Below the pieces are notes generated by a model that was not told the DNA's origin, did not search any database, and saw nothing but the letters and a program-made list of their open reading frames with translations. The translations under genes were made by a program, and so were the position numbers. Of a stretch of 64,000 nt of DNA, positions 1 to 64,000 are shown piece by piece (within the stretch, counting starts at the first letter, position 1; each line of letters begins with the position of its first letter). Source of the DNA: an uncultured bacterium (GTDB lineage Bacteria > Babelota > Babeliae > Babelales > Babelaceae); the NCBI GenBank assembly GCA_963713855.1, contig OY970209.1, forward strand, positions 1,120,001 through 1,184,000, in the 5' to 3' direction.

Positions 1-107
1 TGTGAAATAGCAGAACATGGAAAAACTAAAAAGTCAAGCCAATAAAGGCAACATTAAAGCCCCTGTCTGAATTATAACTCGGCGCCGACTAGTTCATACG
101 GCATGTT

Positions 108-275
108 TTACTTTTTGCTGAAATTAACCATTTTAAATCCGCGATGCCTGAAGTTTATAAACAAGAAAAACGCTTATTCCTGCAACCCTTGCTAAAAATA
201 CAAGTGCGGTCGGAACACCTATGGCGACTCCTACGATAGTGCCCAAAGGCAGTTTTGTGTCGTGGTCAGTGGACG
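108..275 (-). pseudogene. Orphan C-terminal anchor remnant of a beta-propeller family gene
   Basis: Encodes LPLGTIVGVAIGVPTALVFLARVAGISVFLVYK. After a frameshift it reads FRHRGFKMVNFSKK*, matching the family tail (YKYWxKHRG..SVNF). No propeller blades upstream. Confidence 0.7.
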
Positions 276-503
276 CACTAACCATCTCGGTCTTCGCACT
301 TTTAAAACATACGGTAAGAAATCGCAAATTGCGGCTTCTTACCGTAATTCCTTCGCTCATTAATGCTTGCTCTATACGATACATTTTTTCGTCTTTACAT
401 TTGTTTATTGGAGATCTAGAATCAATCCGATTTCAAAAAATGTTTGCAAAATGAACCTCCACTTTTTAAGTGAAGATATATTTTACAAGGGAGAGTTACA
501 TTA

Positions 504-2777
504 ATGAATAAAAAGATACTTCTAGGTTTAATCCTGAGTCTGGCGGGAAAAATGCAAGCGAGCATTACGTGTACCGCTCAGACGCACGGGCCCTATACTT
601 TGCCTCTTGGCTCCGTAGATTGCTCATCTGTAGCGTTTTCCCCGTCAGGAAATTACCTAGCAAGCGTCGGCAATCTTGCAAATACTGTCACTATACTAAG
701 CGTGGGAGCAGGGGGAGTTTTGAGCAGTAGCGCTTCATATGCTATACCAAGCACCTCAGAAGGACCTATATCGGTTGCATTCTCTCCATCAGGAAATTAC
801 CTTGCTACTGCTAATTACTACACGAATGATGTCACTGTCTTTGCCGTAGGCGCCGGAGGAGTATTAAGCCCAGGTGTATCCTATACTTTGCCTGTAAATT
901 CACTGTCTCCTTACTCAATAGCATTTTTGCCATCGGGCAATTACCTTGCCATAGCTAATCAACTTTCGAGCAGTGTAACCATATTTACCGTAGGAGCGGG
1001 AGGGGTGCTGAGTGCGGGGAATTCATATGCTTTACCGCCGGGCTCATCTTATCCCACCTCAGTCTCAATCTCACCATCGGGTAATTATCTTGCTACGGCT
1101 AACTCGAACTCAAACAATGTAACCGTATTTACGATAGGCTCGGGCGGCACATTAAGCAATGGCGTGTCTTATGCTTTACCTTCCGGTTCCACCATTCCTG
1201 AGTCAGTAGCATTTTCTCCATCGGGCAATTATCTTGCAACAGCCAATGCAGGCTCAAATGATGCTACCACTTTCGCTGTAGGATCTGGTGGGGCTTTGAC
1301 TAATGCGACATCCTATCCTTTGCCTACTGGGTCTGCAAATCCTGACGGGATAGCATTCTCACCATCTGGTAACTATCTTGCCGTTGCCAACAAAAATTCA
1401 AATGACGTTACCGTATTTGCAGTTGGATCAGGAGGCGCATTAAGTGCAGGCACCTCATATCCTTGCCCAAATGCCTCAGCTCCTTTCTTCGTGACATTCT
1501 CGCCATCGGGTAACTATATCGCTACCGCTAATTTTAATTCTAATAATATTACTACTTTTACTGTCGGATCCACAGGGGTATTAAGCGGTGGTGAATCATA
1601 TCCTTTGCCTGAGGCTGCTATAAATCCCGATGCAGCAGCATTCTCATCATCAGGAACTTATCTTGTTACCGCTAATCGCGCCTCAACTAGCACAACGGTG
1701 TACAATATTGAACCAGGAGGATCCTTGAGCGGTGGTACTTCCTATCGTTGTCCTGGTGGATGCGTTCCTGTAGGGGTAGCATTCTCTCGATCGTGTGCTA
1801 TTCTCGCTCTTGCCAGTAGCTCGGGCATTAATACTTTTACGGTTGGATCGGGGGCCGCTTTGAGCCCTGTCGCGACCTACAGCGGGCCCGCTGTATCTTT
1901 GCCGAATTCAGCGGCATTCTCTTCCTCAGGAAACTATCTTGCTACGGCTAACCCTAGCAATCACTATGACCCAACAAGCGATGTCGTCGTATTTACTGTC
2001 GAAAATAACGGTACATTGAGCAATGGTGCAGCTTATGCTATACCTTCTACCATGTCTGAAACCCTATCAGTAGCGTTTTCTCCCTGCGGCACGCATCTTG
2101 CTGCAGCCAATTACGGCTCAAATGACGTTACCGTATTTGACCTTGGGCCAGGAGGCGTGTTAAGCGGAGGAAAATCCTATCCACTACCTGCTGGTTCTAC
2201 CCAGCCAATCGCCGTAGCTTTCTCGCTTGACGGGAACTATCTTGCTACGGCAAATCAAGGCTCAAATGATATCACGCTCTTTACAGTGGAGTCTGGGGGA
2301 ATTTTATGCAGCAATATGTCCTATCCCTTACCTGCTGGCTCTTCATCGCCGTCATTTTTAATATTCTCGCCCTCAGGCGATTTTCTCGCTAGTATCAACT
2401 CTGCGGATGTCACCATATTTTCCGTTTCATCAGGTGCTTTGTGCTCCGGCACTTCCTTTTCGTGGCCACTAACAGCATTAAGTCCATTATCAGCAGCGTT
2501 TCTTTCTCAAACAGATGACTATCTAGCTATTGCAAGTACGAGTTATAGTTCTATAGGAGTGCTTACTCTTAACTGTTCTACTCCAACCGTGTCTTGCACG
2601 CAAAATTCGTATTGTGTTCCGGTAAATTCCCCTTGCAATACGTCATATGTCCCCTGTAATATATCGAGCTCCTCACAGAATTCAGCAAGTAGCAGTGCTA
2701 GCACGAGGCCCTCCACTTTGTTGCTTATAAGCTCTTACTTGACCCGTTTGAGTAAATTATTTGCTTTAAGCTCATAA
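504..2777 (+). CDS. Secreted beta-propeller repeat protein, 14 blades, Cys/Ser-rich C-terminus with hydrophobic end
   Basis: Signal peptide MNKKILLGLILSLAG; 14 AFSPSGNY-type repeats (lactonase/YVTN/WD40-like); AAGGGAG upstream. Confidence 0.9.
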   Translation: MNKKILLGLILSLAGKMQASITCTAQTHGPYTLPLGSVDCSSVAFSPSGNYLASVGNLANTVTILSVGAGGVLSSSASYAIPSTSEGPISVAFSPSGNYLATANYYTNDVTVFAVGAGGVLSPGVSYTLPVNSLSPYSIAFLPSGNYLAIANQLSSSVTIFTVGAGGVLSAGNSYALPPGSSYPTSVSISPSGNYLATANSNSNNVTVFTIGSGGTLSNGVSYALPSGSTIPESVAFSPSGNYLATANAGSNDATTFAVGSGGALTNATSYPLPTGSANPDGIAFSPSGNYLAVANKNSNDVTVFAVGSGGALSAGTSYPCPNASAPFFVTFSPSGNYIATANFNSNNITTFTVGSTGVLSGGESYPLPEAAINPDAAAFSSSGTYLVTANRASTSTTVYNIEPGGSLSGGTSYRCPGGCVPVGVAFSRSCAILALASSSGINTFTVGSGAALSPVATYSGPAVSLPNSAAFSSSGNYLATANPSNHYDPTSDVVVFTVENNGTLSNGAAYAIPSTMSETLSVAFSPCGTHLAAANYGSNDVTVFDLGPGGVLSGGKSYPLPAGSTQPIAVAFSLDGNYLATANQGSNDITLFTVESGGILCSNMSYPLPAGSSSPSFLIFSPSGDFLASINSADVTIFSVSSGALCSGTSFSWPLTALSPLSAAFLSQTDDYLAIASTSYSSIGVLTLNCSTPTVSCTQNSYCVPVNSPCNTSYVPCNISSSSQNSASSSASTRPSTLLLISSYLTRLSKLFALSS

Positions 2778-2840
2778 ATAGTAAAATGAGGCTAAGATAA
2801 TGCTGTCCCAAAAAAAGGTTATGGAAAAAAGGATCTTAGG

Positions 2841-5800
2841 ATGATGCGTAAAACAATTGTGTATAAGTGTGTGTTTGTAGTAAATGCTGCCCTTATGCTG
2901 CTTACTAGTTTACCAATTCGTGCTTTAACCGAAGTTAGCTATGCTTTGCCGGGAGTTGCTCTCCACCCCCAGGATGGTGTTTTTTCTCCTAACGGTTCTT
3001 ATTTTGCAACCGCTAATGGTAATAGCGTATCGGTTTTTAACGTATCAGCACAAGGCTCATTAGTAAACGGTTTTTCTTATGCGTTACCGCCTAGTCCCAC
3101 CAAGCCGAGTCAAGGTGTGTTTTCAACAGATGGCGCCTATTTCTTTACGGCAAACGGCATCACTAACGATATTACTGTATTTAGTGTGGGCACAGGGACA
3201 TTGACCGAGTTGGCTTCCTATTTATTGCCAGTCACGTCAACAGATCCTGGCGGCATAGCCATTTCCCCCAATGGGTCTTATCTTGCTACCTGTAATGGTA
3301 CCAGCAGCGATGTCACTATCTTTGCTCTAGAAGGTAGTATTCTAGGTGCCGGTATTTCCTACCCTCTGCCTGGCAGCTCTACTCTGCCATATGCAATAGC
3401 ATTTTCGCCGAATGGTAATTATCTTGCCACCGTTAACGGGACGAACGATGTTACCGTATTTAGCGTGCAAACAGGAGGCGTATTGGGGCTTCCCACTTCA
3501 TACAGTTTGCCGGCTGGTTCCGGCTATCCCATAGCGATTGCATTTTCGCCAAATGGTTTATATCTTGCTACGGCTAATCCAAATTCCAATAATATAACGG
3601 TTTTCGACTTTGGGGCTGGAGGAGTTCTAACGGCAGGCACCTCTTATTCGCTGCCTGCAGGTTCCCAATCGCCTAACTCTGTCTCATTTTCACCTAATAA
3701 TGGCTATCTTGTAACTACTAATTTTACTTCAAGCGATGTAACCGTATTCAAGGTGCAAGCTGGTGGCGCTCTTACAGGCGCAACTTCCTATGGATTGCCT
3801 GCAGGTACTACAGTGCCTAACTCCGGAATGTTCTCACCAGACGGCTTATATTTTGCTTCTGCCAATACTAATAGCAGTTCAGGAGGAATTGCCAGCGTAA
3901 CAACATTTAGCTTCGGCTCAGGCGGAGCTTTGAGCGGCGGTATATCGTATACGCTCCCATCGAATTCCACCGACCCTGTTTCTGTTGCTTTTACTCCAAG
4001 CGGCTCATATCTTGCCACGGCTAATTTTAGCTCAAAGGATGTTACTATCTTTAGCGTTGCGTCAGGAGCATTGAGTGGAGGATTGTCCACTCAGGTCTTA
4101 TCCGAAGCCACCGAAAGCGTGGCGGTAGCATTTTCTCCTAACAGTCAGTACATAGCAGTTGCGGCCGATGTCGCAAACGAAATAGTTGTGTTTCAAGTAG
4201 GAGCCGGCGGCATCCTAAGCGGAGCTACCTCATATACGCTTCCTACAGTCTCTTCGGGGCCATCAGGGGTGGCATTTTCACCAAATGGCTTATATCTTGC
4301 TTCTGCTAATCAGTCGCCTCAGGGAGGTGTCACGATCTTTCAAGTGGGTTCAGGAGGTACATTGAGCGGAGCCACTTCATATACGCTTCCGGCAATTCCT
4401 TCAGGTACTGCCGGCGCAACGGCTGTAGCATTTTCGCCTAATGGCTCATATTTAGCAACGGCCGATCCTTTCGGGTACGTGACGATATGTCAAGTTGGAG
4501 CAGGAGGCGTCTTGAGCGGAGCTACATCATATGCGCTGCCAGGTTCAGCCACGCCTTCTTCTGTGGCGTTTTCTCCAAATGGGTCCTACCTTGCCACGGC
4601 CAATTATAATTCAAACAATGTAACGATGTTTACTGTCGGGGCTGGGGGCGCACTGAATAGTGGAACAAATTATCCAATGCCATCCGGTTCTATGGGCCCA
4701 GACTCGGCCGTATTTTCAACGGACAGTGCTTATCTTTTTACCGCTAACTTGTCGTCATTCAATGTGACCGTGTTTAATGTTGGAGCGGGTGGTGTTTTGA
4801 GCAGCGGCACATTATACCCACTACCTTCAAGTTCGGACGGGTCAAGCTCGGTCGCAATTTCCCCGAATGGGTCGTATTGCGCAATAACTAACGCCGGCTC
4901 CTCGGACGTTGACGTGTTTACTCTATCCGGAGGCGTTTTGAGTCAAGCAGCCTCCTATCTTTTACCACCATTACCGGTAAGTTCTCGTCAGCCAGCTGCT
5001 GTTTCTTTTTCGCCAAATATCCTCTACTTAGGAACTGCAAATTTTGCATCAAACGATGTATCGCTTTTTGACGTAAATCTCAACACCAATAACAATACGC
5101 TCACTTTGGGAGCCCGAAGATCGTATCCGCTTCCTTACAGTTCGGGAGCTTTGTCCTATCCAACTTCAATAGCATTTTCCGAAGATAGCTTGTTTGTAGT
5201 GACCTGCAATCAGAATACCAATGACGTTACCGTCTTTCCGCTTGCAGGAGGAATCTTAACAAAGCCAACTGCATATGCTTTGCCTGCAGGATCAGTTCAA
5301 CCTTCATCACTGCGATTTTCCCCAAACGATCTCTATCTTGCAGTTGCCAATCGCGGCTCTAATGACGTAACCATTTTTAGCTTTACTGCCGGAGTCCCAA
5401 GCGGGGCTGTTAATTATCCTTTGCCTGGAGGATCTTCTCTGCCGGCGGCGCTTGCGTTTTCGCCCGACGGCGCATATCTTGCGACTGCTAATTATGGCTC
5501 AAATGACATCACTCTTTTTCAGGTTATGGGAGGCACTCTTAATAGCGGTACTTCACAGCTGCTTCCAGTTGGCTCGACGGGTCCCCAAGCAATTGTGTTT
5601 CTCATCCCGATCGGTAACAACTACGTTATTTTTACAGCCAATGGCAACTCTCATGACGTCACTGCGTTCAAGTTGCAGTCTGGATCGTTGAGTTCCGGAC
5701 TATCCTATCCTTTGCCCGCAGCAGACCTTAATCCCCAATCAATCGATGTTTCGCCAAGCGAAGGATTCTTGGCCACCGCTAACAGTGCTTCAAGCACCTT

Positions 5801-6173
5801 TACTCTCTTTGCGCTCGATCAAGGCGCTCTGTTCAATGGTACATCATTTCACTTGCCCAACAATTCGCTACATTGTGTTTCAGTCAATTTTGCCCCGGTT
5901 GCTAATACGACAAACAATACATACCTAGCGACGGCAAATTTTTATTCGAATGACGTGTCGATTGGCAGCCTGTTTGGAGCAGGCGATGGCTCAAATAGTG
6001 GTGGAACAGGAGACGGAGGTAGTAATCCTCCTTTAGGCGTCATTATAGGTGTATCCGTAGGAGTTCCCGTTGCTCTAGGTGCCCTGGCTATTGCGGGTGC
6101 AGTCACGGCTTTCGTGCTGTATAAATTCTGGCTTTATAAACATCGTACTTCGCTTGACTCTGTTAGCCTTTAG
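2841..6173 (+). CDS. Membrane-anchored beta-propeller repeat protein, 21 blades
   Basis: Signal peptide, 21 blades, Gly/Ser linker, TM PLGVIIGVSVGVPVALG, tail YKFWLYKHRTSLDSVSL; closest paralog is 34461..37772. Confidence 0.9.
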   Translation: MMRKTIVYKCVFVVNAALMLLTSLPIRALTEVSYALPGVALHPQDGVFSPNGSYFATANGNSVSVFNVSAQGSLVNGFSYALPPSPTKPSQGVFSTDGAYFFTANGITNDITVFSVGTGTLTELASYLLPVTSTDPGGIAISPNGSYLATCNGTSSDVTIFALEGSILGAGISYPLPGSSTLPYAIAFSPNGNYLATVNGTNDVTVFSVQTGGVLGLPTSYSLPAGSGYPIAIAFSPNGLYLATANPNSNNITVFDFGAGGVLTAGTSYSLPAGSQSPNSVSFSPNNGYLVTTNFTSSDVTVFKVQAGGALTGATSYGLPAGTTVPNSGMFSPDGLYFASANTNSSSGGIASVTTFSFGSGGALSGGISYTLPSNSTDPVSVAFTPSGSYLATANFSSKDVTIFSVASGALSGGLSTQVLSEATESVAVAFSPNSQYIAVAADVANEIVVFQVGAGGILSGATSYTLPTVSSGPSGVAFSPNGLYLASANQSPQGGVTIFQVGSGGTLSGATSYTLPAIPSGTAGATAVAFSPNGSYLATADPFGYVTICQVGAGGVLSGATSYALPGSATPSSVAFSPNGSYLATANYNSNNVTMFTVGAGGALNSGTNYPMPSGSMGPDSAVFSTDSAYLFTANLSSFNVTVFNVGAGGVLSSGTLYPLPSSSDGSSSVAISPNGSYCAITNAGSSDVDVFTLSGGVLSQAASYLLPPLPVSSRQPAAVSFSPNILYLGTANFASNDVSLFDVNLNTNNNTLTLGARRSYPLPYSSGALSYPTSIAFSEDSLFVVTCNQNTNDVTVFPLAGGILTKPTAYALPAGSVQPSSLRFSPNDLYLAVANRGSNDVTIFSFTAGVPSGAVNYPLPGGSSLPAALAFSPDGAYLATANYGSNDITLFQVMGGTLNSGTSQLLPVGSTGPQAIVFLIPIGNNYVIFTANGNSHDVTAFKLQSGSLSSGLSYPLPAADLNPQSIDVSPSEGFLATANSASSTFTLFALDQGALFNGTSFHLPNNSLHCVSVNFAPVANTTNNTYLATANFYSNDVSIGSLFGAGDGSNSGGTGDGGSNPPLGVIIGVSVGVPVALGALAIAGAVTAFVLYKFWLYKHRTSLDSVSL

Positions 6174-6310
6174 CAATCAAGATCCGATAAATGGGAAGAC
6201 CATTCATCCCTAGGCTTGAAACAGAACAGACGTACATTTTTTACCAACTATCTAGAAAAGTTTACTAGATTATGAGTGATAAAATATTGTTTTGATTTAT
6301 TTTATTTCGC

Positions 6311-6339
6311 TTTACAATTGTTATGACAGAATCTAGAAT
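6311..6339 (+). promoter_or_regulatory. Putative sigma70 promoter
   Basis: TTTACA-17 bp-TAGAAT, about 75 bp upstream of the 6413 gene. Confidence 0.45.
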
Positions 6340-6412
6340 AACATTGGTTTTCAAAAATGCTCGTAAAGCAATATACTTCTTGAACAAAGGAATTTACGCT
6401 TCTCGTTGAAAA

Positions 6413-8698
6413 ATGGTTAGAATGATGGCAGTTATCTCGCGCCTACTCAGTGTTGTGCTTGTTTTCTCTATGAATACAAATCTGGACGCTCTGTGTTCTC
6501 TTGCTGGTACATCTTACGGTTTACCGTCAGGCTCTACAGGACCTTATTCAGTAGCATTTTCCCCCTCAGGAAATTACCTTGCCACTGCTAATCAAAGCAC
6601 AGGTAATGTAACCATATTTACCACAGGCCCGCAAGGGGCGTTAAGCGCAGGCGCTTCCTATGCTCTGCCTTCAGGCTCTACATCGCCCTATGCAGTAGCG
6701 TTCTCTCCTTCCGGAAATTATCTTGCTACGGTTAACTTTGGCTCAAATAATGTAACAATGTTTACTGTAGGGTCAGGAGGGGCGTTAAGCGGAGGAACAA
6801 CCTATGGATTACCATCTGGCTCTAATGCGCCTTATTCAATAGCATTTTCGCCCTCGGGAAATTATCTTGCCATCGCAAATGGAGGATCGAGTGATGTGTC
6901 AGTATTTGCCGTAGGAGCGGGAGGCGCATTAAGCGGAGGAACAAACTATGCATTGCCATCGGGCTCCATAGAGTGCGAATCGGTAGCATTTTCACCATTA
7001 GGCAATTATTTGGCTACCGCTAATCCTGGCTCAAATGATGTGACACTATTTACTGTAGGAGCGGGGGGAGCGTTAAGTAACGCGAAATCTTATCCCTTAC
7101 CTTCGGGGTCTGTAGGACTTTATTCATTAGCATTTTCGCCGAATGGGTCATTTCTGGCCACTGCTAATTACAATTCGAATAATGTAACGATATTTACAGT
7201 AGGAGTAGATGTATTAAGCGGAGGAACGTCTTATGCTTTACCTTCTGGTTCTACACAACCTTATGCAGTGACATTTTCACCATCAGGCAATTATTTAGTT
7301 ACCTCCAGTTCCTCCACAAATACTGTAACCCTATTTACCGTAGGAACTGGGGGAGTATTAAGCGGTGGAACCTCCTCTGGTTTACCTGCTAATTCTTCAC
7401 AACCTTATTCAGTAGCTTTTTCACCGACAGGCAATTATTTTGCTACCTCTAATTATGGCTCAAATAACGTCACGGTATTTACAGTAAGCTGTGCAGGCAC
7501 AACGGGCCCAGGTACTTCTTATCCTCTGCCATCAGGGTCTAAGCAGCCTGACTCTATTGCCCTTTCACCTAACGGGCTCTATCTTGCAACAGCCAACTAC
7601 GGCTCTCACGACGTAACATTATTTAACGTTACTCTTCAGGGTACAGCAACACTTAATGCAGGAATATCCTACGCGTTGCCATCTAACTCGTTTGAGCCGA
7701 CAGACATAGCTTTTTCTTCTCAATCCGCGTATCTTGCAACGGCCAATAGCAATTCGAATGATGTAACACTCTTTACCATTAATGAGGGACAGTTACAGCA
7801 AGGCACATCATATGGTTTACCAGCAGGCTCTTCAAGACCGACTGCACTTGCTTTTTCTCCTAATGACCTTTATTTAGCAGTTGCCAATAGTAATTCGAGT
7901 GACGTGACCATTTTTAGTGTAACAGGTGGAACTTTAACAAACCCTGCTTCTTATCAACTACCAATCGGGTCTTTATATCCTGTTGACATTGCTTTTACAC
8001 CTGATAGTAGTTACCTTACAACAGCAAATGCCCATTCGAATGGAACCACTATTTTCAAGCTGTCATCCGGTTCGCTCGTAAACGGTTTTTCTCAAAAACT
8101 TCCAAGCGGTTCGAGTAAACCTGTCTCGCTCGCTTTCTTACCCGGTTCAGGCGTGCTTCTTCTTGCTACGGCCAATGAGGGCTCAAACGACATAAGTATC
8201 CTAAGCTTGCAAGGCAGCAACTTCAATGCTCTTGAATCATATCCCATCCCTGTTGAGCCCGTTGCCATTGCTGCCTCACCGAACGGAACCTATCTGGCTC
8301 TTGCTCAGAGCATTTTGAATGGCATTACCATTCTTAACGTTAATAACAACACGGTAATTCAAAACGTCTTTTATTATTTGCCCGACAATTCAAGCGATTG
8401 TCAGGCTATCGCGTTTTCTCCAGATGGTGCTTATATTGTAACAGCTAACTTTGCTACAAATGACGTCTCGCTCGTTCCCCTTCTTGGCAGTACTGGGGAC
8501 GGAAGCAGCACATCCGGATCGGGCGGTTCGAGTAACAACCTTGCTATTATTCTCGGAACAACATTAGGAACAGGCGTTGCTTTTGTAAGTGTGGTCGCTG
8601 CTATTGCTGCTTTTTCGGCATTTACTTACTGGCGCCATACGCAAAGGATAAAAAAGTTGTCAAGCCTGACAGGAGCCCTAGCCGTCGACCAAAATTGA
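6413..8698 (+). CDS. Membrane-anchored beta-propeller repeat protein, 14 blades
   Basis: Signal peptide; 7 blades bracketed by Cys (ALCSL...VSC) plus 7 blades; Gly/Ser linker, TM helix, basic tail. Confidence 0.9.
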   Translation: MVRMMAVISRLLSVVLVFSMNTNLDALCSLAGTSYGLPSGSTGPYSVAFSPSGNYLATANQSTGNVTIFTTGPQGALSAGASYALPSGSTSPYAVAFSPSGNYLATVNFGSNNVTMFTVGSGGALSGGTTYGLPSGSNAPYSIAFSPSGNYLAIANGGSSDVSVFAVGAGGALSGGTNYALPSGSIECESVAFSPLGNYLATANPGSNDVTLFTVGAGGALSNAKSYPLPSGSVGLYSLAFSPNGSFLATANYNSNNVTIFTVGVDVLSGGTSYALPSGSTQPYAVTFSPSGNYLVTSSSSTNTVTLFTVGTGGVLSGGTSSGLPANSSQPYSVAFSPTGNYFATSNYGSNNVTVFTVSCAGTTGPGTSYPLPSGSKQPDSIALSPNGLYLATANYGSHDVTLFNVTLQGTATLNAGISYALPSNSFEPTDIAFSSQSAYLATANSNSNDVTLFTINEGQLQQGTSYGLPAGSSRPTALAFSPNDLYLAVANSNSSDVTIFSVTGGTLTNPASYQLPIGSLYPVDIAFTPDSSYLTTANAHSNGTTIFKLSSGSLVNGFSQKLPSGSSKPVSLAFLPGSGVLLLATANEGSNDISILSLQGSNFNALESYPIPVEPVAIAASPNGTYLALAQSILNGITILNVNNNTVIQNVFYYLPDNSSDCQAIAFSPDGAYIVTANFATNDVSLVPLLGSTGDGSSTSGSGGSSNNLAIILGTTLGTGVAFVSVVAAIAAFSAFTYWRHTQRIKKLSSLTGALAVDQN

Positions 8699-8729
8699 AT
8701 CAACATTGAAAACTAAATTTTAGAAATAA

Positions 8730-8790
8730 GCACCGTAATCCTCCCCAATTCATTGGGGAGATATAAGGAGCGGCGCCGAAGGCGAAGTTG
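8730..8790. mobile_element. Probable IS200/IS605-family end or MITE remnant (double hairpin)
   Basis: GC-rich island with hairpins CTCCCCAAT-tc-ATTGGGGAG (8741-8760) and CGCC-gaa-GGCG (8774-8784). The reverse strand reads CTTATATC-hairpin-GATTACGG, a layout I recall from IS200/IS605 subterminal hairpins. No transposase nearby. Confidence 0.45.
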
Positions 8791-8910
8791 TTGAAATTGT
8801 TAACCATATGTAATAGAATAGTTGTCGCGCATCCAAAACGTGCTCCAGCAGACATATGTCCTAATCGATAAGTTAAAATCTAAAAGAGATGTAAAAAAGA
8901 AGAGTGATTT

Positions 8911-11900
8911 ATGGTTATGAAGACTAGCGTAGTACTAAGCATAGTGTTATGTTTGGTTGCAAGAATAGAAGCGAATAATAGTTGTTCATTGGATATCGGC
9001 GTAAATTACGCTTTACCTGCTGGCTCTCTTAATCCTAATGCAATAGCCTTTTCCCCCTCGGGAAATTATGCGGCCATTGCTAATACAAACTCAAATTCTG
9101 TTACTGTGTGTACCGTTGGAGCAGGAGGGGTGTTAAGTGGGCCTGTGTCTTACGCTTTACCTTCAAGTTCTCTATCTCCTTATTCAGTAGCCTTTTCCCC
9201 TTCCGGCAATTATCTTGCTACTGCTAATTTTAATTCCAATGATGTTACAGTATTTACCGTGGGGTCAGGCGGAGTGTTAAGTGGAGCTACATCTTACGCG
9301 TTGCCAACAGGTTCTAGGAACCCTTATTCAATAACGTTCTCGCCTTCGGGCAGTTATCTTGTTACCGCTAACGTCAGTTCAAGCGACGTAACACTATTTT
9401 CCGTAGGAGCGGGCGGAGTTTTAAATGCAGGGGCATCTTATCTTGCAGGTACATCCCCTTATTCAGTAATGTTTTCACCATCAGGTTACCTTGCTTGTGC
9501 TAATTGGGGTTCAAACAATGTAACCATGTTTACCATTGGTACGGGAGGTATGATACTCTTCACGACATCTTATGCGTTACCTGCTGGTGCCACAGAACCT
9601 ACCTCGCTTGCTTTTTCACCGTCAGGTAGCTATTTGGCCACTGCTAATGAAGGCACAAATAATGTAACCGTATTTCAAGTAACAGGCGGCTCATTAAGTG
9701 GAGCAATATCATATGCTTTACCTGGTGGGTCAACGATTCCTTTTTCTGTGGCGTTTTCGCCGTCGGGTAATTATCTTAGTACCGCTAATGCTGTTTCGAA
9801 CGATGTAACGACATTCACAGTAGGATCGGGAGGAGCATTGAGCGGAGCGGCCTCCTTCGCTTTACCTTCAGGTTCTAAAGGACCTCAATCAATAGCATTT
9901 TTACCATCAGGTAATTATCTTAGTACCGCTAATTACACCTCAAATGATATAACTACATTTACGGTGGGCGCAGGAGGAGCATTGAGCGGGGGTAATTCAT
10001 TTACTTTGCCTATAAGTTCAATCAAACCTTATTCGGCGGCTTTCTCGCCGACGGGAAATTATGTCGCCACCGCTAACTTTGGCTCAAATAGTGTAACAAC
10101 GTTTACTGTCAGCGGAGGAGTATTAAGCGGAGCAGCGTCATATGGCTTACCTTCCGGGTCGACGGGGCCTTATGCAGTAGCGTTTTCGCCCTCGGGAAAT
10201 TATCTAGCAACCGCTGATTCATCGTCAAACAGCGTAACAGTATTTACGGTAGGGGCTGGAGGTGCTCTCAGCGCCGGGGCTTCATATACCTTGCCTGCGG
10301 GTTCGACGACTCCTCAAGCAATAACATTTTCAACATCGGGCAATTATCTCGCCACCGGCAACTTTGGTTCGAATGATATAACAATATTCTTGGTAGGTGC
10401 GGGAGGAACGTTGAGCGGTGCTCAATCATATGCTTTGCCTGCAGGTTCTCAACAACCTTATTCTGTAGTATTTTCACCCTCAGACAGCTATTTAGCTACT
10501 GCTAATTTTAATGGTAATGTGACTATGTTCACCGTAGGTGCTGGCGGCACCTTGAACAGTGTAGCATCATATCTCGTACCATCAGCCGCTCGATCAGTGG
10601 CGTTTTCCCCATCGGGCAATTTTCTCGCTTGTGCTAATCAAGGCACGAATAATGTAACCGTATTTACAGTAGGCACCGGTGGAACATTGAGCGGGGCAAC
10701 GACCTATCCCTTACCTTTTGACTCTATAGAGCCTATTTCATTAGCATTTTCCCCATCGGGTACTTATCTTGTTTGCGCTAATGGATTTTCAAACGTAAAT
10801 GGTGTAACAATATTTACAGTAAATGCAGCAGGAACGTTGAGTGAGGCGGTGTCTTATGATTTACCTCCAGGCTCTACAGCGCCTTTGTCGGTGGCATTTT
10901 CACCATCAGGAAATGCTTTAGTTACTGCTAATCCCTCTTCAAACGAAGTAACGCTATTTACTATCAATTGCGCCTCAAATCCGGCATTCCAAGGAACATC
11001 CTATCCCTTACCTATTGGATCTCGTGAGCCTCGCTCGATAGCCATTTCAAAAGAAGGAATGTATTTAGCAACCGGGAATTACAATTCGAGTGACGTAACG
11101 CTCTTTTCAATCGATCCAAATGGCATTCTTAATAACGCAGCTTCATTCTTGTTGCCAGCAGGCTCGTTAGCGCCAGCAGACGTAGCATTCTCATTTAACT
11201 CGTCTTATCTTGCAACCGCAAACAGTAGAACGAATGACGTGACGCTCTTTGAACTAACTGGAGGAAAGCTTATAGGAGCAAGCTCTTACAAGCTACCGAG
11301 CAATTCAACGCAGCCGGTATCGATCCAATTTTCACCCAACGGGTACTTAGCGACTGCCAATAGTAAATCTGGGGACATAACTCTTTTTAAAGTAGGCGCG
11401 GGAACCCTGAGCAATGCTCTTTCTTACGTATTGCCTTCTAACTCATCTAATCCAGTAGCGGTAGCGTTTTCATCCGATGGCTCCTATCTAGCGACGGCAA
11501 ATCTATTGTCAAATGACATAACACTCTTTAATGCTACCAATGGCGCATTAAAGAGCATTTCATCTCAAAAGTTGCCGGCAGATTCAAGCATGCCGCAATC
11601 AGTAATATTTTTACCGGGCTCTAATGGGAATATTTTCGTGGCAACTGCAAACAGCAATTCCAGTGATGTAACGATATTTCCGGTAAATGGAGGCGTATTA
11701 GAACCTGGCACATCATATAAACTTCCGTTAGGCTCAACAGATCCGCTTTTTATCGCAGTTGCCCCTCAAGGAGTATATCTAGGAACGGCAAATGGCTTAT
11801 CTAATACTTTTACCTTGTTTGCCATAACTAATGGGGTACTTGACGAAGGCTTTTCATACAATCTACCCGGAAATTCGAGCAATGATGTAGCTATCACATT

Positions 11901-12183
11901 TTCACCGGTATTGACAAGCACGGGCAATGTGTTTCTGGCAACGGCAAACAGTGATTCGAATGATGTATCGGTAGCAACAATTTTTGGTAGTGAGCAAGGA
12001 GGAGATGGCGGCAATCTTCCTATAGGGGTTATTATAGGAACAACAGTTGGAGTGCCTGTAGCCCTCGGTCTTATAGCAACGGTAAGTGCGGTTAGCGCCT
12101 TCCTTTTCTATAAGTATTGGCATAAACATCGCGGTCTTCAAAGCGTGAATTATAGTGGTCCAGAATCTACGGATACCTTGTGA
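8911..12183 (+). CDS. Membrane-anchored beta-propeller repeat protein, 21 blades
   Basis: Signal peptide; 14 blades bracketed by Cys (NNSCSL...INC) plus 7; TM LPIGVIIGTTVGVP; tail YKYWHKHRGLQSVNYSGPESTDTL. Confidence 0.9.
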   Translation: MVMKTSVVLSIVLCLVARIEANNSCSLDIGVNYALPAGSLNPNAIAFSPSGNYAAIANTNSNSVTVCTVGAGGVLSGPVSYALPSSSLSPYSVAFSPSGNYLATANFNSNDVTVFTVGSGGVLSGATSYALPTGSRNPYSITFSPSGSYLVTANVSSSDVTLFSVGAGGVLNAGASYLAGTSPYSVMFSPSGYLACANWGSNNVTMFTIGTGGMILFTTSYALPAGATEPTSLAFSPSGSYLATANEGTNNVTVFQVTGGSLSGAISYALPGGSTIPFSVAFSPSGNYLSTANAVSNDVTTFTVGSGGALSGAASFALPSGSKGPQSIAFLPSGNYLSTANYTSNDITTFTVGAGGALSGGNSFTLPISSIKPYSAAFSPTGNYVATANFGSNSVTTFTVSGGVLSGAASYGLPSGSTGPYAVAFSPSGNYLATADSSSNSVTVFTVGAGGALSAGASYTLPAGSTTPQAITFSTSGNYLATGNFGSNDITIFLVGAGGTLSGAQSYALPAGSQQPYSVVFSPSDSYLATANFNGNVTMFTVGAGGTLNSVASYLVPSAARSVAFSPSGNFLACANQGTNNVTVFTVGTGGTLSGATTYPLPFDSIEPISLAFSPSGTYLVCANGFSNVNGVTIFTVNAAGTLSEAVSYDLPPGSTAPLSVAFSPSGNALVTANPSSNEVTLFTINCASNPAFQGTSYPLPIGSREPRSIAISKEGMYLATGNYNSSDVTLFSIDPNGILNNAASFLLPAGSLAPADVAFSFNSSYLATANSRTNDVTLFELTGGKLIGASSYKLPSNSTQPVSIQFSPNGYLATANSKSGDITLFKVGAGTLSNALSYVLPSNSSNPVAVAFSSDGSYLATANLLSNDITLFNATNGALKSISSQKLPADSSMPQSVIFLPGSNGNIFVATANSNSSDVTIFPVNGGVLEPGTSYKLPLGSTDPLFIAVAPQGVYLGTANGLSNTFTLFAITNGVLDEGFSYNLPGNSSNDVAITFSPVLTSTGNVFLATANSDSNDVSVATIFGSEQGGDGGNLPIGVIIGTTVGVPVALGLIATVSAVSAFLFYKYWHKHRGLQSVNYSGPESTDTL

Positions 12184-12359
12184 GAGAAAAGATTATTTAC
12201 AAACAAGAGACCAAATACTCAAGCTCTAATACGTCCACATTATCTATTTTCTGCTCGCCTTTCGAGCTCAATTTTAGCACAGCTTACTATCATTTTTGAT
12301 AAAAATGGATTATTATTCGTGTCTTGTACTCTATAGCATCCTAAACATGGTTGAAGTAT

Positions 12360-14111
12360 ATGATACTTGTTCGTAAATGTGCAGTTATTATTTTTATAGT
12401 ATGTTTTGTTTATAGTGACTGCATGGAAGAAAGAAAGAGAAAGCCTCAAGAAGAATTTTGTCCCGTAAAAAAGGGTAAAATTTTTAATTCTAAGTCGACC
12501 TCAGAGCTTTTTAGAGCGATTGCTGACGGTGATGAAGACCTTGTTTCAAAGCTTGTTTTAGAAGAAAACGCTGACGTTAACGGTCGTGATGATGAAAATG
12601 TTACTCCTTTACATAGAGCATTGGAGCTAGGTTCTAAAGCTCTTGTTAACCGACTTATGAATTTAGGAGCAGATGCTTCCTTGGCAGACCAGCAAGCAAG
12701 GAACGAAGTTTGCTTTGACCTAAACCCACAACCGTGGCAGTATTTGCCCTCAGGGGCGCTAACACCATTAGAATATACGATATTGATGCTTGATGATCCT
12801 CTTCGCATTGAAATACTTACTCTGATGATTGAAAGCGGAGCCGTGCTCAACCCTCGCAACGAGCCCTTTACGCCGCTTCATATTGCAGCAACAACAAGCT
12901 CGGCCCATTCTTGCCTTAAAATGCTTCTTTTACATAAAGCAAACCCAAACCAACGAAACTCTAAGAGCATTTCTCCGTTATTTGTAAGTGCTTTTTATGG
13001 TAATGCTGAAGGGGTATTGACGCTTTTAGAGTATGGAGCAGATGCTAACATGCAGCAGTTATTCATGGGTAGTCAAAGAGTTGCGTTATCGCAGCCTGTA
13101 AGAGCACTCAGTGGCGTACTGGATGAAGAAGCTTGTCCAGAATCCTTAGCTAGTCTTCTTCAGCTTTTGCACCTCCTGCTTCGGTGCACCCGACTCAGTC
13201 TGCTTGATTTACAATCGAGCAGACTTTTAGATAGAGAGCTTCCACTACTACATGAAGGATATCACTTATTTAACAATGCCATTGAAGAGGCCCTTGTTCT
13301 AAATGATCAGGAAAAGTTTATGGGGGAGCTTTTACAACTTACGAATCTTGGCCGAGATTTAACAGAAGAAGAACGCAAATCGCTAGAAACAACTGCATTT
13401 TTCGCACTGGGCCGCGGAAATAAAGAGTTTGTGGCTTTTATAATTGATAATTTTGGATCTGTTCTTAATCCGAGATTATGCAGGGAACTTTTCATTGGTG
13501 CGGCTCGATTTGGCCATACTGATATTCTTTCGTATCTCCATAATAGTATAGAACCAACGCCTGAGTTAGTTAATGAAGCATTCGTCGTGGCAGGTCGCGC
13601 AAGGCAACCGAACTCGATGATATTTCTTTACTCAACTGACATGCTTGAAAATTCTACTATAGAGATTGTTTTAAATAGAGCTATCGCTTGGGGGCAGACA
13701 ACCGTATTTAAAATGCTCTTAAATTATATACTTCGCGAAGCTAAAGTCCCAGGCCTATTTATTCAAGCAGCAGCGCAGGGAAGAATCAAGCTCTTAAGGC
13801 TTTTGAGCGATGGGAGCGTCATTCCTAGTGCTCAACTTGAAGAAGCAATTTTGAAAGCAGCTCTTGGTAAGCACGTTAAAGCAGTGCGTTATATACTTTT
13901 ACTGTACCCAGACATTGACGTAACAAGGGTGATTCAAGAAATAAATGCTCTTCTTGAAGGCGGAGAGATAACTAGGCAAAGCAGAACTTATTACGAAGAA
14001 ATTCTAAATTTACTGAAATCAAATGTTTCTCACACATTTTTAAGGACAGACTTTTCTACAATAGAGACGTTCTTTCCAGTAGTTTTTGGCCAAAAATCTC
14101 CTTTTGCCTAG
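12360..14111 (+). CDS. Secreted ankyrin repeat protein with bipartite NLS-like motif
   Basis: Signal peptide, then MEERKRKP...KKGK; TPLHRA and TPLHIAA ankyrin motifs; paralog of 61193 and 63055. Start moved to ATG 12360. Confidence 0.85.
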   Translation: MILVRKCAVIIFIVCFVYSDCMEERKRKPQEEFCPVKKGKIFNSKSTSELFRAIADGDEDLVSKLVLEENADVNGRDDENVTPLHRALELGSKALVNRLMNLGADASLADQQARNEVCFDLNPQPWQYLPSGALTPLEYTILMLDDPLRIEILTLMIESGAVLNPRNEPFTPLHIAATTSSAHSCLKMLLLHKANPNQRNSKSISPLFVSAFYGNAEGVLTLLEYGADANMQQLFMGSQRVALSQPVRALSGVLDEEACPESLASLLQLLHLLLRCTRLSLLDLQSSRLLDRELPLLHEGYHLFNNAIEEALVLNDQEKFMGELLQLTNLGRDLTEEERKSLETTAFFALGRGNKEFVAFIIDNFGSVLNPRLCRELFIGAARFGHTDILSYLHNSIEPTPELVNEAFVVAGRARQPNSMIFLYSTDMLENSTIEIVLNRAIAWGQTTVFKMLLNYILREAKVPGLFIQAAAQGRIKLLRLLSDGSVIPSAQLEEAILKAALGKHVKAVRYILLLYPDIDVTRVIQEINALLEGGEITRQSRTYYEEILNLLKSNVSHTFLRTDFSTIETFFPVVFGQKSPFA

Positions 14112-14261
14112 CTTTAACCTTCATCGTCAATAAAGGACAAACCCCCGCCCCGGGTATCTGTATCTGTACCTGTAGAATAGCCAAGCAATTTCTAAAAAGT
14201 AATTGAGATACTTGCTTCACGTGTTAGAATATTAATAATTGTATGAAAAAGACGGGTCGTC

Positions 14262-15950
14262 ATGCATTACAAGCATAATATAAAAATGATTATTGGTATT
14301 GCCGTATGTGTAATCCTGCTGGAGACTTTTCCTGCTCTTTGCATGGAAGAGGGGGAGGACTGCGCAAAAGAAGCCTATGGAGAGCCTCAAGAAACGAGGC
14401 AGGAAAATTTGCAAGAAGCACAACAAGCATTGTTGCGCGCAATTGAAGGCGGTGAAACCAATCAAGTTCGCGAAATTGTTCACCAGGGTATTGATCTAAA
14501 TTTCTATGATCATGAAGGACGTGGGCCTATGCATTATGCAGCAATGGCTGGCGATACTTCTATACTTGCTGTCCTTGCGGATGCTAAAGGTGATCTACGC
14601 GATCGCGACGATACAGGCAGAGAGCCTCTTCATTACGCAGCAATGGCAGGGCAGCTTGAAGCGCTCATGTGGCTTATAGAGCAAGGAGTTGATCGGGATG
14701 CCAGAGCATGGGATGGCTGCCAACCCGCGCATTACGCAGCTCGGCACGGTCATGTCGCAATTCTAGAATACTATACAGGTCCAGGTTCTGTTGTTGAAGA
14801 TCATAGGGGTAGAGAGCCAATACACTATGCAGCACGTGCTGGGCGCATCAATGTGCTTCAGTTTCTTGATGAGCACGGGGTGAGTTCTAGCACCGCTGAC
14901 GCTGGGGGAGAGCTACCTATCCATTATGCGTCAAATGGTGGGCATTTCAATGCACTGGTGTGGCTTTCAGAACATGGAGCAGATTGTAAAGCCACCACTA
15001 GAAGTGGTAATAACGCATTCCATTATGTGGCAGAAAATGGGAGCATTCGTCTCTTGGCATGGCTGCTGGGACAGGGCGTTTCTCCCGAAGCGTGTAATCG
15101 AGATGGAACTCGGCCGCTGCATCGTGCCGGTGCGTTCGGGAATATACCCGCACTGACGTGGCTTATTCTTCATGGATGCAACAGAGACGCACTTGATTAT
15201 AAGAAGAAAGATGCGGTATGGCATAGTGATAGACACCTTAAAACCTTGCTCTGGTTATTTGATCACGGTGCTTCGTTGACATGTTTGACCGATAAACAAA
15301 AAAACGGGTTTAAACCCTACCCACTTATTTTGGCGATTTTAAATAGCCAAGAAGATGAAGCAATTGCATTATTGCTTAAACGAGGCGTACAAGAAAGCGC
15401 AGGAAGAGATGCAAATGAGTGGCGGCATGCCTTCTTGCTGAGCATTGCTTTAGGTTATCGGAACCTTTTTAGTTTTATGCTCGAACATTCCGAAGGAAAG
15501 ATGACTTCCAGATTGCTCAGAGCAGCTTTAGAAACGGCCGCTGCTTGCGGTAACGCCGACGCGTGCCTAGCGTTATATGCATGTGCATCAAGTTACATAG
15601 ACAGCAAAGAAATGACTTATGCGGAAGTCAAATCGATATTGGAGAACGCGCTTGAGTGGGCAAGTGTCGCTGGCCATGAGAAAGCTGTGACATTTATATT
15701 GAATTATGCTATTGCTTATGAAGGAGTGCCTGATCTGAATGTTGGCAGAGCACTTAACAGGTTAAATGAAATAGAAGCAAGAGCTGCTCAGCTCGGGCGC
15801 GAGTTTAACCTAGAGAGCATACGTGACCGGCTTATATTAGCTCAAATGATGCAAGATCAGAGGCTGATGTTTGACTTACAAGATCTGATTGATCATCTTC
15901 CTTCAGAGCTTCGAGTATTAGTTATGAGCTTTGCTCTTAGTCCAGGATAG
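14262..15950 (+). CDS. Secreted ankyrin repeat protein with C-terminal F-box-like motif
   Basis: Signal peptide; several GREPLHYAA-type repeats; ends DLIDHLPSELRVLVMSFAL. Confidence 0.88.
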   Translation: MHYKHNIKMIIGIAVCVILLETFPALCMEEGEDCAKEAYGEPQETRQENLQEAQQALLRAIEGGETNQVREIVHQGIDLNFYDHEGRGPMHYAAMAGDTSILAVLADAKGDLRDRDDTGREPLHYAAMAGQLEALMWLIEQGVDRDARAWDGCQPAHYAARHGHVAILEYYTGPGSVVEDHRGREPIHYAARAGRINVLQFLDEHGVSSSTADAGGELPIHYASNGGHFNALVWLSEHGADCKATTRSGNNAFHYVAENGSIRLLAWLLGQGVSPEACNRDGTRPLHRAGAFGNIPALTWLILHGCNRDALDYKKKDAVWHSDRHLKTLLWLFDHGASLTCLTDKQKNGFKPYPLILAILNSQEDEAIALLLKRGVQESAGRDANEWRHAFLLSIALGYRNLFSFMLEHSEGKMTSRLLRAALETAAACGNADACLALYACASSYIDSKEMTYAEVKSILENALEWASVAGHEKAVTFILNYAIAYEGVPDLNVGRALNRLNEIEARAAQLGREFNLESIRDRLILAQMMQDQRLMFDLQDLIDHLPSELRVLVMSFALSPG

Positions 15951-15991
15951 GTAGTTAAAACTGCTCAGAAGGATACCATGAAAGGTTGCTC

Positions 15992-16981
15992 ATGAATTTA
16001 AAACAAGTAATAAGTGTCGCACTGTTCGTAACATGCGTCCATATGATAGCTATGGAAGATAGACCAGGAAATGAAAAAACTTACACAGACGATACCAGTG
16101 CTTACGATAGCTCCGGTATGCAGCCTTTGCATTGTGCAGCTTTACGTGGAGAGATACCTTTATTGTCCCACCTTGTCCAAACTGGTAGTGCAGTCACTAG
16201 TCTTGATGATTTGGGGAGGGAGCCACTATGGTATGCACTTCAGGCGGGCCATTTAAATGCTGCTTTGTGGTTGCTTGATCATGGGGCGACTATAAGCACG
16301 TTAACAGAGGAGCAGATAAATTTATTAAAACAGTATCCTTGCATTTATGCGTTATTAAGCGGCGACGAAAATCTGGCTCGTGAGCTACTTAGTGCGGCTA
16401 GTGATAATGAGAGTGTTAATGACGTAAGTCAAGCATTTTTGTTAGCTATAGCTTTACAGTATCAAGCATTTCTACAGTCTGTATTAGCAAGAGAGGACGT
16501 ATTGACGCCGGAACGTATGCGTGCAGGCTTTGAAACAGCAGCTGCTACAAATAATAAGGATGCATGTGTTCTATTGTATGAGTACCTTAAGAAGTACTTG
16601 GAAAGCCGAGGCTTATCTCAGCAATTAAGCTCCATAGCAGAAAATACCCTTTTTTGGGCGAGCGTTAAAGGATCTGAGTCGATTGTAGAGTTTATGCTTG
16701 AGCGCGCTTTTGCGCATAGGGAAATACCAGATCTAAGCTTGACTAGAGCTGTGCAGGGGGTTGGTAATATACTCGCAACATGGCCATTAACAGATGAAGA
16801 AAGCCGCCGCTTTAACAGTATTCAGCAAAGATTGTTGAATGCTGCCATAATTCAGGAACTTGCCCGTCAGCGTGAGTTGAATCGTCAAATAAATTCTTCT
16901 GATCTGCCTTTGCATATTCGCCGATACATCAGAACATTTAATTTGGGTCCTCAGATTGGGTGCAGTAGCAGTCTATTTTAA
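15992..16981 (+). CDS. Secreted ankyrin repeat protein, short paralog of 14262
   Basis: Signal peptide, GMQPLHCAA and GREPLWYA repeats, shared helical C-domain, ends DLPLHIRRYIRTF. Confidence 0.85.
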   Translation: MNLKQVISVALFVTCVHMIAMEDRPGNEKTYTDDTSAYDSSGMQPLHCAALRGEIPLLSHLVQTGSAVTSLDDLGREPLWYALQAGHLNAALWLLDHGATISTLTEEQINLLKQYPCIYALLSGDENLARELLSAASDNESVNDVSQAFLLAIALQYQAFLQSVLAREDVLTPERMRAGFETAAATNNKDACVLLYEYLKKYLESRGLSQQLSSIAENTLFWASVKGSESIVEFMLERAFAHREIPDLSLTRAVQGVGNILATWPLTDEESRRFNSIQQRLLNAAIIQELARQRELNRQINSSDLPLHIRRYIRTFNLGPQIGCSSSLF

Positions 16982-17042
16982 AAGAGTACATGAACTATCA
17001 GTTATGCCAGAGTTACCGGCGTTAACTCAGCAAAAAAATTTG

Positions 17043-17915
17043 CTACAAAGGCATGGCTTTTCCAGGTTTGCATCTACTCGTGTACGCATCATAATCAGTT
17101 TTTTGACAGCAGACATTAAAACCTGGCATATAGTATGAGTTTGGTGGGCAACATCCGCCTTGACGCGGGTCATCGTTGCCGATCACATCACCAGGAAGCC
17201 TTGCAAAAGTTTTTCCTTCTGGACAGCAAGTATTGTTGGCACGATTTACTTGGCTGTTTGGACAGCAGGTATTTGTTGAAGCGATGAAGGTGTTTCCGGA
17301 AGCACAACAGATAGTGTTATTGGGATTGTACGCAGATTCTGGACAGCATGTACCTTTTTGATCATACACTTGTCCGGCAGGGCAGCAGCCGCCCTTGCCC
17401 TCGACGTTGGTCGGATTACTAAAGGTCGGTTTATCCGCAGGACAACAGGTTTTAGCTGCAGCCACAAACACGCTTCCAGAGGGACAGCAGCTATTATTGT
17501 CTAAATTATACGAGTAAGAAGGGCAGCACGTACCGGACTGATCATAGACCTGACCCGAAGGACAGCAGCCACCCTTACCATTTGCATCAGTTGGATTACT
17601 AAAAGTCGGCTTACTCAAAGGACAGCATGTCTTTGTATTTGGGTTAAATTGCGTTTGAGCGCAACAATAGCTTGTCGTTGAATCATACAATTGTCCCTGT
17701 GGGCAGCATCCGCCGTAACCCGCCTTGCCAGAAGCTGGATACTGAGGATATGTGGCATTACTGTAGACTTGGCCAACCGGACAGCAACTTTTACTCTCTG
17801 GATTCCAGGCATAGCCCTCATTTTCGCAACCCTCTTTCGTGGCGGGATGCGCTATTTGAAGAGCCGAGAACAAACCCAAAGCTATAAAGTGGACTCTATA
17901 ACTCCCAAGCTTCAT
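17043..17915 (-). CDS. Secreted dicysteine (CCP) repeat protein, galaxin-like
   Basis: Signal peptide; 15 Cys-Cys pairs plus 2 single Cys; AGGAG SD; TTGACA-18-TAAGAT upstream on the minus strand (17982-17953). Confidence 0.85.
   Translation of the reverse strand: MKLGSYRVHFIALGLFSALQIAHPATKEGCENEGYAWNPESKSCCPVGQVYSNATYPQYPASGKAGYGGCCPQGQLYDSTTSYCCAQTQFNPNTKTCCPLSKPTFSNPTDANGKGGCCPSGQVYDQSGTCCPSYSYNLDNNSCCPSGSVFVAAAKTCCPADKPTFSNPTNVEGKGGCCPAGQVYDQKGTCCPESAYNPNNTICCASGNTFIASTNTCCPNSQVNRANNTCCPEGKTFARLPGDVIGNDDPRQGGCCPPNSYYMPGFNVCCQKTDYDAYTSRCKPGKAMPL
17274..17633 (-). repeat. Tandem 180-bp (60-aa) duplication inside the CCP protein
   Basis: KTCCPxxKPTFSNPTxxxGKGGCCPxGQVYDQxGTCCP occurs twice; GGATTACTAAA at 17413 and 17593. 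Confidence 0.85.
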
Positions 17916-18104
17916 TTCTTACTCCTTTGATAATCCAATTATATTTTCTATTATCTTACAAATATAAAATATTGATTGTCAAGGATTGTTGGAGGCAGCT
18001 GCTAAAACAGAAACGTGAGCACGGCATTTGGGGGCAGTAAAATGTTAATTCTAGAGCGGCACATTTTGTTACTAAATAAAACAATATTTGGAAATTATAG
18101 AGCA

Positions 18105-18132
18105 TTGACAAACGATCTCGTATTATTACACT
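18105..18132 (+). promoter_or_regulatory. Putative sigma70 promoter
   Basis: TTGACA-16 bp-TACACT, 28 bp before ATG 18161. Confidence 0.45.
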
Positions 18133-18160
18133 TAAAAGTGGGTAGAAAGGAAAAACAATC

Positions 18161-18790
18161 ATGAACAATGCACGATTAATATTGCTGATGGGTCTTGGAC
18201 TCATGGTCAACAATCTAATTTTTGCTATCAATGAAGTAAGAAGTGAGGATATCGAAGCTTTAATGTCTTATTTCTGGGATGAAGCACTAAAAGCAGCCCC
18301 TGCCACAAGCCGAAAAGCTGAAGGCAGCATTGTTGTTGATTTTGACAAGCGCACATTTGCAGAACAAACGCTAGCGTTCATCGAAACGAGCAGCGGCACC
18401 GTGGTGATTGTGCCAAAGAGTGTGCTAGACAAAAAATTACGTGCCATTGCACGAATCACTGCTGAAATTAATGTCCAAATGGAGGAGTTTGATAGAATTC
18501 TTGGCAAGAACGGCGACCATCAGGAATACTTAAACAAGCTAAGCCTAGGTGAAAAGCTAGCGAAAACCCAGAAAATTCTCTCAGAACCTGCAAATATTGA
18601 AAGACAGGGGCTCATCACGTTTGACGCAGCGGACTTAGAAAAAGGAGTCTTTATAGAAACGAGTTTGGGCACTGCTGCAATTGTGCCAATAACCGTATGG
18701 CATGAGTTAGAACAGAGGTTGCAAAAAACAGCCCAAACACTTGATGCACAAATAGAAGATTACGACCGGCTTATTGCACAGTTAGCCTAG
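18161..18790 (+). CDS. Secreted hypothetical protein with an internally duplicated domain
   Basis: Signal peptide; FIETSxGTxxIVP...Q(M/I)E(E/D)(F/Y)DR occurs twice. Confidence 0.8.
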   Translation: MNNARLILLMGLGLMVNNLIFAINEVRSEDIEALMSYFWDEALKAAPATSRKAEGSIVVDFDKRTFAEQTLAFIETSSGTVVIVPKSVLDKKLRAIARITAEINVQMEEFDRILGKNGDHQEYLNKLSLGEKLAKTQKILSEPANIERQGLITFDAADLEKGVFIETSLGTAAIVPITVWHELEQRLQKTAQTLDAQIEDYDRLIAQLA

Positions 18791-18837
18791 TTATTCCAGT
18801 AGCCCGACGGTACGTTAACGACATTCCTTTTTGTGGG

Positions 18838-21129
18838 TTAAAGCGTTTCTGTAGCTAATTCTGTCCCTCCAAAATTAACACTTCCACCGCGATGCTTGTA
18901 CCAATACTTGTAAAGTACATAAGCGCTTATACCGCCTACGGCCGCTATTATTACCAATGCTACAGGTACACCAACGGTCGTTCCTATGATGGCACCTATG
19001 GGAAGGCTGCTCCCATCGCCATTACCATTTTCTCCTTGGCCAACAGTACCAAAAATCGTTACTACGGATACATCATTTGAATCACTATTTGCTGTCGCAA
19101 AAAAAACATTCCCCGTTCTCAATCCGGAAGAGAATGTCACTGCTACGTCATTGCTTGAATTTCCGGGCAGATTATACGAGAAGCTTTGATCAAGTGTTCC
19201 GTTACTCTGCTCAAACAGGGTAAAGGTATTAGAAAGACCATTTGCCGTTACTAGATATGTACCTTGAGGAGCAACTGCAATAAAAAGGGGATTAGTCGAA
19301 CCTAAGTTCAATTTATACGATATACCGGTTTTTAAAATACCTCCATTTATTGGAAATAGAGTTACATCACCCGAATCACTATTTGCAGTCGCTACAAAAA
19401 TACCTACGGAGGTTAGCAAAAACGCTACCGAGTGTGGCATGCTGGAATTAGCCGGCAATTTTTGGGACGAAATACTTTTTAATACCCCGTTTGTGGCATT
19501 AAAAAGGGTCACATCATTTGATAGAGCATTTGCTGTTGCAAGGTATGAGCCGTCGGGTGAAAATGCCACCGCTACCGGGTTAGTTGAATTAGCAGGCAAC
19601 GCATAAGACAGCGCATGACTAAGAATTCCCGCTTCTATTTTAAAAAGAGTGATATCTCCCGATTGACTATTTGCTGTTGCCAGATAAGCATCGTTCGGTG
19701 AAAATTCTACCGAAACAGGCTGCGTCGAATTGCTTGGTAATCTATATGATCGGGCACCGGCTAATTTTCCCCCGATTACGTCAAATAAAGTTATATCATT
19801 TGTTTTGCTATTTGCTGTCGCAAGGTATGTTGTATTAAAAGAGAATGCAACACTTGCTGGCGCTAATGATCCTAATGGTAATAAGAATGAACTTGCATTG
19901 CTCAGTGTGCCGTTTTGACTTGCCAAAAAGAGCGTAACGTCGCTTGTATTGTAATTGCCTGTTGCCACATATAAACCATCGTTGGAAACAGCAATTGAAT
20001 GTGGTTCTCGAGAGCCGGGAGGTAAAGGGAATGATGTTCCTTCTACGGCTTGATTTGCAGGACAATTTACCGTAAACACGGTTACATTATTTGAGCTTTG
20101 ATTAGCAGTAACAAGATAATTCCCGGATGGCGAAAATGCAACCGAAAAAGGAGTCGATGCTCCAGCAGAAACGGGGTAAGACACAGCTTGGCTTAATATC
20201 CCTTGGGAGCTTACAGAAAATAACGTTACATCATTTGAGCCATAATTAGCGGTTGCAAGATAGTTTCCTGATGGCGAGAATTCTATCGAAATGGGGTTTA
20301 CCGAACCACTAGGCAATGAGTAAGAAATAGCGTTAGTAAGCGTACCACCCGCTCCAACTGTAAGCACTGTTACAGTACTCGAGTTTTGGCTCGCGATAGC
20401 CACATAATCACCTGAAGGCGAAAATGCAGCTGAAGAAGGACCGTTGCTTGCGGCAGGCAGAGCATACGACACCGCGCCGCTCAGAACACCACCGGCACCT
20501 ACTTGGAATACTGTTACGTTATTGGAGGATAAATTGGTAGTGAGCACGTAGTTACCTGAAGGTGAAAAAGCCGCTGAATAGATTCCTGTTGAGCCAGCAG
20601 GCAGAGCATACGACGTGCCTGCGCTTAACGTACCTCCGGTCCCTACGGTAAACATTGTCACATTATTCGAACCATTATTAGCAGTAGCAAGGTAATTGCC
20701 ATTGGGTGAGAATTTTATTGAAAAAGGACTTGTCGAACCGCCTGGCAGAGCATATGATACTGCTCCGCTTAAAGCTCCCCCCGATCCCGCAGAAAATACT
20801 GTTACCTCGTTTGAAGCATCAGCAGTTGCAAGATAATTTCCTGATGGTGAAAAGGCCAAACTGTAAGGTCCTGAAGAAGCTCCCGGCAAAGGATAGGACG
20901 TCACGCTAACTAGAGTACCTTGCAAGGACGATGAGAAGATGGTCACGTTTGCGGTACTCAAATTTGCGGTAGCTAGGTAATTGCCTGAAGGCGAAAACGC
21001 GGCTGAGGAAGGCCCAGCGCCCGAAGGCAAACCGTAATTTGCACCCTGTTGCAATGAGCAACTGTTATTCGCTTCTATTCTTGCCGCTATTAAATACAAT
21101 ACTATGCTTAGTGCTACCTTAGTCTTCAT
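18838..21129 (-). CDS. Membrane-anchored beta-propeller repeat protein, 14 blades
   Basis: Start at ATG 21129 (MKTKVALSIVL..RIEANNSCSL, nearly identical to the 8911 leader); 7+7 blades; TM; tail YKYWYKHRGGSVNFGGTELATETL. Confidence 0.9.
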   Translation of the reverse strand: MKTKVALSIVLYLIAARIEANNSCSLQQGANYGLPSGAGPSSAAFSPSGNYLATANLSTANVTIFSSSLQGTLVSVTSYPLPGASSGPYSLAFSPSGNYLATADASNEVTVFSAGSGGALSGAVSYALPGGSTSPFSIKFSPNGNYLATANNGSNNVTMFTVGTGGTLSAGTSYALPAGSTGIYSAAFSPSGNYVLTTNLSSNNVTVFQVGAGGVLSGAVSYALPAASNGPSSAAFSPSGDYVAIASQNSSTVTVLTVGAGGTLTNAISYSLPSGSVNPISIEFSPSGNYLATANYGSNDVTLFSVSSQGILSQAVSYPVSAGASTPFSVAFSPSGNYLVTANQSSNNVTVFTVNCPANQAVEGTSFPLPPGSREPHSIAVSNDGLYVATGNYNTSDVTLFLASQNGTLSNASSFLLPLGSLAPASVAFSFNTTYLATANSKTNDITLFDVIGGKLAGARSYRLPSNSTQPVSVEFSPNDAYLATANSQSGDITLFKIEAGILSHALSYALPANSTNPVAVAFSPDGSYLATANALSNDVTLFNATNGVLKSISSQKLPANSSMPHSVAFLLTSVGIFVATANSDSGDVTLFPINGGILKTGISYKLNLGSTNPLFIAVAPQGTYLVTANGLSNTFTLFEQSNGTLDQSFSYNLPGNSSNDVAVTFSSGLRTGNVFFATANSDSNDVSVVTIFGTVGQGENGNGDGSSLPIGAIIGTTVGVPVALVIIAAVGGISAYVLYKYWYKHRGGSVNFGGTELATETL

Positions 21130-21484
21130 AAACGACTCTACCCTGTTTACTGAAAAACGTGCGACTATTTTCACCTATTTATCTAAGCCAGGACAAAGTC
21201 TAGCACAAGCTAGGCCTTTGTCCACGCATAGATCTTATATCACAAAGACCTACAAGCAGGATATCAATTGTTAATATTAGCAGCCAAACAGATAGTCGTG
21301 AAAAAGCTGCACGCTAGATCAAGGCATAGCGTCTGTCACTTTTTCGATTTTTAAGTCGGGCTTTGTTCTGTGGGGGCGGAGTTTTTTACAAAGCGCTTGT
21401 TGATTCCTCTATTTGGTTCTATTACAACCGTTGTATCTTTACCTATGATAAGAGGTTCCCGTTAAATTTTGGGCTTTTTCTTTC

Positions 21485-23788
21485 CTATAGGGGAGTGGAG
21501 CGTAGCGATTCATCCCCGTGGAAATTAATAGTTCCTATACCACGATACCGGTATTTATAAATATAGATTAATACACTAACAGTCGCTATTCCTGCAGCAA
21601 AAAGGCCGAGAACTACTGGCAAGCCAACTGAAAGACCTATAATAACCCCGAGTGGAACGCTACTTCCATCGCCGCCATTTCCCCCCGTTGTGGCGCTATA
21701 GCTACCATCACCAAAGAGCGGAATGATAGACACGTCACTTGAATCAAAGTTGGCAGTGGCAAGATAGGTACCATTTGACACAAATGCTACAGCCACACAG
21801 TCGCTTGAGTTACTCGGCAAAGTATAAGAAATACCTTTGCTTAAAAGGCCACTGGCCACGGCGAAGAGTGTTATGGTGTTGTATATACTATCAGCCGTAG
21901 CAAGATACATACCATCAGGTGAGGAAGCGATTGAAAGAGGATTCATGCTACCCACAGGTAGTGAATAGGATTGCCCAGCACTTAACATGCCTGCTTGTAC
22001 ATCGAAAATGGTCACATCACTAGAACCGCTGTTAGCTGTGGCAACGAGTAAGTTGTTATTACTTAATAAAAAGAGAATTGAGCGCGGCTGCGTAGATCCT
22101 ACGGGCAAATGGTAAGAAGCGCCATTGCTTAACACTCCATTGGTTACTTGAAAGAGCGTTGTATCATTTGAATAGGCATTGGCGGTAGCAAGGTAAGCCC
22201 CACTTGGCGCAAAAGCTAACGATACAGGGTGTAAAGAACCTGCTGGTAACGGATAAGAGAGAGGGCTATTCAAAGCTCCAGAGATTACCTTAAAAATGGT
22301 TATGTCATTTGTGTTACTGTTGGCTACAGCAAGGTACAAATCATCGGGCGAAAATACTGCTGAAGCAGGATTGGTAGAATTCTTAGGCAATGCATATGAT
22401 GTCCCTCCCGTTAGTGCTCCTCCTACAACGTTAAAGAGCGTTACATCGTGTGAGTTGCTATTTGCCGTTGCAACATGTGCGTTATCGAGGGAAAAAGTAA
22501 CCGAAGTGGGATTTAATGAACCGGATGGTAAGGGGTACGATTTTCCTAAGGAAAGCGTATCCAGCGTACCCGTCGAATTTACCATGAACATCGTTACATC
22601 GCTTGTGTTATAATTTCCTGTTGCTAGATACAAGTTATTTGGGGAAATAGCTACTGAGTCAGGCCCGTAGGAACCAGGGGGTAAGGGATAAGAGGTTGTT
22701 GGGATACTGCCGCTAGGACAATTGACTGTAAAGACCGTAACATTATTTGAAGTATGATTAGCAGTTGCACAATATAAACCATTTGGTGAAAACGCTATTG
22801 AAGATGGGCGAGTAGAGCCAGAGGGTAATGGATAGGAGGCGCCATTGCTTAAGGCACCGCCTGTTCCTACCGTAAAAACCGTCACATCATTTGAGGTATC
22901 ATTAGCAGTAGCACAATATAAACCATTTGGTGAAAATGCTATCGAAATAGGCAATGTAGAACCAGAAGGTAAAGAGTATGGAGTAGCCCCGCTCAGCACA
23001 CCTCCCGTTCCTACACTAAATACTGTTACATTGTCACTAGCAGTAGCAAGATATAAGCCATTGGGTGAAAATGCTACTGAATAGGGTGTACCACTAGGCA
23101 AAGTATACGATGTACCGCCACTTAAAGACCCTCCCACGCCCACACTAAATACCGTTAGGTTATTTGAACCATTATTAGCAGTAGCAAGATATGAGCCATT
23201 TGGTGAAAAAGATATTGAAACGGGATCTGTGGAACCTGATGGCAAAGGATACGAAGTGCCTCCACTTAAGACACCGCCTGATCCTACACTGAATACTGTG
23301 ACATCATTTGAATAATTAGCTGTAGCAAGATATGCGCCATTTGGCGAAAATGTTATCGACAAGGGATCTGTGGAACCAGCCGGTAATGCGTACGTGGTGC
23401 CACCGCTTAGAGCACCGCCTGATCCTACGCTATATATTATTACACCAGCACCATTTTGATTATTGCTGGCAAGATACGAGCCATCGGGTGAAAATGCTAT
23501 CGTAAAGGGAGATGCGCCAGAGGGTGCTGTGTACGAAATACCGCCGCTCAGAGCACCTCCTGCTCCTACCGTAAAGATCGTCAGATCATTTGAAGCATTA
23601 TTAGCGGTAGCAAAATATGAGCCATTTGGTGAAAATACTGCTGACCCGGGCTGTAGAGAGCCAGCTGGTAAAGCATAACTCGTGCCCGATGACAAAGAAC
23701 AAGCATCGGAATCTTCAGAACCTAGTATAAAAAAAATTGATAATGTTATATAGAGATAGGCAATTGGAAATCGTTTAGTATTTTTCAT
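21485..23788 (-). CDS. Membrane-anchored beta-propeller repeat protein, 14 blades
   Basis: Signal peptide, 7+7 blades, TM VPLGVIIGLSVGLP, tail YKYRYRGIGTINFHG...STPL. Confidence 0.9.
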   Translation of the reverse strand: MKNTKRFPIAYLYITLSIFFILGSEDSDACSLSSGTSYALPAGSLQPGSAVFSPNGSYFATANNASNDLTIFTVGAGGALSGGISYTAPSGASPFTIAFSPDGSYLASNNQNGAGVIIYSVGSGGALSGGTTYALPAGSTDPLSITFSPNGAYLATANYSNDVTVFSVGSGGVLSGGTSYPLPSGSTDPVSISFSPNGSYLATANNGSNNLTVFSVGVGGSLSGGTSYTLPSGTPYSVAFSPNGLYLATASDNVTVFSVGTGGVLSGATPYSLPSGSTLPISIAFSPNGLYCATANDTSNDVTVFTVGTGGALSNGASYPLPSGSTRPSSIAFSPNGLYCATANHTSNNVTVFTVNCPSGSIPTTSYPLPPGSYGPDSVAISPNNLYLATGNYNTSDVTMFMVNSTGTLDTLSLGKSYPLPSGSLNPTSVTFSLDNAHVATANSNSHDVTLFNVVGGALTGGTSYALPKNSTNPASAVFSPDDLYLAVANSNTNDITIFKVISGALNSPLSYPLPAGSLHPVSLAFAPSGAYLATANAYSNDTTLFQVTNGVLSNGASYHLPVGSTQPRSILFLLSNNNLLVATANSGSSDVTIFDVQAGMLSAGQSYSLPVGSMNPLSIASSPDGMYLATADSIYNTITLFAVASGLLSKGISYTLPSNSSDCVAVAFVSNGTYLATANFDSSDVSIIPLFGDGSYSATTGGNGGDGSSVPLGVIIGLSVGLPVVLGLFAAGIATVSVLIYIYKYRYRGIGTINFHGDESLRSTPL

Positions 23789-24131
23789 AATAAAGTCCCG
23801 GGTCCTTAGGTCTTTAAGTTATAGTTTTTGCAAGATACACTGAATCTAGCATGACTCATTTTTTTATTCTATAAAGACGAAAAAAGGGTTGTAAAAAGAC
23901 GTCGACATGCAATCTAAAGGTTTGCCAGAGCTTGTTGGCTATCTACGAAATGAGCACTGCTTTGCACCCATGAGCTCTACATCAACATTAGATGTTATAT
24001 GGTACGATAATCTGCGAGGCGTCGTTTAATCTACTCGTTATCGTGCCCTGATGCTTTTTTGTCCGGAAGCCCTTATATTTATACCACAATAAAATATCTA
24101 CCGATTTTTAAAATTGATAAAAAAACGAGCA

Positions 24132-27100
24132 TCATAATGAATCAGTAGTATCTGGCCCAATATTAACACTACCTAAAGCAGCGCGTGGCCTGTATACATA
24201 GTGATACACTCCACAGAGCGCAACTCCTATTGTGGCCAACAAGGCAGCACCTCCTAGAATAGTCACAGGTAAAACAGTTGCAAGAATAATCGTTACCTCA
24301 TTATTGTTTGAGGAGCTTCCTAAACCACCAGCACTACCGTCACCACCTAACAGGGCTCCAAAAGAACCGACTGTTACATCATTTGAATCAAAATTAGCAG
24401 TAGCGAGATATTCTTGTCCATTGGTTGCATTGTTCGGTGCAAAAGTGAGGGCAACGCAGTGGGTTGAGTTGGTAGGTAAAGGGTAAGAACCATTTGCTTG
24501 TAGGATTCCATTGTTAACAGTAAAGAGCGTGAAACTATTCGAATCGCTATTGGCCGTAGCAATATAAGCACCATTGAATGAAGCGGCAATGGATTGTGGA
24601 TTAAGTGAGCCAGTAGGCAATGCGTAGGATTGGGCATTACTTAATGTGCCTGATTGGAAGTTGAACGTAGTAACATCATTTGAACCACCATTAGCAGTAA
24701 CGAGCAGCAACCCGTTGCTTGAAATAGGTAAAAATAAAAGAGACTGGGGTCCCGTAGATCCTGACAGTAAAGGTGTTAAACTTCCGCCGCTTAAGACTCC
24801 TGATGCAAATGTAAACACGGCAATGTTATTAGAGACAAAATTAGCTGTAGCAAGGTATAAACCGTCCGGCGTAAATGTAATTGCTTGAGGATCTGAAGCC
24901 CCCGTAGGGAGCGGGTAGGCGATTGGATTGTTCAAAACACCTGCTGCTATTTGAAATACCGTAACATCATTGGAACCACGGTTGGCGACAGCAACGTAAA
25001 GATTGTCCGGCGAGAACTGTAATGAGCTAGGGTTCGTAGATCCAGCAGATAACGGGTACGAAAGAGCATTTGTTAATTGTCCCGCTGTTAGTTGGAAGAC
25101 GGTGACATCATTTGTTTTGTCATTGGCCGTTAAAACATACAGGGTGTCGAAAGAAAAAGCTACTGAAGCGGGAAATGAAGCAGTGACACCATTGTACGGT
25201 AACGGGTAAGACCGTTTTGTTCCCAAAGTAACATTGTTGTTAGTCGAATCAACTGTGAAGAGGGTGACATCGCTTGTATCATAATTTGCTGTTGCAAGGT
25301 ATAAAGCATTTGCTGAAAAAGCTATCGCAGTTGGCTCTTGAGAGCCTGTGGATAGTGGTGGTAAGGGGTACGAAGTTCCTCCAGTGAGTGCTCCTCCAGT
25401 TACGGTAAATACACTTACATTAGACGAACCATAATTAGCGGTGGCAAGATAAGCGCCATTTGGTGAAAATGCAGCTGAGTAGGGATTTGTAGAACCAGAG
25501 GGTAACGCATACGATGTACCACCACTGAGCACTCCTCCCGAACCTACGCTAAAGACAGTGACAGTATTTGAAGCATTAGCAGAATTAGCAGTAGCAAGAT
25601 ATGAACCATTTGGTGAAAATGCTAGCGATCTGGGATTAAAAGAGCCAGAGGGTAAAGCGTACGAGGTACCTCCACTCAGAATTCCTCCTGTTCCCACAGT
25701 AAATACTGTTACGTCATTTGAATTGAAATTAGCAGTAGCAAGGTATGCACCAGTTGGTGAAAATGCTACTAAAATGGGATCTGTAGAACCAGGAGGTAAT
25801 GCATACGATGTGCCGCCGCTCAGAATACCTCCTGTTCCTACAGTAAATACGGTCACATTATTTGAACCACCATTAGCAGTAGCCAGGTATGATCCATTCG
25901 GCGAAAATGCTACTGATTGGGGATATGAAGAACCAGAAGGCAATGTATACGAAGTACCTCCACTGAGCGTGCCTCCCGTTACATTAAATACTGTTACCAT
26001 AGCGTGCTCCGGATCAGTAGCAACAAGATATAAGCCATTTGGTGAAAATGCTACTGAAACAGGATATGCAAAATTATAAGGCAGAGAATACTCAGTACCT
26101 TGGCTGAGCACGCCTTCGGCTCCAACGCTAAATAATATTATCCTGCCCGAATTTGGATTAGCTGTAGCAAGATATGAACTATCCGGTGAGAAGGCTACAG
26201 AGAATGGCTCTATGGAAGTGGAGAACACCGGATATGATGTACCCCCGTTGAGAGCACCTCCAGTTACACTAAATATCGTCACGTTCGCAGAAAAATAATT
26301 AGCGGTAGCAAGATATGAGCCATCAGGAGAAAAAGCTACTGAATAGGGATTTGTAGAGCCAGAAGGTAATGGATAGGCGGTGCCACCGCTCAGCACACCT
26401 CCCGTCACGCTAAATATCGTCACGGTGGTTGCCCCATTAGCAACAGCAAGATAGTTATCATTGGGTGAAAATGCTACTGCGTAGGCACCTGCTGGTAGAG
26501 AATAAGAAGTCCCCCCGTTCAGAACACTTCCAGTTCCTACTCTAAATATCGTCACATTATTTGAAGTTAAATTAGCAGTAGCAAAGTATAAACCGTTAGA
26601 CGAAAATGCTCCTGATTGGGATCCGGTAGAACCAGCAGGCAACGGATATGACGTAGCCCCACTAAGAACGCCCCCTGTTCCCACATTAAATACCGTAACG
26701 GTATTTGAACTACAACATATATTAGTTGTAATAACAATTGAATTATTGGGTGAAAATGCTATCGAAGTAGGCTCGCTTGAACCAGAAGGCAAGGCATACG
26801 ATATTCCATTGCTCAGTTTTCCTTCAGCTTCCACGCTAAACACAGTAACGTTAGCCGAATTAATGTTGGCAGTAGCAAGATATGAGCCATTTGGCGAAAA
26901 TGCTATTGATTGAGGGCTGAAAGAACCAGAAGGAAGTGAGTAAGAAGTTGCCCCGTTCAAGATACCTCCGGTCCCTACGTTAAATACACACACGTCATTT
27001 GAACCCGAATTAGCAGTAGCGAGATATAAGCCATTAGGCGAAAATGCTACTGAGTAAGGAGTTTTAGAACCGGCAGACAAAGGATACGATGTACCACCGC

Positions 27101-27470
27101 TCAAGACTCCTCCGGTTCCCACGCTAAAGACCGTTACATCATTGGAATTTTGATTCACCGTGGCAAGGTATAAGCCATTTGGGGAAAAAACTGCTGAATA
27201 GGGACCTGTTGGGGCCGCAGGCAACGAAAAAGAACTGCCTTCAGTGAAGATGCCTCCCGTTTGCACATTAAAAACTGAAACATCATTGAGATTAGCTGTT
27301 GCAAAATATTGACCATTGGGCGAAAATTGTCCATCACTAGGCCATTCAGACGCGCCTGGCAGGGGGTAACTTACCTCGCTTATGGCTCGAGTCAACATGC
27401 TGACAGTGCAAATGATTACTAGGCTTAATACAATAATCCATCTCTGTATGAGAGTAATAAAAGTCTTCAC
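24132..27470 (-). CDS. Membrane-anchored beta-propeller repeat protein, 21 blades
   Basis: GTG start with GGAGA SD, signal peptide, 21 blades, TM, tail YRPRAALGSVNIGPDTTDSL. Confidence 0.9.
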   Translation of the reverse strand: MKTFITLIQRWIIVLSLVIICTVSMLTRAISEVSYPLPGASEWPSDGQFSPNGQYFATANLNDVSVFNVQTGGIFTEGSSFSLPAAPTGPYSAVFSPNGLYLATVNQNSNDVTVFSVGTGGVLSGGTSYPLSAGSKTPYSVAFSPNGLYLATANSGSNDVCVFNVGTGGILNGATSYSLPSGSFSPQSIAFSPNGSYLATANINSANVTVFSVEAEGKLSNGISYALPSGSSEPTSIAFSPNNSIVITTNICCSSNTVTVFNVGTGGVLSGATSYPLPAGSTGSQSGAFSSNGLYFATANLTSNNVTIFRVGTGSVLNGGTSYSLPAGAYAVAFSPNDNYLAVANGATTVTIFSVTGGVLSGGTAYPLPSGSTNPYSVAFSPDGSYLATANYFSANVTIFSVTGGALNGGTSYPVFSTSIEPFSVAFSPDSSYLATANPNSGRIILFSVGAEGVLSQGTEYSLPYNFAYPVSVAFSPNGLYLVATDPEHAMVTVFNVTGGTLSGGTSYTLPSGSSYPQSVAFSPNGSYLATANGGSNNVTVFTVGTGGILSGGTSYALPPGSTDPILVAFSPTGAYLATANFNSNDVTVFTVGTGGILSGGTSYALPSGSFNPRSLAFSPNGSYLATANSANASNTVTVFSVGSGGVLSGGTSYALPSGSTNPYSAAFSPNGAYLATANYGSSNVSVFTVTGGALTGGTSYPLPPLSTGSQEPTAIAFSANALYLATANYDTSDVTLFTVDSTNNNVTLGTKRSYPLPYNGVTASFPASVAFSFDTLYVLTANDKTNDVTVFQLTAGQLTNALSYPLSAGSTNPSSLQFSPDNLYVAVANRGSNDVTVFQIAAGVLNNPIAYPLPTGASDPQAITFTPDGLYLATANFVSNNIAVFTFASGVLSGGSLTPLLSGSTGPQSLLFLPISSNGLLLVTANGGSNDVTTFNFQSGTLSNAQSYALPTGSLNPQSIAASFNGAYIATANSDSNSFTLFTVNNGILQANGSYPLPTNSTHCVALTFAPNNATNGQEYLATANFDSNDVTVGSFGALLGGDGSAGGLGSSSNNNEVTIILATVLPVTILGGAALLATIGVALCGVYHYVYRPRAALGSVNIGPDTTDSL

Positions 27471-27659
27471 GCTATCTCCGTAATTTGTAAATGTATGTTC
27501 GCTATAAGCTTATTTTTTCTGAAAAAGTTTTTCTCAGAAAATTTTTTCCATTCTTGCACAAAGCAACAATTTGTGCAACTGGTATTGCCTGGCTAGGCAA
27601 CATCATATTCTTTAGTTACGTATATGTAAATGTGTAAGCCGCTGTTAAATCAACGAGTG

Positions 27660-28345
27660 TGCCTGTTGGCTCAGTAAATCCTTTAGGGCAAAATTCGAAC
27701 AACGATGTAACCATAACTTTCTCGCTAAATGGGTCTTTTCTTGTCACAGATAAGCTTTGAAAAGCTAGCTAGATTGCCTAAGTTTAAAGTGGTAGATTTG
27801 TTCTACCTTTAAAAGATGTTTCCGTATTCGATTTTCAAGCGGGCACTGTGAGCAATGGCCAGTCCTATCCATTACCTTCATAAACCATTAATCCGCAATC
27901 TATTACTGCAGCTTCATCGATGAATGGTAAGTACATGGCGACTGCTAACAGCGGATCAAGTAGCTTTACTCTTTATACAGTAAGCAATGGTATCTTAAGT
28001 TAGGGAATTTCATATGACTTGCCAGCTAACTCGACATAATGTGTTGGTATAACGTTTGCTCCCGACGGAGCGCATCTGACCACTGCCAATGCCTTTTTAG
28101 ATCATATGACGGTAGCTTCGCTTTTCGAGGGCGGTAATAATTATGGTGGCACTGGAAGCGTTGGAGATGGTTTAAGCGGCAATAATAATTTGGCCATCAT
28201 TCTCACCACAACGCTAACCGTGGGTATTGTGGGAACTGCCGCCATTCTTACGACTGCAGCCGCAGTTTCTTTTTTGGCTTACAAATATACATCGACCTCG
28301 TGCCGCACTCGGAAGCGTAAACTACGGACGGAAGAAGAGCTTTAA
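27660..28345 (+). pseudogene. Decayed 3' part of a beta-propeller gene, paralog of 24132..27470
   Basis: The frame from 27815 reads DVSVFDFQAGTVSNGQSYPLPS*TINPQSI... with in-frame stops at 27881, 28001 and 28037, then linker and TM. The frameshifted tail reads HRPRAALGSVNYG. Blade scraps lie at 27660-27750. Confidence 0.85.
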
Positions 28346-28408
28346 GGGATATCCTCTCCCGATGCACTAAGGATTTCAAAGCGCTCTTACCTTTTGCTTC
28401 GATGAATT

Positions 28409-28447
28409 TCCTTGAAATATGGAAGCTGGACTTCCATATTTCAAGGA
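28409..28447. repeat. Perfect 17-bp inverted repeat with 5-nt loop
   Basis: TCCTTGAAATATGGAAG-ctgga-CTTCCATATTTCAAGGA. Confidence 0.85.
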
Positions 28448-28639
28448 TTTTAGTTCAGTCTCTGGAGGCAAACTAACTGCGATAGACTTTCAACTCATTT
28501 TCAAATTTTTTCTCAAACTCGCCTGTTGCGAGTGTTTCCAAACCATATGCTGTTATACCCTTTTCGAGAGGAAAAATTCTGTCGCCTGGATATAGAAGAG
28601 CTAAATGGTCAAGTTTAAGGTGGAACCCTTGCACACCGA

Positions 28640-29611
28640 ATGCGCGTAGATCGCTCTACATACGCTGTGTCTAATGTTCTCGAATGGCTCTTAGCGCACG
28701 GATTTAACTTCGGGTCTAAGGATAAAAAGAGGGGTGAGACACCTTGCCAAAAAGCAATGAGGACTCGCTCCGAAGAAGCTATGCTGTGGTTTATTGAGCA
28801 CGGAGATAGAACCCCAGTGGATTTCATTGCACAATCCCTTGGAGATGAAAACTCCGACAGCGATGACGATGAAGATGAAGATGCAGACAGTGACGAATTG
28901 ATCAAGAAAAAGCCATTAATTAAAGCAATTTTTAATCGAGACTCACCATGTGTCCAAAGGCTATTGGAAGGCGGTACGCTTGATTCCTGGGATTTTAGGC
29001 ATTCATTTTTGCTCATGATAGCTTTGGGCGATGATTGGCTTGGCCATGAGCCTATTGACTATGTTGTAAAAAATATGAAAGACGAGATAACCTTGAGCAC
29101 TTTGGTCTTTGCCCTTGAAACAGCTATCGTTAATAATAATGAGCGAATGTTTATGGTATTGCTAAATTGGCTAAAAGAACGTGTAAAAGCTGAAGCTGAA
29201 AGAAAACGTTCTGCGGCTGCAGATACAAGCAAATTTTCCACTGTAATCGAAAGAATTTTATTTTGGGCAGCGATATTCGGTCGCGAAAGAATGGCCAGGG
29301 AAATAACAAGCTATGCTCTCTTGAGAAATATCTCGTTAGAAAGGGCTCGATGGCGCATTGAACAGTATTTAACTCGTACAAATTTCCGGCAGGAAGAACA
29401 TGCGAAGAAAGAAATGATCAGTTCTATTCTAGAAAGTCTCAGGCAAGCACTTAAACTTAATGAGGAACTAGCGGCTGTCTATAAAAGGGAATTAAATAAG
29501 AAACTTCATCCTTTCGGGACTTCTTCTTTTTATGTCGACATCGTGAGGAATTTTCCTATCGAGGTCATTCAAATGATAGTGGCAATGTTTTATATGCAGA
29601 ATAGAAATTAA
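28640..29611 (+). CDS. Ankyrin-like protein, probably 5'-truncated, with acidic tract and C-terminal F-box-like motif
   Basis: Shares the helical C-domain of 14262/15992; DSDDDEDEDADSD tract; ends RNFPIEVIQMIVAMF. No signal peptide; the upstream in-frame sequence LDIEELNGQV*GGTLAH is interrupted by a stop. Confidence 0.65.
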   Translation: MRVDRSTYAVSNVLEWLLAHGFNFGSKDKKRGETPCQKAMRTRSEEAMLWFIEHGDRTPVDFIAQSLGDENSDSDDDEDEDADSDELIKKKPLIKAIFNRDSPCVQRLLEGGTLDSWDFRHSFLLMIALGDDWLGHEPIDYVVKNMKDEITLSTLVFALETAIVNNNERMFMVLLNWLKERVKAEAERKRSAAADTSKFSTVIERILFWAAIFGRERMAREITSYALLRNISLERARWRIEQYLTRTNFRQEEHAKKEMISSILESLRQALKLNEELAAVYKRELNKKLHPFGTSSFYVDIVRNFPIEVIQMIVAMFYMQNRN

Positions 29612-30314
29612 TGCACAAAGAAGAACAAATGCGAATGAATTCAGCCTCTAGCAAGAAAAAATAATCCCTCCCATAATTTGTATGAAGCGATGTCTTTTCT
29701 TTTGTCTTATTTGATTCTCGTTGCCCTATTTTAAATGCGGATTGTAGAATGTTTGATTTATTTAAAAATATTTGTATATGATTTATAGTGATAAATCTCA
29801 GCGGGGGGAGCTCGTATCAAAATAGCTCCATTTCAAGAAAAAAGCTGTAGTATAAGCTTTTTTATAGATCTATGACAACAAATCAGAATTTGTTGACTTA
29901 GGTATTGGGCAATCTTTGCTTGGGATCTTTTCCGTGAGAAGAACTTGGCCTCTACCGTCGCGGATTCTTAAATGAAAAATTCACGCGTTATTAGTGAACT
30001 TTAAAGGCCCAGAATTGCGGCCTACTCTTTTAGAACTTAAAAAGTTTAGGTTGGGTCTTTTCATAGCGCTTCCATTCATGGATACTATGTTCCGTATTTC
30101 TTGGCTTTTTAAGCCCTTTAACAAAACCTAAAATATTCCTACTACAGAATCGTAACACAATTAATTCCCGCTTGCTTACATCGTTATCCAGGTGAACTAT
30201 AATAACAACGTTCTTCGTAAGAAAGAACATTGCAGCGATGTCATAGAAGTCCGGGCGCATCATCTTTAATCGATTAAGATATCCGCTCTGTAAAAATTAC
30301 CAGGAGATTCACGT

Positions 30315-32033
30315 ATGTTTTCTATTCACCACTGCATTCTTTTAATGTTGGTGCTTGTTTCTTTAGTGGGCTCGGAGACTCATGGTCTTTGTCCAGGTAT
30401 TAGTTACACGCTACCGTCTGGTTCTACAAATCCCCATTCAGTAGCATTTTCGCCCAATGGTTCCTATCTCGCTACCGCTAATTTTAATTCAAATGGTGTA
30501 ACCATATTTACCGTGGGAACAGGAGGCGTATTGAGCGGCAGCACGTCATACGCCTTACCGTCTGGTTCTACAGCTCCCTATTCAGTGGCATTTTCGCCGA
30601 ATGGCTCCTATCTTGCAACTGCTAATTATGGCTCAAGTAATGTAACCATATTTAGTGTAGGAACAGGAGGAGTATTGAGTGGCGGCATTTCGTATGCGCT
30701 ACCGTCTGGTTCTTCAGAACCCATATCGGTAACATTTTCACCCAATTCTTCATACCTTGCTATTGGTAATTTTGGTTCAAGTGATGTAACGCTTTTAAGC
30801 TCTGTGTGTCCTAGTGGCAAGAGTCCAACAACTTCATATCCCCTACCTCCTGGCTCTTACGGGCCTGATTCAGTAGCTCTTTCACCGAATAATTTATATC
30901 TTGCGACAGCGAATTATAATTCAAGCGACGTAACCATATTTATGATAAATTCGACTGGCATGATGGATACGCTTTATTTAGGAACGTCATACCCATTACC
31001 ATCCGGTTCATCATACCCGTCTTCAGTTACTTTTTCGCTTGATAACGCATATGTTGCAACAGCCAATAGCTACTCAAATGATGTCACTCTCTTTAAGGTA
31101 GTAGGAGGAAAGTTAACAGGAGGAATCTCATACGCATTACCTAAGAACTCTACCAACCCAGTTTGGGCAACCTTCTCGCCCGATGATTCTTATCTGGCCG
31201 TAGCCAATTATAAGTCAAACGACGTAACCATATTTAACGTTGCCGTAGGATTATTATCTGGACCAATTTCCTACAGATTACCTGCGGGATCATTAGAGCC
31301 TGTATCACTAGCCTTTGCACCTAATGGTACCCATCTTGCTACTGCCAATGTCAATTCAAGTGACGTGACACTCTTTAAAGTAACAAATGGTGTGTTAAGC
31401 AGTGGCATTTCTTACTCCTTACCCACCGGATCTACGCAACCTCGATCAATCCTCTTTTTGCCCATTTCTGGTGGTGATTTACTCGTTGCTACAGCCAATA
31501 GTGGTTCAGATGATGTGACAACCTTCAGCGTACAAGGAGGCATCCTAAACACGGGTAATTCGTATCCATTACCCCCGGGCGCTTTTAATCCCCTATCATT
31601 GGCCTCCTCATCAGATGGCGCCTACCTTGCTACTGCTAATAGTGGCTCTAACAGTATCACGGTCTTTACTGTTAACGCGGGTATATTAGATCAAGGTACA
31701 TCTTATTCTTTGCCCATTAACTCGAGCGACTGCGTGGCAGTAGACTTTTCGCCAAATGAAACTTATGTTGTTACTGCCAATTTTGATTCAAATGACGTGT
31801 CGCTCATTCCGATCTTGAGCAGAGGTAATGGAATTTCAAGTGAGGGCAGTAGTAGCGATAGTCTTCCGATTGGTGTTATCATAGGAACAACTGTGGGAAT
31901 TCCTCTAGGCCTTGGGGCAACAGCATTAGGAACAAGCATCGTCGGTTTTTTGGTATATAAGTACTTGCACAAGCATCACCATCTAGCTAGCAATGTTAAT
32001 TTTGATGGAAAGGAATCTTCAGATACTCTTTGA
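30315..32033 (+). CDS. Membrane-anchored beta-propeller repeat protein, 3+7 blades
   Basis: AGGAG SD, signal peptide, only 3 blades between the bracketing Cys, then a 7-blade unit close to that of 21485, TM, tail YKYLHKHHHLASNVNFDGKESSDTL. Confidence 0.88.
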   Translation: MFSIHHCILLMLVLVSLVGSETHGLCPGISYTLPSGSTNPHSVAFSPNGSYLATANFNSNGVTIFTVGTGGVLSGSTSYALPSGSTAPYSVAFSPNGSYLATANYGSSNVTIFSVGTGGVLSGGISYALPSGSSEPISVTFSPNSSYLAIGNFGSSDVTLLSSVCPSGKSPTTSYPLPPGSYGPDSVALSPNNLYLATANYNSSDVTIFMINSTGMMDTLYLGTSYPLPSGSSYPSSVTFSLDNAYVATANSYSNDVTLFKVVGGKLTGGISYALPKNSTNPVWATFSPDDSYLAVANYKSNDVTIFNVAVGLLSGPISYRLPAGSLEPVSLAFAPNGTHLATANVNSSDVTLFKVTNGVLSSGISYSLPTGSTQPRSILFLPISGGDLLVATANSGSDDVTTFSVQGGILNTGNSYPLPPGAFNPLSLASSSDGAYLATANSGSNSITVFTVNAGILDQGTSYSLPINSSDCVAVDFSPNETYVVTANFDSNDVSLIPILSRGNGISSEGSSSDSLPIGVIIGTTVGIPLGLGATALGTSIVGFLVYKYLHKHHHLASNVNFDGKESSDTL

Positions 32034-32236
32034 ATTAATAAGCATGGATTTTTTCTCAGCTGTTACTGACCCTTATAGAATGGCTTACCTGCAGGTGCAA
32101 TACTGCCGACTTCAGTTGAAAAAGCTTTACGTTCCGAATAAATCAGTGAAGATAAGCTGGTCTCTTTTTTCAACCCTATTTCAACTATGAGCGCTCAAAC
32201 TTCGACAAGCGACCACATTATATGATTGCTCTGGGA

Positions 32237-32532
32237 TCACCCCTTGGACCGCAGCTTTTTAACAATCAGTGAGTTAAAACTTACCCCGCATTCAGAGGCT
32301 GCTCGCTGCAAATGTGCATGCAAGTCGAATGGAATTTTAATGTTTGTTAGAGATACATGAACTTTGTTTTTGTTTGTCTTGTGTGATTTTTCTTTTGGGC
32401 CGCACGCTTGCTCTTAGGCCTAGGAGCTGCTTCTGGAACTTCAATAATAGTTGTGCGCAAATCAAGATTACCCTTTTTGTAAGCAATAGCTTCTTCTAAG
32501 CCCTTCTTTAATTGCTCGAAAAGTTTGGTCAT
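32237..32532 (-). pseudogene. Frameshifted antitoxin: HigA-like N-terminus plus HicB/Arc-like ribbon-helix-helix C-terminus
   Basis: MTKLFEQLKKGLEEAIAYKKG... then, in a shifted frame after an A-rich tract, KVHVSLTNIKIPFDLHAHLQRAASECGVSFNSLIVKKLRSKG*. Confidence 0.6.
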
Positions 32533-32533
32533 G

Positions 32534-32875
32534 TTAAGTTCCTTTAAGATTTCGTGCTATTTGTGTCAATAATTTTTTTTCTGTTGGCGTAATGTTTTCT
32601 TGTTCATTTTTTGAATGCGCTAACAATTGAATGATGATTTTATCACCAGCATCATCGTAATAATATATTCTGAATCCGACACTTTTTCACTTAAAGGGAG
32701 CTTTTAATCTTGTTTTCCTAATGCCGCCGGTACCTATAATAAGGTCACCTCCTGCTGGATTTTTAGCAAGATAATCTTTGAAGTTTTCAAAATCTTTACT
32801 TAATAGTTTTCTCTTTTCAATAAGACCGTCTATTATTTTCATGAATTCCCTGGTTTCAACCACCGATCTTTTCAT
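32534..32875 (-). pseudogene. RelE/HigB-type toxin with a nonsense mutation
   Basis: VETREF...NPAGGDLIIGTGGIRKTRL...K*KSVGFRIYYY...SKNEQENITPTEKK. TGA at 32687-32689 replaces the Gly of the GKSGG motif; the frame continues to TAA at 32534. Confidence 0.8.
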
Positions 32876-33088
32876 CTAGCAAGTCTTTCTTATAAGGTGT
32901 CGAGACATCACCGATTAAGACCCTCCTGTAACATTAAATTGGTGTATGTAAGTACTAACACGTAAAAGCAAAAAGAATGAAGAACAATGGTAGTCAGCGG
33001 CGGCTTGCTAGTAGTATATAAATGTGTCAAACTGCTCAAGAATAAGAATTCCATTTTAATTAAACTAATGATTAGTAGGCGAGGAAGC

Positions 33089-33973
33089 ATGAAAATTCCA
33101 TTTAATTTCCTTTTTCTAGGCTTTCTAGTTATAACAAGTGACTTTGTTTTGGCAAGAAAGCTCTTAAGCATGGAAGAGCGGCCAATACTACCTCCCGTTT
33201 TGATTAGGTTAGCAAAATGTGTCGAAAATGCAGACGTTAACGCGCTTATTGATAAAAAGAAGATACAGGATTGCTCGCTGATGCATCGTGCTGTACAACA
33301 TGCTGCATGCCTTATCGAAGCTCACGAGAGAGTTCAGGCAAATGCCAGCATTAAAAAAGCTTTAGAGCTATTAATCCAAAACGGCATTAACCCGAATACT
33401 GTTAGAACAGTTGGCAATAATGGACTACTTCATGCAGCGGTAATGTATAACATCAGAAATACGGAGCTTATACAAATGCTTATTGATGCCGGAGTTGACC
33501 CTCATCAGCAAAATAACCATGGCTCAAGCCCCATCGATAAAGTTAGTAATGATCTAGTCAAAATGCTTCTTGAGGCGGGCGTAGATCCAAATCATCAAAA
33601 CAGGCAAGAAGTTACTCCCCTTGATGGAATCACTCACAGTAATGATCGCCATTTTATTTCCGTTCCTAGGGAATACGAACCACTGGATCGGGAACAAAGA
33701 AGAAAGGCTTGCTTGTCTTCTACTCAGCGCCCATTCCAACGCTCGAAGGACAGGCCAGAGAGTGAAAAAGAACCTGAGAATAAAAAACGCAAGCAGAAGA
33801 GCAAGAAAGCCAGCGCTGAAAGAAGAGTTCGTATTCGTGCTCAAGTTCAGCCATTACCGGCACCGGAAGGGCAGTCGGCTACGCCTGTTACATCGGAGTT
33901 AAGCAAAATGGCAATCGGCTTTATCTTGCAAAATAAAATGGACGTCGGTTACATCAGTCCAGCGTTCAAATGA
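33089..33973 (+). CDS. Secreted ankyrin repeat protein with basic NLS-like tail
   Basis: GAGGA SD before ATG 33089; signal peptide; ankyrin-like LLHAAV and GVDPNHQN; KKRKQKSKK. Confidence 0.8.
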   Translation: MKIPFNFLFLGFLVITSDFVLARKLLSMEERPILPPVLIRLAKCVENADVNALIDKKKIQDCSLMHRAVQHAACLIEAHERVQANASIKKALELLIQNGINPNTVRTVGNNGLLHAAVMYNIRNTELIQMLIDAGVDPHQQNNHGSSPIDKVSNDLVKMLLEAGVDPNHQNRQEVTPLDGITHSNDRHFISVPREYEPLDREQRRKACLSSTQRPFQRSKDRPESEKEPENKKRKQKSKKASAERRVRIRAQVQPLPAPEGQSATPVTSELSKMAIGFILQNKMDVGYISPAFK

Positions 33974-34060
33974 ATAGAGGAAAGAAGATTTGAGCTTATT
34001 TCACATTTTGAAAATGGCATCAATGAGATGCGCCGCAGATTGCCAGTGCCAATACACCCC

Positions 34061-34320
34061 TCACTTCTTTTTTGATCTTCTGCGCCTACAGAAGATCCCT
34101 TCCTGCACCTGAAATATGGTTATATCGCTGAAATTACTGTTCGCGGTTGCTACAAATATCACCGGTAGAGATCGGTAAAAAACTATCGAGTTGGGCACAC
34201 TAGACTCGGGAGGTAATTGCCGAGTTGATATGCTCTTTAATACTCCATTAGTAGCATTAAAGAGAGTTACATCATTTGAAAGAGCATTCGCATTTACAAG
34301 ATAAGAGCCATTAAGCAACA
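34061..34320 (-). pseudogene. Internal beta-propeller gene fragment of the 8911/18838 subtype
   Basis: NGSYLVNANALSNDVTLFNATNGVLKSIS...IFVATANSN closely matches the 18838 protein; no leader or tail. Confidence 0.8.
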
Positions 34321-34460
34321 AGTGAGATCTCGCCTCACCTGGAAAATAAAAAATGCCATTCGATCCATCCAAGATAGCTCAAAATTTAGATAAGATGGTT
34401 CTTTGTCTGGAGGGAACATTTGCCTGCAAAGTGAAGAGCGATACTGCTTACTCGTTATTT

Positions 34461-37400
34461 TTAAAGGCTGACAGAGTCAAGCGATGTGCGGTGTTTATGA
34501 AGCCAATATTTATAGATTGCAAATGCCCCCACTGCGCTTACCACGCCCAGGACGCCAAGAGTCAGCGGAATCCCCACGGTCGTACCAATAATAACTCCCA
34601 AAGGTGCGCTACTACCTCCATCTCCCATTGATGACCCGTCGCCCGCGGTGCTGCTTGAACCATCTCCAGCGCCAAAGAGGTTGCCAATTGACACGTCATT
34701 TGAAAGAAAATTTGCTGTTGCTAGGTAGGTATTGTTTGTTATATTAGAAACTGGCGCAAAATTAATCGAGACGCAATGCAACGAATTGTTAGGCAGATGA
34801 TAAGAGGCGCCATTTGCCAGAACAACTTGATTGAGTGCAAAGAGAGTAAAAGTACTTGAATCACTATTAGCGGTGGCTAAAAATGCTTCGTTGGGCGAAA
34901 CGGCGATCGATTGGGGATTGCTATCCGCTGCAGGTAGAGGATAAGATTGCACAGCACTGAGAGATCCAGCTTGTAGCTTGAATACCGAAACATCGTTCGT
35001 GTTACCATTGGCAGTATAAATGACGTAGTTATTGCTAATCGGCGTCAAGAATACAATTGCTTGAGGACCTGTCGATCCTGTTGGAAGCGGCTGAGAAATA
35101 CCGTTGGTAAGGGCACCAGCTTGTACCCGAAAGAGAGTGATGTCATTTGAGCCATAATTAGCCGTGGCAAGATATGCACCGTCCGGAGCAAATGCAAGCG
35201 CTGCGGGAAGCGTAGATCCTCCGGGTAAAGCATAATTGGTTGATCCGCCCAGAGCCCCACCACTGAAGCCAAAAATGCTTACATCATTTGAGCCGCTATT
35301 GGCAACTGCAAGATAGAGATCATTTGGAGAAAATTGTAATGACGTAGGTCGAGTCGATCCTGAAGGAAGCGCATATGAAGTAGGATTCGTCAATAGCCCA
35401 CCGGTAAGCGCAAAAACGGTTACATCATTCGAATTCTGATTGCACGTGGCAACGTACAAGTTATTTGTAGAAAAAGCTATTGAGGTCGGATAAGAAAGCG
35501 GTCCTGAACTATAAGGAAGTGGGTACGATCTTCCTGCTGCTAAGGTGAGCGTGTTGTTGGCGTTAATATTGACATCGAAAAGAGATACGTCGTTGGAAGC
35601 ATAATTTGCTGTTCCCAAATAAAGGGAATTGGGGGAAAAAGCAATAGCATTAGGCTGACGCGAGCTGACAGACAATGGTGGTAAAAGATATGATTTTGCC
35701 TGACTCAGAACGCCCGCTGCTAGAGAGAAAACAATAATATCTAATGAAGCATCGCTGACTACAGCACAATACAAACCATTAGGAGAAACCGCGACCGAGT
35801 TAGAGCCTGAAGGTAAAGAATATGAAGTAGGATTGCTCAAAACCCCAGCCCCTACGCTAAACACGGTCACGTTAAATGAAGAATAGTTTGCGGTAATAAG
35901 ATAAGCACTATCAGTGGTAAATGTGAGAGAAATAGCGCCCACAGCCCCAGATGGAAGAGCGTACGACGTTCCGCTGCTTAAAGTTCCACCAGATCCAACA
36001 GTAAACAGAGTTACATTGCTTGATCCGTAATTGGCGGTAGCAAGATACGACCCATTGGGTGAAAATGCGACGGCATAAGGCGTGTCTGTGCCGGTTGGCA
36101 TCGGATAAGAGACACCATTGCTCAGGACGCCGCCAGATCCCACAGTAAACATGGTTACAGCACCGGAAGTATCAGCCACTGCAAGGTATGAACCATTAGG
36201 TGAAAATGCGACCGACCAGCCTCCACCAGAGTCTGGAAGTACATAAGAAGTTTCTCCGCTCAAGACGCCACCGGCACCTACCTGAAACATAGTAACTGCT
36301 GCCTGTGGTGCTATGCTGCCAGCTGCAAGATACAAGCCATTAGGTGAAAATGCAACTGATAATGTCTCTGTAGCATTTGTAGGAAGCGGGTAGGATGTAG
36401 CCCCACTTAAAAGACCTCCCGCCCCAACTTGAAATACCACAACTTCATTTGCAATATCTGCAGCAACCGCAAGATATGAGTTGTTGGGTGAAAATGCCAC
36501 AGAGGAAGCTGAGGTAGCCCCGGATAAGTCTTGAGTAGAAGCGCCACCACTCAATACTCCAGCCGCCACATTGAAGAGGGTAACGTTTTTTGTATGATAA
36601 TTAGCTGTTGCAAGATACGAACCGTTAGAGCTAAAAGAAACTGAGTACGGACCAAGTGATCCTGAAGGAAGATTGTACGACGCGCTCGAACTTAATGCTC
36701 CTCCTGAACCGACGTTAAAAATCGTTATGCTGCTTGAGTTTCCCGAATTACTACTGGCATTAGCAGAAGCAAAGTATGAACCATCTGGTGAAAATGTTCC
36801 AGCCAGAGGTACCGTATTGCCTGCGGGCAATGCATAAGACGTCCCTCCCGTAAGAGTGCCACCGGGCTGCACAGTAAACACTGTTACATCGCTTGAAGTA
36901 AAATTAGTGGTTACAAGGTAGTTATTATTAGGAGAAAATGAGACTGAACTCGGCGCCTGGGAACCCGTGGGTAGCGAATATGACGTACCTGCACTAAGGG
37001 TTTCTCCGGCACCAACTTTAAAAATACTTACATTATTAGAACCCGAATTGGAAGTAGCGAGATATGAGCCATTTGGTGAAAATGCAAGTGATAGAGGGCC
37101 GCCAGTACCTGAAGGTAAGGCATAGTTGGTTCCGCTACTTAAGACTCCTCCTGCTCCGACATTAAAAATAGTAATGTAGCCTGTGGCGACCGCAAGATAC
37201 TTACCGTCGGGCGAAAATGCTATTGCATCGGCAAGATAAGCACCTGAAGGCAGCGGATAGGAAATTCCGGCACCCAAGACACCACCCTGTACAGTAAATA
37301 TAGTAACATCGCTTGAATCACCCGTAGCAAGGTAGGACCCATCAGGCGAAATTGCAATGCAATTAGGAGGGGTTGCAGTTACAGGCAATAAATAGGAAGC

Positions 37401-37772
37401 TAACTCAGTCAAACCAGTCCCCGACACGCTAAATACTGAAACATCTCTGGTAACAGTGTGTACCGTAAAATAATATGCGCCGTCCGGTGAAAAAACCCCC
37501 TGGAGTGGCACCGTTGGGCTGGGAGGTAACGCGTAAGAAAACCCGCTGGTTAACGACCCTTGTGCTGATACGGTAAAAATTGACACACTGTTTCCGTTAG
37601 CAGTTGCAAAATAGGAACCGTTAGGTGAAAAAACTCCATCCTGCGGATTGCGGGCAACTCCTGGCAACGCATAACTGACTTCGGTCAAAGCATGCAAACG
37701 TAAACTAACAAGAGAAACGAGAACTATACCCAATACAGATAAACATTTCAGATCAATTTTTTTTGCTATCAT
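34461..37772 (-). CDS. Membrane-anchored beta-propeller repeat protein, 21 blades
   Basis: Colinear paralog of 2841..6173 (ALTEVSYALPGVA... and the same KHRTSLDSVSL end). Confidence 0.9.
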   Translation of the reverse strand: MIAKKIDLKCLSVLGIVLVSLVSLRLHALTEVSYALPGVARNPQDGVFSPNGSYFATANGNSVSIFTVSAQGSLTSGFSYALPPSPTVPLQGVFSPDGAYYFTVHTVTRDVSVFSVSGTGLTELASYLLPVTATPPNCIAISPDGSYLATGDSSDVTIFTVQGGVLGAGISYPLPSGAYLADAIAFSPDGKYLAVATGYITIFNVGAGGVLSSGTNYALPSGTGGPLSLAFSPNGSYLATSNSGSNNVSIFKVGAGETLSAGTSYSLPTGSQAPSSVSFSPNNNYLVTTNFTSSDVTVFTVQPGGTLTGGTSYALPAGNTVPLAGTFSPDGSYFASANASSNSGNSSSITIFNVGSGGALSSSASYNLPSGSLGPYSVSFSSNGSYLATANYHTKNVTLFNVAAGVLSGGASTQDLSGATSASSVAFSPNNSYLAVAADIANEVVVFQVGAGGLLSGATSYPLPTNATETLSVAFSPNGLYLAAGSIAPQAAVTMFQVGAGGVLSGETSYVLPDSGGGWSVAFSPNGSYLAVADTSGAVTMFTVGSGGVLSNGVSYPMPTGTDTPYAVAFSPNGSYLATANYGSSNVTLFTVGSGGTLSSGTSYALPSGAVGAISLTFTTDSAYLITANYSSFNVTVFSVGAGVLSNPTSYSLPSGSNSVAVSPNGLYCAVVSDASLDIIVFSLAAGVLSQAKSYLLPPLSVSSRQPNAIAFSPNSLYLGTANYASNDVSLFDVNINANNTLTLAAGRSYPLPYSSGPLSYPTSIAFSTNNLYVATCNQNSNDVTVFALTGGLLTNPTSYALPSGSTRPTSLQFSPNDLYLAVANSGSNDVSIFGFSGGALGGSTNYALPGGSTLPAALAFAPDGAYLATANYGSNDITLFRVQAGALTNGISQPLPTGSTGPQAIVFLTPISNNYVIYTANGNTNDVSVFKLQAGSLSAVQSYPLPAADSNPQSIAVSPNEAFLATANSDSSTFTLFALNQVVLANGASYHLPNNSLHCVSINFAPVSNITNNTYLATANFLSNDVSIGNLFGAGDGSSSTAGDGSSMGDGGSSAPLGVIIGTTVGIPLTLGVLGVVSAVGAFAIYKYWLHKHRTSLDSVSL

Positions 37773-38019
37773 AACGAAACCCCTTTTTGGACCAATCTAT
37801 TACGCACTTAATTGAATAAATTGCTGTACTGTTCGTGATTCCTAATTGCTCTATTACTCATTAAATAATAGAAGGAAGCTCTTTTTACCTGCTTAAGCTT
37901 ATCATGCTTTCTCATTTTTGCAACAAGCGTATCAGGAAATATTCAAAGTGCGCTACAGGGAGTTCTTAACGCTTAAGATACAAACATCCCCCAAGCAGGA
38001 ACAATTGTTAGGATATTTC

Positions 38020-38049
38020 TTGATATATTATAACATGTTATGATATAAT
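38020..38049 (+). promoter_or_regulatory. vapBC promoter with operator palindrome
   Basis: TTGATA-18-TATAAT. A 24-bp palindrome at 38024-38047 (perfect core ATAACATGTTAT, one mismatched pair) spans the spacer. Confidence 0.7.
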
Positions 38050-38083
38050 ACTAATCGGAAACACCTGTCAGTAAGGGAAAATT

Positions 38084-38320
38084 ATGAATATCTCAATTTA
38101 TGTAAATAAAGAACTTGCTAAAAAAATTACTGATCTCTCAAGGACACTCAAGCGAACGAGAAATTCTGTCATTAATGAGGCTCTTGAAAATTGGGTCAAA
38201 AAACAAAATAAATCAGAATGGCCAAAACACTTTTTTGAATTTGAAGCTCTATCTGATTTTCCTAGTTCAAAGGAATTAAGAAAAGGTTTAAAAATAACTA
38301 AAAAGGACCCGCTTGCATGA
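38084..38320 (+). CDS. vapB: CopG/ribbon-helix-helix antitoxin (VapB-like)
   Basis: MNISIYVNKELAKKITDLSRTLKRTRNSVINEAL RHH pattern; ATGA overlap with the PIN gene. Confidence 0.8.
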   Translation: MNISIYVNKELAKKITDLSRTLKRTRNSVINEALENWVKKQNKSEWPKHFFEFEALSDFPSSKELRKGLKITKKDPLA

Positions 38321-38715
38321 AGTATCTTCTTGATACGTGTACGATATCAGATCTCTTTAAAAAGCATCACGCAACGCTTGAACGTTTTAAGCGAGTTGTA
38401 CCTGCAGACCTGTCTATATCCTCAATTACTATTATGGAAATCGAGTATGGCCTGAAGCTCAATGCTGCACGGGAAGAAAAAATTCGTATACTCTGGCAAG
38501 ACTTTCTCAACGAGATTGATATTTTACCTTTCGATAATGATGAAGCCGTTTGTACAGGGTTTCTAAGAGTTCACCTCAAAAACCAAATGATTGGAGCCTA
38601 CGATTGTATGATTGCTGGAACCGCTTTAGTACATGGGCTTTGTGTCGTCACCTCAAATGTACGTGAGTTCTCGCGACTCAGCGATCTAATCAAGTTAGAA
38701 AATTGGCGTTCATAA
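38317..38715 (+). CDS. vapC: PIN-domain toxin VapC
   Basis: YLLDT, ISSITIMEIEYG, IGAYDCMIAGTAL and VVTSNVREF motifs. Confidence 0.92.
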   Translation: MKYLLDTCTISDLFKKHHATLERFKRVVPADLSISSITIMEIEYGLKLNAAREEKIRILWQDFLNEIDILPFDNDEAVCTGFLRVHLKNQMIGAYDCMIAGTALVHGLCVVTSNVREFSRLSDLIKLENWRS

Positions 38716-38826
38716 CCTCCATCGCGATTCAACTTTACGCAAACCTTGCATCTTCTAAAATAATACTAAAATATAATATTTTATGATATAATAATAGTAA
38801 CTATCATAGTAATAAGGGATTTTATT

Positions 38827-40090
38827 ATGAGATTACTTGGGATACTACTTGGATTACTCTGTCTATGTACCAACCTCAATAGTTCGGTTATCAATGTTAC
38901 CGTACTCGAAAAAAAGGTGCAGCATAGGCCAGCTCAAAAGGTATATTTCATAAGTAACCGGCACTTGCGTTCTTGGTCTTTGCCTGGGGGCTACAGCCAA
39001 GAGTTCGCCAGATAGCTCATACGTCGCTATAAGCGTGGTTAATAATGTTCCGGATGAGTCGAGTATTAATATGGTAGGGATTGTTTCATTGAGTGGTCAA
39101 GTAGTAGGCACATATTCGATACCGGGCTCATATCCCTTATCAATAGCATTTTCGCCAAATGGCGCATACCTCGCTACCGCTAATTCCGAATCAAATGACG
39201 TAACAATATTTAATGTCGGAGCAAACGGAAACTTAAGCGGTGGCACCAGTTATTCAGTAGGCTCTGGACAACCTCAGTCAATAGCATTTTCACCCGATGG
39301 CAAATATCTTGCCACGGCTAATCTAGGTTCAAATGATGTAACAGTATTTAGTATAGAAACCGGAGGGGTCTTAGGCAATCCTACTTCCTACCAGCTACCC
39401 AACTCTTCAACATCCCCTGTTGCGGTAGCCTTTTCTCCCGATGGTAACTATCTTGCTACTGCTAATCTATTTGGCACCGCCGCGACTGACGGTTTTTCAT
39501 CTTTTTTACCCGATGTTACTTTATTTGCTCTAAATAATGGCGTTTTAAGTAATGGTATTTCGTACTCTTTACCAGCTTCTACCACCCTACCGGTCTGGCC
39601 TAATCCTATACTTTCTTTTACTCCTGATAGCAGAAAGCTCATTATCACAACGCAGGCCTATGCGATAAATAATGGAGTACTGTATAATGGAGGAGCCCTG
39701 TCTTTTGCTGGTCCAATATCCTCTTCCGGAAATGGATATTTTGCTACTGCTGGAAGTGAGACCTTAGTGATATACGAGCTTAATGGCAATGATTTTAGCT
39801 TAGTTGATTCATCTAACATCCCTCCCGCTGCGTTTGGCTTCGCATTTGCGCCAAATAACGCATACGTAGCCTCGATATATAATGGAATACTAGGTCGTTA
39901 TGTTGGACCAGGAAGCATAACGATAACGGAACTCACCTCCTGCAATTCTACTATTTCGGGAGGTTGCTCAACTGGAACAACATCGGGTTTAAGCAGCGCA
40001 TCGAATACAATTTCGGGTTCAAGTTCTTCGGGAAGCTCGACTTGTCAAGGGCTTATAACGAGCGTACTATCATATGTGGGCTCAAAATAG
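38827..40090 (+). pseudogene. Single 7-blade secreted propeller gene split by one frameshift near 38986-39005
   Basis: The signal-peptide ORF 38827..39015 joins, via a 1-nt shift, SPDSSYVAISVVNNVP in the 39035 frame; G5 run at 38986-38990. Confidence 0.75.
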
Positions 40091-40096
40091 AATTTT

Positions 40097-40250
40097 AAAA
40101 AAATCGCAGATGTTGGATTCGTCGATCCATTAGGCAAAGCAAACGATTGGCCATTACCAAGTTGCCCTCCTAACTGCTGGTTGCATTTGTGTTAAAAAGA
40201 GTTACGTCATTCGATTTATAATCGGAGGTTGCAAGATAGGAACCCATAGG
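40097..40250 (-). pseudogene. Beta-propeller blade debris
   Basis: PMGSYLATSDYKSNDVTLFNTN then, shifted, GGQLGNGQSFALPNGSTNPTSAIF. Confidence 0.7.
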
Positions 40251-40374
40251 ACTCTTCACGCAATCGCTTGAGTTTGGAACGTTGACCAAAGAGTAGATTT
40301 TGCGGTGCAGAACCAAAAGGCAAAACAATTATTGTAATTAGTTCCACGGAGCTATGGGCATCTATCGCTGCTTA

Positions 40375-41745
40375 TTAATCGAGAGGCAACTGAGTATCAA
40401 CAATAGTAGAGCTTCTGGCTGCTCGTAGTCTGCTCAGATATTTATAGAGGAAAAATCCGCCGACCGCAGTTGCTACTAATGATGCAAGGCCTGCTGGAAT
40501 ACCAACGGTAGTTCCTAAGATAAGACTAAGAGGTAAATCATCGCTACCTATTTTGGTATCAGAAGTGCTTCCCGTCGTCGTCGAATTATCTCCATCGCCT
40601 TGGCTTGGACAGCTTATTTGAAAAAGTATTATATGACTTTGACCGGAGCATAATGCGGGCCAACAACATTGAGAACTAGTAAAAAAATATAAACTATTAG
40701 GCAAAAATGCGACTGCATCGGGCATGAATGAGCCTTCTGGCAACGGATAAGAGGTTGCTCTCGTCAGTTTTCCTTCATTTTGTACTTCAAAGAGCGTTAC
40801 ATTACTCACACCATGGCCATTGCCCCAAAATCCGTAATTGGCAACAACGAGGTATGAACCGTTCGATGAAAATGCTAATGACCGGGGGATGCGAGAATCA
40901 GAAGGTAATTTGTAGGCAGTCGGTCGGCTCAGGCGCCCCCCTTTTTCTAAGTGAAATAAAGTTACATTACTGGAATTTTGATTTGCTGTAACTAGGTAGT
41001 TTCCATCTGGCGAAATCGCTATAGAACGAGGCGCAACACATCCAGCAGGTAAAGGATACGAAGTGCCCTCGTCCAAGGCGCCATCCTCTCCAACTCTGAA
41101 TAGTACGACATCGTCAAGACCATTGAAATTTGAACGAAAATTAGCAGTGGCAAGGTACTTGCCATCGGGTGAAAATGTCAATACAATATCATTCATAAGC
41201 TGACTTGAACCAGAGGGCAGTTCATACGATCTACCATTGCTCAATATCCCGTCTTGACTTACATCAAATACAGTTACATTTTTTGAATCAATGTTAGCGG
41301 TGGCACACAATGAGCCATTAGGCGAAAATGCTATTGAGTTAGCACCTTGAGAACCCTGAGGTAAAGGATAACGCTTACTTTCGCTTAGCTGGCCGCCTAT
41401 TCCTACAGTAAAGACTGTTACATCACCTGTCGCTAAAGCGAGATATAAACTATTAGATGAAAAAGCTAATCCATGCGCCCCGCCCCCGTCACGGTAAGAC
41501 TTCCATGCGCCAAGTACACCTTGTGCCTCAACCGTTACTACGTTAACATGATCAGGACTTATGACAGCGCAATAATCGCCATTAGGCGAGCAAGCAATAG
41601 CGCCAGAGGGAAGACAGGTGGCTTGAGGCAAAGAATAATTAACGCCCGATACTAATAATGAGGGGCAATCAGCATATATTACTTGGCCCACCGTGAATAG
41701 AGTACATGCCAAGATATAAGAAACAGAACTCATTGAATGGTGCAT
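40375..41745 (-). CDS. Membrane-anchored beta-propeller protein, 7 blades
   Basis: ATG 41745 with AGGGG SD; signal peptide; 7 more charged blades bracketed by Cys; TM LPLSLILGTTVGIP and YKY tail. Confidence 0.88.
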   Translation of the reverse strand: MHHSMSSVSYILACTLFTVGQVIYADCPSLLVSGVNYSLPQATCLPSGAIACSPNGDYCAVISPDHVNVVTVEAQGVLGAWKSYRDGGGAHGLAFSSNSLYLALATGDVTVFTVGIGGQLSESKRYPLPQGSQGANSIAFSPNGSLCATANIDSKNVTVFDVSQDGILSNGRSYELPSGSSQLMNDIVLTFSPDGKYLATANFRSNFNGLDDVVLFRVGEDGALDEGTSYPLPAGCVAPRSIAISPDGNYLVTANQNSSNVTLFHLEKGGRLSRPTAYKLPSDSRIPRSLAFSSNGSYLVVANYGFWGNGHGVSNVTLFEVQNEGKLTRATSYPLPEGSFMPDAVAFLPNSLYFFTSSQCCWPALCSGQSHIILFQISCPSQGDGDNSTTTGSTSDTKIGSDDLPLSLILGTTVGIPAGLASLVATAVGGFFLYKYLSRLRAARSSTIVDTQLPLD

Positions 41746-42072
41746 GGCTACCCCTTTGAATATAGGTTTGCGTGCTTTGCTACTCTGACCTCCGGTTAAA
41801 CATAACATCACCTATTTTTTAATCAAGCTCATCACCGCACTTTCTATATAATGAAAAGATCTCTTAAGAAAGTCCGGCCGGCCAAATTTGAGTAGAAAAG
41901 AGGGCCTCGCATTGCACTGCTCAAAAAAGAGCCGCATGTTGATTTTTTGAGCATTTCTAGTAAATTCAAAATTACCAAATGAATAAAAAAACATAATTAT
42001 GTCTTATTAATAGGCGATTTATGACGTGGAAATTATTTCTATATAAAAAATAGTTCTATTGAGGAAAAAAGT

Positions 42073-42828
42073 ATGAGCATTTATTTTTTATGCGGCATGC
42101 TCATGTTGAGCATCACCTCATTTTCGAGAGGCATGGAAGAGCGGCATCCGATTGAACCTCATGAGGCCATACTCAGCTCTCTGCTCGAAAAAAATCTCGA
42201 CCTTCGTGATGTGTATCAGATACTTCAAAACCGATCCGAACATGCGAATGAATTACTTAAAAGCATTAAGAGGGGAAAAAAATTTCTCATTAGTAGAGCG
42301 CTTTGGTATATTCGTGAACTGAGTGATCCGGATGAGCAAGGCGCAGGAAATAGCTTAATAGCTCGGGCACTGGACCGCATATCGGACCTCAACGATATTG
42401 TTGAAGAAGGCGGATCTACTTTGCTTCATACGGTCGTCAAGAGTAATAGTTCAAATGGAAATCTCGTACGCCTTGTATTGGCAAGAGGCCTTAAGCCTGA
42501 TATCGTTGACAATCAAGGCATGAGCGCAATGGATTATGCAATTAATACCGGTAACATTGGAAGCGTGAGAGCGTTAATCGATTATGACGCAAAGATTACA
42601 TCAAATCACATCTCGAGAGCTAAAAAGATTTTAAGAAGATATACATATTTAGAAGGATGGGTTGAGCCTCAGGCAATTTTGAATTTATTGGAAGAGACTT
42701 TGCGCGCTCAACAAGCCCCTACCGATATACCCGATCGCAGAGAACATTTGACTCTAGCGGAAATACTAAACCCCGGTCCTATCGAGCCAAGTGTCGAAAG
42801 TTTTAAGGTATGGGGCTTTAACATATAG
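42073..42828 (+). CDS. Secreted ankyrin repeat protein
   Basis: GAGGA SD, signal peptide, MEE, GGSTLLHTVV and GMSAMDYAI repeats. Confidence 0.82.
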   Translation: MSIYFLCGMLMLSITSFSRGMEERHPIEPHEAILSSLLEKNLDLRDVYQILQNRSEHANELLKSIKRGKKFLISRALWYIRELSDPDEQGAGNSLIARALDRISDLNDIVEEGGSTLLHTVVKSNSSNGNLVRLVLARGLKPDIVDNQGMSAMDYAINTGNIGSVRALIDYDAKITSNHISRAKKILRRYTYLEGWVEPQAILNLLEETLRAQQAPTDIPDRREHLTLAEILNPGPIEPSVESFKVWGFNI

Positions 42829-43173
42829 TAAAAATATGCCGGTTTTTGTAATTCTCATAAGCATTTCTTGTTTTAAAATAGTTAATGGAAGCTTGTTTTG
42901 GAGAAAATATTAAAAGGCACGGAAGCTTTGTTCTGCTTATTGGCCAATATTTAGCTCAGCCTGCTGCTTTAATTTGCTTGTCAGAGAATCTTTTGGATTT
43001 TACAGCTCTTTGATCTAATGTTGGCTCACAATTAATTAATTCTGCGCATCGAAAATAGCAACAGAATAAGATAGTTGAACGAATTACCATTTTTTCTTAA
43101 AGAATAATATTATTATGTGTTATTATTTATGAAATAAAATTTTATGTTCTATTAAAATAGCCAAGGAGAATAC

Positions 43174-44484
43174 GTGGGTAAAAAAAGGGTAGGAGCACTC
43201 ATTGTTGCACTGTTCGTGCAGAATGAAGTCTTCTTGTACGCGATGGAAGGACAACGACCTGATGAAAATGTAGAATCGGGTATCAATTCTCATCCTGACG
43301 TTTCTATGAGCGATCGATATCGCGAAAGTCGCTACAGCTTGTCCGCATCTAGATCATTCAATACGCAGACTTTTTCAGACGGATTGCTTATGGAAGCTGA
43401 GCTTATTTGCGCTGAAAAATATTTAACTGGAGAGGAACTCGCCGATTATATGCTCGCGCTCAGTAGCTTTAATTTGGAAAGAAGCACAATATTCCTTGAG
43501 CACGGCGCAAACCTTACTTATGCTTTGAAGCGAATTCTTAGTAATGCTCAAATTAAGGGCGCAGACCTCAGAAACTGGGTCTTTTTCTGCCTAATTCATG
43601 GGGCTGTGATTCCTGAAGAATTGGCGCACCGAATACCTTATATAATTGGAGGAGATAGGATAGCTGACGTAACTACAAATATAATAAATGGGTTGCCTAC
43701 TAACGCGACGGATGAAGAAGTTCGCGAACTGTTTCTTTACGCTACAGGAGGCCAAACCCAGCTTGAATTTTTAGAATCCTTGCTACTCCGATACCCACGC
43801 ATTATACAGACTAGAAATTTGCAAGAAGGATTCATTAATGCCGCATATGCGGGTCAAATAGATATACTGAAAATGTTATATGAATTCTTGCTAAAAGGGA
43901 TGGATAAGAATGATGAAACTTGGCTAGAGACTTTTTCATATGCTCTTGCCCGCGCTGCCCAACAGGGGCATTCAGATATTGTCATTACAATCCTAAATTA
44001 TGGAAGTTTACACTCCCATGATTTTAGTCTAGATATAGCTATCGGAGGCGTGGAAGCGGCTCTCAAATTAGAAGGATTGCCTGAAGAGATACGAAAAAAT
44101 TACGAGAAACTGCTTGATAGGTTACGTACAGCAAATACAACTTCTGAAAAAGACAAAGTGCTTGAACGCCTAATCATTCTATCTTCTGAACAAGGTGGGC
44201 TTGGGAACGTAGCTATATCGGTCAAGGTGCCTAAAGTGAAATCCGTTGGCAAGCGCTCCGGAGCACAAACACAGCCTTCCTCGCCTACTACACCGACGAC
44301 GCCCAGAAGGGCCATGACACCAAGAACGCCTAGGATGCGCAGAGCCCAAACTGATGTCGGACAACCAAACCGTGAAGGTAGAATTGAAAGGCCAACAAAT
44401 AGGCACAGTCGTAGAAAGAATGCTTCTATTCTAAGACGTATCTTTGGTGATAAAGAAGAGAAAAACGGAAAAAAAGGTAAGTAG
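43174..44484 (+). CDS. Secreted degenerate-ankyrin protein with TP/Arg-rich disordered tail
   Basis: AAGGAG SD plus GTG; signal peptide, AMEG; AAYAGQIDILKML and AAQQGHSDIVITIL; tail SSPTTPTTPRRAMTPRTPR. Confidence 0.82.
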   Translation: MGKKRVGALIVALFVQNEVFLYAMEGQRPDENVESGINSHPDVSMSDRYRESRYSLSASRSFNTQTFSDGLLMEAELICAEKYLTGEELADYMLALSSFNLERSTIFLEHGANLTYALKRILSNAQIKGADLRNWVFFCLIHGAVIPEELAHRIPYIIGGDRIADVTTNIINGLPTNATDEEVRELFLYATGGQTQLEFLESLLLRYPRIIQTRNLQEGFINAAYAGQIDILKMLYEFLLKGMDKNDETWLETFSYALARAAQQGHSDIVITILNYGSLHSHDFSLDIAIGGVEAALKLEGLPEEIRKNYEKLLDRLRTANTTSEKDKVLERLIILSSEQGGLGNVAISVKVPKVKSVGKRSGAQTQPSSPTTPTTPRRAMTPRTPRMRRAQTDVGQPNREGRIERPTNRHSRRKNASILRRIFGDKEEKNGKKGK

Positions 44485-44487
44485 CAG

Positions 44488-44521
44488 GCAAGCTGGAGGG
44501 GAAGAACCTCCTTCAGCTTGC
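44488..44521 (+). terminator. 14-bp hairpin immediately after the stop codon
   Basis: GCAAGCTGGAGGGG-aagaac-CTCCTTCAGCTTGC (two G-U pairs); no U tract on the + strand. Confidence 0.4.
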
Positions 44522-44661
44522 AAAAAGAGTTCGTTTTGGAAAGCACTGAGCTTAACTGCTGCTGGAATTTTGTCTGCCCGATAAAATGTTGACATGTATA
44601 AATACTATTTAAAAAAATAAATTATAAATTATATCAATATAAAATTTTATTGGGGATTTGT

Positions 44662-46113
44662 ATGAGTTTGTTCGCTAACGCACGTTGCACGATTATAAGT
44701 CTTTTTCTTTTAACGTATAGCGTGGCGGTCTTTCCTGTTGACGAAGTAGACAAAGCGAAGAGAGCGCAAAAACAAGAAAGAAAAAAAAGAAGACTGGAAA
44801 GGCACCAGCTAAATTCGGATTTAGCAACGGCGGTTGAGAGAGGAGATATCCCGGTGGCACAAGAAGCACTAGAGGAAGGCGCCGACCCAAATATAAGAAG
44901 AGGGAGCGCTTTATTAGAGGCTGGGGGAGAATTTATACCTCATTACGGCGAATCACCTACCATGATTCAAACTGCTCTACTCCTAGGCGATTTGCATATG
45001 GTACAATTCCTTTCAGGTGTTGCCAGATTTAATCCAACTGGATTACCTCGTAGATCAAGAGGTAGCCTTCTCAATTTTGCTATCCCATCTGGAAATCTTG
45101 AATTGGTCGAATGGCTTGTTGCTAAGGGAGCCGATATGCTAGCGCCAAGTGGTACCTTAGATCAAAGGCCGATAGATGTAGCCCTCGTATTTGACCAGAT
45201 GCCCATTTTTCAATACTTATTAGAGCACGGTGCTGTAATAGCTGGTGGGCCATTGAGCTTAATAGGTCAGATAATCTCAGCCTCATGGAATCAGCCAGAC
45301 CAAACAATCATAAGATCAATTGATATTGCACTGGAAAATGGGTACGACATAAATGCTCATTTTGATGATCCAAGCCCTTTGTGGCTGGCTATTAAATACA
45401 AAAAACACGGAGGAATGCTTTTACAGTGGCTTATTGAGCAAGGTGCGGCTGTCACGACATCGGTAAATAAATTACTTGCACTGCGAAAGAAAGATGATAT
45501 CTTTGAAAATCCCCTACTTGATGCCATTGCTTTTGGACGTTTTGATGAGGCTTCAAAAATCCTGACAGAATTAAAAAATAAGACGCGCTTAAGCGGTAGT
45601 AACGAATTCTTAATAGCTGCAGCACTCGGTCTTGCGTCAGCTCAGGGGTTTACCCCTGTCGTTTTAGAGATCTTAGCTCGTTTCAGCACTGATCTTCATA
45701 ATAGACAAATATTTGCCGGTGCTCTTTTGCGAGCTGCTAGAAATGGGCACTCGGACGTTGTTCAAGCAATTTTTGAAAATCAGTCTGGGGCAATTGAACA
45801 TAACATTAAAGATTGGAGACAGGACTTGAGCAGAGCTTTGCGCTTGGCAGCTCTATAGTGAAGAAAAGACGTTGTAATGGTCATTCTTACTCAAAATTCA
45901 ATCCGCAATCTGATGATCCCACTCGATCCGGCTATGAAAGCTCTTCGAGAGGTCCTTGGCCAATCTCTAAGCGAAACAATGAGAAAAGAATACACTGAAC
46001 TTTTAGAAACCCTCGAGTTCGCCGGAACACATGAGCGGTCTCCGGAAGAAAATTTACTTGGACTACCTTCGGGGATAACGCGGCAACCAGCACATGATTC
46101 ATTATCACACTAG
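44662..46113 (+). pseudogene. Secreted ankyrin protein interrupted by adjacent TAG-TGA
   Basis: ORFs 44650..45858 and 45877..46113 are in the same frame; RLAAL**RKDVVMVIL aligns with RAAQQGHSDIVITIL of the 43174 protein. Confidence 0.75.
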
Positions 46114-46146
46114 GTTTACACATCTTTTTACTTTTTTTATTGTGCT

Positions 46147-46539
46147 TTATAGGTGTGACTTTATGCCTGCAAGGTAGACATTACCGTTACCATCCAAGTG
46201 GAGGCTTAAAGTAGAATTATCACAAGTAGTCGGCAGATTGGCAGTGTTTCTTGGCAGACCTAAATTGAACTTCGTTCCATTTTTATCTTGTAACTGGCCT
46301 TCAACGCTGTTAAAGCAGCACGGTATTCCCGTGGCTGTTCCTTTCATCACTACTTTTTGCTTTTGGGAAGCACCCTGTGCAATGGGATCAAAGAAAGCGT
46401 CATAGCACCAGCTGGGGGTACGAACTATCACATTTGTAGCAGTGTAACCAGTCCAATTAGATACCCAAATATCAGTCGCTAAGCAAAAAGTGGAGAGCGT
46501 AAGCATTGGTAGTAAGGCTATAACTCGATAAGAAATCAT
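46147..46539 (-). CDS. Small secreted Cys-containing beta-rich protein
   Basis: AGGGG SD, signal peptide, C..CC..C pattern resembling the 59632/60321 domain. Confidence 0.8.
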   Translation of the reverse strand: MISYRVIALLPMLTLSTFCLATDIWVSNWTGYTATNVIVRTPSWCYDAFFDPIAQGASQKQKVVMKGTATGIPCCFNSVEGQLQDKNGTKFNLGLPRNTANLPTTCDNSTLSLHLDGNGNVYLAGIKSHL

Positions 46540-46812
46540 TTTTGGCCCCTTTATAATGTCTAATTTAATTTAGGGTTATATACTTATAATAAACAAATTA
46601 AATTCCAAAATGCAATAATTACACTGGAATAATGGCGACAATTGATTTTTGCCCAAAAAGCCCCTACCTGTAGAAAATCGAGGAAGGTTTTTGGTTTCAT
46701 GAAAGTCGATAATCGTGAGTCCTTATAATACAAGAAAACTACGGCCAGGATTACAGGTACCTGGCCTATTAGTCGAGTGTTTAGAAATAGTGTAACTCTT
46801 TTCTCGCTTACC

Positions 46813-47230
46813 CTAGCAAGTTGCTAACGGTCCGCACTCGGTTGCCTTTTCCTTGGCATAGACGTGCTCTAAGTCTTCTAACCACGATGTATCGATTTCG
46901 CGTATAGATCGACCCATCTTGAGACCCATAAGCTCTCGTAATAGCATGTAATGGAAAATCACTTCAACCCAATAGCTTTTATCATCGGGATTTTTCTGAA
47001 GTTCTTCTGTAAAAGCACCAATTGCATGAAGGAGGGAGCCAATTTTTTGCGGAAGGCTTACGACGCCGTTATCTTCCCAAAAGACCAAAGCGTATTTTTT
47101 CCATTCCTCATAAGGTATTCCGTACGAGTACAATGAGTTTACATCCTGACGGAGTAACTTTACTGTCTTTGGGTTTCCCCACTTCTTTCTCAATTTTGGC
47201 GATTTCTTTTAATACATTCATACCTTGCAT
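46813..47230 (-). pseudogene. Remnant of a helical-repeat gene related to 48849 and 54847
   Basis: FHYMLLRELMGLKMGRSIREIDTSWL and LYSY..YEEWKK match the repeat; no leader, broken 5' frames. Confidence 0.55.
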
Positions 47231-47340
47231 AGAAGGTTGATTCATGGTTAGAGATGGAAGTCCCGGAATCCAGCCCGTAAGAGACTGTGCGGCGATCTTC
47301 TCTATGAATTTCGTTGATTGTGTCTTCTAGTCGATAGTAC

Positions 47341-48705
47341 TTATGTTTTGACATAGCGTGCCGCTTTTCCGCTGCCAATCTTTTTGATTAATTTTTGAAA
47401 GACCAATAAAGATAGCCTTCTGCCCGCTGTAGCTCGACTGAGATGAAGCTGCTCGATCACGTCTACAATCGTTATCTCCGGTGAGGTATCAAGTAGTTGC
47501 ATAATACGATGTAGATCGCTCTCTATACCTGTTGTTTCAGGTGTTTGTTGCTCTCTCATTTGCTTTCTTGGCAATATACACTTAACGTAATTTTCGCCTT
47601 CGGTAACTTGCGGCGTTGGTAAACCTCGTTCCCGATAGCTTTCAAAAAGTGTGAGAAATCCAGTTCCTAAAGTCTCAATAAGCCCAAGATGTCGCAGTAG
47701 TTTGGTTATTGCCAGGTTGCGGATATAGGTAAGTCCGCATAAAAGTGTATCAGGGGTTAGAGGGCCCGGAAATCCGCCAGGACTAAAGATTTCAATTCTG
47801 TTATCAAAAAGAGCTATCTTTATTGGGGCTTGAATATGGTAATTGCGGTGCACTATCGCATTTATGAGTATTTCGCGCAAGGCTATTTCAGGTATTTCAA
47901 GTTGCTCGGCTCTTTTTGGCCCCTCGATGACGAATGAGCGCTGAAGCTTACTAAGAATGAAGTTATACGCTTCGTAAAACTGATTCACCAATGTGCCGGT
48001 ACAGTCGAGTGAAGAAAGAGCTTCACGCCCCGAAATCCCAGCAAATTGGGTACAAATAATAAATGCTTGGTTAAGAAATCGTTGAGGATCTTTTGCGCAT
48101 ACTAGGATTCCTGCGACAGTTGGGTACTGATGCGCGTGCTCATGAGCAACAAGATTGTAAGCATCAAGAGCATTTTCTACCGCTACCTGTGCTCCAATAT
48201 TAATCTTGCGCTGAGTAAGAAATTCCTTAATTTTATGTACGTCAAGATCTTCCACAGTAGCCTGATACACGGGCATCATATCGAAAGATTTGCCGCGGGA
48301 TTGCCACTTGAGCTCCTCTATCATGTCTGCGTTTGCTAGTAGTGTGCTTCTACCAAGACGAATATAGGTGCCTTTATCCAATCCATCTGATTTCTTGAAA
48401 TAAGGTTTATTCATGCCAGCGCATACTTCAATGATGAGAATGGTTTTGCTTCCTATCGTCTGTGCATATATTTGAGGGATGATGGGAGGTTGCGAAGCCT
48501 CATGAATCGACTTGTCAAGATACTCCATTGCTTGCTGAATATCTCCTTCAGCCATCCCAACAATTGTTCCGTTATTGTCGACCCCAATAACAAGCTTGCC
48601 GCCGTTCTGGTTACAAAAACCAATTACTGTTTTAATGATCTGGTCGCTCTTTGGAAGTTCCCTTTTAAGTTCGAGAGTTGACGACTCGCGCTCACCATAC
48701 TTCAT
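47341..48705 (-). CDS. AlbA_2 (Schlafen-like) plus HATPase_c_4 (RecG C-terminal-like) plus winged-HTH protein
   Basis: ESSTLELK, FCNQNGGKLVIGVDNNG, ALREILINAIVHRNY, RIEIFSPG, IRNLAI, IETLGTG, C-terminal LSRATAGRRL HTH. Confidence 0.88.
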   Translation of the reverse strand: MKYGERESSTLELKRELPKSDQIIKTVIGFCNQNGGKLVIGVDNNGTIVGMAEGDIQQAMEYLDKSIHEASQPPIIPQIYAQTIGSKTILIIEVCAGMNKPYFKKSDGLDKGTYIRLGRSTLLANADMIEELKWQSRGKSFDMMPVYQATVEDLDVHKIKEFLTQRKINIGAQVAVENALDAYNLVAHEHAHQYPTVAGILVCAKDPQRFLNQAFIICTQFAGISGREALSSLDCTGTLVNQFYEAYNFILSKLQRSFVIEGPKRAEQLEIPEIALREILINAIVHRNYHIQAPIKIALFDNRIEIFSPGGFPGPLTPDTLLCGLTYIRNLAITKLLRHLGLIETLGTGFLTLFESYRERGLPTPQVTEGENYVKCILPRKQMREQQTPETTGIESDLHRIMQLLDTSPEITIVDVIEQLHLSRATAGRRLSLLVFQKLIKKIGSGKAARYVKT

Positions 48706-48852
48706 GACTCATCCTGATAATAGAGATTAACTCAATTTACTTGATTGAGTTAAATGAGTCAATAGAATGATAAAATATAGCTCATTCAACTCAATATTAA
48801 CTCACTGAGTTAAATCATGAACTACCCTGAGATGATTGGGTTTTTGAGTTAA
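48706..48852. promoter_or_regulatory. Array of ACTCA/TGAGT motifs with two perfect inverted repeats
   Basis: TTAACTCAAT-7-ATTGAGTTAA (48727-48753), TTAACTCA-c-TGAGTTAA (48797-48813), plus further CTCA/TGAG copies. Confidence 0.65.
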
Positions 48853-51302
48853 GTTAGAACTGGGGGCTCTTTCGAAAGAGATGCCTTATCGATATCGGTC
48901 CAAGATTGTACAGGTGGCAGATGCTCAAGTTCTCTCAAGAAATTATACCTATAAAGTGCTTCTCGCTGTCGAAAAGAATTGCTAGGAGCATCTTTAAGAG
49001 ACAATAGTACCTGATCTCTTAAAGTAGATTTCTGTTGAGAAGTTGGGGTATTAGTGCTCTGAAAAAGGCTTTCTTGATGCTTTTTCCAATACTTGTATTG
49101 AACTTTTTTAAGCCAAGGAATGCTAATTTGCTTAACAGACTGTGCACGAGGCACATGGAGTAAATCACGTAGATAATTATATTCGTGTAAAGTCTTGATT
49201 TCAAAGTAAATGGGAGAAATTTCATAGAGATCAAGGAAGGTAAATATTAGAGTAACTAGCGAATCGATGCTCATATCTTTTTTTACGGTCTGTGTCGCGT
49301 CTTTCCAGAGCTGATAGTCTTGAGCACCTAACCATGCGAAGTCAATTGCAGAAAAATCAAGAACCGGTTTAAGCCCTGATAATTCCCTCAGAAAATTATA
49401 ACTATATAACACTTTCTGAGTCTTCAAGATATGCTCGGGATCAAACCTTCCAAACCTTCCTATAGACTCCAATAAATCAAGCTTTCGTTGGCTCAAATTA
49501 TCAAAATTTCTGGATAGATTCCATTCTTCTACCTTCTTTTGCTTCCATAAGGTATAAGGGGAGATGTCATTGAGACCAAATTTAAAAGCCAGGGCATTCA
49601 AGAGTTTTTCAACGTCATTTTGGTAAAACAACTCACCAGAGTCTTTCTGTTGAGAATCTACATCAGCACCATAAAGCGGACCGTAGACTTTTTGCATTGT
49701 TGAAAGACGTATAAAAAAATCGTGGGCCTTTTTAACATTTTCAACCGTCGGATCTGCCAAAAGGAGTTCTTGCCCTTTCTTAAGTAGGCTTTCAGTGGCC
49801 TTCTCGTACTCACGGGGTGTAGTTAATGCAAGCTGCTTACTTAATGGCTCATCACGTCGAGGCTCTGAAATGGACGACTTACTTCGCGCTGTTTCCATCA
49901 TGCGAGCAACTATAGCGCGTAGTTCTTTTTTGTAACTTTCTAATTTATTAGGATCTATTGTCATGTATCTATATATTTTTACACCGCTAGAAGGATTTAA
50001 AAGGAAATCATCGGTAAGTAGAATACGCCCCTGAATCATATCCATAACATCAACCGGAATTGCGGCGGGATGATTTTTGTAGATGTCTAAGTAGGTCTTC
50101 GCATCAATTTCTTGAGTGTTATAAGACCGTATAATTTTTCCTTGAGCATCCTTAAGAGTGATTCGTTCAAGTTTTGTCTCTTGCGTATAGAATGAACAAT
50201 TTTTCCAAATATCGTTACCTCCCAAGGCCATACAATTAACCGGCAGACCGTAAGGCAATGATAAATAGACATAATCATTTACCTTATCTTTGGGAATAAA
50301 GATTTGGAGCAGGCTGCCAGTATCACTAATAAGATATTTCTCATAGAGCGCAGTTAATTGGTCTACAAACTGAAGGTCAATTATAAGCCCAAGATCGGCA
50401 ACCACTCCCGCTATAAAGGAACGAGGGTTTTTTCCGTATGGGCTATTGATGCTTGTCCCGTCCAGAAAATACTGCATTGTTGATTCTGATTCATCCTTTG
50501 CATTGCCAAAAAGTGAAAGATTTACAGAAAGTAACAAGTTTCTTATTCGAGGGTCATGATCGATACTAAAGCCTTTCTTGAGCAAATTGGACAGTATTTC
50601 ATTCGAGCTGGAAGCCCCAGGAATCCGCAGGTAATAAAATGGGGAATCTGCTTTAGATTGAGCTGCATACTTTAAAACTTCAGTAACAATATCTTGAAAA
50701 AGGGCATAAATAGTAGCTTCTGCGTGATAAAACACATCATAAGACGCATGTTCTCGCTCTTTACTAATAGCTGAAAGCACAAGATTTTGTGGTATTTCTT
50801 GGTATTCGAGAGAATCGAGCACTTCTGCACGCAAATTGGGTCGCTTTAAAAAAGCTTCTGTTTGGGTAGCTGCTCCCTTGAGGGGTATATTGCGCAAGGT
50901 GTCCACATTTTTTAAATAATTACTATCTTCAACAGCAACTTCATTCACTAAGATAGGCTCAAAATGGCTTTGCAATGAAAATTTTTGGCTAAGGTTGTCG
51001 AGTAAATCATAAGCTTCCGAAAGCGCTAAGCGCCAGTCGGCTGTGGGCGAGTACCTTTGGTATACCTCCAGGAAGGTCAAAAGACGTCTATAAAGATTGT
51101 CAGCGGCAGCTTTATTGGAAGAAGTTACCGGCAAGCTTTCAAGTTTTTTTCCTGCTTCAATGAGCGGAAGTACTTTTTCTTCAAATACCTTATAGCTTGG
51201 GGCAGCGAAATCTGTACTGATAATTTCTTGAACAGTTGTTTGACCAAAGGCGCTACTTAAACTAATCGACAGTAAAGAGAGAATGAGCATTTTAAATTTC
51301 AT
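48849..51302 (-). CDS. Large secreted protein: possible ADP-ribosyltransferase-like domain plus 3 C-terminal helical repeats
   Basis: Signal peptide; VFYHA..LLSVN..LLQIFIP..IQGRILL strand order; YN(F/Y)LR(E/D)L repeats. Confidence 0.7.
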   Translation of the reverse strand: MKFKMLILSLLSISLSSAFGQTTVQEIISTDFAAPSYKVFEEKVLPLIEAGKKLESLPVTSSNKAAADNLYRRLLTFLEVYQRYSPTADWRLALSEAYDLLDNLSQKFSLQSHFEPILVNEVAVEDSNYLKNVDTLRNIPLKGAATQTEAFLKRPNLRAEVLDSLEYQEIPQNLVLSAISKEREHASYDVFYHAEATIYALFQDIVTEVLKYAAQSKADSPFYYLRIPGASSSNEILSNLLKKGFSIDHDPRIRNLLLSVNLSLFGNAKDESESTMQYFLDGTSINSPYGKNPRSFIAGVVADLGLIIDLQFVDQLTALYEKYLISDTGSLLQIFIPKDKVNDYVYLSLPYGLPVNCMALGGNDIWKNCSFYTQETKLERITLKDAQGKIIRSYNTQEIDAKTYLDIYKNHPAAIPVDVMDMIQGRILLTDDFLLNPSSGVKIYRYMTIDPNKLESYKKELRAIVARMMETARSKSSISEPRRDEPLSKQLALTTPREYEKATESLLKKGQELLLADPTVENVKKAHDFFIRLSTMQKVYGPLYGADVDSQQKDSGELFYQNDVEKLLNALAFKFGLNDISPYTLWKQKKVEEWNLSRNFDNLSQRKLDLLESIGRFGRFDPEHILKTQKVLYSYNFLRELSGLKPVLDFSAIDFAWLGAQDYQLWKDATQTVKKDMSIDSLVTLIFTFLDLYEISPIYFEIKTLHEYNYLRDLLHVPRAQSVKQISIPWLKKVQYKYWKKHQESLFQSTNTPTSQQKSTLRDQVLLSLKDAPSNSFRQREALYRYNFLRELEHLPPVQSWTDIDKASLSKEPPVLT

Positions 51303-51470
51303 CTATTTTCTTTCTTTATATTTTAATAATATATTAATATTATAATAGAAAATATCAACAAAAAGCAATGATCGCTCATCTCAAAGAGCAACATTCATTG
51401 CGTAAATAAGTGCTTTCTTAGGATGTCGAAAGTTGGTTTTAGCACGGTTTTGTAGAAGAGTTTTTCGTAA

Positions 51471-51683
51471 TTAAAACAAGTCGGTATCAGGGCACTTAAG
51501 AGCAACGCAATTCCAGTACTCATGTGGACAATTTTGGCCTATGCCACCTAACGGGGACAAGGCAGCAAGACAAAAGCGCTTTGCACATTTATTTAGACAA
51601 TCTTGTATAGCACCTGGTCTTGTTTGCCCAACAAAAGCAGAACAGATGAATAAAAATAGTACGAACCGAGATGCGATTTTCAT
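51471..51683 (-). CDS. Small secreted 6-Cys peptide
   Basis: AAGGG SD, signal peptide, mature C-x3-C-x4-C-x13-C-x6-C-x4-C. Confidence 0.7.
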   Translation of the reverse strand: MKIASRFVLFLFICSAFVGQTRPGAIQDCLNKCAKRFCLAALSPLGGIGQNCPHEYWNCVALKCPDTDLF

Positions 51684-51870
51684 TATTTTTCCCTTTAATT
51701 ACATCATTCTATACTATATTATCATTATAATTTTCTAATATGCAATAATATTAAAAACCATAAACCCATCTGTCAATTGGCTCTGTGGCTTATTTGATGC
51801 TTTTGTAACCGTATCGATCGTAGCTATTTCTCTATTAATAGCATGGAGCAATGGCCAAGTTTTATAACAA

Positions 51871-51902
51871 GGGGAGCGCCAAGGAAACCCTTGGTGCTCC
51901 TT
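51871..51902. terminator. GC-rich hairpin, possible terminator
   Basis: GGGGAGCGCCAAGG-aaac-CCTTGGTGCTCCTT. Confidence 0.45.
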
Positions 51903-51944
51903 ACTTGGCAAGAACTTACGTTAACTCAATAAGCATCAGCGCCT

Positions 51945-52252
51945 TATTCATACTTCCGCACGAATTCTTGAAGGAAAATGGCAGGCACTTGAGGCCAGGA
52001 AGCACGTGAGTTTTCTTCAATAGCTCTGACGGGATTTTCCGTATCAATTATTCATATCAAAAAAGACCACAAGCAGTTAAGGTGGCATGCGTCGCGAGTT
52101 TGCTCACTATGAGCAACATTCACCGCTGTCCGCATACAAAGCAAAGAGCTTCATGTCGCTCTTCTTCGTTCTCTCTCTGTTCATTGCTTGCACTGGCAGA
52201 GCGCAGCCTGATAAAGCGATTGCTATAAAAAAAGTTTCACGATATTTTTCAT
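51945..52252 (-). pseudogene. Degraded secreted-protein gene
   Basis: Adding one T to the T7 run (52227-52233) restores MKNIVKLFFIAIALSGCALPVQA-M; downstream frames are broken. Confidence 0.35.
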
Positions 52253-52464
52253 TTTTCTATCCGTATAAGAAAGAATATTGAGGATTTATAAAATTTCAGT
52301 ATTAACAAATTTCTTTTTGCGTCAAAACTTTAAAAGCTATCGCCATTATCTCTCCTTATTTTAAAGCACAATGTAGCACGTCCACAAAAAAGGTGAAAAA
52401 GTTCGGTAGAGTTTTCTTTTTTGGCTGGTACAATTGAAAAGAAGTTATTTTCAGGATTCTAAAT

Positions 52465-53235
52465 ATGGACTATAGAAAATTTGCTACATTTCTTTTGCTT
52501 ATCGGCCTGCTTTTTAATGTTACACACACAAGTGGCCAAAGTTTTTTAAAAACGGCTTATAAAAGACCTTGGGAAGCTTTTTTTGTTGGATTTCTGGCAC
52601 GGGCTCTTTCCCATTACATTGCGGAACTGACTGCTCATCAAATAATCAACGATCGTTGGTTGACAAAAGACGCAGAAGAAAAATATGAATGGCTTAAAAG
52701 AACTTACCCTTCAATTGAAGCTTCAGTGGCACAAAGCCTTCCTCTTGTAACAAATCTTATTTCACTCGGGCAAGCTGTTTACATGTGGGTACTGGCCAAA
52801 CAATGGTACATCTATTTGCGCTCGATACCAGGTCGACAACATGAGAAGATGAGCCAAGCTTATGACGGAGGCATGGCAGCTTACTTAATATTCGTTGCAT
52901 TTCTTTCGCTCTGGAAAGGCCTTGACAGCTTAAAGATATCAGGAGAAATTGCAAAAGCCTCTACGGCCTTTATAGTCGCACTTTTCGCCCACTATTGCTC
53001 TTTTGTAGGCGTCGGAACTGCTGCTGCACAACAAGTAAGAAGGGATGAATATTTACCAACTATGGCCTTCTTTATTGTTGGAACTATCGCTTCTTTCCTT
53101 GCTGAAAGGGGATTTTTTGCCCTGGGTGCTTTAGAGCCGTGTAAATCGTGCCGTACAGTATATCATAGCGGAAGCGATGCAGCATTTGCAGGTTGGTGGG
53201 CTATACCCGATATCATGAAATTCTCAAGAGCTTAA
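52465..53235 (+). CDS. Multi-pass membrane protein with C-terminal CxxC
   Basis: Signal peptide, about 5 hydrophobic segments, EPCKSCRTVYHSGSDA; paralog of 55937. Confidence 0.8.
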   Translation: MDYRKFATFLLLIGLLFNVTHTSGQSFLKTAYKRPWEAFFVGFLARALSHYIAELTAHQIINDRWLTKDAEEKYEWLKRTYPSIEASVAQSLPLVTNLISLGQAVYMWVLAKQWYIYLRSIPGRQHEKMSQAYDGGMAAYLIFVAFLSLWKGLDSLKISGEIAKASTAFIVALFAHYCSFVGVGTAAAQQVRRDEYLPTMAFFIVGTIASFLAERGFFALGALEPCKSCRTVYHSGSDAAFAGWWAIPDIMKFSRA

Positions 53236-53335
53236 CTAGCTAGTCTTTTGCTTACGCTGCAGTATTTTCGCATTTTTCGAGCTTGTGCCTTGAAAGGCTC
53301 TTCCGCTATCATTTTTGCAGTAACAGGGTTTACCC

Positions 53336-54562
53336 TTAGGATAAATAGTGCAAAGGGACCGAGCCGGCAGCCAAATCATGAATTGATGGTAATTCGAAAT
53401 TGAGCTGTCTTTCTTGTATCCAAGAAGCAGCATCTTGCATTCCTTGTTCAAGAGCCTCGGTATACGCCTGACTAAGGTACAAGTCTCTCTGTTCAGGTTC
53501 AAGATCGAGTATTTCTTGATAGAAAAACGCTAGCAGCTTTATGTTCCCTTTACGCGCTGCAATTATAAAATACTCAAAGATTGTTTCTACCGATTGTATA
53601 AAGGGAAAAAGTTCTTCGAATAGCTCAATATCGCTACGAGTAATTGCCTCATTAAGGACTTCTTTGATTTTTTCAATGACTTTTTCATGTAAACGTTGAT
53701 TTTCTTCGCGAGAAAAAATCTTTTCTAACGTGGCTTTGTACTCAAAAAGCCAGGCTATTTCGCTCTTTTGCAGGCACACTTTGTTTTCTAAAAGGTACCA
53801 AACAAGTTTTTTAGCTCTTGCACCAATAAGATCAGTTCCAGGAGATATGGCTGTTGCAAGCGCATCGTAAAGAAGCGACTCTCTTGAGTCATCAGCTTCA
53901 ACTGACGCTTTATGGTCTCCGACAGCTTCTTCGAATAAATAACGTACGACCTTATCTGCACCGACGCGAATAGCTAGATTAATAAGCCTTTTTCCTAAGC
54001 TCCTACAAGTGCTTGGGCTTATTCTATTTATGTTGGATTTTATAAATGCTAAATCATCATTTACAAGTGCAGCGTTAACCTCACTATCATCTAAATCTAG
54101 GAGTTTTGGTGGAGAATTTTCATTAGAGATACCTGTTTGTCGAGATTGAGTGGGTTTTGTTTCAATTTTACGTTTCTTTTTTTGCGGTTGGTTGCGGCTC
54201 TCCTGGCGCTCTTGCAAGACTTGTGGGTGACGAGTTTGTGGTTGTGCAGGTCGCTGATTTAGGGCACCGCCCTGGGGCTGCTGTTGGCCGATTTGGTAAT
54301 TCTGGGGATAACTAGATCTGGCCCAGTCTACATAAGAAAGAACGGGGTTCGGAGCCTGGACTGGCGGGGGAGAAAAATAATATCCACGCGGTGGGGCTAA
54401 AAGCAAAAGAGGATACTGCACAGAGCTTGGTTGTGGCGTCGGAGCCGGATTTGGACGATCCTGCCTGAGATTTGGCGCAGTATTTGTCCTATTTTCCATG
54501 CTAAAGGCTGACTCTAGCGAAAAAGCATAAGCAAGGAAGAATAATAGAGTAGAAAGTTTCAT
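53336..54562 (-). CDS. Secreted protein with P/Q-rich region, SV40-like NLS and degenerate ankyrin repeats
   Basis: Signal peptide, SMEN, low-complexity P/Q tract, PQKKKRKI, AARKGNIKLLAFF. Confidence 0.82.
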   Translation of the reverse strand: MKLSTLLFFLAYAFSLESAFSMENRTNTAPNLRQDRPNPAPTPQPSSVQYPLLLLAPPRGYYFSPPPVQAPNPVLSYVDWARSSYPQNYQIGQQQPQGGALNQRPAQPQTRHPQVLQERQESRNQPQKKKRKIETKPTQSRQTGISNENSPPKLLDLDDSEVNAALVNDDLAFIKSNINRISPSTCRSLGKRLINLAIRVGADKVVRYLFEEAVGDHKASVEADDSRESLLYDALATAISPGTDLIGARAKKLVWYLLENKVCLQKSEIAWLFEYKATLEKIFSREENQRLHEKVIEKIKEVLNEAITRSDIELFEELFPFIQSVETIFEYFIIAARKGNIKLLAFFYQEILDLEPEQRDLYLSQAYTEALEQGMQDAASWIQERQLNFELPSIHDLAAGSVPLHYLS

Positions 54563-54846
54563 ATCGTATCAATTCTAACATTGAAATCACCTTTATTTTA
54601 TCATAAGATTCTAAGCTTACAACTATACTACCTATTTTTATCTCCGTTACATTTTTCTATTTTGGGAATTTTGCGCATCAGGAATCAAAAACGTAAGTCA
54701 CGCTCACCCACATTATAATTCATTGCTAGTATTGAGCGATGGCTCAATGAATTCGTTTGTTCGTAAGAAATACTTATTATTTAACTGTTGCCGGAAGGGC
54801 TATTTTTGAGCTATAATGCTAATTGAAAGATTGAAGGAGAAATTAC

Positions 54847-55782
54847 ATGGTAGCAAAATATATAGCGGCAATAGCGCTTTGGGTATCTTGTCTTTGGTAT
54901 AGTGGTGCCCAAGCAACACAAGAATATCACACACTGCTGGAAAGGCACTTTCCACAACTGAAGTCTGAGCCCGAATCACTCGATAACATGCTTCTGCTTG
55001 CTGAACGGTATTATGATGAAGCAGCTGATGAACAACATTATTATAAAGATCGCGATTATGGCAAAAGAAACGCTTTGCGTTGGTACAATGCCTTAAGAAA
55101 GGTATTTGGCCAACCATTAGCCGCCACCTGGGATGACATTGACTCCAAGTGGTTCCACGAGGCTTATGAAGAGAATCTTCTAAACCTTCTAAATATTCCA
55201 GGATATAAGTGTACATATTATGCTCATGCAAAAGTTGATTTAGATTCTTCGCGCAAACAGGTAAAGGCGCTAGAAAATGTGATGGGACGATTTGATGCAG
55301 ACTGCAAACGAACCCACGAAGAAAAGCTTTTTAAGCAGGCTTACGATGACTACGAAAAACAAACAATGCCTCGCTTGAAATTGAGCTCCTTAAAGTGTGA
55401 TTTGCGAGCTTTGCTTAATGCTATAAGAAAATCAGAAATCAAAAATGAGGAAATAACTGCCAAATATGCTCTTGATCTTGCCGCATATGATGAAAGTCTT
55501 AAAAATAGGGCCTGGTATCAGTTATTAACCCCAGAAGCTCCTACTTTGGAGTTGATTGGCGTCGATCTAAATAAAAGGAGAGCGCTTCATAGATATAATT
55601 ACATCCTCAAGCTTATGGGGCAACCTCCAGTAAATGATTTCGAGCACATCGATGAATCACTTATCGAAAGCGATGACCTCGATTACGACCAATGGATTAA
55701 AGGTTTGAAAGCTACAGAAGATTCAGCTCGTGATCAATTTAAGAAATTCTTGAAGGAAGAAATAACAACCAAAGCTTTCTAA
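54847..55782 (+). CDS. Secreted helical-repeat protein (2 repeats)
   Basis: AAGGAG SD, signal peptide, ALRWYNALRKVFGQP..DDIDSKW and ALHRYNYILKLMGQPP..EHIDESL. Confidence 0.82.
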   Translation: MVAKYIAAIALWVSCLWYSGAQATQEYHTLLERHFPQLKSEPESLDNMLLLAERYYDEAADEQHYYKDRDYGKRNALRWYNALRKVFGQPLAATWDDIDSKWFHEAYEENLLNLLNIPGYKCTYYAHAKVDLDSSRKQVKALENVMGRFDADCKRTHEEKLFKQAYDDYEKQTMPRLKLSSLKCDLRALLNAIRKSEIKNEEITAKYALDLAAYDESLKNRAWYQLLTPEAPTLELIGVDLNKRRALHRYNYILKLMGQPPVNDFEHIDESLIESDDLDYDQWIKGLKATEDSARDQFKKFLKEEITTKAF

Positions 55783-55936
55783 AATTTGCCTCAACAAGCC
55801 GTTGTTCATTAATGAAAATGCTTGAATCTAATTTTGCGAGGATTATGTTGAGCTTTAAAAAAGATACTCCAGCGAAAATGAGGGTTACGCTTTTAACCCG
55901 CTTTCATCTTGGCTGTTACCAAGCTATTAGGATTTT

Positions 55937-56866
55937 TTAGAACTTTATAAACAGGTAAAACCCTGGGATTGCTGTTGCTAACGCGTGGCCCCAAGCGTCA
56001 CCGGCTTCATGAAACTCTTGGCAAGCATAGCACTCATTGAGATAATCGAAATAATCGACGAGAACGAAATAAAATCCGCGAGAGAGCACCATAAGAGCCA
56101 TACCCATGTTAAAGGTAATAAACGAGAATAAGAAAGGATTGCTTGTTATCTTTCCCGCGGTTATAACGCTTACAGTATAACTGAGATAGCTGAGTATGAG
56201 GCTCAGTGCGAAAGCTTGAGTTACTTCTTTTGTTTGCAGAGCATTCCATTCCTCTTCGCTGGTAATTGTTTGCAATGCCTTATTTGGAAAAGTTTCTTTG
56301 TAACGCCTTAGCGTGGGCAGCATATAAAACTTTGCGATGGCATAGTAAAGAAATAGCACACCTTCAAACAATCGGAAGGCATTTACGCCGTTTGCAAGCG
56401 CGAGATCAAATGTCTTACTTCTGATGATGTCTTTGGAAGCAAGTTGAGGAACCGACTTGCCCTTAATATTCTCAAGCAACTGTTTAAGCTTGCCTCCTTC
56501 GGTAACTTTTTTTATTCCAGCAATTTTTTTATAGAGAATATGCGAAGTTACCCAAAGGGCGATTGCAATGCTCATGGCAGCAACATCTTCTATAAGATCT
56601 TCTCCTATTTTTAGCAAGTCCGGCTTTGTAAAGTCTCTTTGGAGTGGCTGCTCTCGAAATAGCTGGCGACCTTGCCCCACAATAATCTTTGCCAGTTCGG
56701 TAAAAATTGCTCTTGTTGCAAAGCCAAATGCTAATGCAAGAGCAGGTTCATATTTGCCACCGTCTTTAATGAGAGCTCTTTTTTGTTTAAATGGTTGAAG
56801 GACGCTCCTTGCGGTATGGGGAAGGACTAGGGCGCACGTAATTAAGATATAGCTCACCTTTTTCAT
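55937..56866 (-). CDS. Multi-pass membrane protein with C-terminal CxxC
   Basis: Start at ATG 56866 (MKKVSYILITCALVLP); hydrophobic segments; NECYACQEFHEAGDA; paralog of 52465. Confidence 0.78.
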   Translation of the reverse strand: MKKVSYILITCALVLPHTARSVLQPFKQKRALIKDGGKYEPALALAFGFATRAIFTELAKIIVGQGRQLFREQPLQRDFTKPDLLKIGEDLIEDVAAMSIAIALWVTSHILYKKIAGIKKVTEGGKLKQLLENIKGKSVPQLASKDIIRSKTFDLALANGVNAFRLFEGVLFLYYAIAKFYMLPTLRRYKETFPNKALQTITSEEEWNALQTKEVTQAFALSLILSYLSYTVSVITAGKITSNPFLFSFITFNMGMALMVLSRGFYFVLVDYFDYLNECYACQEFHEAGDAWGHALATAIPGFYLFIKF

Positions 56867-57066
56867 ACTAATATTCTTTCTTTGTGTTCTTCTAAAAAAA
56901 GAGTTTAGCATGAAAGTGACAGTCTGGACACAGAATTCAAACCGCAAAAACTTACTTATAAAGCTATTGCTCGAGAGTGAGTGGGCACATCTTCAAAAAT
57001 AGTAGCACCAGAATACTTTTTTGCCGCAATCTACGCGGGATAATACTTTGTTACCATTAGTAGCGT

Positions 57067-57095
57067 TTGACAAAGAAATGACGCAGTGCTACTCT
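57067..57095 (+). promoter_or_regulatory. Putative sigma70 promoter
   Basis: TTGACA-17-TACTCT with a TG extended -10 element. Confidence 0.5.
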
Positions 57096-57169
57096 CCACC
57101 GAAAAATCGGAAGGGAAAAAGGAATAGAGTTTGCGGCGATGAAGGTTACCATCTAAAAAAGGGTATTGT

Positions 57170-58342
57170 ATGAACGTTACTATTCATAGGAAAGTTATTT
57201 TACTTGGCTTTTTAAGCTTAATCTCTCTTATCTCTATAAGAATTAAAGCCAATTGCTGTTTAACGCAGGGCACTTCAACATCGCTGCCGGCAGGTTCGTC
57301 AGCCCCTGAGAGTATAACTTTCTCTCCTAACGGTTCTTATCTAGCTACAGCCAATCCTAATACCTCCAATAACATAACGTTGTTTAGCGTAACAGGCGGC
57401 ACCCTAAGTAGTGGAGTCTCCTACCCATTACCAGGAACCTCCTCAAACCCTCAATCAGTTAGTTTTTCTCCCAATAGTTCTCTATTAGCTACAGCCAATA
57501 GAGATAGTAATGACGTAACACTCTTTCAGTTATCAGGAGGATTGCTTACTGGGGCTTTGTCCACTCCACTACCATCAGGTTCTACGCTTCCCAAAGATGC
57601 AGCTTTTGCTCCCAATGGCTCATATCTTGCAGTGTGTAATGAAAGTTCAAATGATCTAACCATATTTCCTGTTTCAGGCACCGCCTTAGGCACAGGGACT
57701 TCTTCTACATTGCCTACGGGGTCGACCTATCCAATATCGCTTGCAATCGCTCAAAATAGTACGCAGCTTGCCACGGCAAACTTGGTGTCAAACGATGTAA
57801 CGCTCTTTACCGCAACCGCGCAAGGTAGCATTGTTTCAAAAATGTCGTACACTTTGCCATCGGGGGTTCAGTCTCCACGTGCTTTAGCATTTTCACCTAA
57901 CGGCCTTTATCTTGCTGTAGCATGCCAAGCACCAGCAAGTTATGTTGTTTTGTTTGATGTAAATTCTGGTGGAAGCTTAAGTAATGGGGTAGCTTATGCA
58001 CTATCCTCAACCGTTTCTGGACCCACAGGAGTTACTTTCTCAAACGATAACTCGTGTGTCGTTGTGTCGGCCAATAGCGCTCTAACAGTATTTACCATAA
58101 GCAGTGGAACCCTTACTAATGGTACGCTTTATAACTTACCAACGGGCTCTTTAGCGCCTTTTGAGGCCGCATTTTCCCCTTCAGGCGCGTATCTTGCAAC
58201 AGCTAATAATGGTTCAAGCAATATATCCTTATTTACTTACCCCTGCGTGCCTACGACAAATAGCGGCAACAACTCAAGCAGTAGTAGCGCTAGAATAATA
58301 CCTTGGTTCTTAACTAATTTCATGACGACGTACCTTAATTAA
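57170..58342 (+). CDS. Secreted 7-blade beta-propeller with Ser-rich/hydrophobic end
   Basis: Signal peptide, Cys-bracketed 7 blades, ends NSSSSSARIIPWFLTNFMTTYLN. Confidence 0.9.
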   Translation: MNVTIHRKVILLGFLSLISLISIRIKANCCLTQGTSTSLPAGSSAPESITFSPNGSYLATANPNTSNNITLFSVTGGTLSSGVSYPLPGTSSNPQSVSFSPNSSLLATANRDSNDVTLFQLSGGLLTGALSTPLPSGSTLPKDAAFAPNGSYLAVCNESSNDLTIFPVSGTALGTGTSSTLPTGSTYPISLAIAQNSTQLATANLVSNDVTLFTATAQGSIVSKMSYTLPSGVQSPRALAFSPNGLYLAVACQAPASYVVLFDVNSGGSLSNGVAYALSSTVSGPTGVTFSNDNSCVVVSANSALTVFTISSGTLTNGTLYNLPTGSLAPFEAAFSPSGAYLATANNGSSNISLFTYPCVPTTNSGNNSSSSSARIIPWFLTNFMTTYLN

Positions 58343-58386
58343 TCGTCAAAAAACGTAACTTGTTCTATATCAAAAGGAGAAAGTGT

Positions 58387-59565
58387 ATGAAATTCAATGC
58401 GCTCTTGAGCATGATACTCTTAACGACAGTTCAATTACATCCAAGCTGTACGCTAAAAACTGGTGCTTATTATTCCTTACCGACTGGCTCGACTGGAACG
58501 CAATATATAGCGTATACCCCCGATAGTGCTTATGCAGCTACGGCCAACTCTACTTCAAATGATGTAACGTTCTTTACGGTCTTTCTAAATGGATCGTTGG
58601 GTGGTACTTCTTATAAGCTTCCCACGGGTTCCACGTCTCCGGAAGGCTTAGCATTTAATGCAAGCCAAACACTTCTTGCTACTGCAAATAATGGTTCAAA
58701 TAACGTATCGATCTTTCCAGTAACAGGTTCAACGCTCGGAACTCCTATCTCATATGCCCTGCCTGCCGGTTCAACAGCTCCAAACGCAATAGTATTCTCG
58801 CCGAACGGGTCCTATGTAGCAACTGCTAATGAATCTAAAGACGTTACCATGTTTTCGGTAGGAGCGGGCGGCGCGTTGACCGGTACCTCTTATCCTTTGC
58901 CTGCTGGATCGGGCTTTCCATTATCGATAGCTTTTTCGCCAGATGGTTCTACGCTTCTTGTTACAGATGGGTTATCTAATGGCGTAATTCTTTTTAAAGT
59001 AACGGCTGGAGCATTGGATGCGGGCACTTTTTATCCCGTTCCAAGTGGATCCATTAACGCTACATCAGTGATTTTTTCACCCGACAGCTCGCTTGTGGCT
59101 ACAGCAAATTTTGCTTCTAATGATGTAACACTCTTTACTTTCTCAAATCAAACGTTAAGTAATGCGCAGTCATTTGCACTCCCTTCGGGAACAACTATGC
59201 CTCGCTCGGTAGCATTTTCGCCAGATAACTCTACATTAGCGGTCTGCAACAATACAGCTAATGTTGTTCTCTTCGATGTTTCAGGAAGTTCTTTAACTGG
59301 TGGTACCTCGTATCCGTTACCTTCAGGGCCATCGCCGCTTCCTTTATGTGTAACGTTTTCAAATACTGGTGCATATTTAGCTACAGCTAACTTTAATACA
59401 AATAATGTGGCGGTATTTCCAGTAACGTGTAGCAATCCTACAACTACAACTCAGACAACCACAACACCAACATCAACGACCGCTTCATCGTCATCAAGTT
59501 CCGCATCGAATACTAAAAGTGAGGCAGCCATAATTGTAAAAGCTTTAAAAGAATTATGCCTTTAA
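58387..59565 (+). CDS. Secreted 7-blade beta-propeller with Thr/Ser stalk
   Basis: AGGAG SD before ATG 58387; Cys-bracketed 7 blades; TTTTQTTTTPTSTTASSSSSSA stalk. Confidence 0.9.
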   Translation: MKFNALLSMILLTTVQLHPSCTLKTGAYYSLPTGSTGTQYIAYTPDSAYAATANSTSNDVTFFTVFLNGSLGGTSYKLPTGSTSPEGLAFNASQTLLATANNGSNNVSIFPVTGSTLGTPISYALPAGSTAPNAIVFSPNGSYVATANESKDVTMFSVGAGGALTGTSYPLPAGSGFPLSIAFSPDGSTLLVTDGLSNGVILFKVTAGALDAGTFYPVPSGSINATSVIFSPDSSLVATANFASNDVTLFTFSNQTLSNAQSFALPSGTTMPRSVAFSPDNSTLAVCNNTANVVLFDVSGSSLTGGTSYPLPSGPSPLPLCVTFSNTGAYLATANFNTNNVAVFPVTCSNPTTTTQTTTTPTSTTASSSSSSASNTKSEAAIIVKALKELCL

Positions 59566-59577
59566 TGTATGAAAGTG

Positions 59578-59608
59578 AAAGAAAGGAGGATTAACACCTC
59601 CTTTCTTT
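59578..59608. terminator. Bidirectional intrinsic terminator
   Basis: AAAGAAAGGAGG-attaaca-CCTCCTTTCTTT between convergent genes. Confidence 0.75.
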
Positions 59609-59631
59609 ATTTAAAATTCATGAAATAAGAT

Positions 59632-60324
59632 TTATTCAGCTTGGCTTCCGATGAATGTCCACTTGTTTGGCCCTGTTGAATCAAGACTCATCTGCATGGC
59701 ACCACAGTATGGAAATTTGGCGGGAGAATTCAATTTGATTGTTTGATCCCCAATGTGAAGATTTGCTCCAGTCATACAGCACCGACCCAAATCATCGTGC
59801 ACTTCACTTCCGGGAGAAAGTGTATACCACTTTTGGTCACAGCCACCTGCGCAACTGCCAAGAGGGCAGGTCAAATCAACCGTAACTGTGGCTCCTTCAG
59901 TGAGGTTACTTTTAATAGCTAATTTAGTTGGAGGCCACTTTCGTCCGCCAAAGAACCATCCAGTATCCCAAGCACCAAAAATGCTTAAGTAGATGTCGCC
60001 ACATGCCGGTAACGCGAGAGATGGATCGAGCTTTTGTACTGCTACAGCCGTCTGGTCAATGTCTTTAATCACGTATAACGTTGCATCGGTAACGCAACAT
60101 TCGCCTATATCCACAACACGGCTTCCTTCTGAAATTAGGTTAGTAGCTTTGGAGATACAGGTTTCAGAGCATTTTGCATCTTTTGGACAAGCCAAAGTAA
60201 GCGAGACCATCGGAGACGATTGAAGGTTGCTTTGATAATTGCTTTGAATGGTAACCTGCCCCGGATGAGTCGTCAAAGCAGTCATTAAAAAAGCAGAAGA
60301 AATTTGTATAGCGCTAAGTCTCAT
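59632..60324 (-). CDS. Secreted protein with two 6-Cys domains
   Basis: Signal peptide; two copies of CP...C...C...D(I/L)GxCC...C. Confidence 0.85.
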   Translation of the reverse strand: MRLSAIQISSAFLMTALTTHPGQVTIQSNYQSNLQSSPMVSLTLACPKDAKCSETCISKATNLISEGSRVVDIGECCVTDATLYVIKDIDQTAVAVQKLDPSLALPACGDIYLSIFGAWDTGWFFGGRKWPPTKLAIKSNLTEGATVTVDLTCPLGSCAGGCDQKWYTLSPGSEVHDDLGRCCMTGANLHIGDQTIKLNSPAKFPYCGAMQMSLDSTGPNKWTFIGSQAE

Positions 60325-60734
60325 ACATTCTCCTTGTTAGCTTTTTTGAGCTGGGTAAAACCGTACTGATTTGGCCCTGTTGAGTCAAGACTCAGCTGTG
60401 TGGTATCACAGATCGGAAAATTGGCCGGGTCGAGCTTATTTATTGATGATACCGTCGGCCACCACCCCATCACGTACAATGTTGCATCACTGATGCAACA
60501 TTGACCTATATCTGCAGTAGCGATTGAAGGATATAGTTCACCTTTTGGATACAAATTAAATGCTTTGAAAGTACATGCTTCAGAACATTTTGCACCCTTT
60601 GGGCAAGCCAAAGTAAGCGACACTAGGTGCCGGTACCCTTGAGTAAGGTTATTTTGAATGGTAACAAATACAGGTAGAGTCGTCATAACCATCGTTAAAA
60701 GTGCAAAAGAAATTGTAATAGCAGTTGGCCTCAT
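60321..60734 (-). CDS. Secreted protein with one 6-Cys domain
   Basis: Paralog of the downstream gene; ATGA overlap at 60321-60324. Confidence 0.85.
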   Translation of the reverse strand: MRPTAITISFALLTMVMTTLPVFVTIQNNLTQGYRHLVSLTLACPKGAKCSEACTFKAFNLYPKGELYPSIATADIGQCCISDATLYVMGWWPTVSSINKLDPANFPICDTTQLSLDSTGPNQYGFTQLKKANKENV

Positions 60735-61192
60735 GCGTTCACCTTATGCATTAATTTAATAGAGATATATTCCCTGATTTTATCATAAAATTGTTAAATA
60801 ATTCAATATTTGTAATAAAATATAGCAGTTTTGATTATAATACCCAGAGCGCAAGATTTTCGCCTCGCTTTAATAAAGACTAAGTACAGGTTTTCCGCGC
60901 TCGCACGAGGAATCATTTACCCGATCTTTGAAGATGGAGCTTGCGCACGGTTAGCTCAAGATTCATTTCGCGGCTTCCGTTTGTTGTTCTTGTCCGATTA
61001 GCTCGCTGGTATTTAATGTTCCAAAGCGAAGAAACATTTTTAAAGTCGGGATTGTATATCTTAAAAAAACTAAGCGTGACAAGGAACTGTAAGCTTACTA
61101 AAAAAATATTTCACCTTTTTAAAACAAAATCATGAGTATGTGCTAAGCAAAAACTCTCAGTGATGGAACCCATTGGCAACAAGATCTTGGTC

Positions 61193-62959
61193 TTACCTAA
61201 TGAAGCCGGTAATGTGCTCAATGATTTCTGAAGGTATGCCCCGTGCACCCGCTTCTTCACGAACTCTGGACGTACTTTCAAGCTGGATTCTTGCAAGCCG
61301 TGCCTGTTGGTGCCTTTGAAGAAATGTAAAGACCTCATTATAGCGGGCTTCTTGTGGTGGACTTAAAGGCGTATTTTCAAGCTTATTTTTAAGGGCGTTG
61401 CCTGCCTCAACTACATTGAGGTATGGTCGAAGAATGAGGATGCGAATAATAATATCTAAATGACCGCCCAGCGCAGCTTTGAGAAGAGCATTCTTTAAGT
61501 TTTCCTCCGAGATCGTTGCATGTGTATAGAAAAAATCAAGCAGTTCTAGCTGACCTTGCTCTGCGGACTCAACAAATAAATCACCTATCATGTCCGATGA
61601 TAGGGCCCCAAGTTCTAGGAGGGTTGTAAAAATAGGTAAGCTTCCCCAAATAACCGCGTTGCGTATGAGTGATTGGAGGGCCAGTGGTGAAATTTTACCT
61701 GTTTTATAGAGAAATCGTAAGGTATCGAGCGAGTTAGTGCGCGCTGCAAGATGCATCGCCACGCCAAGAATGTTATTTTCAGGATTCCAGCTACTGTAAA
61801 AATACGAAAGAATTTCATCATGCCCTAATTGCGAAGCTCGGATAACTGCAACGTCTCTAGTTTGCTGGCTAATAATGCTTCCAAAGTTATCAACTATAAA
61901 TGCTACAATGTGCATATTTCCACGGCCAAGTGCAAAAAGTAAGTATTCTTGCATTTGTAATTGATCTATTGGCTGACCAAGTTTGCTTAATTCTTTAAAT
62001 ACGGTATCATTATCCCTCACCACGAGAGCTTTTATGATAGGGTTTTCAAACAGCGTACTTGTATTAATGATTCCTACGATGTACTCTCTGTTTTCTTCGC
62101 TGAGCGTATTCAAGTCTGCACCAAATACAAGTAAGCGATATAACGCGGGCGAAGCTGTGGCTCTATCGATTTCGTTTGCTTGCAGCATAGCGAGTAGCCT
62201 TGCGAGTGCCGTTTTAGGAGGCTCGGGAGCTTGCGCATTAACATCGGCGCCTTGTGAAAGCAAGGTGGATAGGTTTGGCTGATCGAGATAAGCAATAGCA
62301 TAATTGAGCGCAGTGATTTTTCTGTTACTTTGGAGATTGACATAGGCACCGCTATCAGTGAGAAGATCAATCATCTGCGAATTATTCGGCACCGTTACAG
62401 CCACATGTAGAGGAGTAAATCGCACGTTTTGCGGATTAAGGTCAGTTCCCTGATCGATAAGTGATTTTAAAATTTTGAGTGCATTGTCACGATCATTCTC
62501 GGCGCGGCCATGAAAAAGCAGAATTCCAACTTCTAATGGAGTAAGCGCCGACATTTTAAGATGCTGCCACCAGGGATTTAAAAAATAACCACCGTTGTCC
62601 AATGAATTTTGAGCATCGTTATCTCTTAAGTTAGGGTCAGCTCCAAAGTTAAGAAGAAGAATCACCATGTCAGGATTATTTCCATAAACGGCTCTATGTA
62701 GGGGGGTTAAGCCATGTTCATCACGCGCGTTAACGTTTGCATCATGATGCTTGATGAGCTCGAAAGCAAGATCTATATTTCCATCAACAATTGCTTTAAA
62801 AAGCTGACCAGTAGATTGGCCACTATATCTTTTTTCTCTTTTTACTGACGAGATCGGAATTGAAGGCTCAGGAGCTTTTCTTTTTTTGTTATCATTACCC
62901 TCAACTTCATAGGTCAAAACCAACAAAGATAGAAACGCCACGAAAATAGTCATTTTCAT
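61193..62959 (-). CDS. Secreted ankyrin repeat protein with NLS-like N-terminus and F-box-like C-terminus
   Basis: Signal peptide, KKRK...KREKR, GLTPLHRAV, FTPLHVAV, ends GIPSEIIEHITGFIR; colinear with 12360. Confidence 0.88.
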   Translation of the reverse strand: MKMTIFVAFLSLLVLTYEVEGNDNKKRKAPEPSIPISSVKREKRYSGQSTGQLFKAIVDGNIDLAFELIKHHDANVNARDEHGLTPLHRAVYGNNPDMVILLLNFGADPNLRDNDAQNSLDNGGYFLNPWWQHLKMSALTPLEVGILLFHGRAENDRDNALKILKSLIDQGTDLNPQNVRFTPLHVAVTVPNNSQMIDLLTDSGAYVNLQSNRKITALNYAIAYLDQPNLSTLLSQGADVNAQAPEPPKTALARLLAMLQANEIDRATASPALYRLLVFGADLNTLSEENREYIVGIINTSTLFENPIIKALVVRDNDTVFKELSKLGQPIDQLQMQEYLLFALGRGNMHIVAFIVDNFGSIISQQTRDVAVIRASQLGHDEILSYFYSSWNPENNILGVAMHLAARTNSLDTLRFLYKTGKISPLALQSLIRNAVIWGSLPIFTTLLELGALSSDMIGDLFVESAEQGQLELLDFFYTHATISEENLKNALLKAALGGHLDIIIRILILRPYLNVVEAGNALKNKLENTPLSPPQEARYNEVFTFLQRHQQARLARIQLESTSRVREEAGARGIPSEIIEHITGFIR

Positions 62960-63054
62960 AATTACAACCTTAGAATGCTATTTAATTCAATACTAAATTA
63001 AATTATTACAAATAGTCAAGATATAATGATTAACGTTCACCGATAAGAAACTTA

Positions 63055-64000
63055 TTAAATTAAATATCTGCTACGATCGGGTGTAGGTTCAAGCGCTGCC
63101 GACTGCGTTTGATGGGCTTGTTGATCAGAAACGAGGCTGTATAAATAGAGCCAAATGTTTATGTTCCCCCACTCAAAAGCCTGCTCTGCAACCACTTGGA
63201 TAGTTTGAGCTGAAATGCGTCCCGTATTATAAAGATATTCAAGTGTGTCTAACTGACAAGCGCGAGCCGATAATACAAATGCCAACTCCATAATGTCATC
63301 AGCTATAGTAAAACTGCTATGAAAATAAGCGAGCGCTTCTTCGTTTCCTATTTGAGCAACTCGAAGAAACGCCATATTTCTTATACCTTGGCTAATTTTT
63401 CTACCAAACACCCTCAACATAAACTTTATCAATGGGATATTCCCCTGCCCTGTTGCCAAAAGAAAGTACTTTTGCAATGTTTCCTCAGTCAAGCCCGCGT
63501 TGCAAATGAGCTTTTCACAAGCTTCTCTCTGATTACCACGAATAACAGCATTAATAAAAGGGTCATTCAACAATTCCACGTTTGGTAAAGAAAGAAGCTC
63601 ATTAATTTGCGCATCGTCTAGATGAGCTCCAAAAGAAAGCAAGTCAAATAAGATTTTATTAATTTCGGGGAAGCCCAAGCGACTTTTAAGCATAAAAAGC
63701 GCTGTTGCAAGCATTGTGTGTCCGTTAATATTCGGCTCATTAACATTGGTTCCGTAAGCCAAAAGTGATGATACATTGTCAAAGTTAGCGTAAGTAATGG
63801 CTAACTGGCATGGCATTATACCCATACTGTTTTTGAGGTTAACGTAAGCACCGTGCTCTATTAGGAGGTCTATCAAGCATTTTCCAGAATAAAGGGTCGA
63901 GGCAACATGAAGAGGAGTTAACGGAACTCCTTGTGGATTAAGCTCTATTCCACTACTAATGAGGAACTTGACGATCTCAAGACGTTTTGAGCGCTCATCA
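63055..64000 (-). CDS. Ankyrin repeat protein, 5' end beyond the window
   Basis: The frame stays open to the window edge (...LNPQGVPLTPLHVASTLYSGKCLIDLL); paralog of 61193 with a shorter C-terminus. Confidence 0.85.
   Translation of the reverse strand, partial: DERSKRLEIVKFLISSGIELNPQGVPLTPLHVASTLYSGKCLIDLLIEHGAYVNLKNSMGIMPCQLAITYANFDNVSSLLAYGTNVNEPNINGHTMLATALFMLKSRLGFPEINKILFDLLSFGAHLDDAQINELLSLPNVELLNDPFINAVIRGNQREACEKLICNAGLTEETLQKYFLLATGQGNIPLIKFMLRVFGRKISQGIRNMAFLRVAQIGNEEALAYFHSSFTIADDIMELAFVLSARACQLDTLEYLYNTGRISAQTIQVVAEQAFEWGNINIWLYLYSLVSDQQAHQTQSAALEPTPDRSRYLI

Follow-up and report, generated by a model that had tools for sequence, protein, structure and literature searches.

A large family of predicted seven-bladed propeller proteins with a constant base, hypervariable heads and an Acanthamoeba-like membrane anchor in a Babelota bacterium

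Propeller genes in the window

Thirteen propeller genes, named here by their first positions, lie in the window, which is the whole analysed stretch of 64,000 nucleotides. They are listed together with remnants and one example of the anchor.

133 to 384, minus strand: remnant with an anchor only
504 to 2777, plus strand: 14 blades; no transmembrane anchor; Ser-rich stalk, amphipathic end
2841 to 6173, plus strand: 21 blades; the head starts at 2940 and the base at 4965, and the anchor follows 5958; class without a cysteine pair
6413 to 8698, plus strand: 14 blades; the head starts at 6515 and the base at 7520; cysteine pair Cys28/Cys360
8911 to 12183, plus strand: 21 blades, of which 14 form a head that starts at 9007 and is closed by Cys25/Cys687; the base starts at 11002 and the anchor follows 11968
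11995 to 12180, plus strand: example of the host-like anchor, with a Gly/Ser/Asp linker, an uncharged span of about 32 residues, a basic stop, a VN[FY] motif and a terminal Leu
18838 to 21174, minus strand: 14 blades; Cys39/Cys371; base in the same clade as that of 8911 (21 blades)
21485 to 23788, minus strand: 14 blades; Cys30/Cys357; base sister to that of 30315
24132 to 27470, minus strand: 21 blades; anchor; class without a cysteine pair
27857 to 28153, plus strand: decayed blade remnant
30315 to 32033, plus strand: 10 blades; 3-blade head (30405-30836, Cys26/Cys165), full base and anchor
34061 to 34372, minus strand: remnant with two base-type blades
34461 to 37772, minus strand: 21 blades; anchor; paralogue of 2841
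38827 to 40090, plus strand: 7-blade gene in two frames; no transmembrane anchor
40375 to 41811, minus strand: 7 blades and anchor; more charged than the other members; tail without the VNF motif
57170 to 58342, plus strand: 7 blades; Ser-rich stalk; amphipathic end
58387 to 59565, plus strand: 7 blades; Thr/Ser stalk; amphipathic end

Nine of the thirteen genes end in a transmembrane anchor; the other four (504, 38827, 57170 and 58387) terminate with a Ser/Thr stalk plus an amphipathic helix. The stalked members were compared with GPI-anchored proteins, in which a small-residue omega site precedes an uncharged hydrophobic end: a Ser/Thr stalk and a SAASS-type motif are frequent in the stalked members, yet these members end in an amphipathic and often charged segment. 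The paralogy of 2841 and 34461 extends over the entire length of 2841. Gene 6413 has an SPS-type head, and its base comes from a different clade than the bases of 8911 and 18838. No Rfam match was found in the window.

The original prediction had counted the blades of these genes by hand, and all 13 counts were right. For the twelve genes other than 38827, our blade profile gave 14, 21, 14, 21, 14, 14, 21, 10, 21, 7, 7 and 7 blades in map order. The seven blades of 38827 come from a by-eye reading over two frames, and the profile scores only three or four of them well. The first frame of this gene stops at 39015 and the gene continues in another frame to 40090, so that the frame changes near 39000-39015. 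This break may be an assembly error. Because 9 of 157 conserved genes, including rpoB and rpoC, are also split in this assembly (1 of 150 in the sister assembly), we do not decide between a pseudogene and a phase switch.

Blade numbers across the genome

The family is larger than the window suggested. In the window's genome (G000; Babelota/Dependentiae, 1.52 Mb), where the named relatives of RplA are from Dependentiae/Babeliaceae, we found 79 propeller-family ORFs, which occupy 9.5% of the DNA. The sister genome (G001) has 48. About 60 family proteins are encoded in a small bacterium of an amoeba-parasite lineage, and about one-tenth of its genome is devoted to predicted exported seven-bladed propellers. 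The propeller was found in only 3 of the 261 genomes of the phylum. G000 and G001 are two species 56% alike, and only 1 of 51 family gene positions is common to them. Remnants and broken copies of family genes are common. No shared promoter or mobile-element ends were found within 120 nt around the family genes, and Atlas searches gave only scores below 0.8.

The original prediction had proposed a rule of seven, and this rule extends beyond its genes. Of the 61 ORFs in G000 with at least 5 blades, 51 have 7, 14, 21 or 28 blades, and so do 33 of the 39 in G001; an even spread over 5-28 blades would give multiples of seven in 1 of 6. Several of the other ORFs are fragments of frameshifted genes, of which the six-frame sums are 7, 14, 14 or 20-21, and 30315 is the sole clear intact exception in G000. 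Designed three-blade fragments oligomerise (PMC6805158), as the 3-blade head of 30315 might. This tally was made from the full ORF lists, since the set for per-blade statistics was selected by blade number: it comprises 81 whole ORFs with 7, 10, 14, 21 or 28 blades (51 of 79 from G000 and 30 of 48 from G001), and most of these statistics were restricted to 55-56 anchored multi-propeller ORFs. The blade numbers and the sequence matches to 2ymu, 5yzv and 3fgb suggest that seven blades close into one ring. Multiples of seven would then be kept by selection, as only these would close into rings.

Highly repetitive propellers that arose by amplification of single blades have been described (PMC9218822). 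According to the available part of that paper, blade amplification is ongoing there as well, with peaks at 7 and 14 blades, and lactonase-like families are included. In contrast to the continuum of blade numbers reported there, a genome-wide family with additional peaks at 21 and 28 is present here. In a term search of the same part, neither Dependentiae nor signal peptides nor transmembrane anchors were mentioned.

Comparison with lactonases

The best Pfam match of the blades is PF10282 (E = 1.7e-57 for 504), all seven scanned proteins pass the cut-off, and database labels of relatives read 6-phosphogluconolactonase. Therefore, the proteins might be lactonase-like enzymes, either secreted or in the periplasm, whose multiplication would widen the range of substrates. 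In PF10282 lactonases, PRH and NE residues lie on the catalytic face. However, the PRH motif of the solved relative 3fgb maps to columns that contain PRH or His in none of 1200 blades, and these columns are the most variable ones. NE residues occur at the catalytic-face columns in 40 of the 1200 blades. Moreover, the ectodomains contain only 0.4% His and 0.6% Arg. The original prediction had named a match to a characterised lactonase with intact catalytic residues as contrary to its proposal; such residues are not present here, and we regard the enzyme reading as very improbable. The blade sequence family is shared with the PF10282 lactonases (3fgb, 4qrj, 6igb PpgL and 1ri6 YbhE), whereas the proteins here have no catalytic-face motif and possess multiple propellers and an anchor.

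Base and head blades

The conserved membrane-proximal propeller that had been predicted was confirmed. For 191 of 224 base blades, the nearest neighbour is at the same position in the base of another gene. In the blade tree, position needs 22 changes as compared with 151 after shuffling, and the blade-7 signature NSxxC/D is present in 42 of 56 anchored multi-propeller genes. Strong purifying selection acts on the blade framework and the base.

In contrast, the heads are hypervariable at five positions of the likely binding loops, which give 606 different signatures among 616 head blades; Tyr is the commonest residue at two of them. At the five codons, pN/pS ranges from 0.21/0.29 to 0.40/0.41 in the G001 heads and from 0.035/0.27 to 0.056/0.39 in the bases. 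Thus, these positions are constrained in the bases and free of purifying selection in the heads, where pN is about equal to, and not above, pS. Selection for N-glycosylation was rejected, as sequons are not enriched (1017 versus 1063 +/- 19). A diversity-generating retroelement was also rejected: reverse transcriptase is absent from G000 and represented by one partial match in G001, and 80 of 218 changes involve no A.

Distal blades had been predicted to be homogenised within each gene. This is true in part. The SPS/SPN subtype is gene-biased in G000 (chi2 of 152, as compared with a largest value of 61 in 2000 permutations) but not in G001 (38). For 50 of 371 head blades, the nearest neighbour at the DNA level lies within the same gene, where 11.7 such blades are expected. 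However, for 308 of the 371 it lies in the head of another gene, and gene identity explains little of the blade tree (298 changes versus 316 after shuffling). The head blades therefore belong to a pool shared by the whole family, more than to clades specific to single genes.

Copying of 1-4 blades at a time, out of register, has taken place in G001 both within and between genes. Exact head tracts of at least 30 nt number 120 within genes and 65 between genes in G001, as compared with 14 in all in G000. Thus, recent exchange is plain in G001 and faint in G000, where the longest exact tract is 44 nt. For example, exact tracts of 215 and 189 nt connect blades 9-12 of one gene with blades 3-6 of another that has a different base; another exact tract is 169 nt long. 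Two genes are 96% alike in the base and 75% alike in the head. There is no linker in the heads at blades 7/8 or 14/15, and the head is a single linker-free unit, closed by a cysteine pair, at 3, 7, 14 or 21 blades. Because linkers are lacking and the head is closed as a whole, what is exchanged is a blade tract and not an entire propeller; whole-propeller swapping as the main mode was rejected. Accordingly, the constant base and variable heads of the predicted modular library stand, and its exchangeable distal propellers are replaced by blade tracts.

RecA is present, and RecA-type gene conversion would reshuffle the head blades. The paired cysteines are concordant in 54 of 56 genes and would act as a disulphide clasp; no DsbB, DsbA-like or VKOR gene was found in G000 or G001. 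The same concordance, together with the purifying selection on framework and base, the multiples of seven and the 9.5% share of a reduced genome, argues against drift, in which a self-amplifying repeat would spread by recombination with no selected function. The frequent remnants and broken copies and the single shared gene position are as drift would leave them. Nevertheless, we consider drift extremely improbable.

By analogy, this diversification works like that of the fungal HNWD recognition genes (het-d and het-e of Podospora). As given in the available part of PMC1805685, propeller repeats are exchanged within and between HNWD members and a few residues per repeat diversify on the interaction face, as here. 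According to the same part, the HNWD proteins are ten cytoplasmic NACHT receptors, whereas the proteins here are bacterial, number about 60, are predicted to be exported and anchored in a membrane, and have a frozen base. HNWD genes show positive selection on interaction-face residues; here pN is about equal to pS. Furthermore, HNWD proteins carry N-terminal effector and NACHT domains, whereas a signal-like N-terminus, blades and anchor are the whole domain content of the anchored members.

Membrane anchor and cytoplasmic tail

The host-likeness of the anchor had been missed in the original prediction. A profile of 26 bacterial anchors gave 66 matches among 1.84 billion proteins. The 63 new identifiers comprised 17 propeller-family and 46 other proteins, and 15 of these 46 share a YDP-ended domain before the anchor. 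Loci of this YDP-domain family have eukaryote neighbours, a GC content of 58-64% and an 88-nt GT-AG intron. Acanthamoeba castellanii ACA1_063090 is in the 90% cluster of one eukaryote anchor hit and matches the eukaryote family with E = 2e-21. The domain of this family is unnamed and sandwich-like and precedes a type I anchor; one weak match to ComC_SSD was obtained (E = 0.0011). Against the bacterial anchor, ACA1_063090 gave E = 1.9e-7 and 35.7 bits, as compared with at most 13.3 bits in 300 block shuffles; when the Acanthamoeba tail alone was shuffled, the real score was still reached in 10 of 300. Other eukaryote-type anchors scored a median of 31 bits versus 35, so the transmembrane part by itself does not single out the Acanthamoeba family.

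In the tail, a VNF-type motif and a terminal Leu occur together, at identical spacing, in 37 of the 56 bacterial anchors and in 11 of 18 from the eukaryote family; among 18 other anchors of eukaryote type, 0 have them. This comparison is partly circular in that 15 of the 18 eukaryote-family sequences were chosen by the bacterial profile. Each of the three distinct loci recovered without using the tail has both features. The uncharged span is 32 residues in the bacterial and 31 in the eukaryote anchors; the bacterial helix is less hydrophobic (2.2 versus 3.1), and the median bacterial tail is 23 residues. Thus, at the sequence level, the anchor and cytoplasmic tail match an intron-bearing eukaryote family that includes ACA1_063090. 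Linker, helix, VNF-type motif and terminal Leu are the same, and some members of this family carry propeller heads (Kelch, RCC1); the bacterial proteins differ in having no sandwich domain and a blade of their own.

Convergence would mean that the anchor did not come from an amoeba and resembles eukaryote type I membrane proteins independently, with the proteins functioning in either of the ways discussed below. The segment is short and of low complexity, generic eukaryote anchors score nearly as well, and the YDP-ended sandwich domain has no match in six frames of G000 or G001. However, a single family agrees with the bacterial anchor in linker, start of the helix, tail motif, its spacing and the terminal Leu alike, and none of 18 other anchors does. 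Moreover, the host-like anchor is present in 2 of the 261 phylum genomes and confined to one genus. We therefore regard convergence as unlikely.

Pfam has no family for the anchor, and nothing was found in the PDB for the YDP-ended domain. A search for longer relatives of one eukaryote anchor hit found none, and a search of viral contigs gave no match. A literature search on ACA1_063090, Dependentiae propellers and host-type anchors gave nothing relevant. GlyGly-CTERM or PEP-CTERM sorting was rejected: PF01694 (rhomboid) and PF09721 (exosortase) have no match in three genomes, and the tail is not very short.

Cell envelope and location of the proteins

The bacterium has two membranes. G000 encodes an ATP/ADP translocase cluster, BamA, two secretins with GspC-like and PilM-like neighbours, and penicillin-binding proteins, and lacks LpxC. 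With BamA, the secretins and the penicillin-binding proteins present, a Sec-exported protein with a C-terminal helix would therefore face the periplasm by default, and the surface location of the original prediction does not follow. To our knowledge, no route is known by which a type I membrane protein, once exported by Sec, moves from the inner membrane of a diderm to a host membrane.

The proteins may remain with the bacterium, fixed in its inner membrane by the anchor and then released or passed out via the type II system as a coat of variable adhesins that promotes uptake by amoebae or hides the cell from them, with the host-derived anchor simply a convenient stop-transfer helix. This needs no new route, as it keeps the default topology, and it is consistent with the secretins, the signal-like N-termini, the stalked members without a transmembrane helix and the AGGAGA ribosome-binding site, which precedes 16 of 81 family genes versus 64 of 1381 other genes. 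Such bacterial ribosome-binding sites also led us to reject translation by host ribosomes. However, a bacterium-bound coat gives no reason for 37 of 56 paralogues, across two species 56% alike, to retain a cytoplasmic motif of host type and the terminal Leu. No rhomboid or exosortase was found to free the anchor, and variable binding loops confined to the periplasm make little sense. We consider this location possible but doubtful.

Location in a host membrane is our preferred reading, at a probability of about one half: the family would consist of propellers that bind and do not catalyse, steady in the base and hypervariable in the heads, with the Acanthamoeba-like anchor likely in the host membrane and the tail in the amoeba cytoplasm. 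Chlamydia Inc proteins and Plasmodium PfEMP1 are likewise parasite proteins in host membranes, a location that is only predicted here. PfEMP1, which is eukaryotic, joins a conserved cytoplasmic tail to a head that varies. Incs are secreted by a type III system, and their bilobed hydrophobic domain faces the host cytosol; the single span of about 32 residues argues against an Inc-like domain.

Proposed origin and function

In the genome G008, stalked propeller genes are the only kind seen. In the ancestor of the genus, an older stalked propeller gene would have acquired the exon-region for the anchor from the gene of a host surface protein. The products would be exported by Sec and then reach the vacuole membrane via the type II system or vesicles. 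Babela grows in one vacuole of Acanthamoeba and has a type II system only, according to the available part of PMC4378268. The heads would face the vacuole lumen or, after trafficking, the amoeba exterior, and would bind varied ligands in conflict with host factors, viruses or competing bacteria. We tentatively propose that the bacterium captured the surface-protein anchor and sorting tail of its host and presents with them, on the host's vacuole or cell surface, hundreds of binding faces that form a recombining library. This would be a symbiont-encoded variable-receptor system that uses host trafficking, with no described export route.

Lineage-specific expansions of signal-peptide ankyrin, WD40 and beta-propeller proteins aimed at the host are described for Babela, Chromulinavorax and other TM6 bacteria (PMC4378268, PMC6561590 and PMC4776705), and the present family would be of this kind. 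The main-text passages of these papers describe neither an anchored family with multiples of seven blades nor a host-type anchor, and their supplements may list such proteins.

The family would be a natural series that shows selection for ring closure during blade amplification, and its heads, with five variable positions in each blade, a natural scaffold for binders. If the proposal is true, it would be an exported bacterial counterpart of the fungal HNWD recognition repertoires, with a host-type anchor. It points to Acanthamoeba-like amoebae as the likely host of this uncultured genus. Moreover, it makes testable the destination and route of many signal-peptide proteins, which have been a question since the first Babelota genomes.

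Blade number and gene architecture

The window sits within one 1.52 Mb contig, and 13 propeller genes take up 29.3 kb of the window (46%). A blade profile reproduced all the blade counts of the original prediction. The N-terminus of every protein is hydrophobic and signal-like, as assessed from hydropathy and by visual inspection; blades of 47-48 residues follow. At the C-terminus, nine of the window genes encode a transmembrane anchor and four a Ser/Thr stalk with an amphipathic helix. Among ORFs with at least five blades, 51 of 61 in the genome under study (G000) and 33 of 39 in its sister genome (G001) possess 7, 14, 21 or 28 blades. Amplification of blades peaking at 7 and 14 is already known (PMC9218822).

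We divided the proteins into a base (the last seven blades, membrane-proximal) and a head (the blades N-terminal of it). Broken or truncated copies include heads of 1, 3 or 4 blades. Two intact cases also depart from sevens: the 3-blade head of gene 30315 (genes are named by their start in the window) and, in G001, a stalked gene of 2 blades. Because non-seven numbers exist, recombination generates them and few survive; we infer that ring closure is the selected property behind the multiples of seven. Broken family genes require caution because 9 of 157 conserved G000 genes are likewise split in the assembly. The rpoB and rpoC genes are each spread over several frames (locus L011, 8685-17085), a sign of assembly indel errors. 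A split gene at G000:C1:1107931-1109800 has a 4-blade head; the distance to the intact 3-blade head (window 30315-32033) is about 42 kb. The two would sum to seven, possibly by chance. Part of one blade, read by eye at about 40170-40250 (-) between two family genes, is another remnant.

A constant base and a pooled, probably clasped head

The base had been predicted to be constant, and its blades are position-specific. Identity is 55% at the same position versus 45% at other positions, the nearest neighbor is in register for 191 of 224 base blades, and position changes 22 times on the blade tree versus 151 after shuffling. Head blades share one consensus across all seven positions. On the tree, head position changes 210 times (249 shuffled) and gene 298 times (316 shuffled). 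Position and gene account for little of the head-blade variation; homogenization of heads within each gene, as originally proposed, is a real signal but a modest one.

The 47-48-residue spacing is unbroken across head blades 7/8 and 14/15. In 56 anchored genes, with heads of 3, 7, 14 and 21 blades, a cysteine before blade 1 is paired with one just past the last head blade: both are present in 35, neither in 19, and only two are discordant. Given the even spacing and paired cysteines, the head appears to act as a single clasped unit that grows or shrinks by blades. Unlike head sizes occur within the same base clade (8911 with 18838; 21485 with 30315).

Diversification of the heads

In G001, heads that sit on different bases share exact DNA tracts out of register: two of 215 and 189 nt (blades 9-12 with 3-6) and one of 169 nt (blades 3-4 with 5-6). 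A pair of G001 genes shows 96% similarity in the base and 75% in the head. The longest exact head tract in G000 is 44 nt. The same pattern of tract exchange appears to be present in G000, but older. RecA is present in G000, and no reverse transcriptase was found there.

Variation is concentrated in two loops per blade, which coincide in the alignment with the PRH and NE positions on the catalytic face of a solved lactonase relative, 3fgb. Propellers commonly use this face for binding. Five positions per blade, rich in Tyr, Ser, Gly and Asn, give 606 signatures among 616 head blades. For these codons, pN roughly matches pS in heads and amounts to some one-seventh of it in bases. Constraint is thus lifted at the five head codons, with no excess of pN that would show positive selection.

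The proteins use the lactonase blade but are very unlikely to be lactonase enzymes, since they fail the sequence test for catalytic residues: PRH is kept in none of 1200 blades. In its way of diversifying, the family resembles the fungal HNWD repertoire without belonging to it. No description of the family was found in the freely accessible papers searched (main text).

Distribution and neighboring genes

G000 encodes 79 family ORFs with 874 blades (9.5% of the genome). Nineteen fall in the 1.1-1.2 Mb interval, which means that the cluster extends leftward beyond the window. G001, with 56% amino-acid identity to G000, encodes 48 ORFs with 554 blades. Of 51 genes, 17 have syntenic flanks in G001, yet just 1 has a family member at the corresponding site there, so copies land at new sites independently. 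Within the phylum, the propeller was present in 3 of 261 genomes (one query) and the anchor in 2 of 261. The parts of G008 (90% complete) that were examined showed unanchored members only. Those RplA relatives that have a name belong to Dependentiae and Babeliaceae. Other Babeliales encode another exported propeller, of WD40 type and without the anchor, in tandem arrays (loci L101, L102, L105 and L106; genomes G021, G024 and G038).

Other genes among the propellers in the window
17043-17915 (-): exported protein rich in cysteine, containing CC repeats; Pfam Galaxin_repeat, E 2.6e-10
59632-60734 and 46147-46539 (-): small exported cysteine-rich proteins; no Pfam match
12351-16981, 28640-29611, 32987-33973, 42073-45858 and 61193-63876: ankyrin-type proteins
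38317-38715 (+): PIN-domain gene; 91% identical to its G001 match
47341-48705 (-): AlbA_2/HATPase_c_4 gene; 73% identical to its G001 match
48849-51302 (-) and 54847-55782 (+): exported proteins with a short repeated motif (RYNF/YLR..LL) in common; no Pfam match

The Galaxin_repeat protein resembles eukaryote proteins; searches of the genome that encodes it detected no Dsb genes. The 59632 protein resembles two copies of a domain found in 60321. The ankyrin-type proteins, typical of Babelota, interleave with the propeller genes; most have signal-like N-termini with a terminal ME motif. The PIN-domain and AlbA_2/HATPase_c_4 genes, far over the genome-average identity, are likely recent transfers.

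The anchor and its eukaryote match

The anchor has a eukaryotic look. A profile of 26 anchors gave 66 matches among 1.84 billion proteins: members of the propeller family in other metagenomes, membrane proteins of a generic eukaryote type, and a set of 15 with a common YDP-ended domain before the anchor. Four loci of this YDP-domain family have 58-64% GC, a GT-AG intron and eukaryote neighbors (a carnitine acyltransferase in pieces, peptidase C78). Acanthamoeba castellanii ACA1_063090 falls in the 90% cluster of one profile match, and matches both the YDP-domain family and the bacterial anchor, the sole part that its family has in common with the bacterial propellers. A VNF-type motif 10-11 residues past the helix, with a terminal Leu, occurs in 37 of 56 bacterial anchors, 11 of 18 YDP-domain proteins and 0 of 18 other anchors. 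The tail, and not the helix by itself, appears to be diagnostic of the eukaryote family. In neither G000 nor G001 was the anchor found outside propeller genes and their remnants. Acanthamoeba is a known host of Babelota (PMC12172432). Loci L110-L113 and sequence P0317 represent an apparently unnamed Acanthamoeba-type membrane-protein family whose heads vary (Kelch, RCC1, Thr/Pro stalks) on a shared membrane-proximal domain and tail.

Proposed site of action

G000 encodes an ATP/ADP translocase cluster, BamA, two secretins and penicillin-binding proteins; no LpxC was found. This gene set is consistent with the two-membrane envelope without LPS described for Babeliales (PMC4776705). Locus L124 (9384-18459) holds two secretin genes, each for about 1000 residues, beside an MlaE transporter gene; their neighbors are PilM-like and GspC-like.

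Bacterial ribosome-binding sites precede the family genes, so the proteins are made by the bacterium. By default, their location would be the inner membrane, facing the periplasm. There, variable binding loops and a host-type tail would have no evident use. Searches of G000 and G001 (both >90% complete, so such genes may have been missed) detected no rhombosortase, exosortase, DsbB, DsbA-like or VKOR gene. Therefore, we favor delivery to the vacuole membrane, with the route and ligands inferred. The main rival reading is that the propellers form a coat on the bacterium itself. Babela multiplies inside a single vacuole, and its secretion machinery is limited to a type II system (PMC4378268); Chromulinavorax appears to release outer-membrane vesicles inside the food vacuole (PMC6561590). 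If the proteins are delivered in this way, they would reach the vacuole membrane, host sorting machinery would recognize the anchor tail, and the heads would face the vacuole lumen or the outside.
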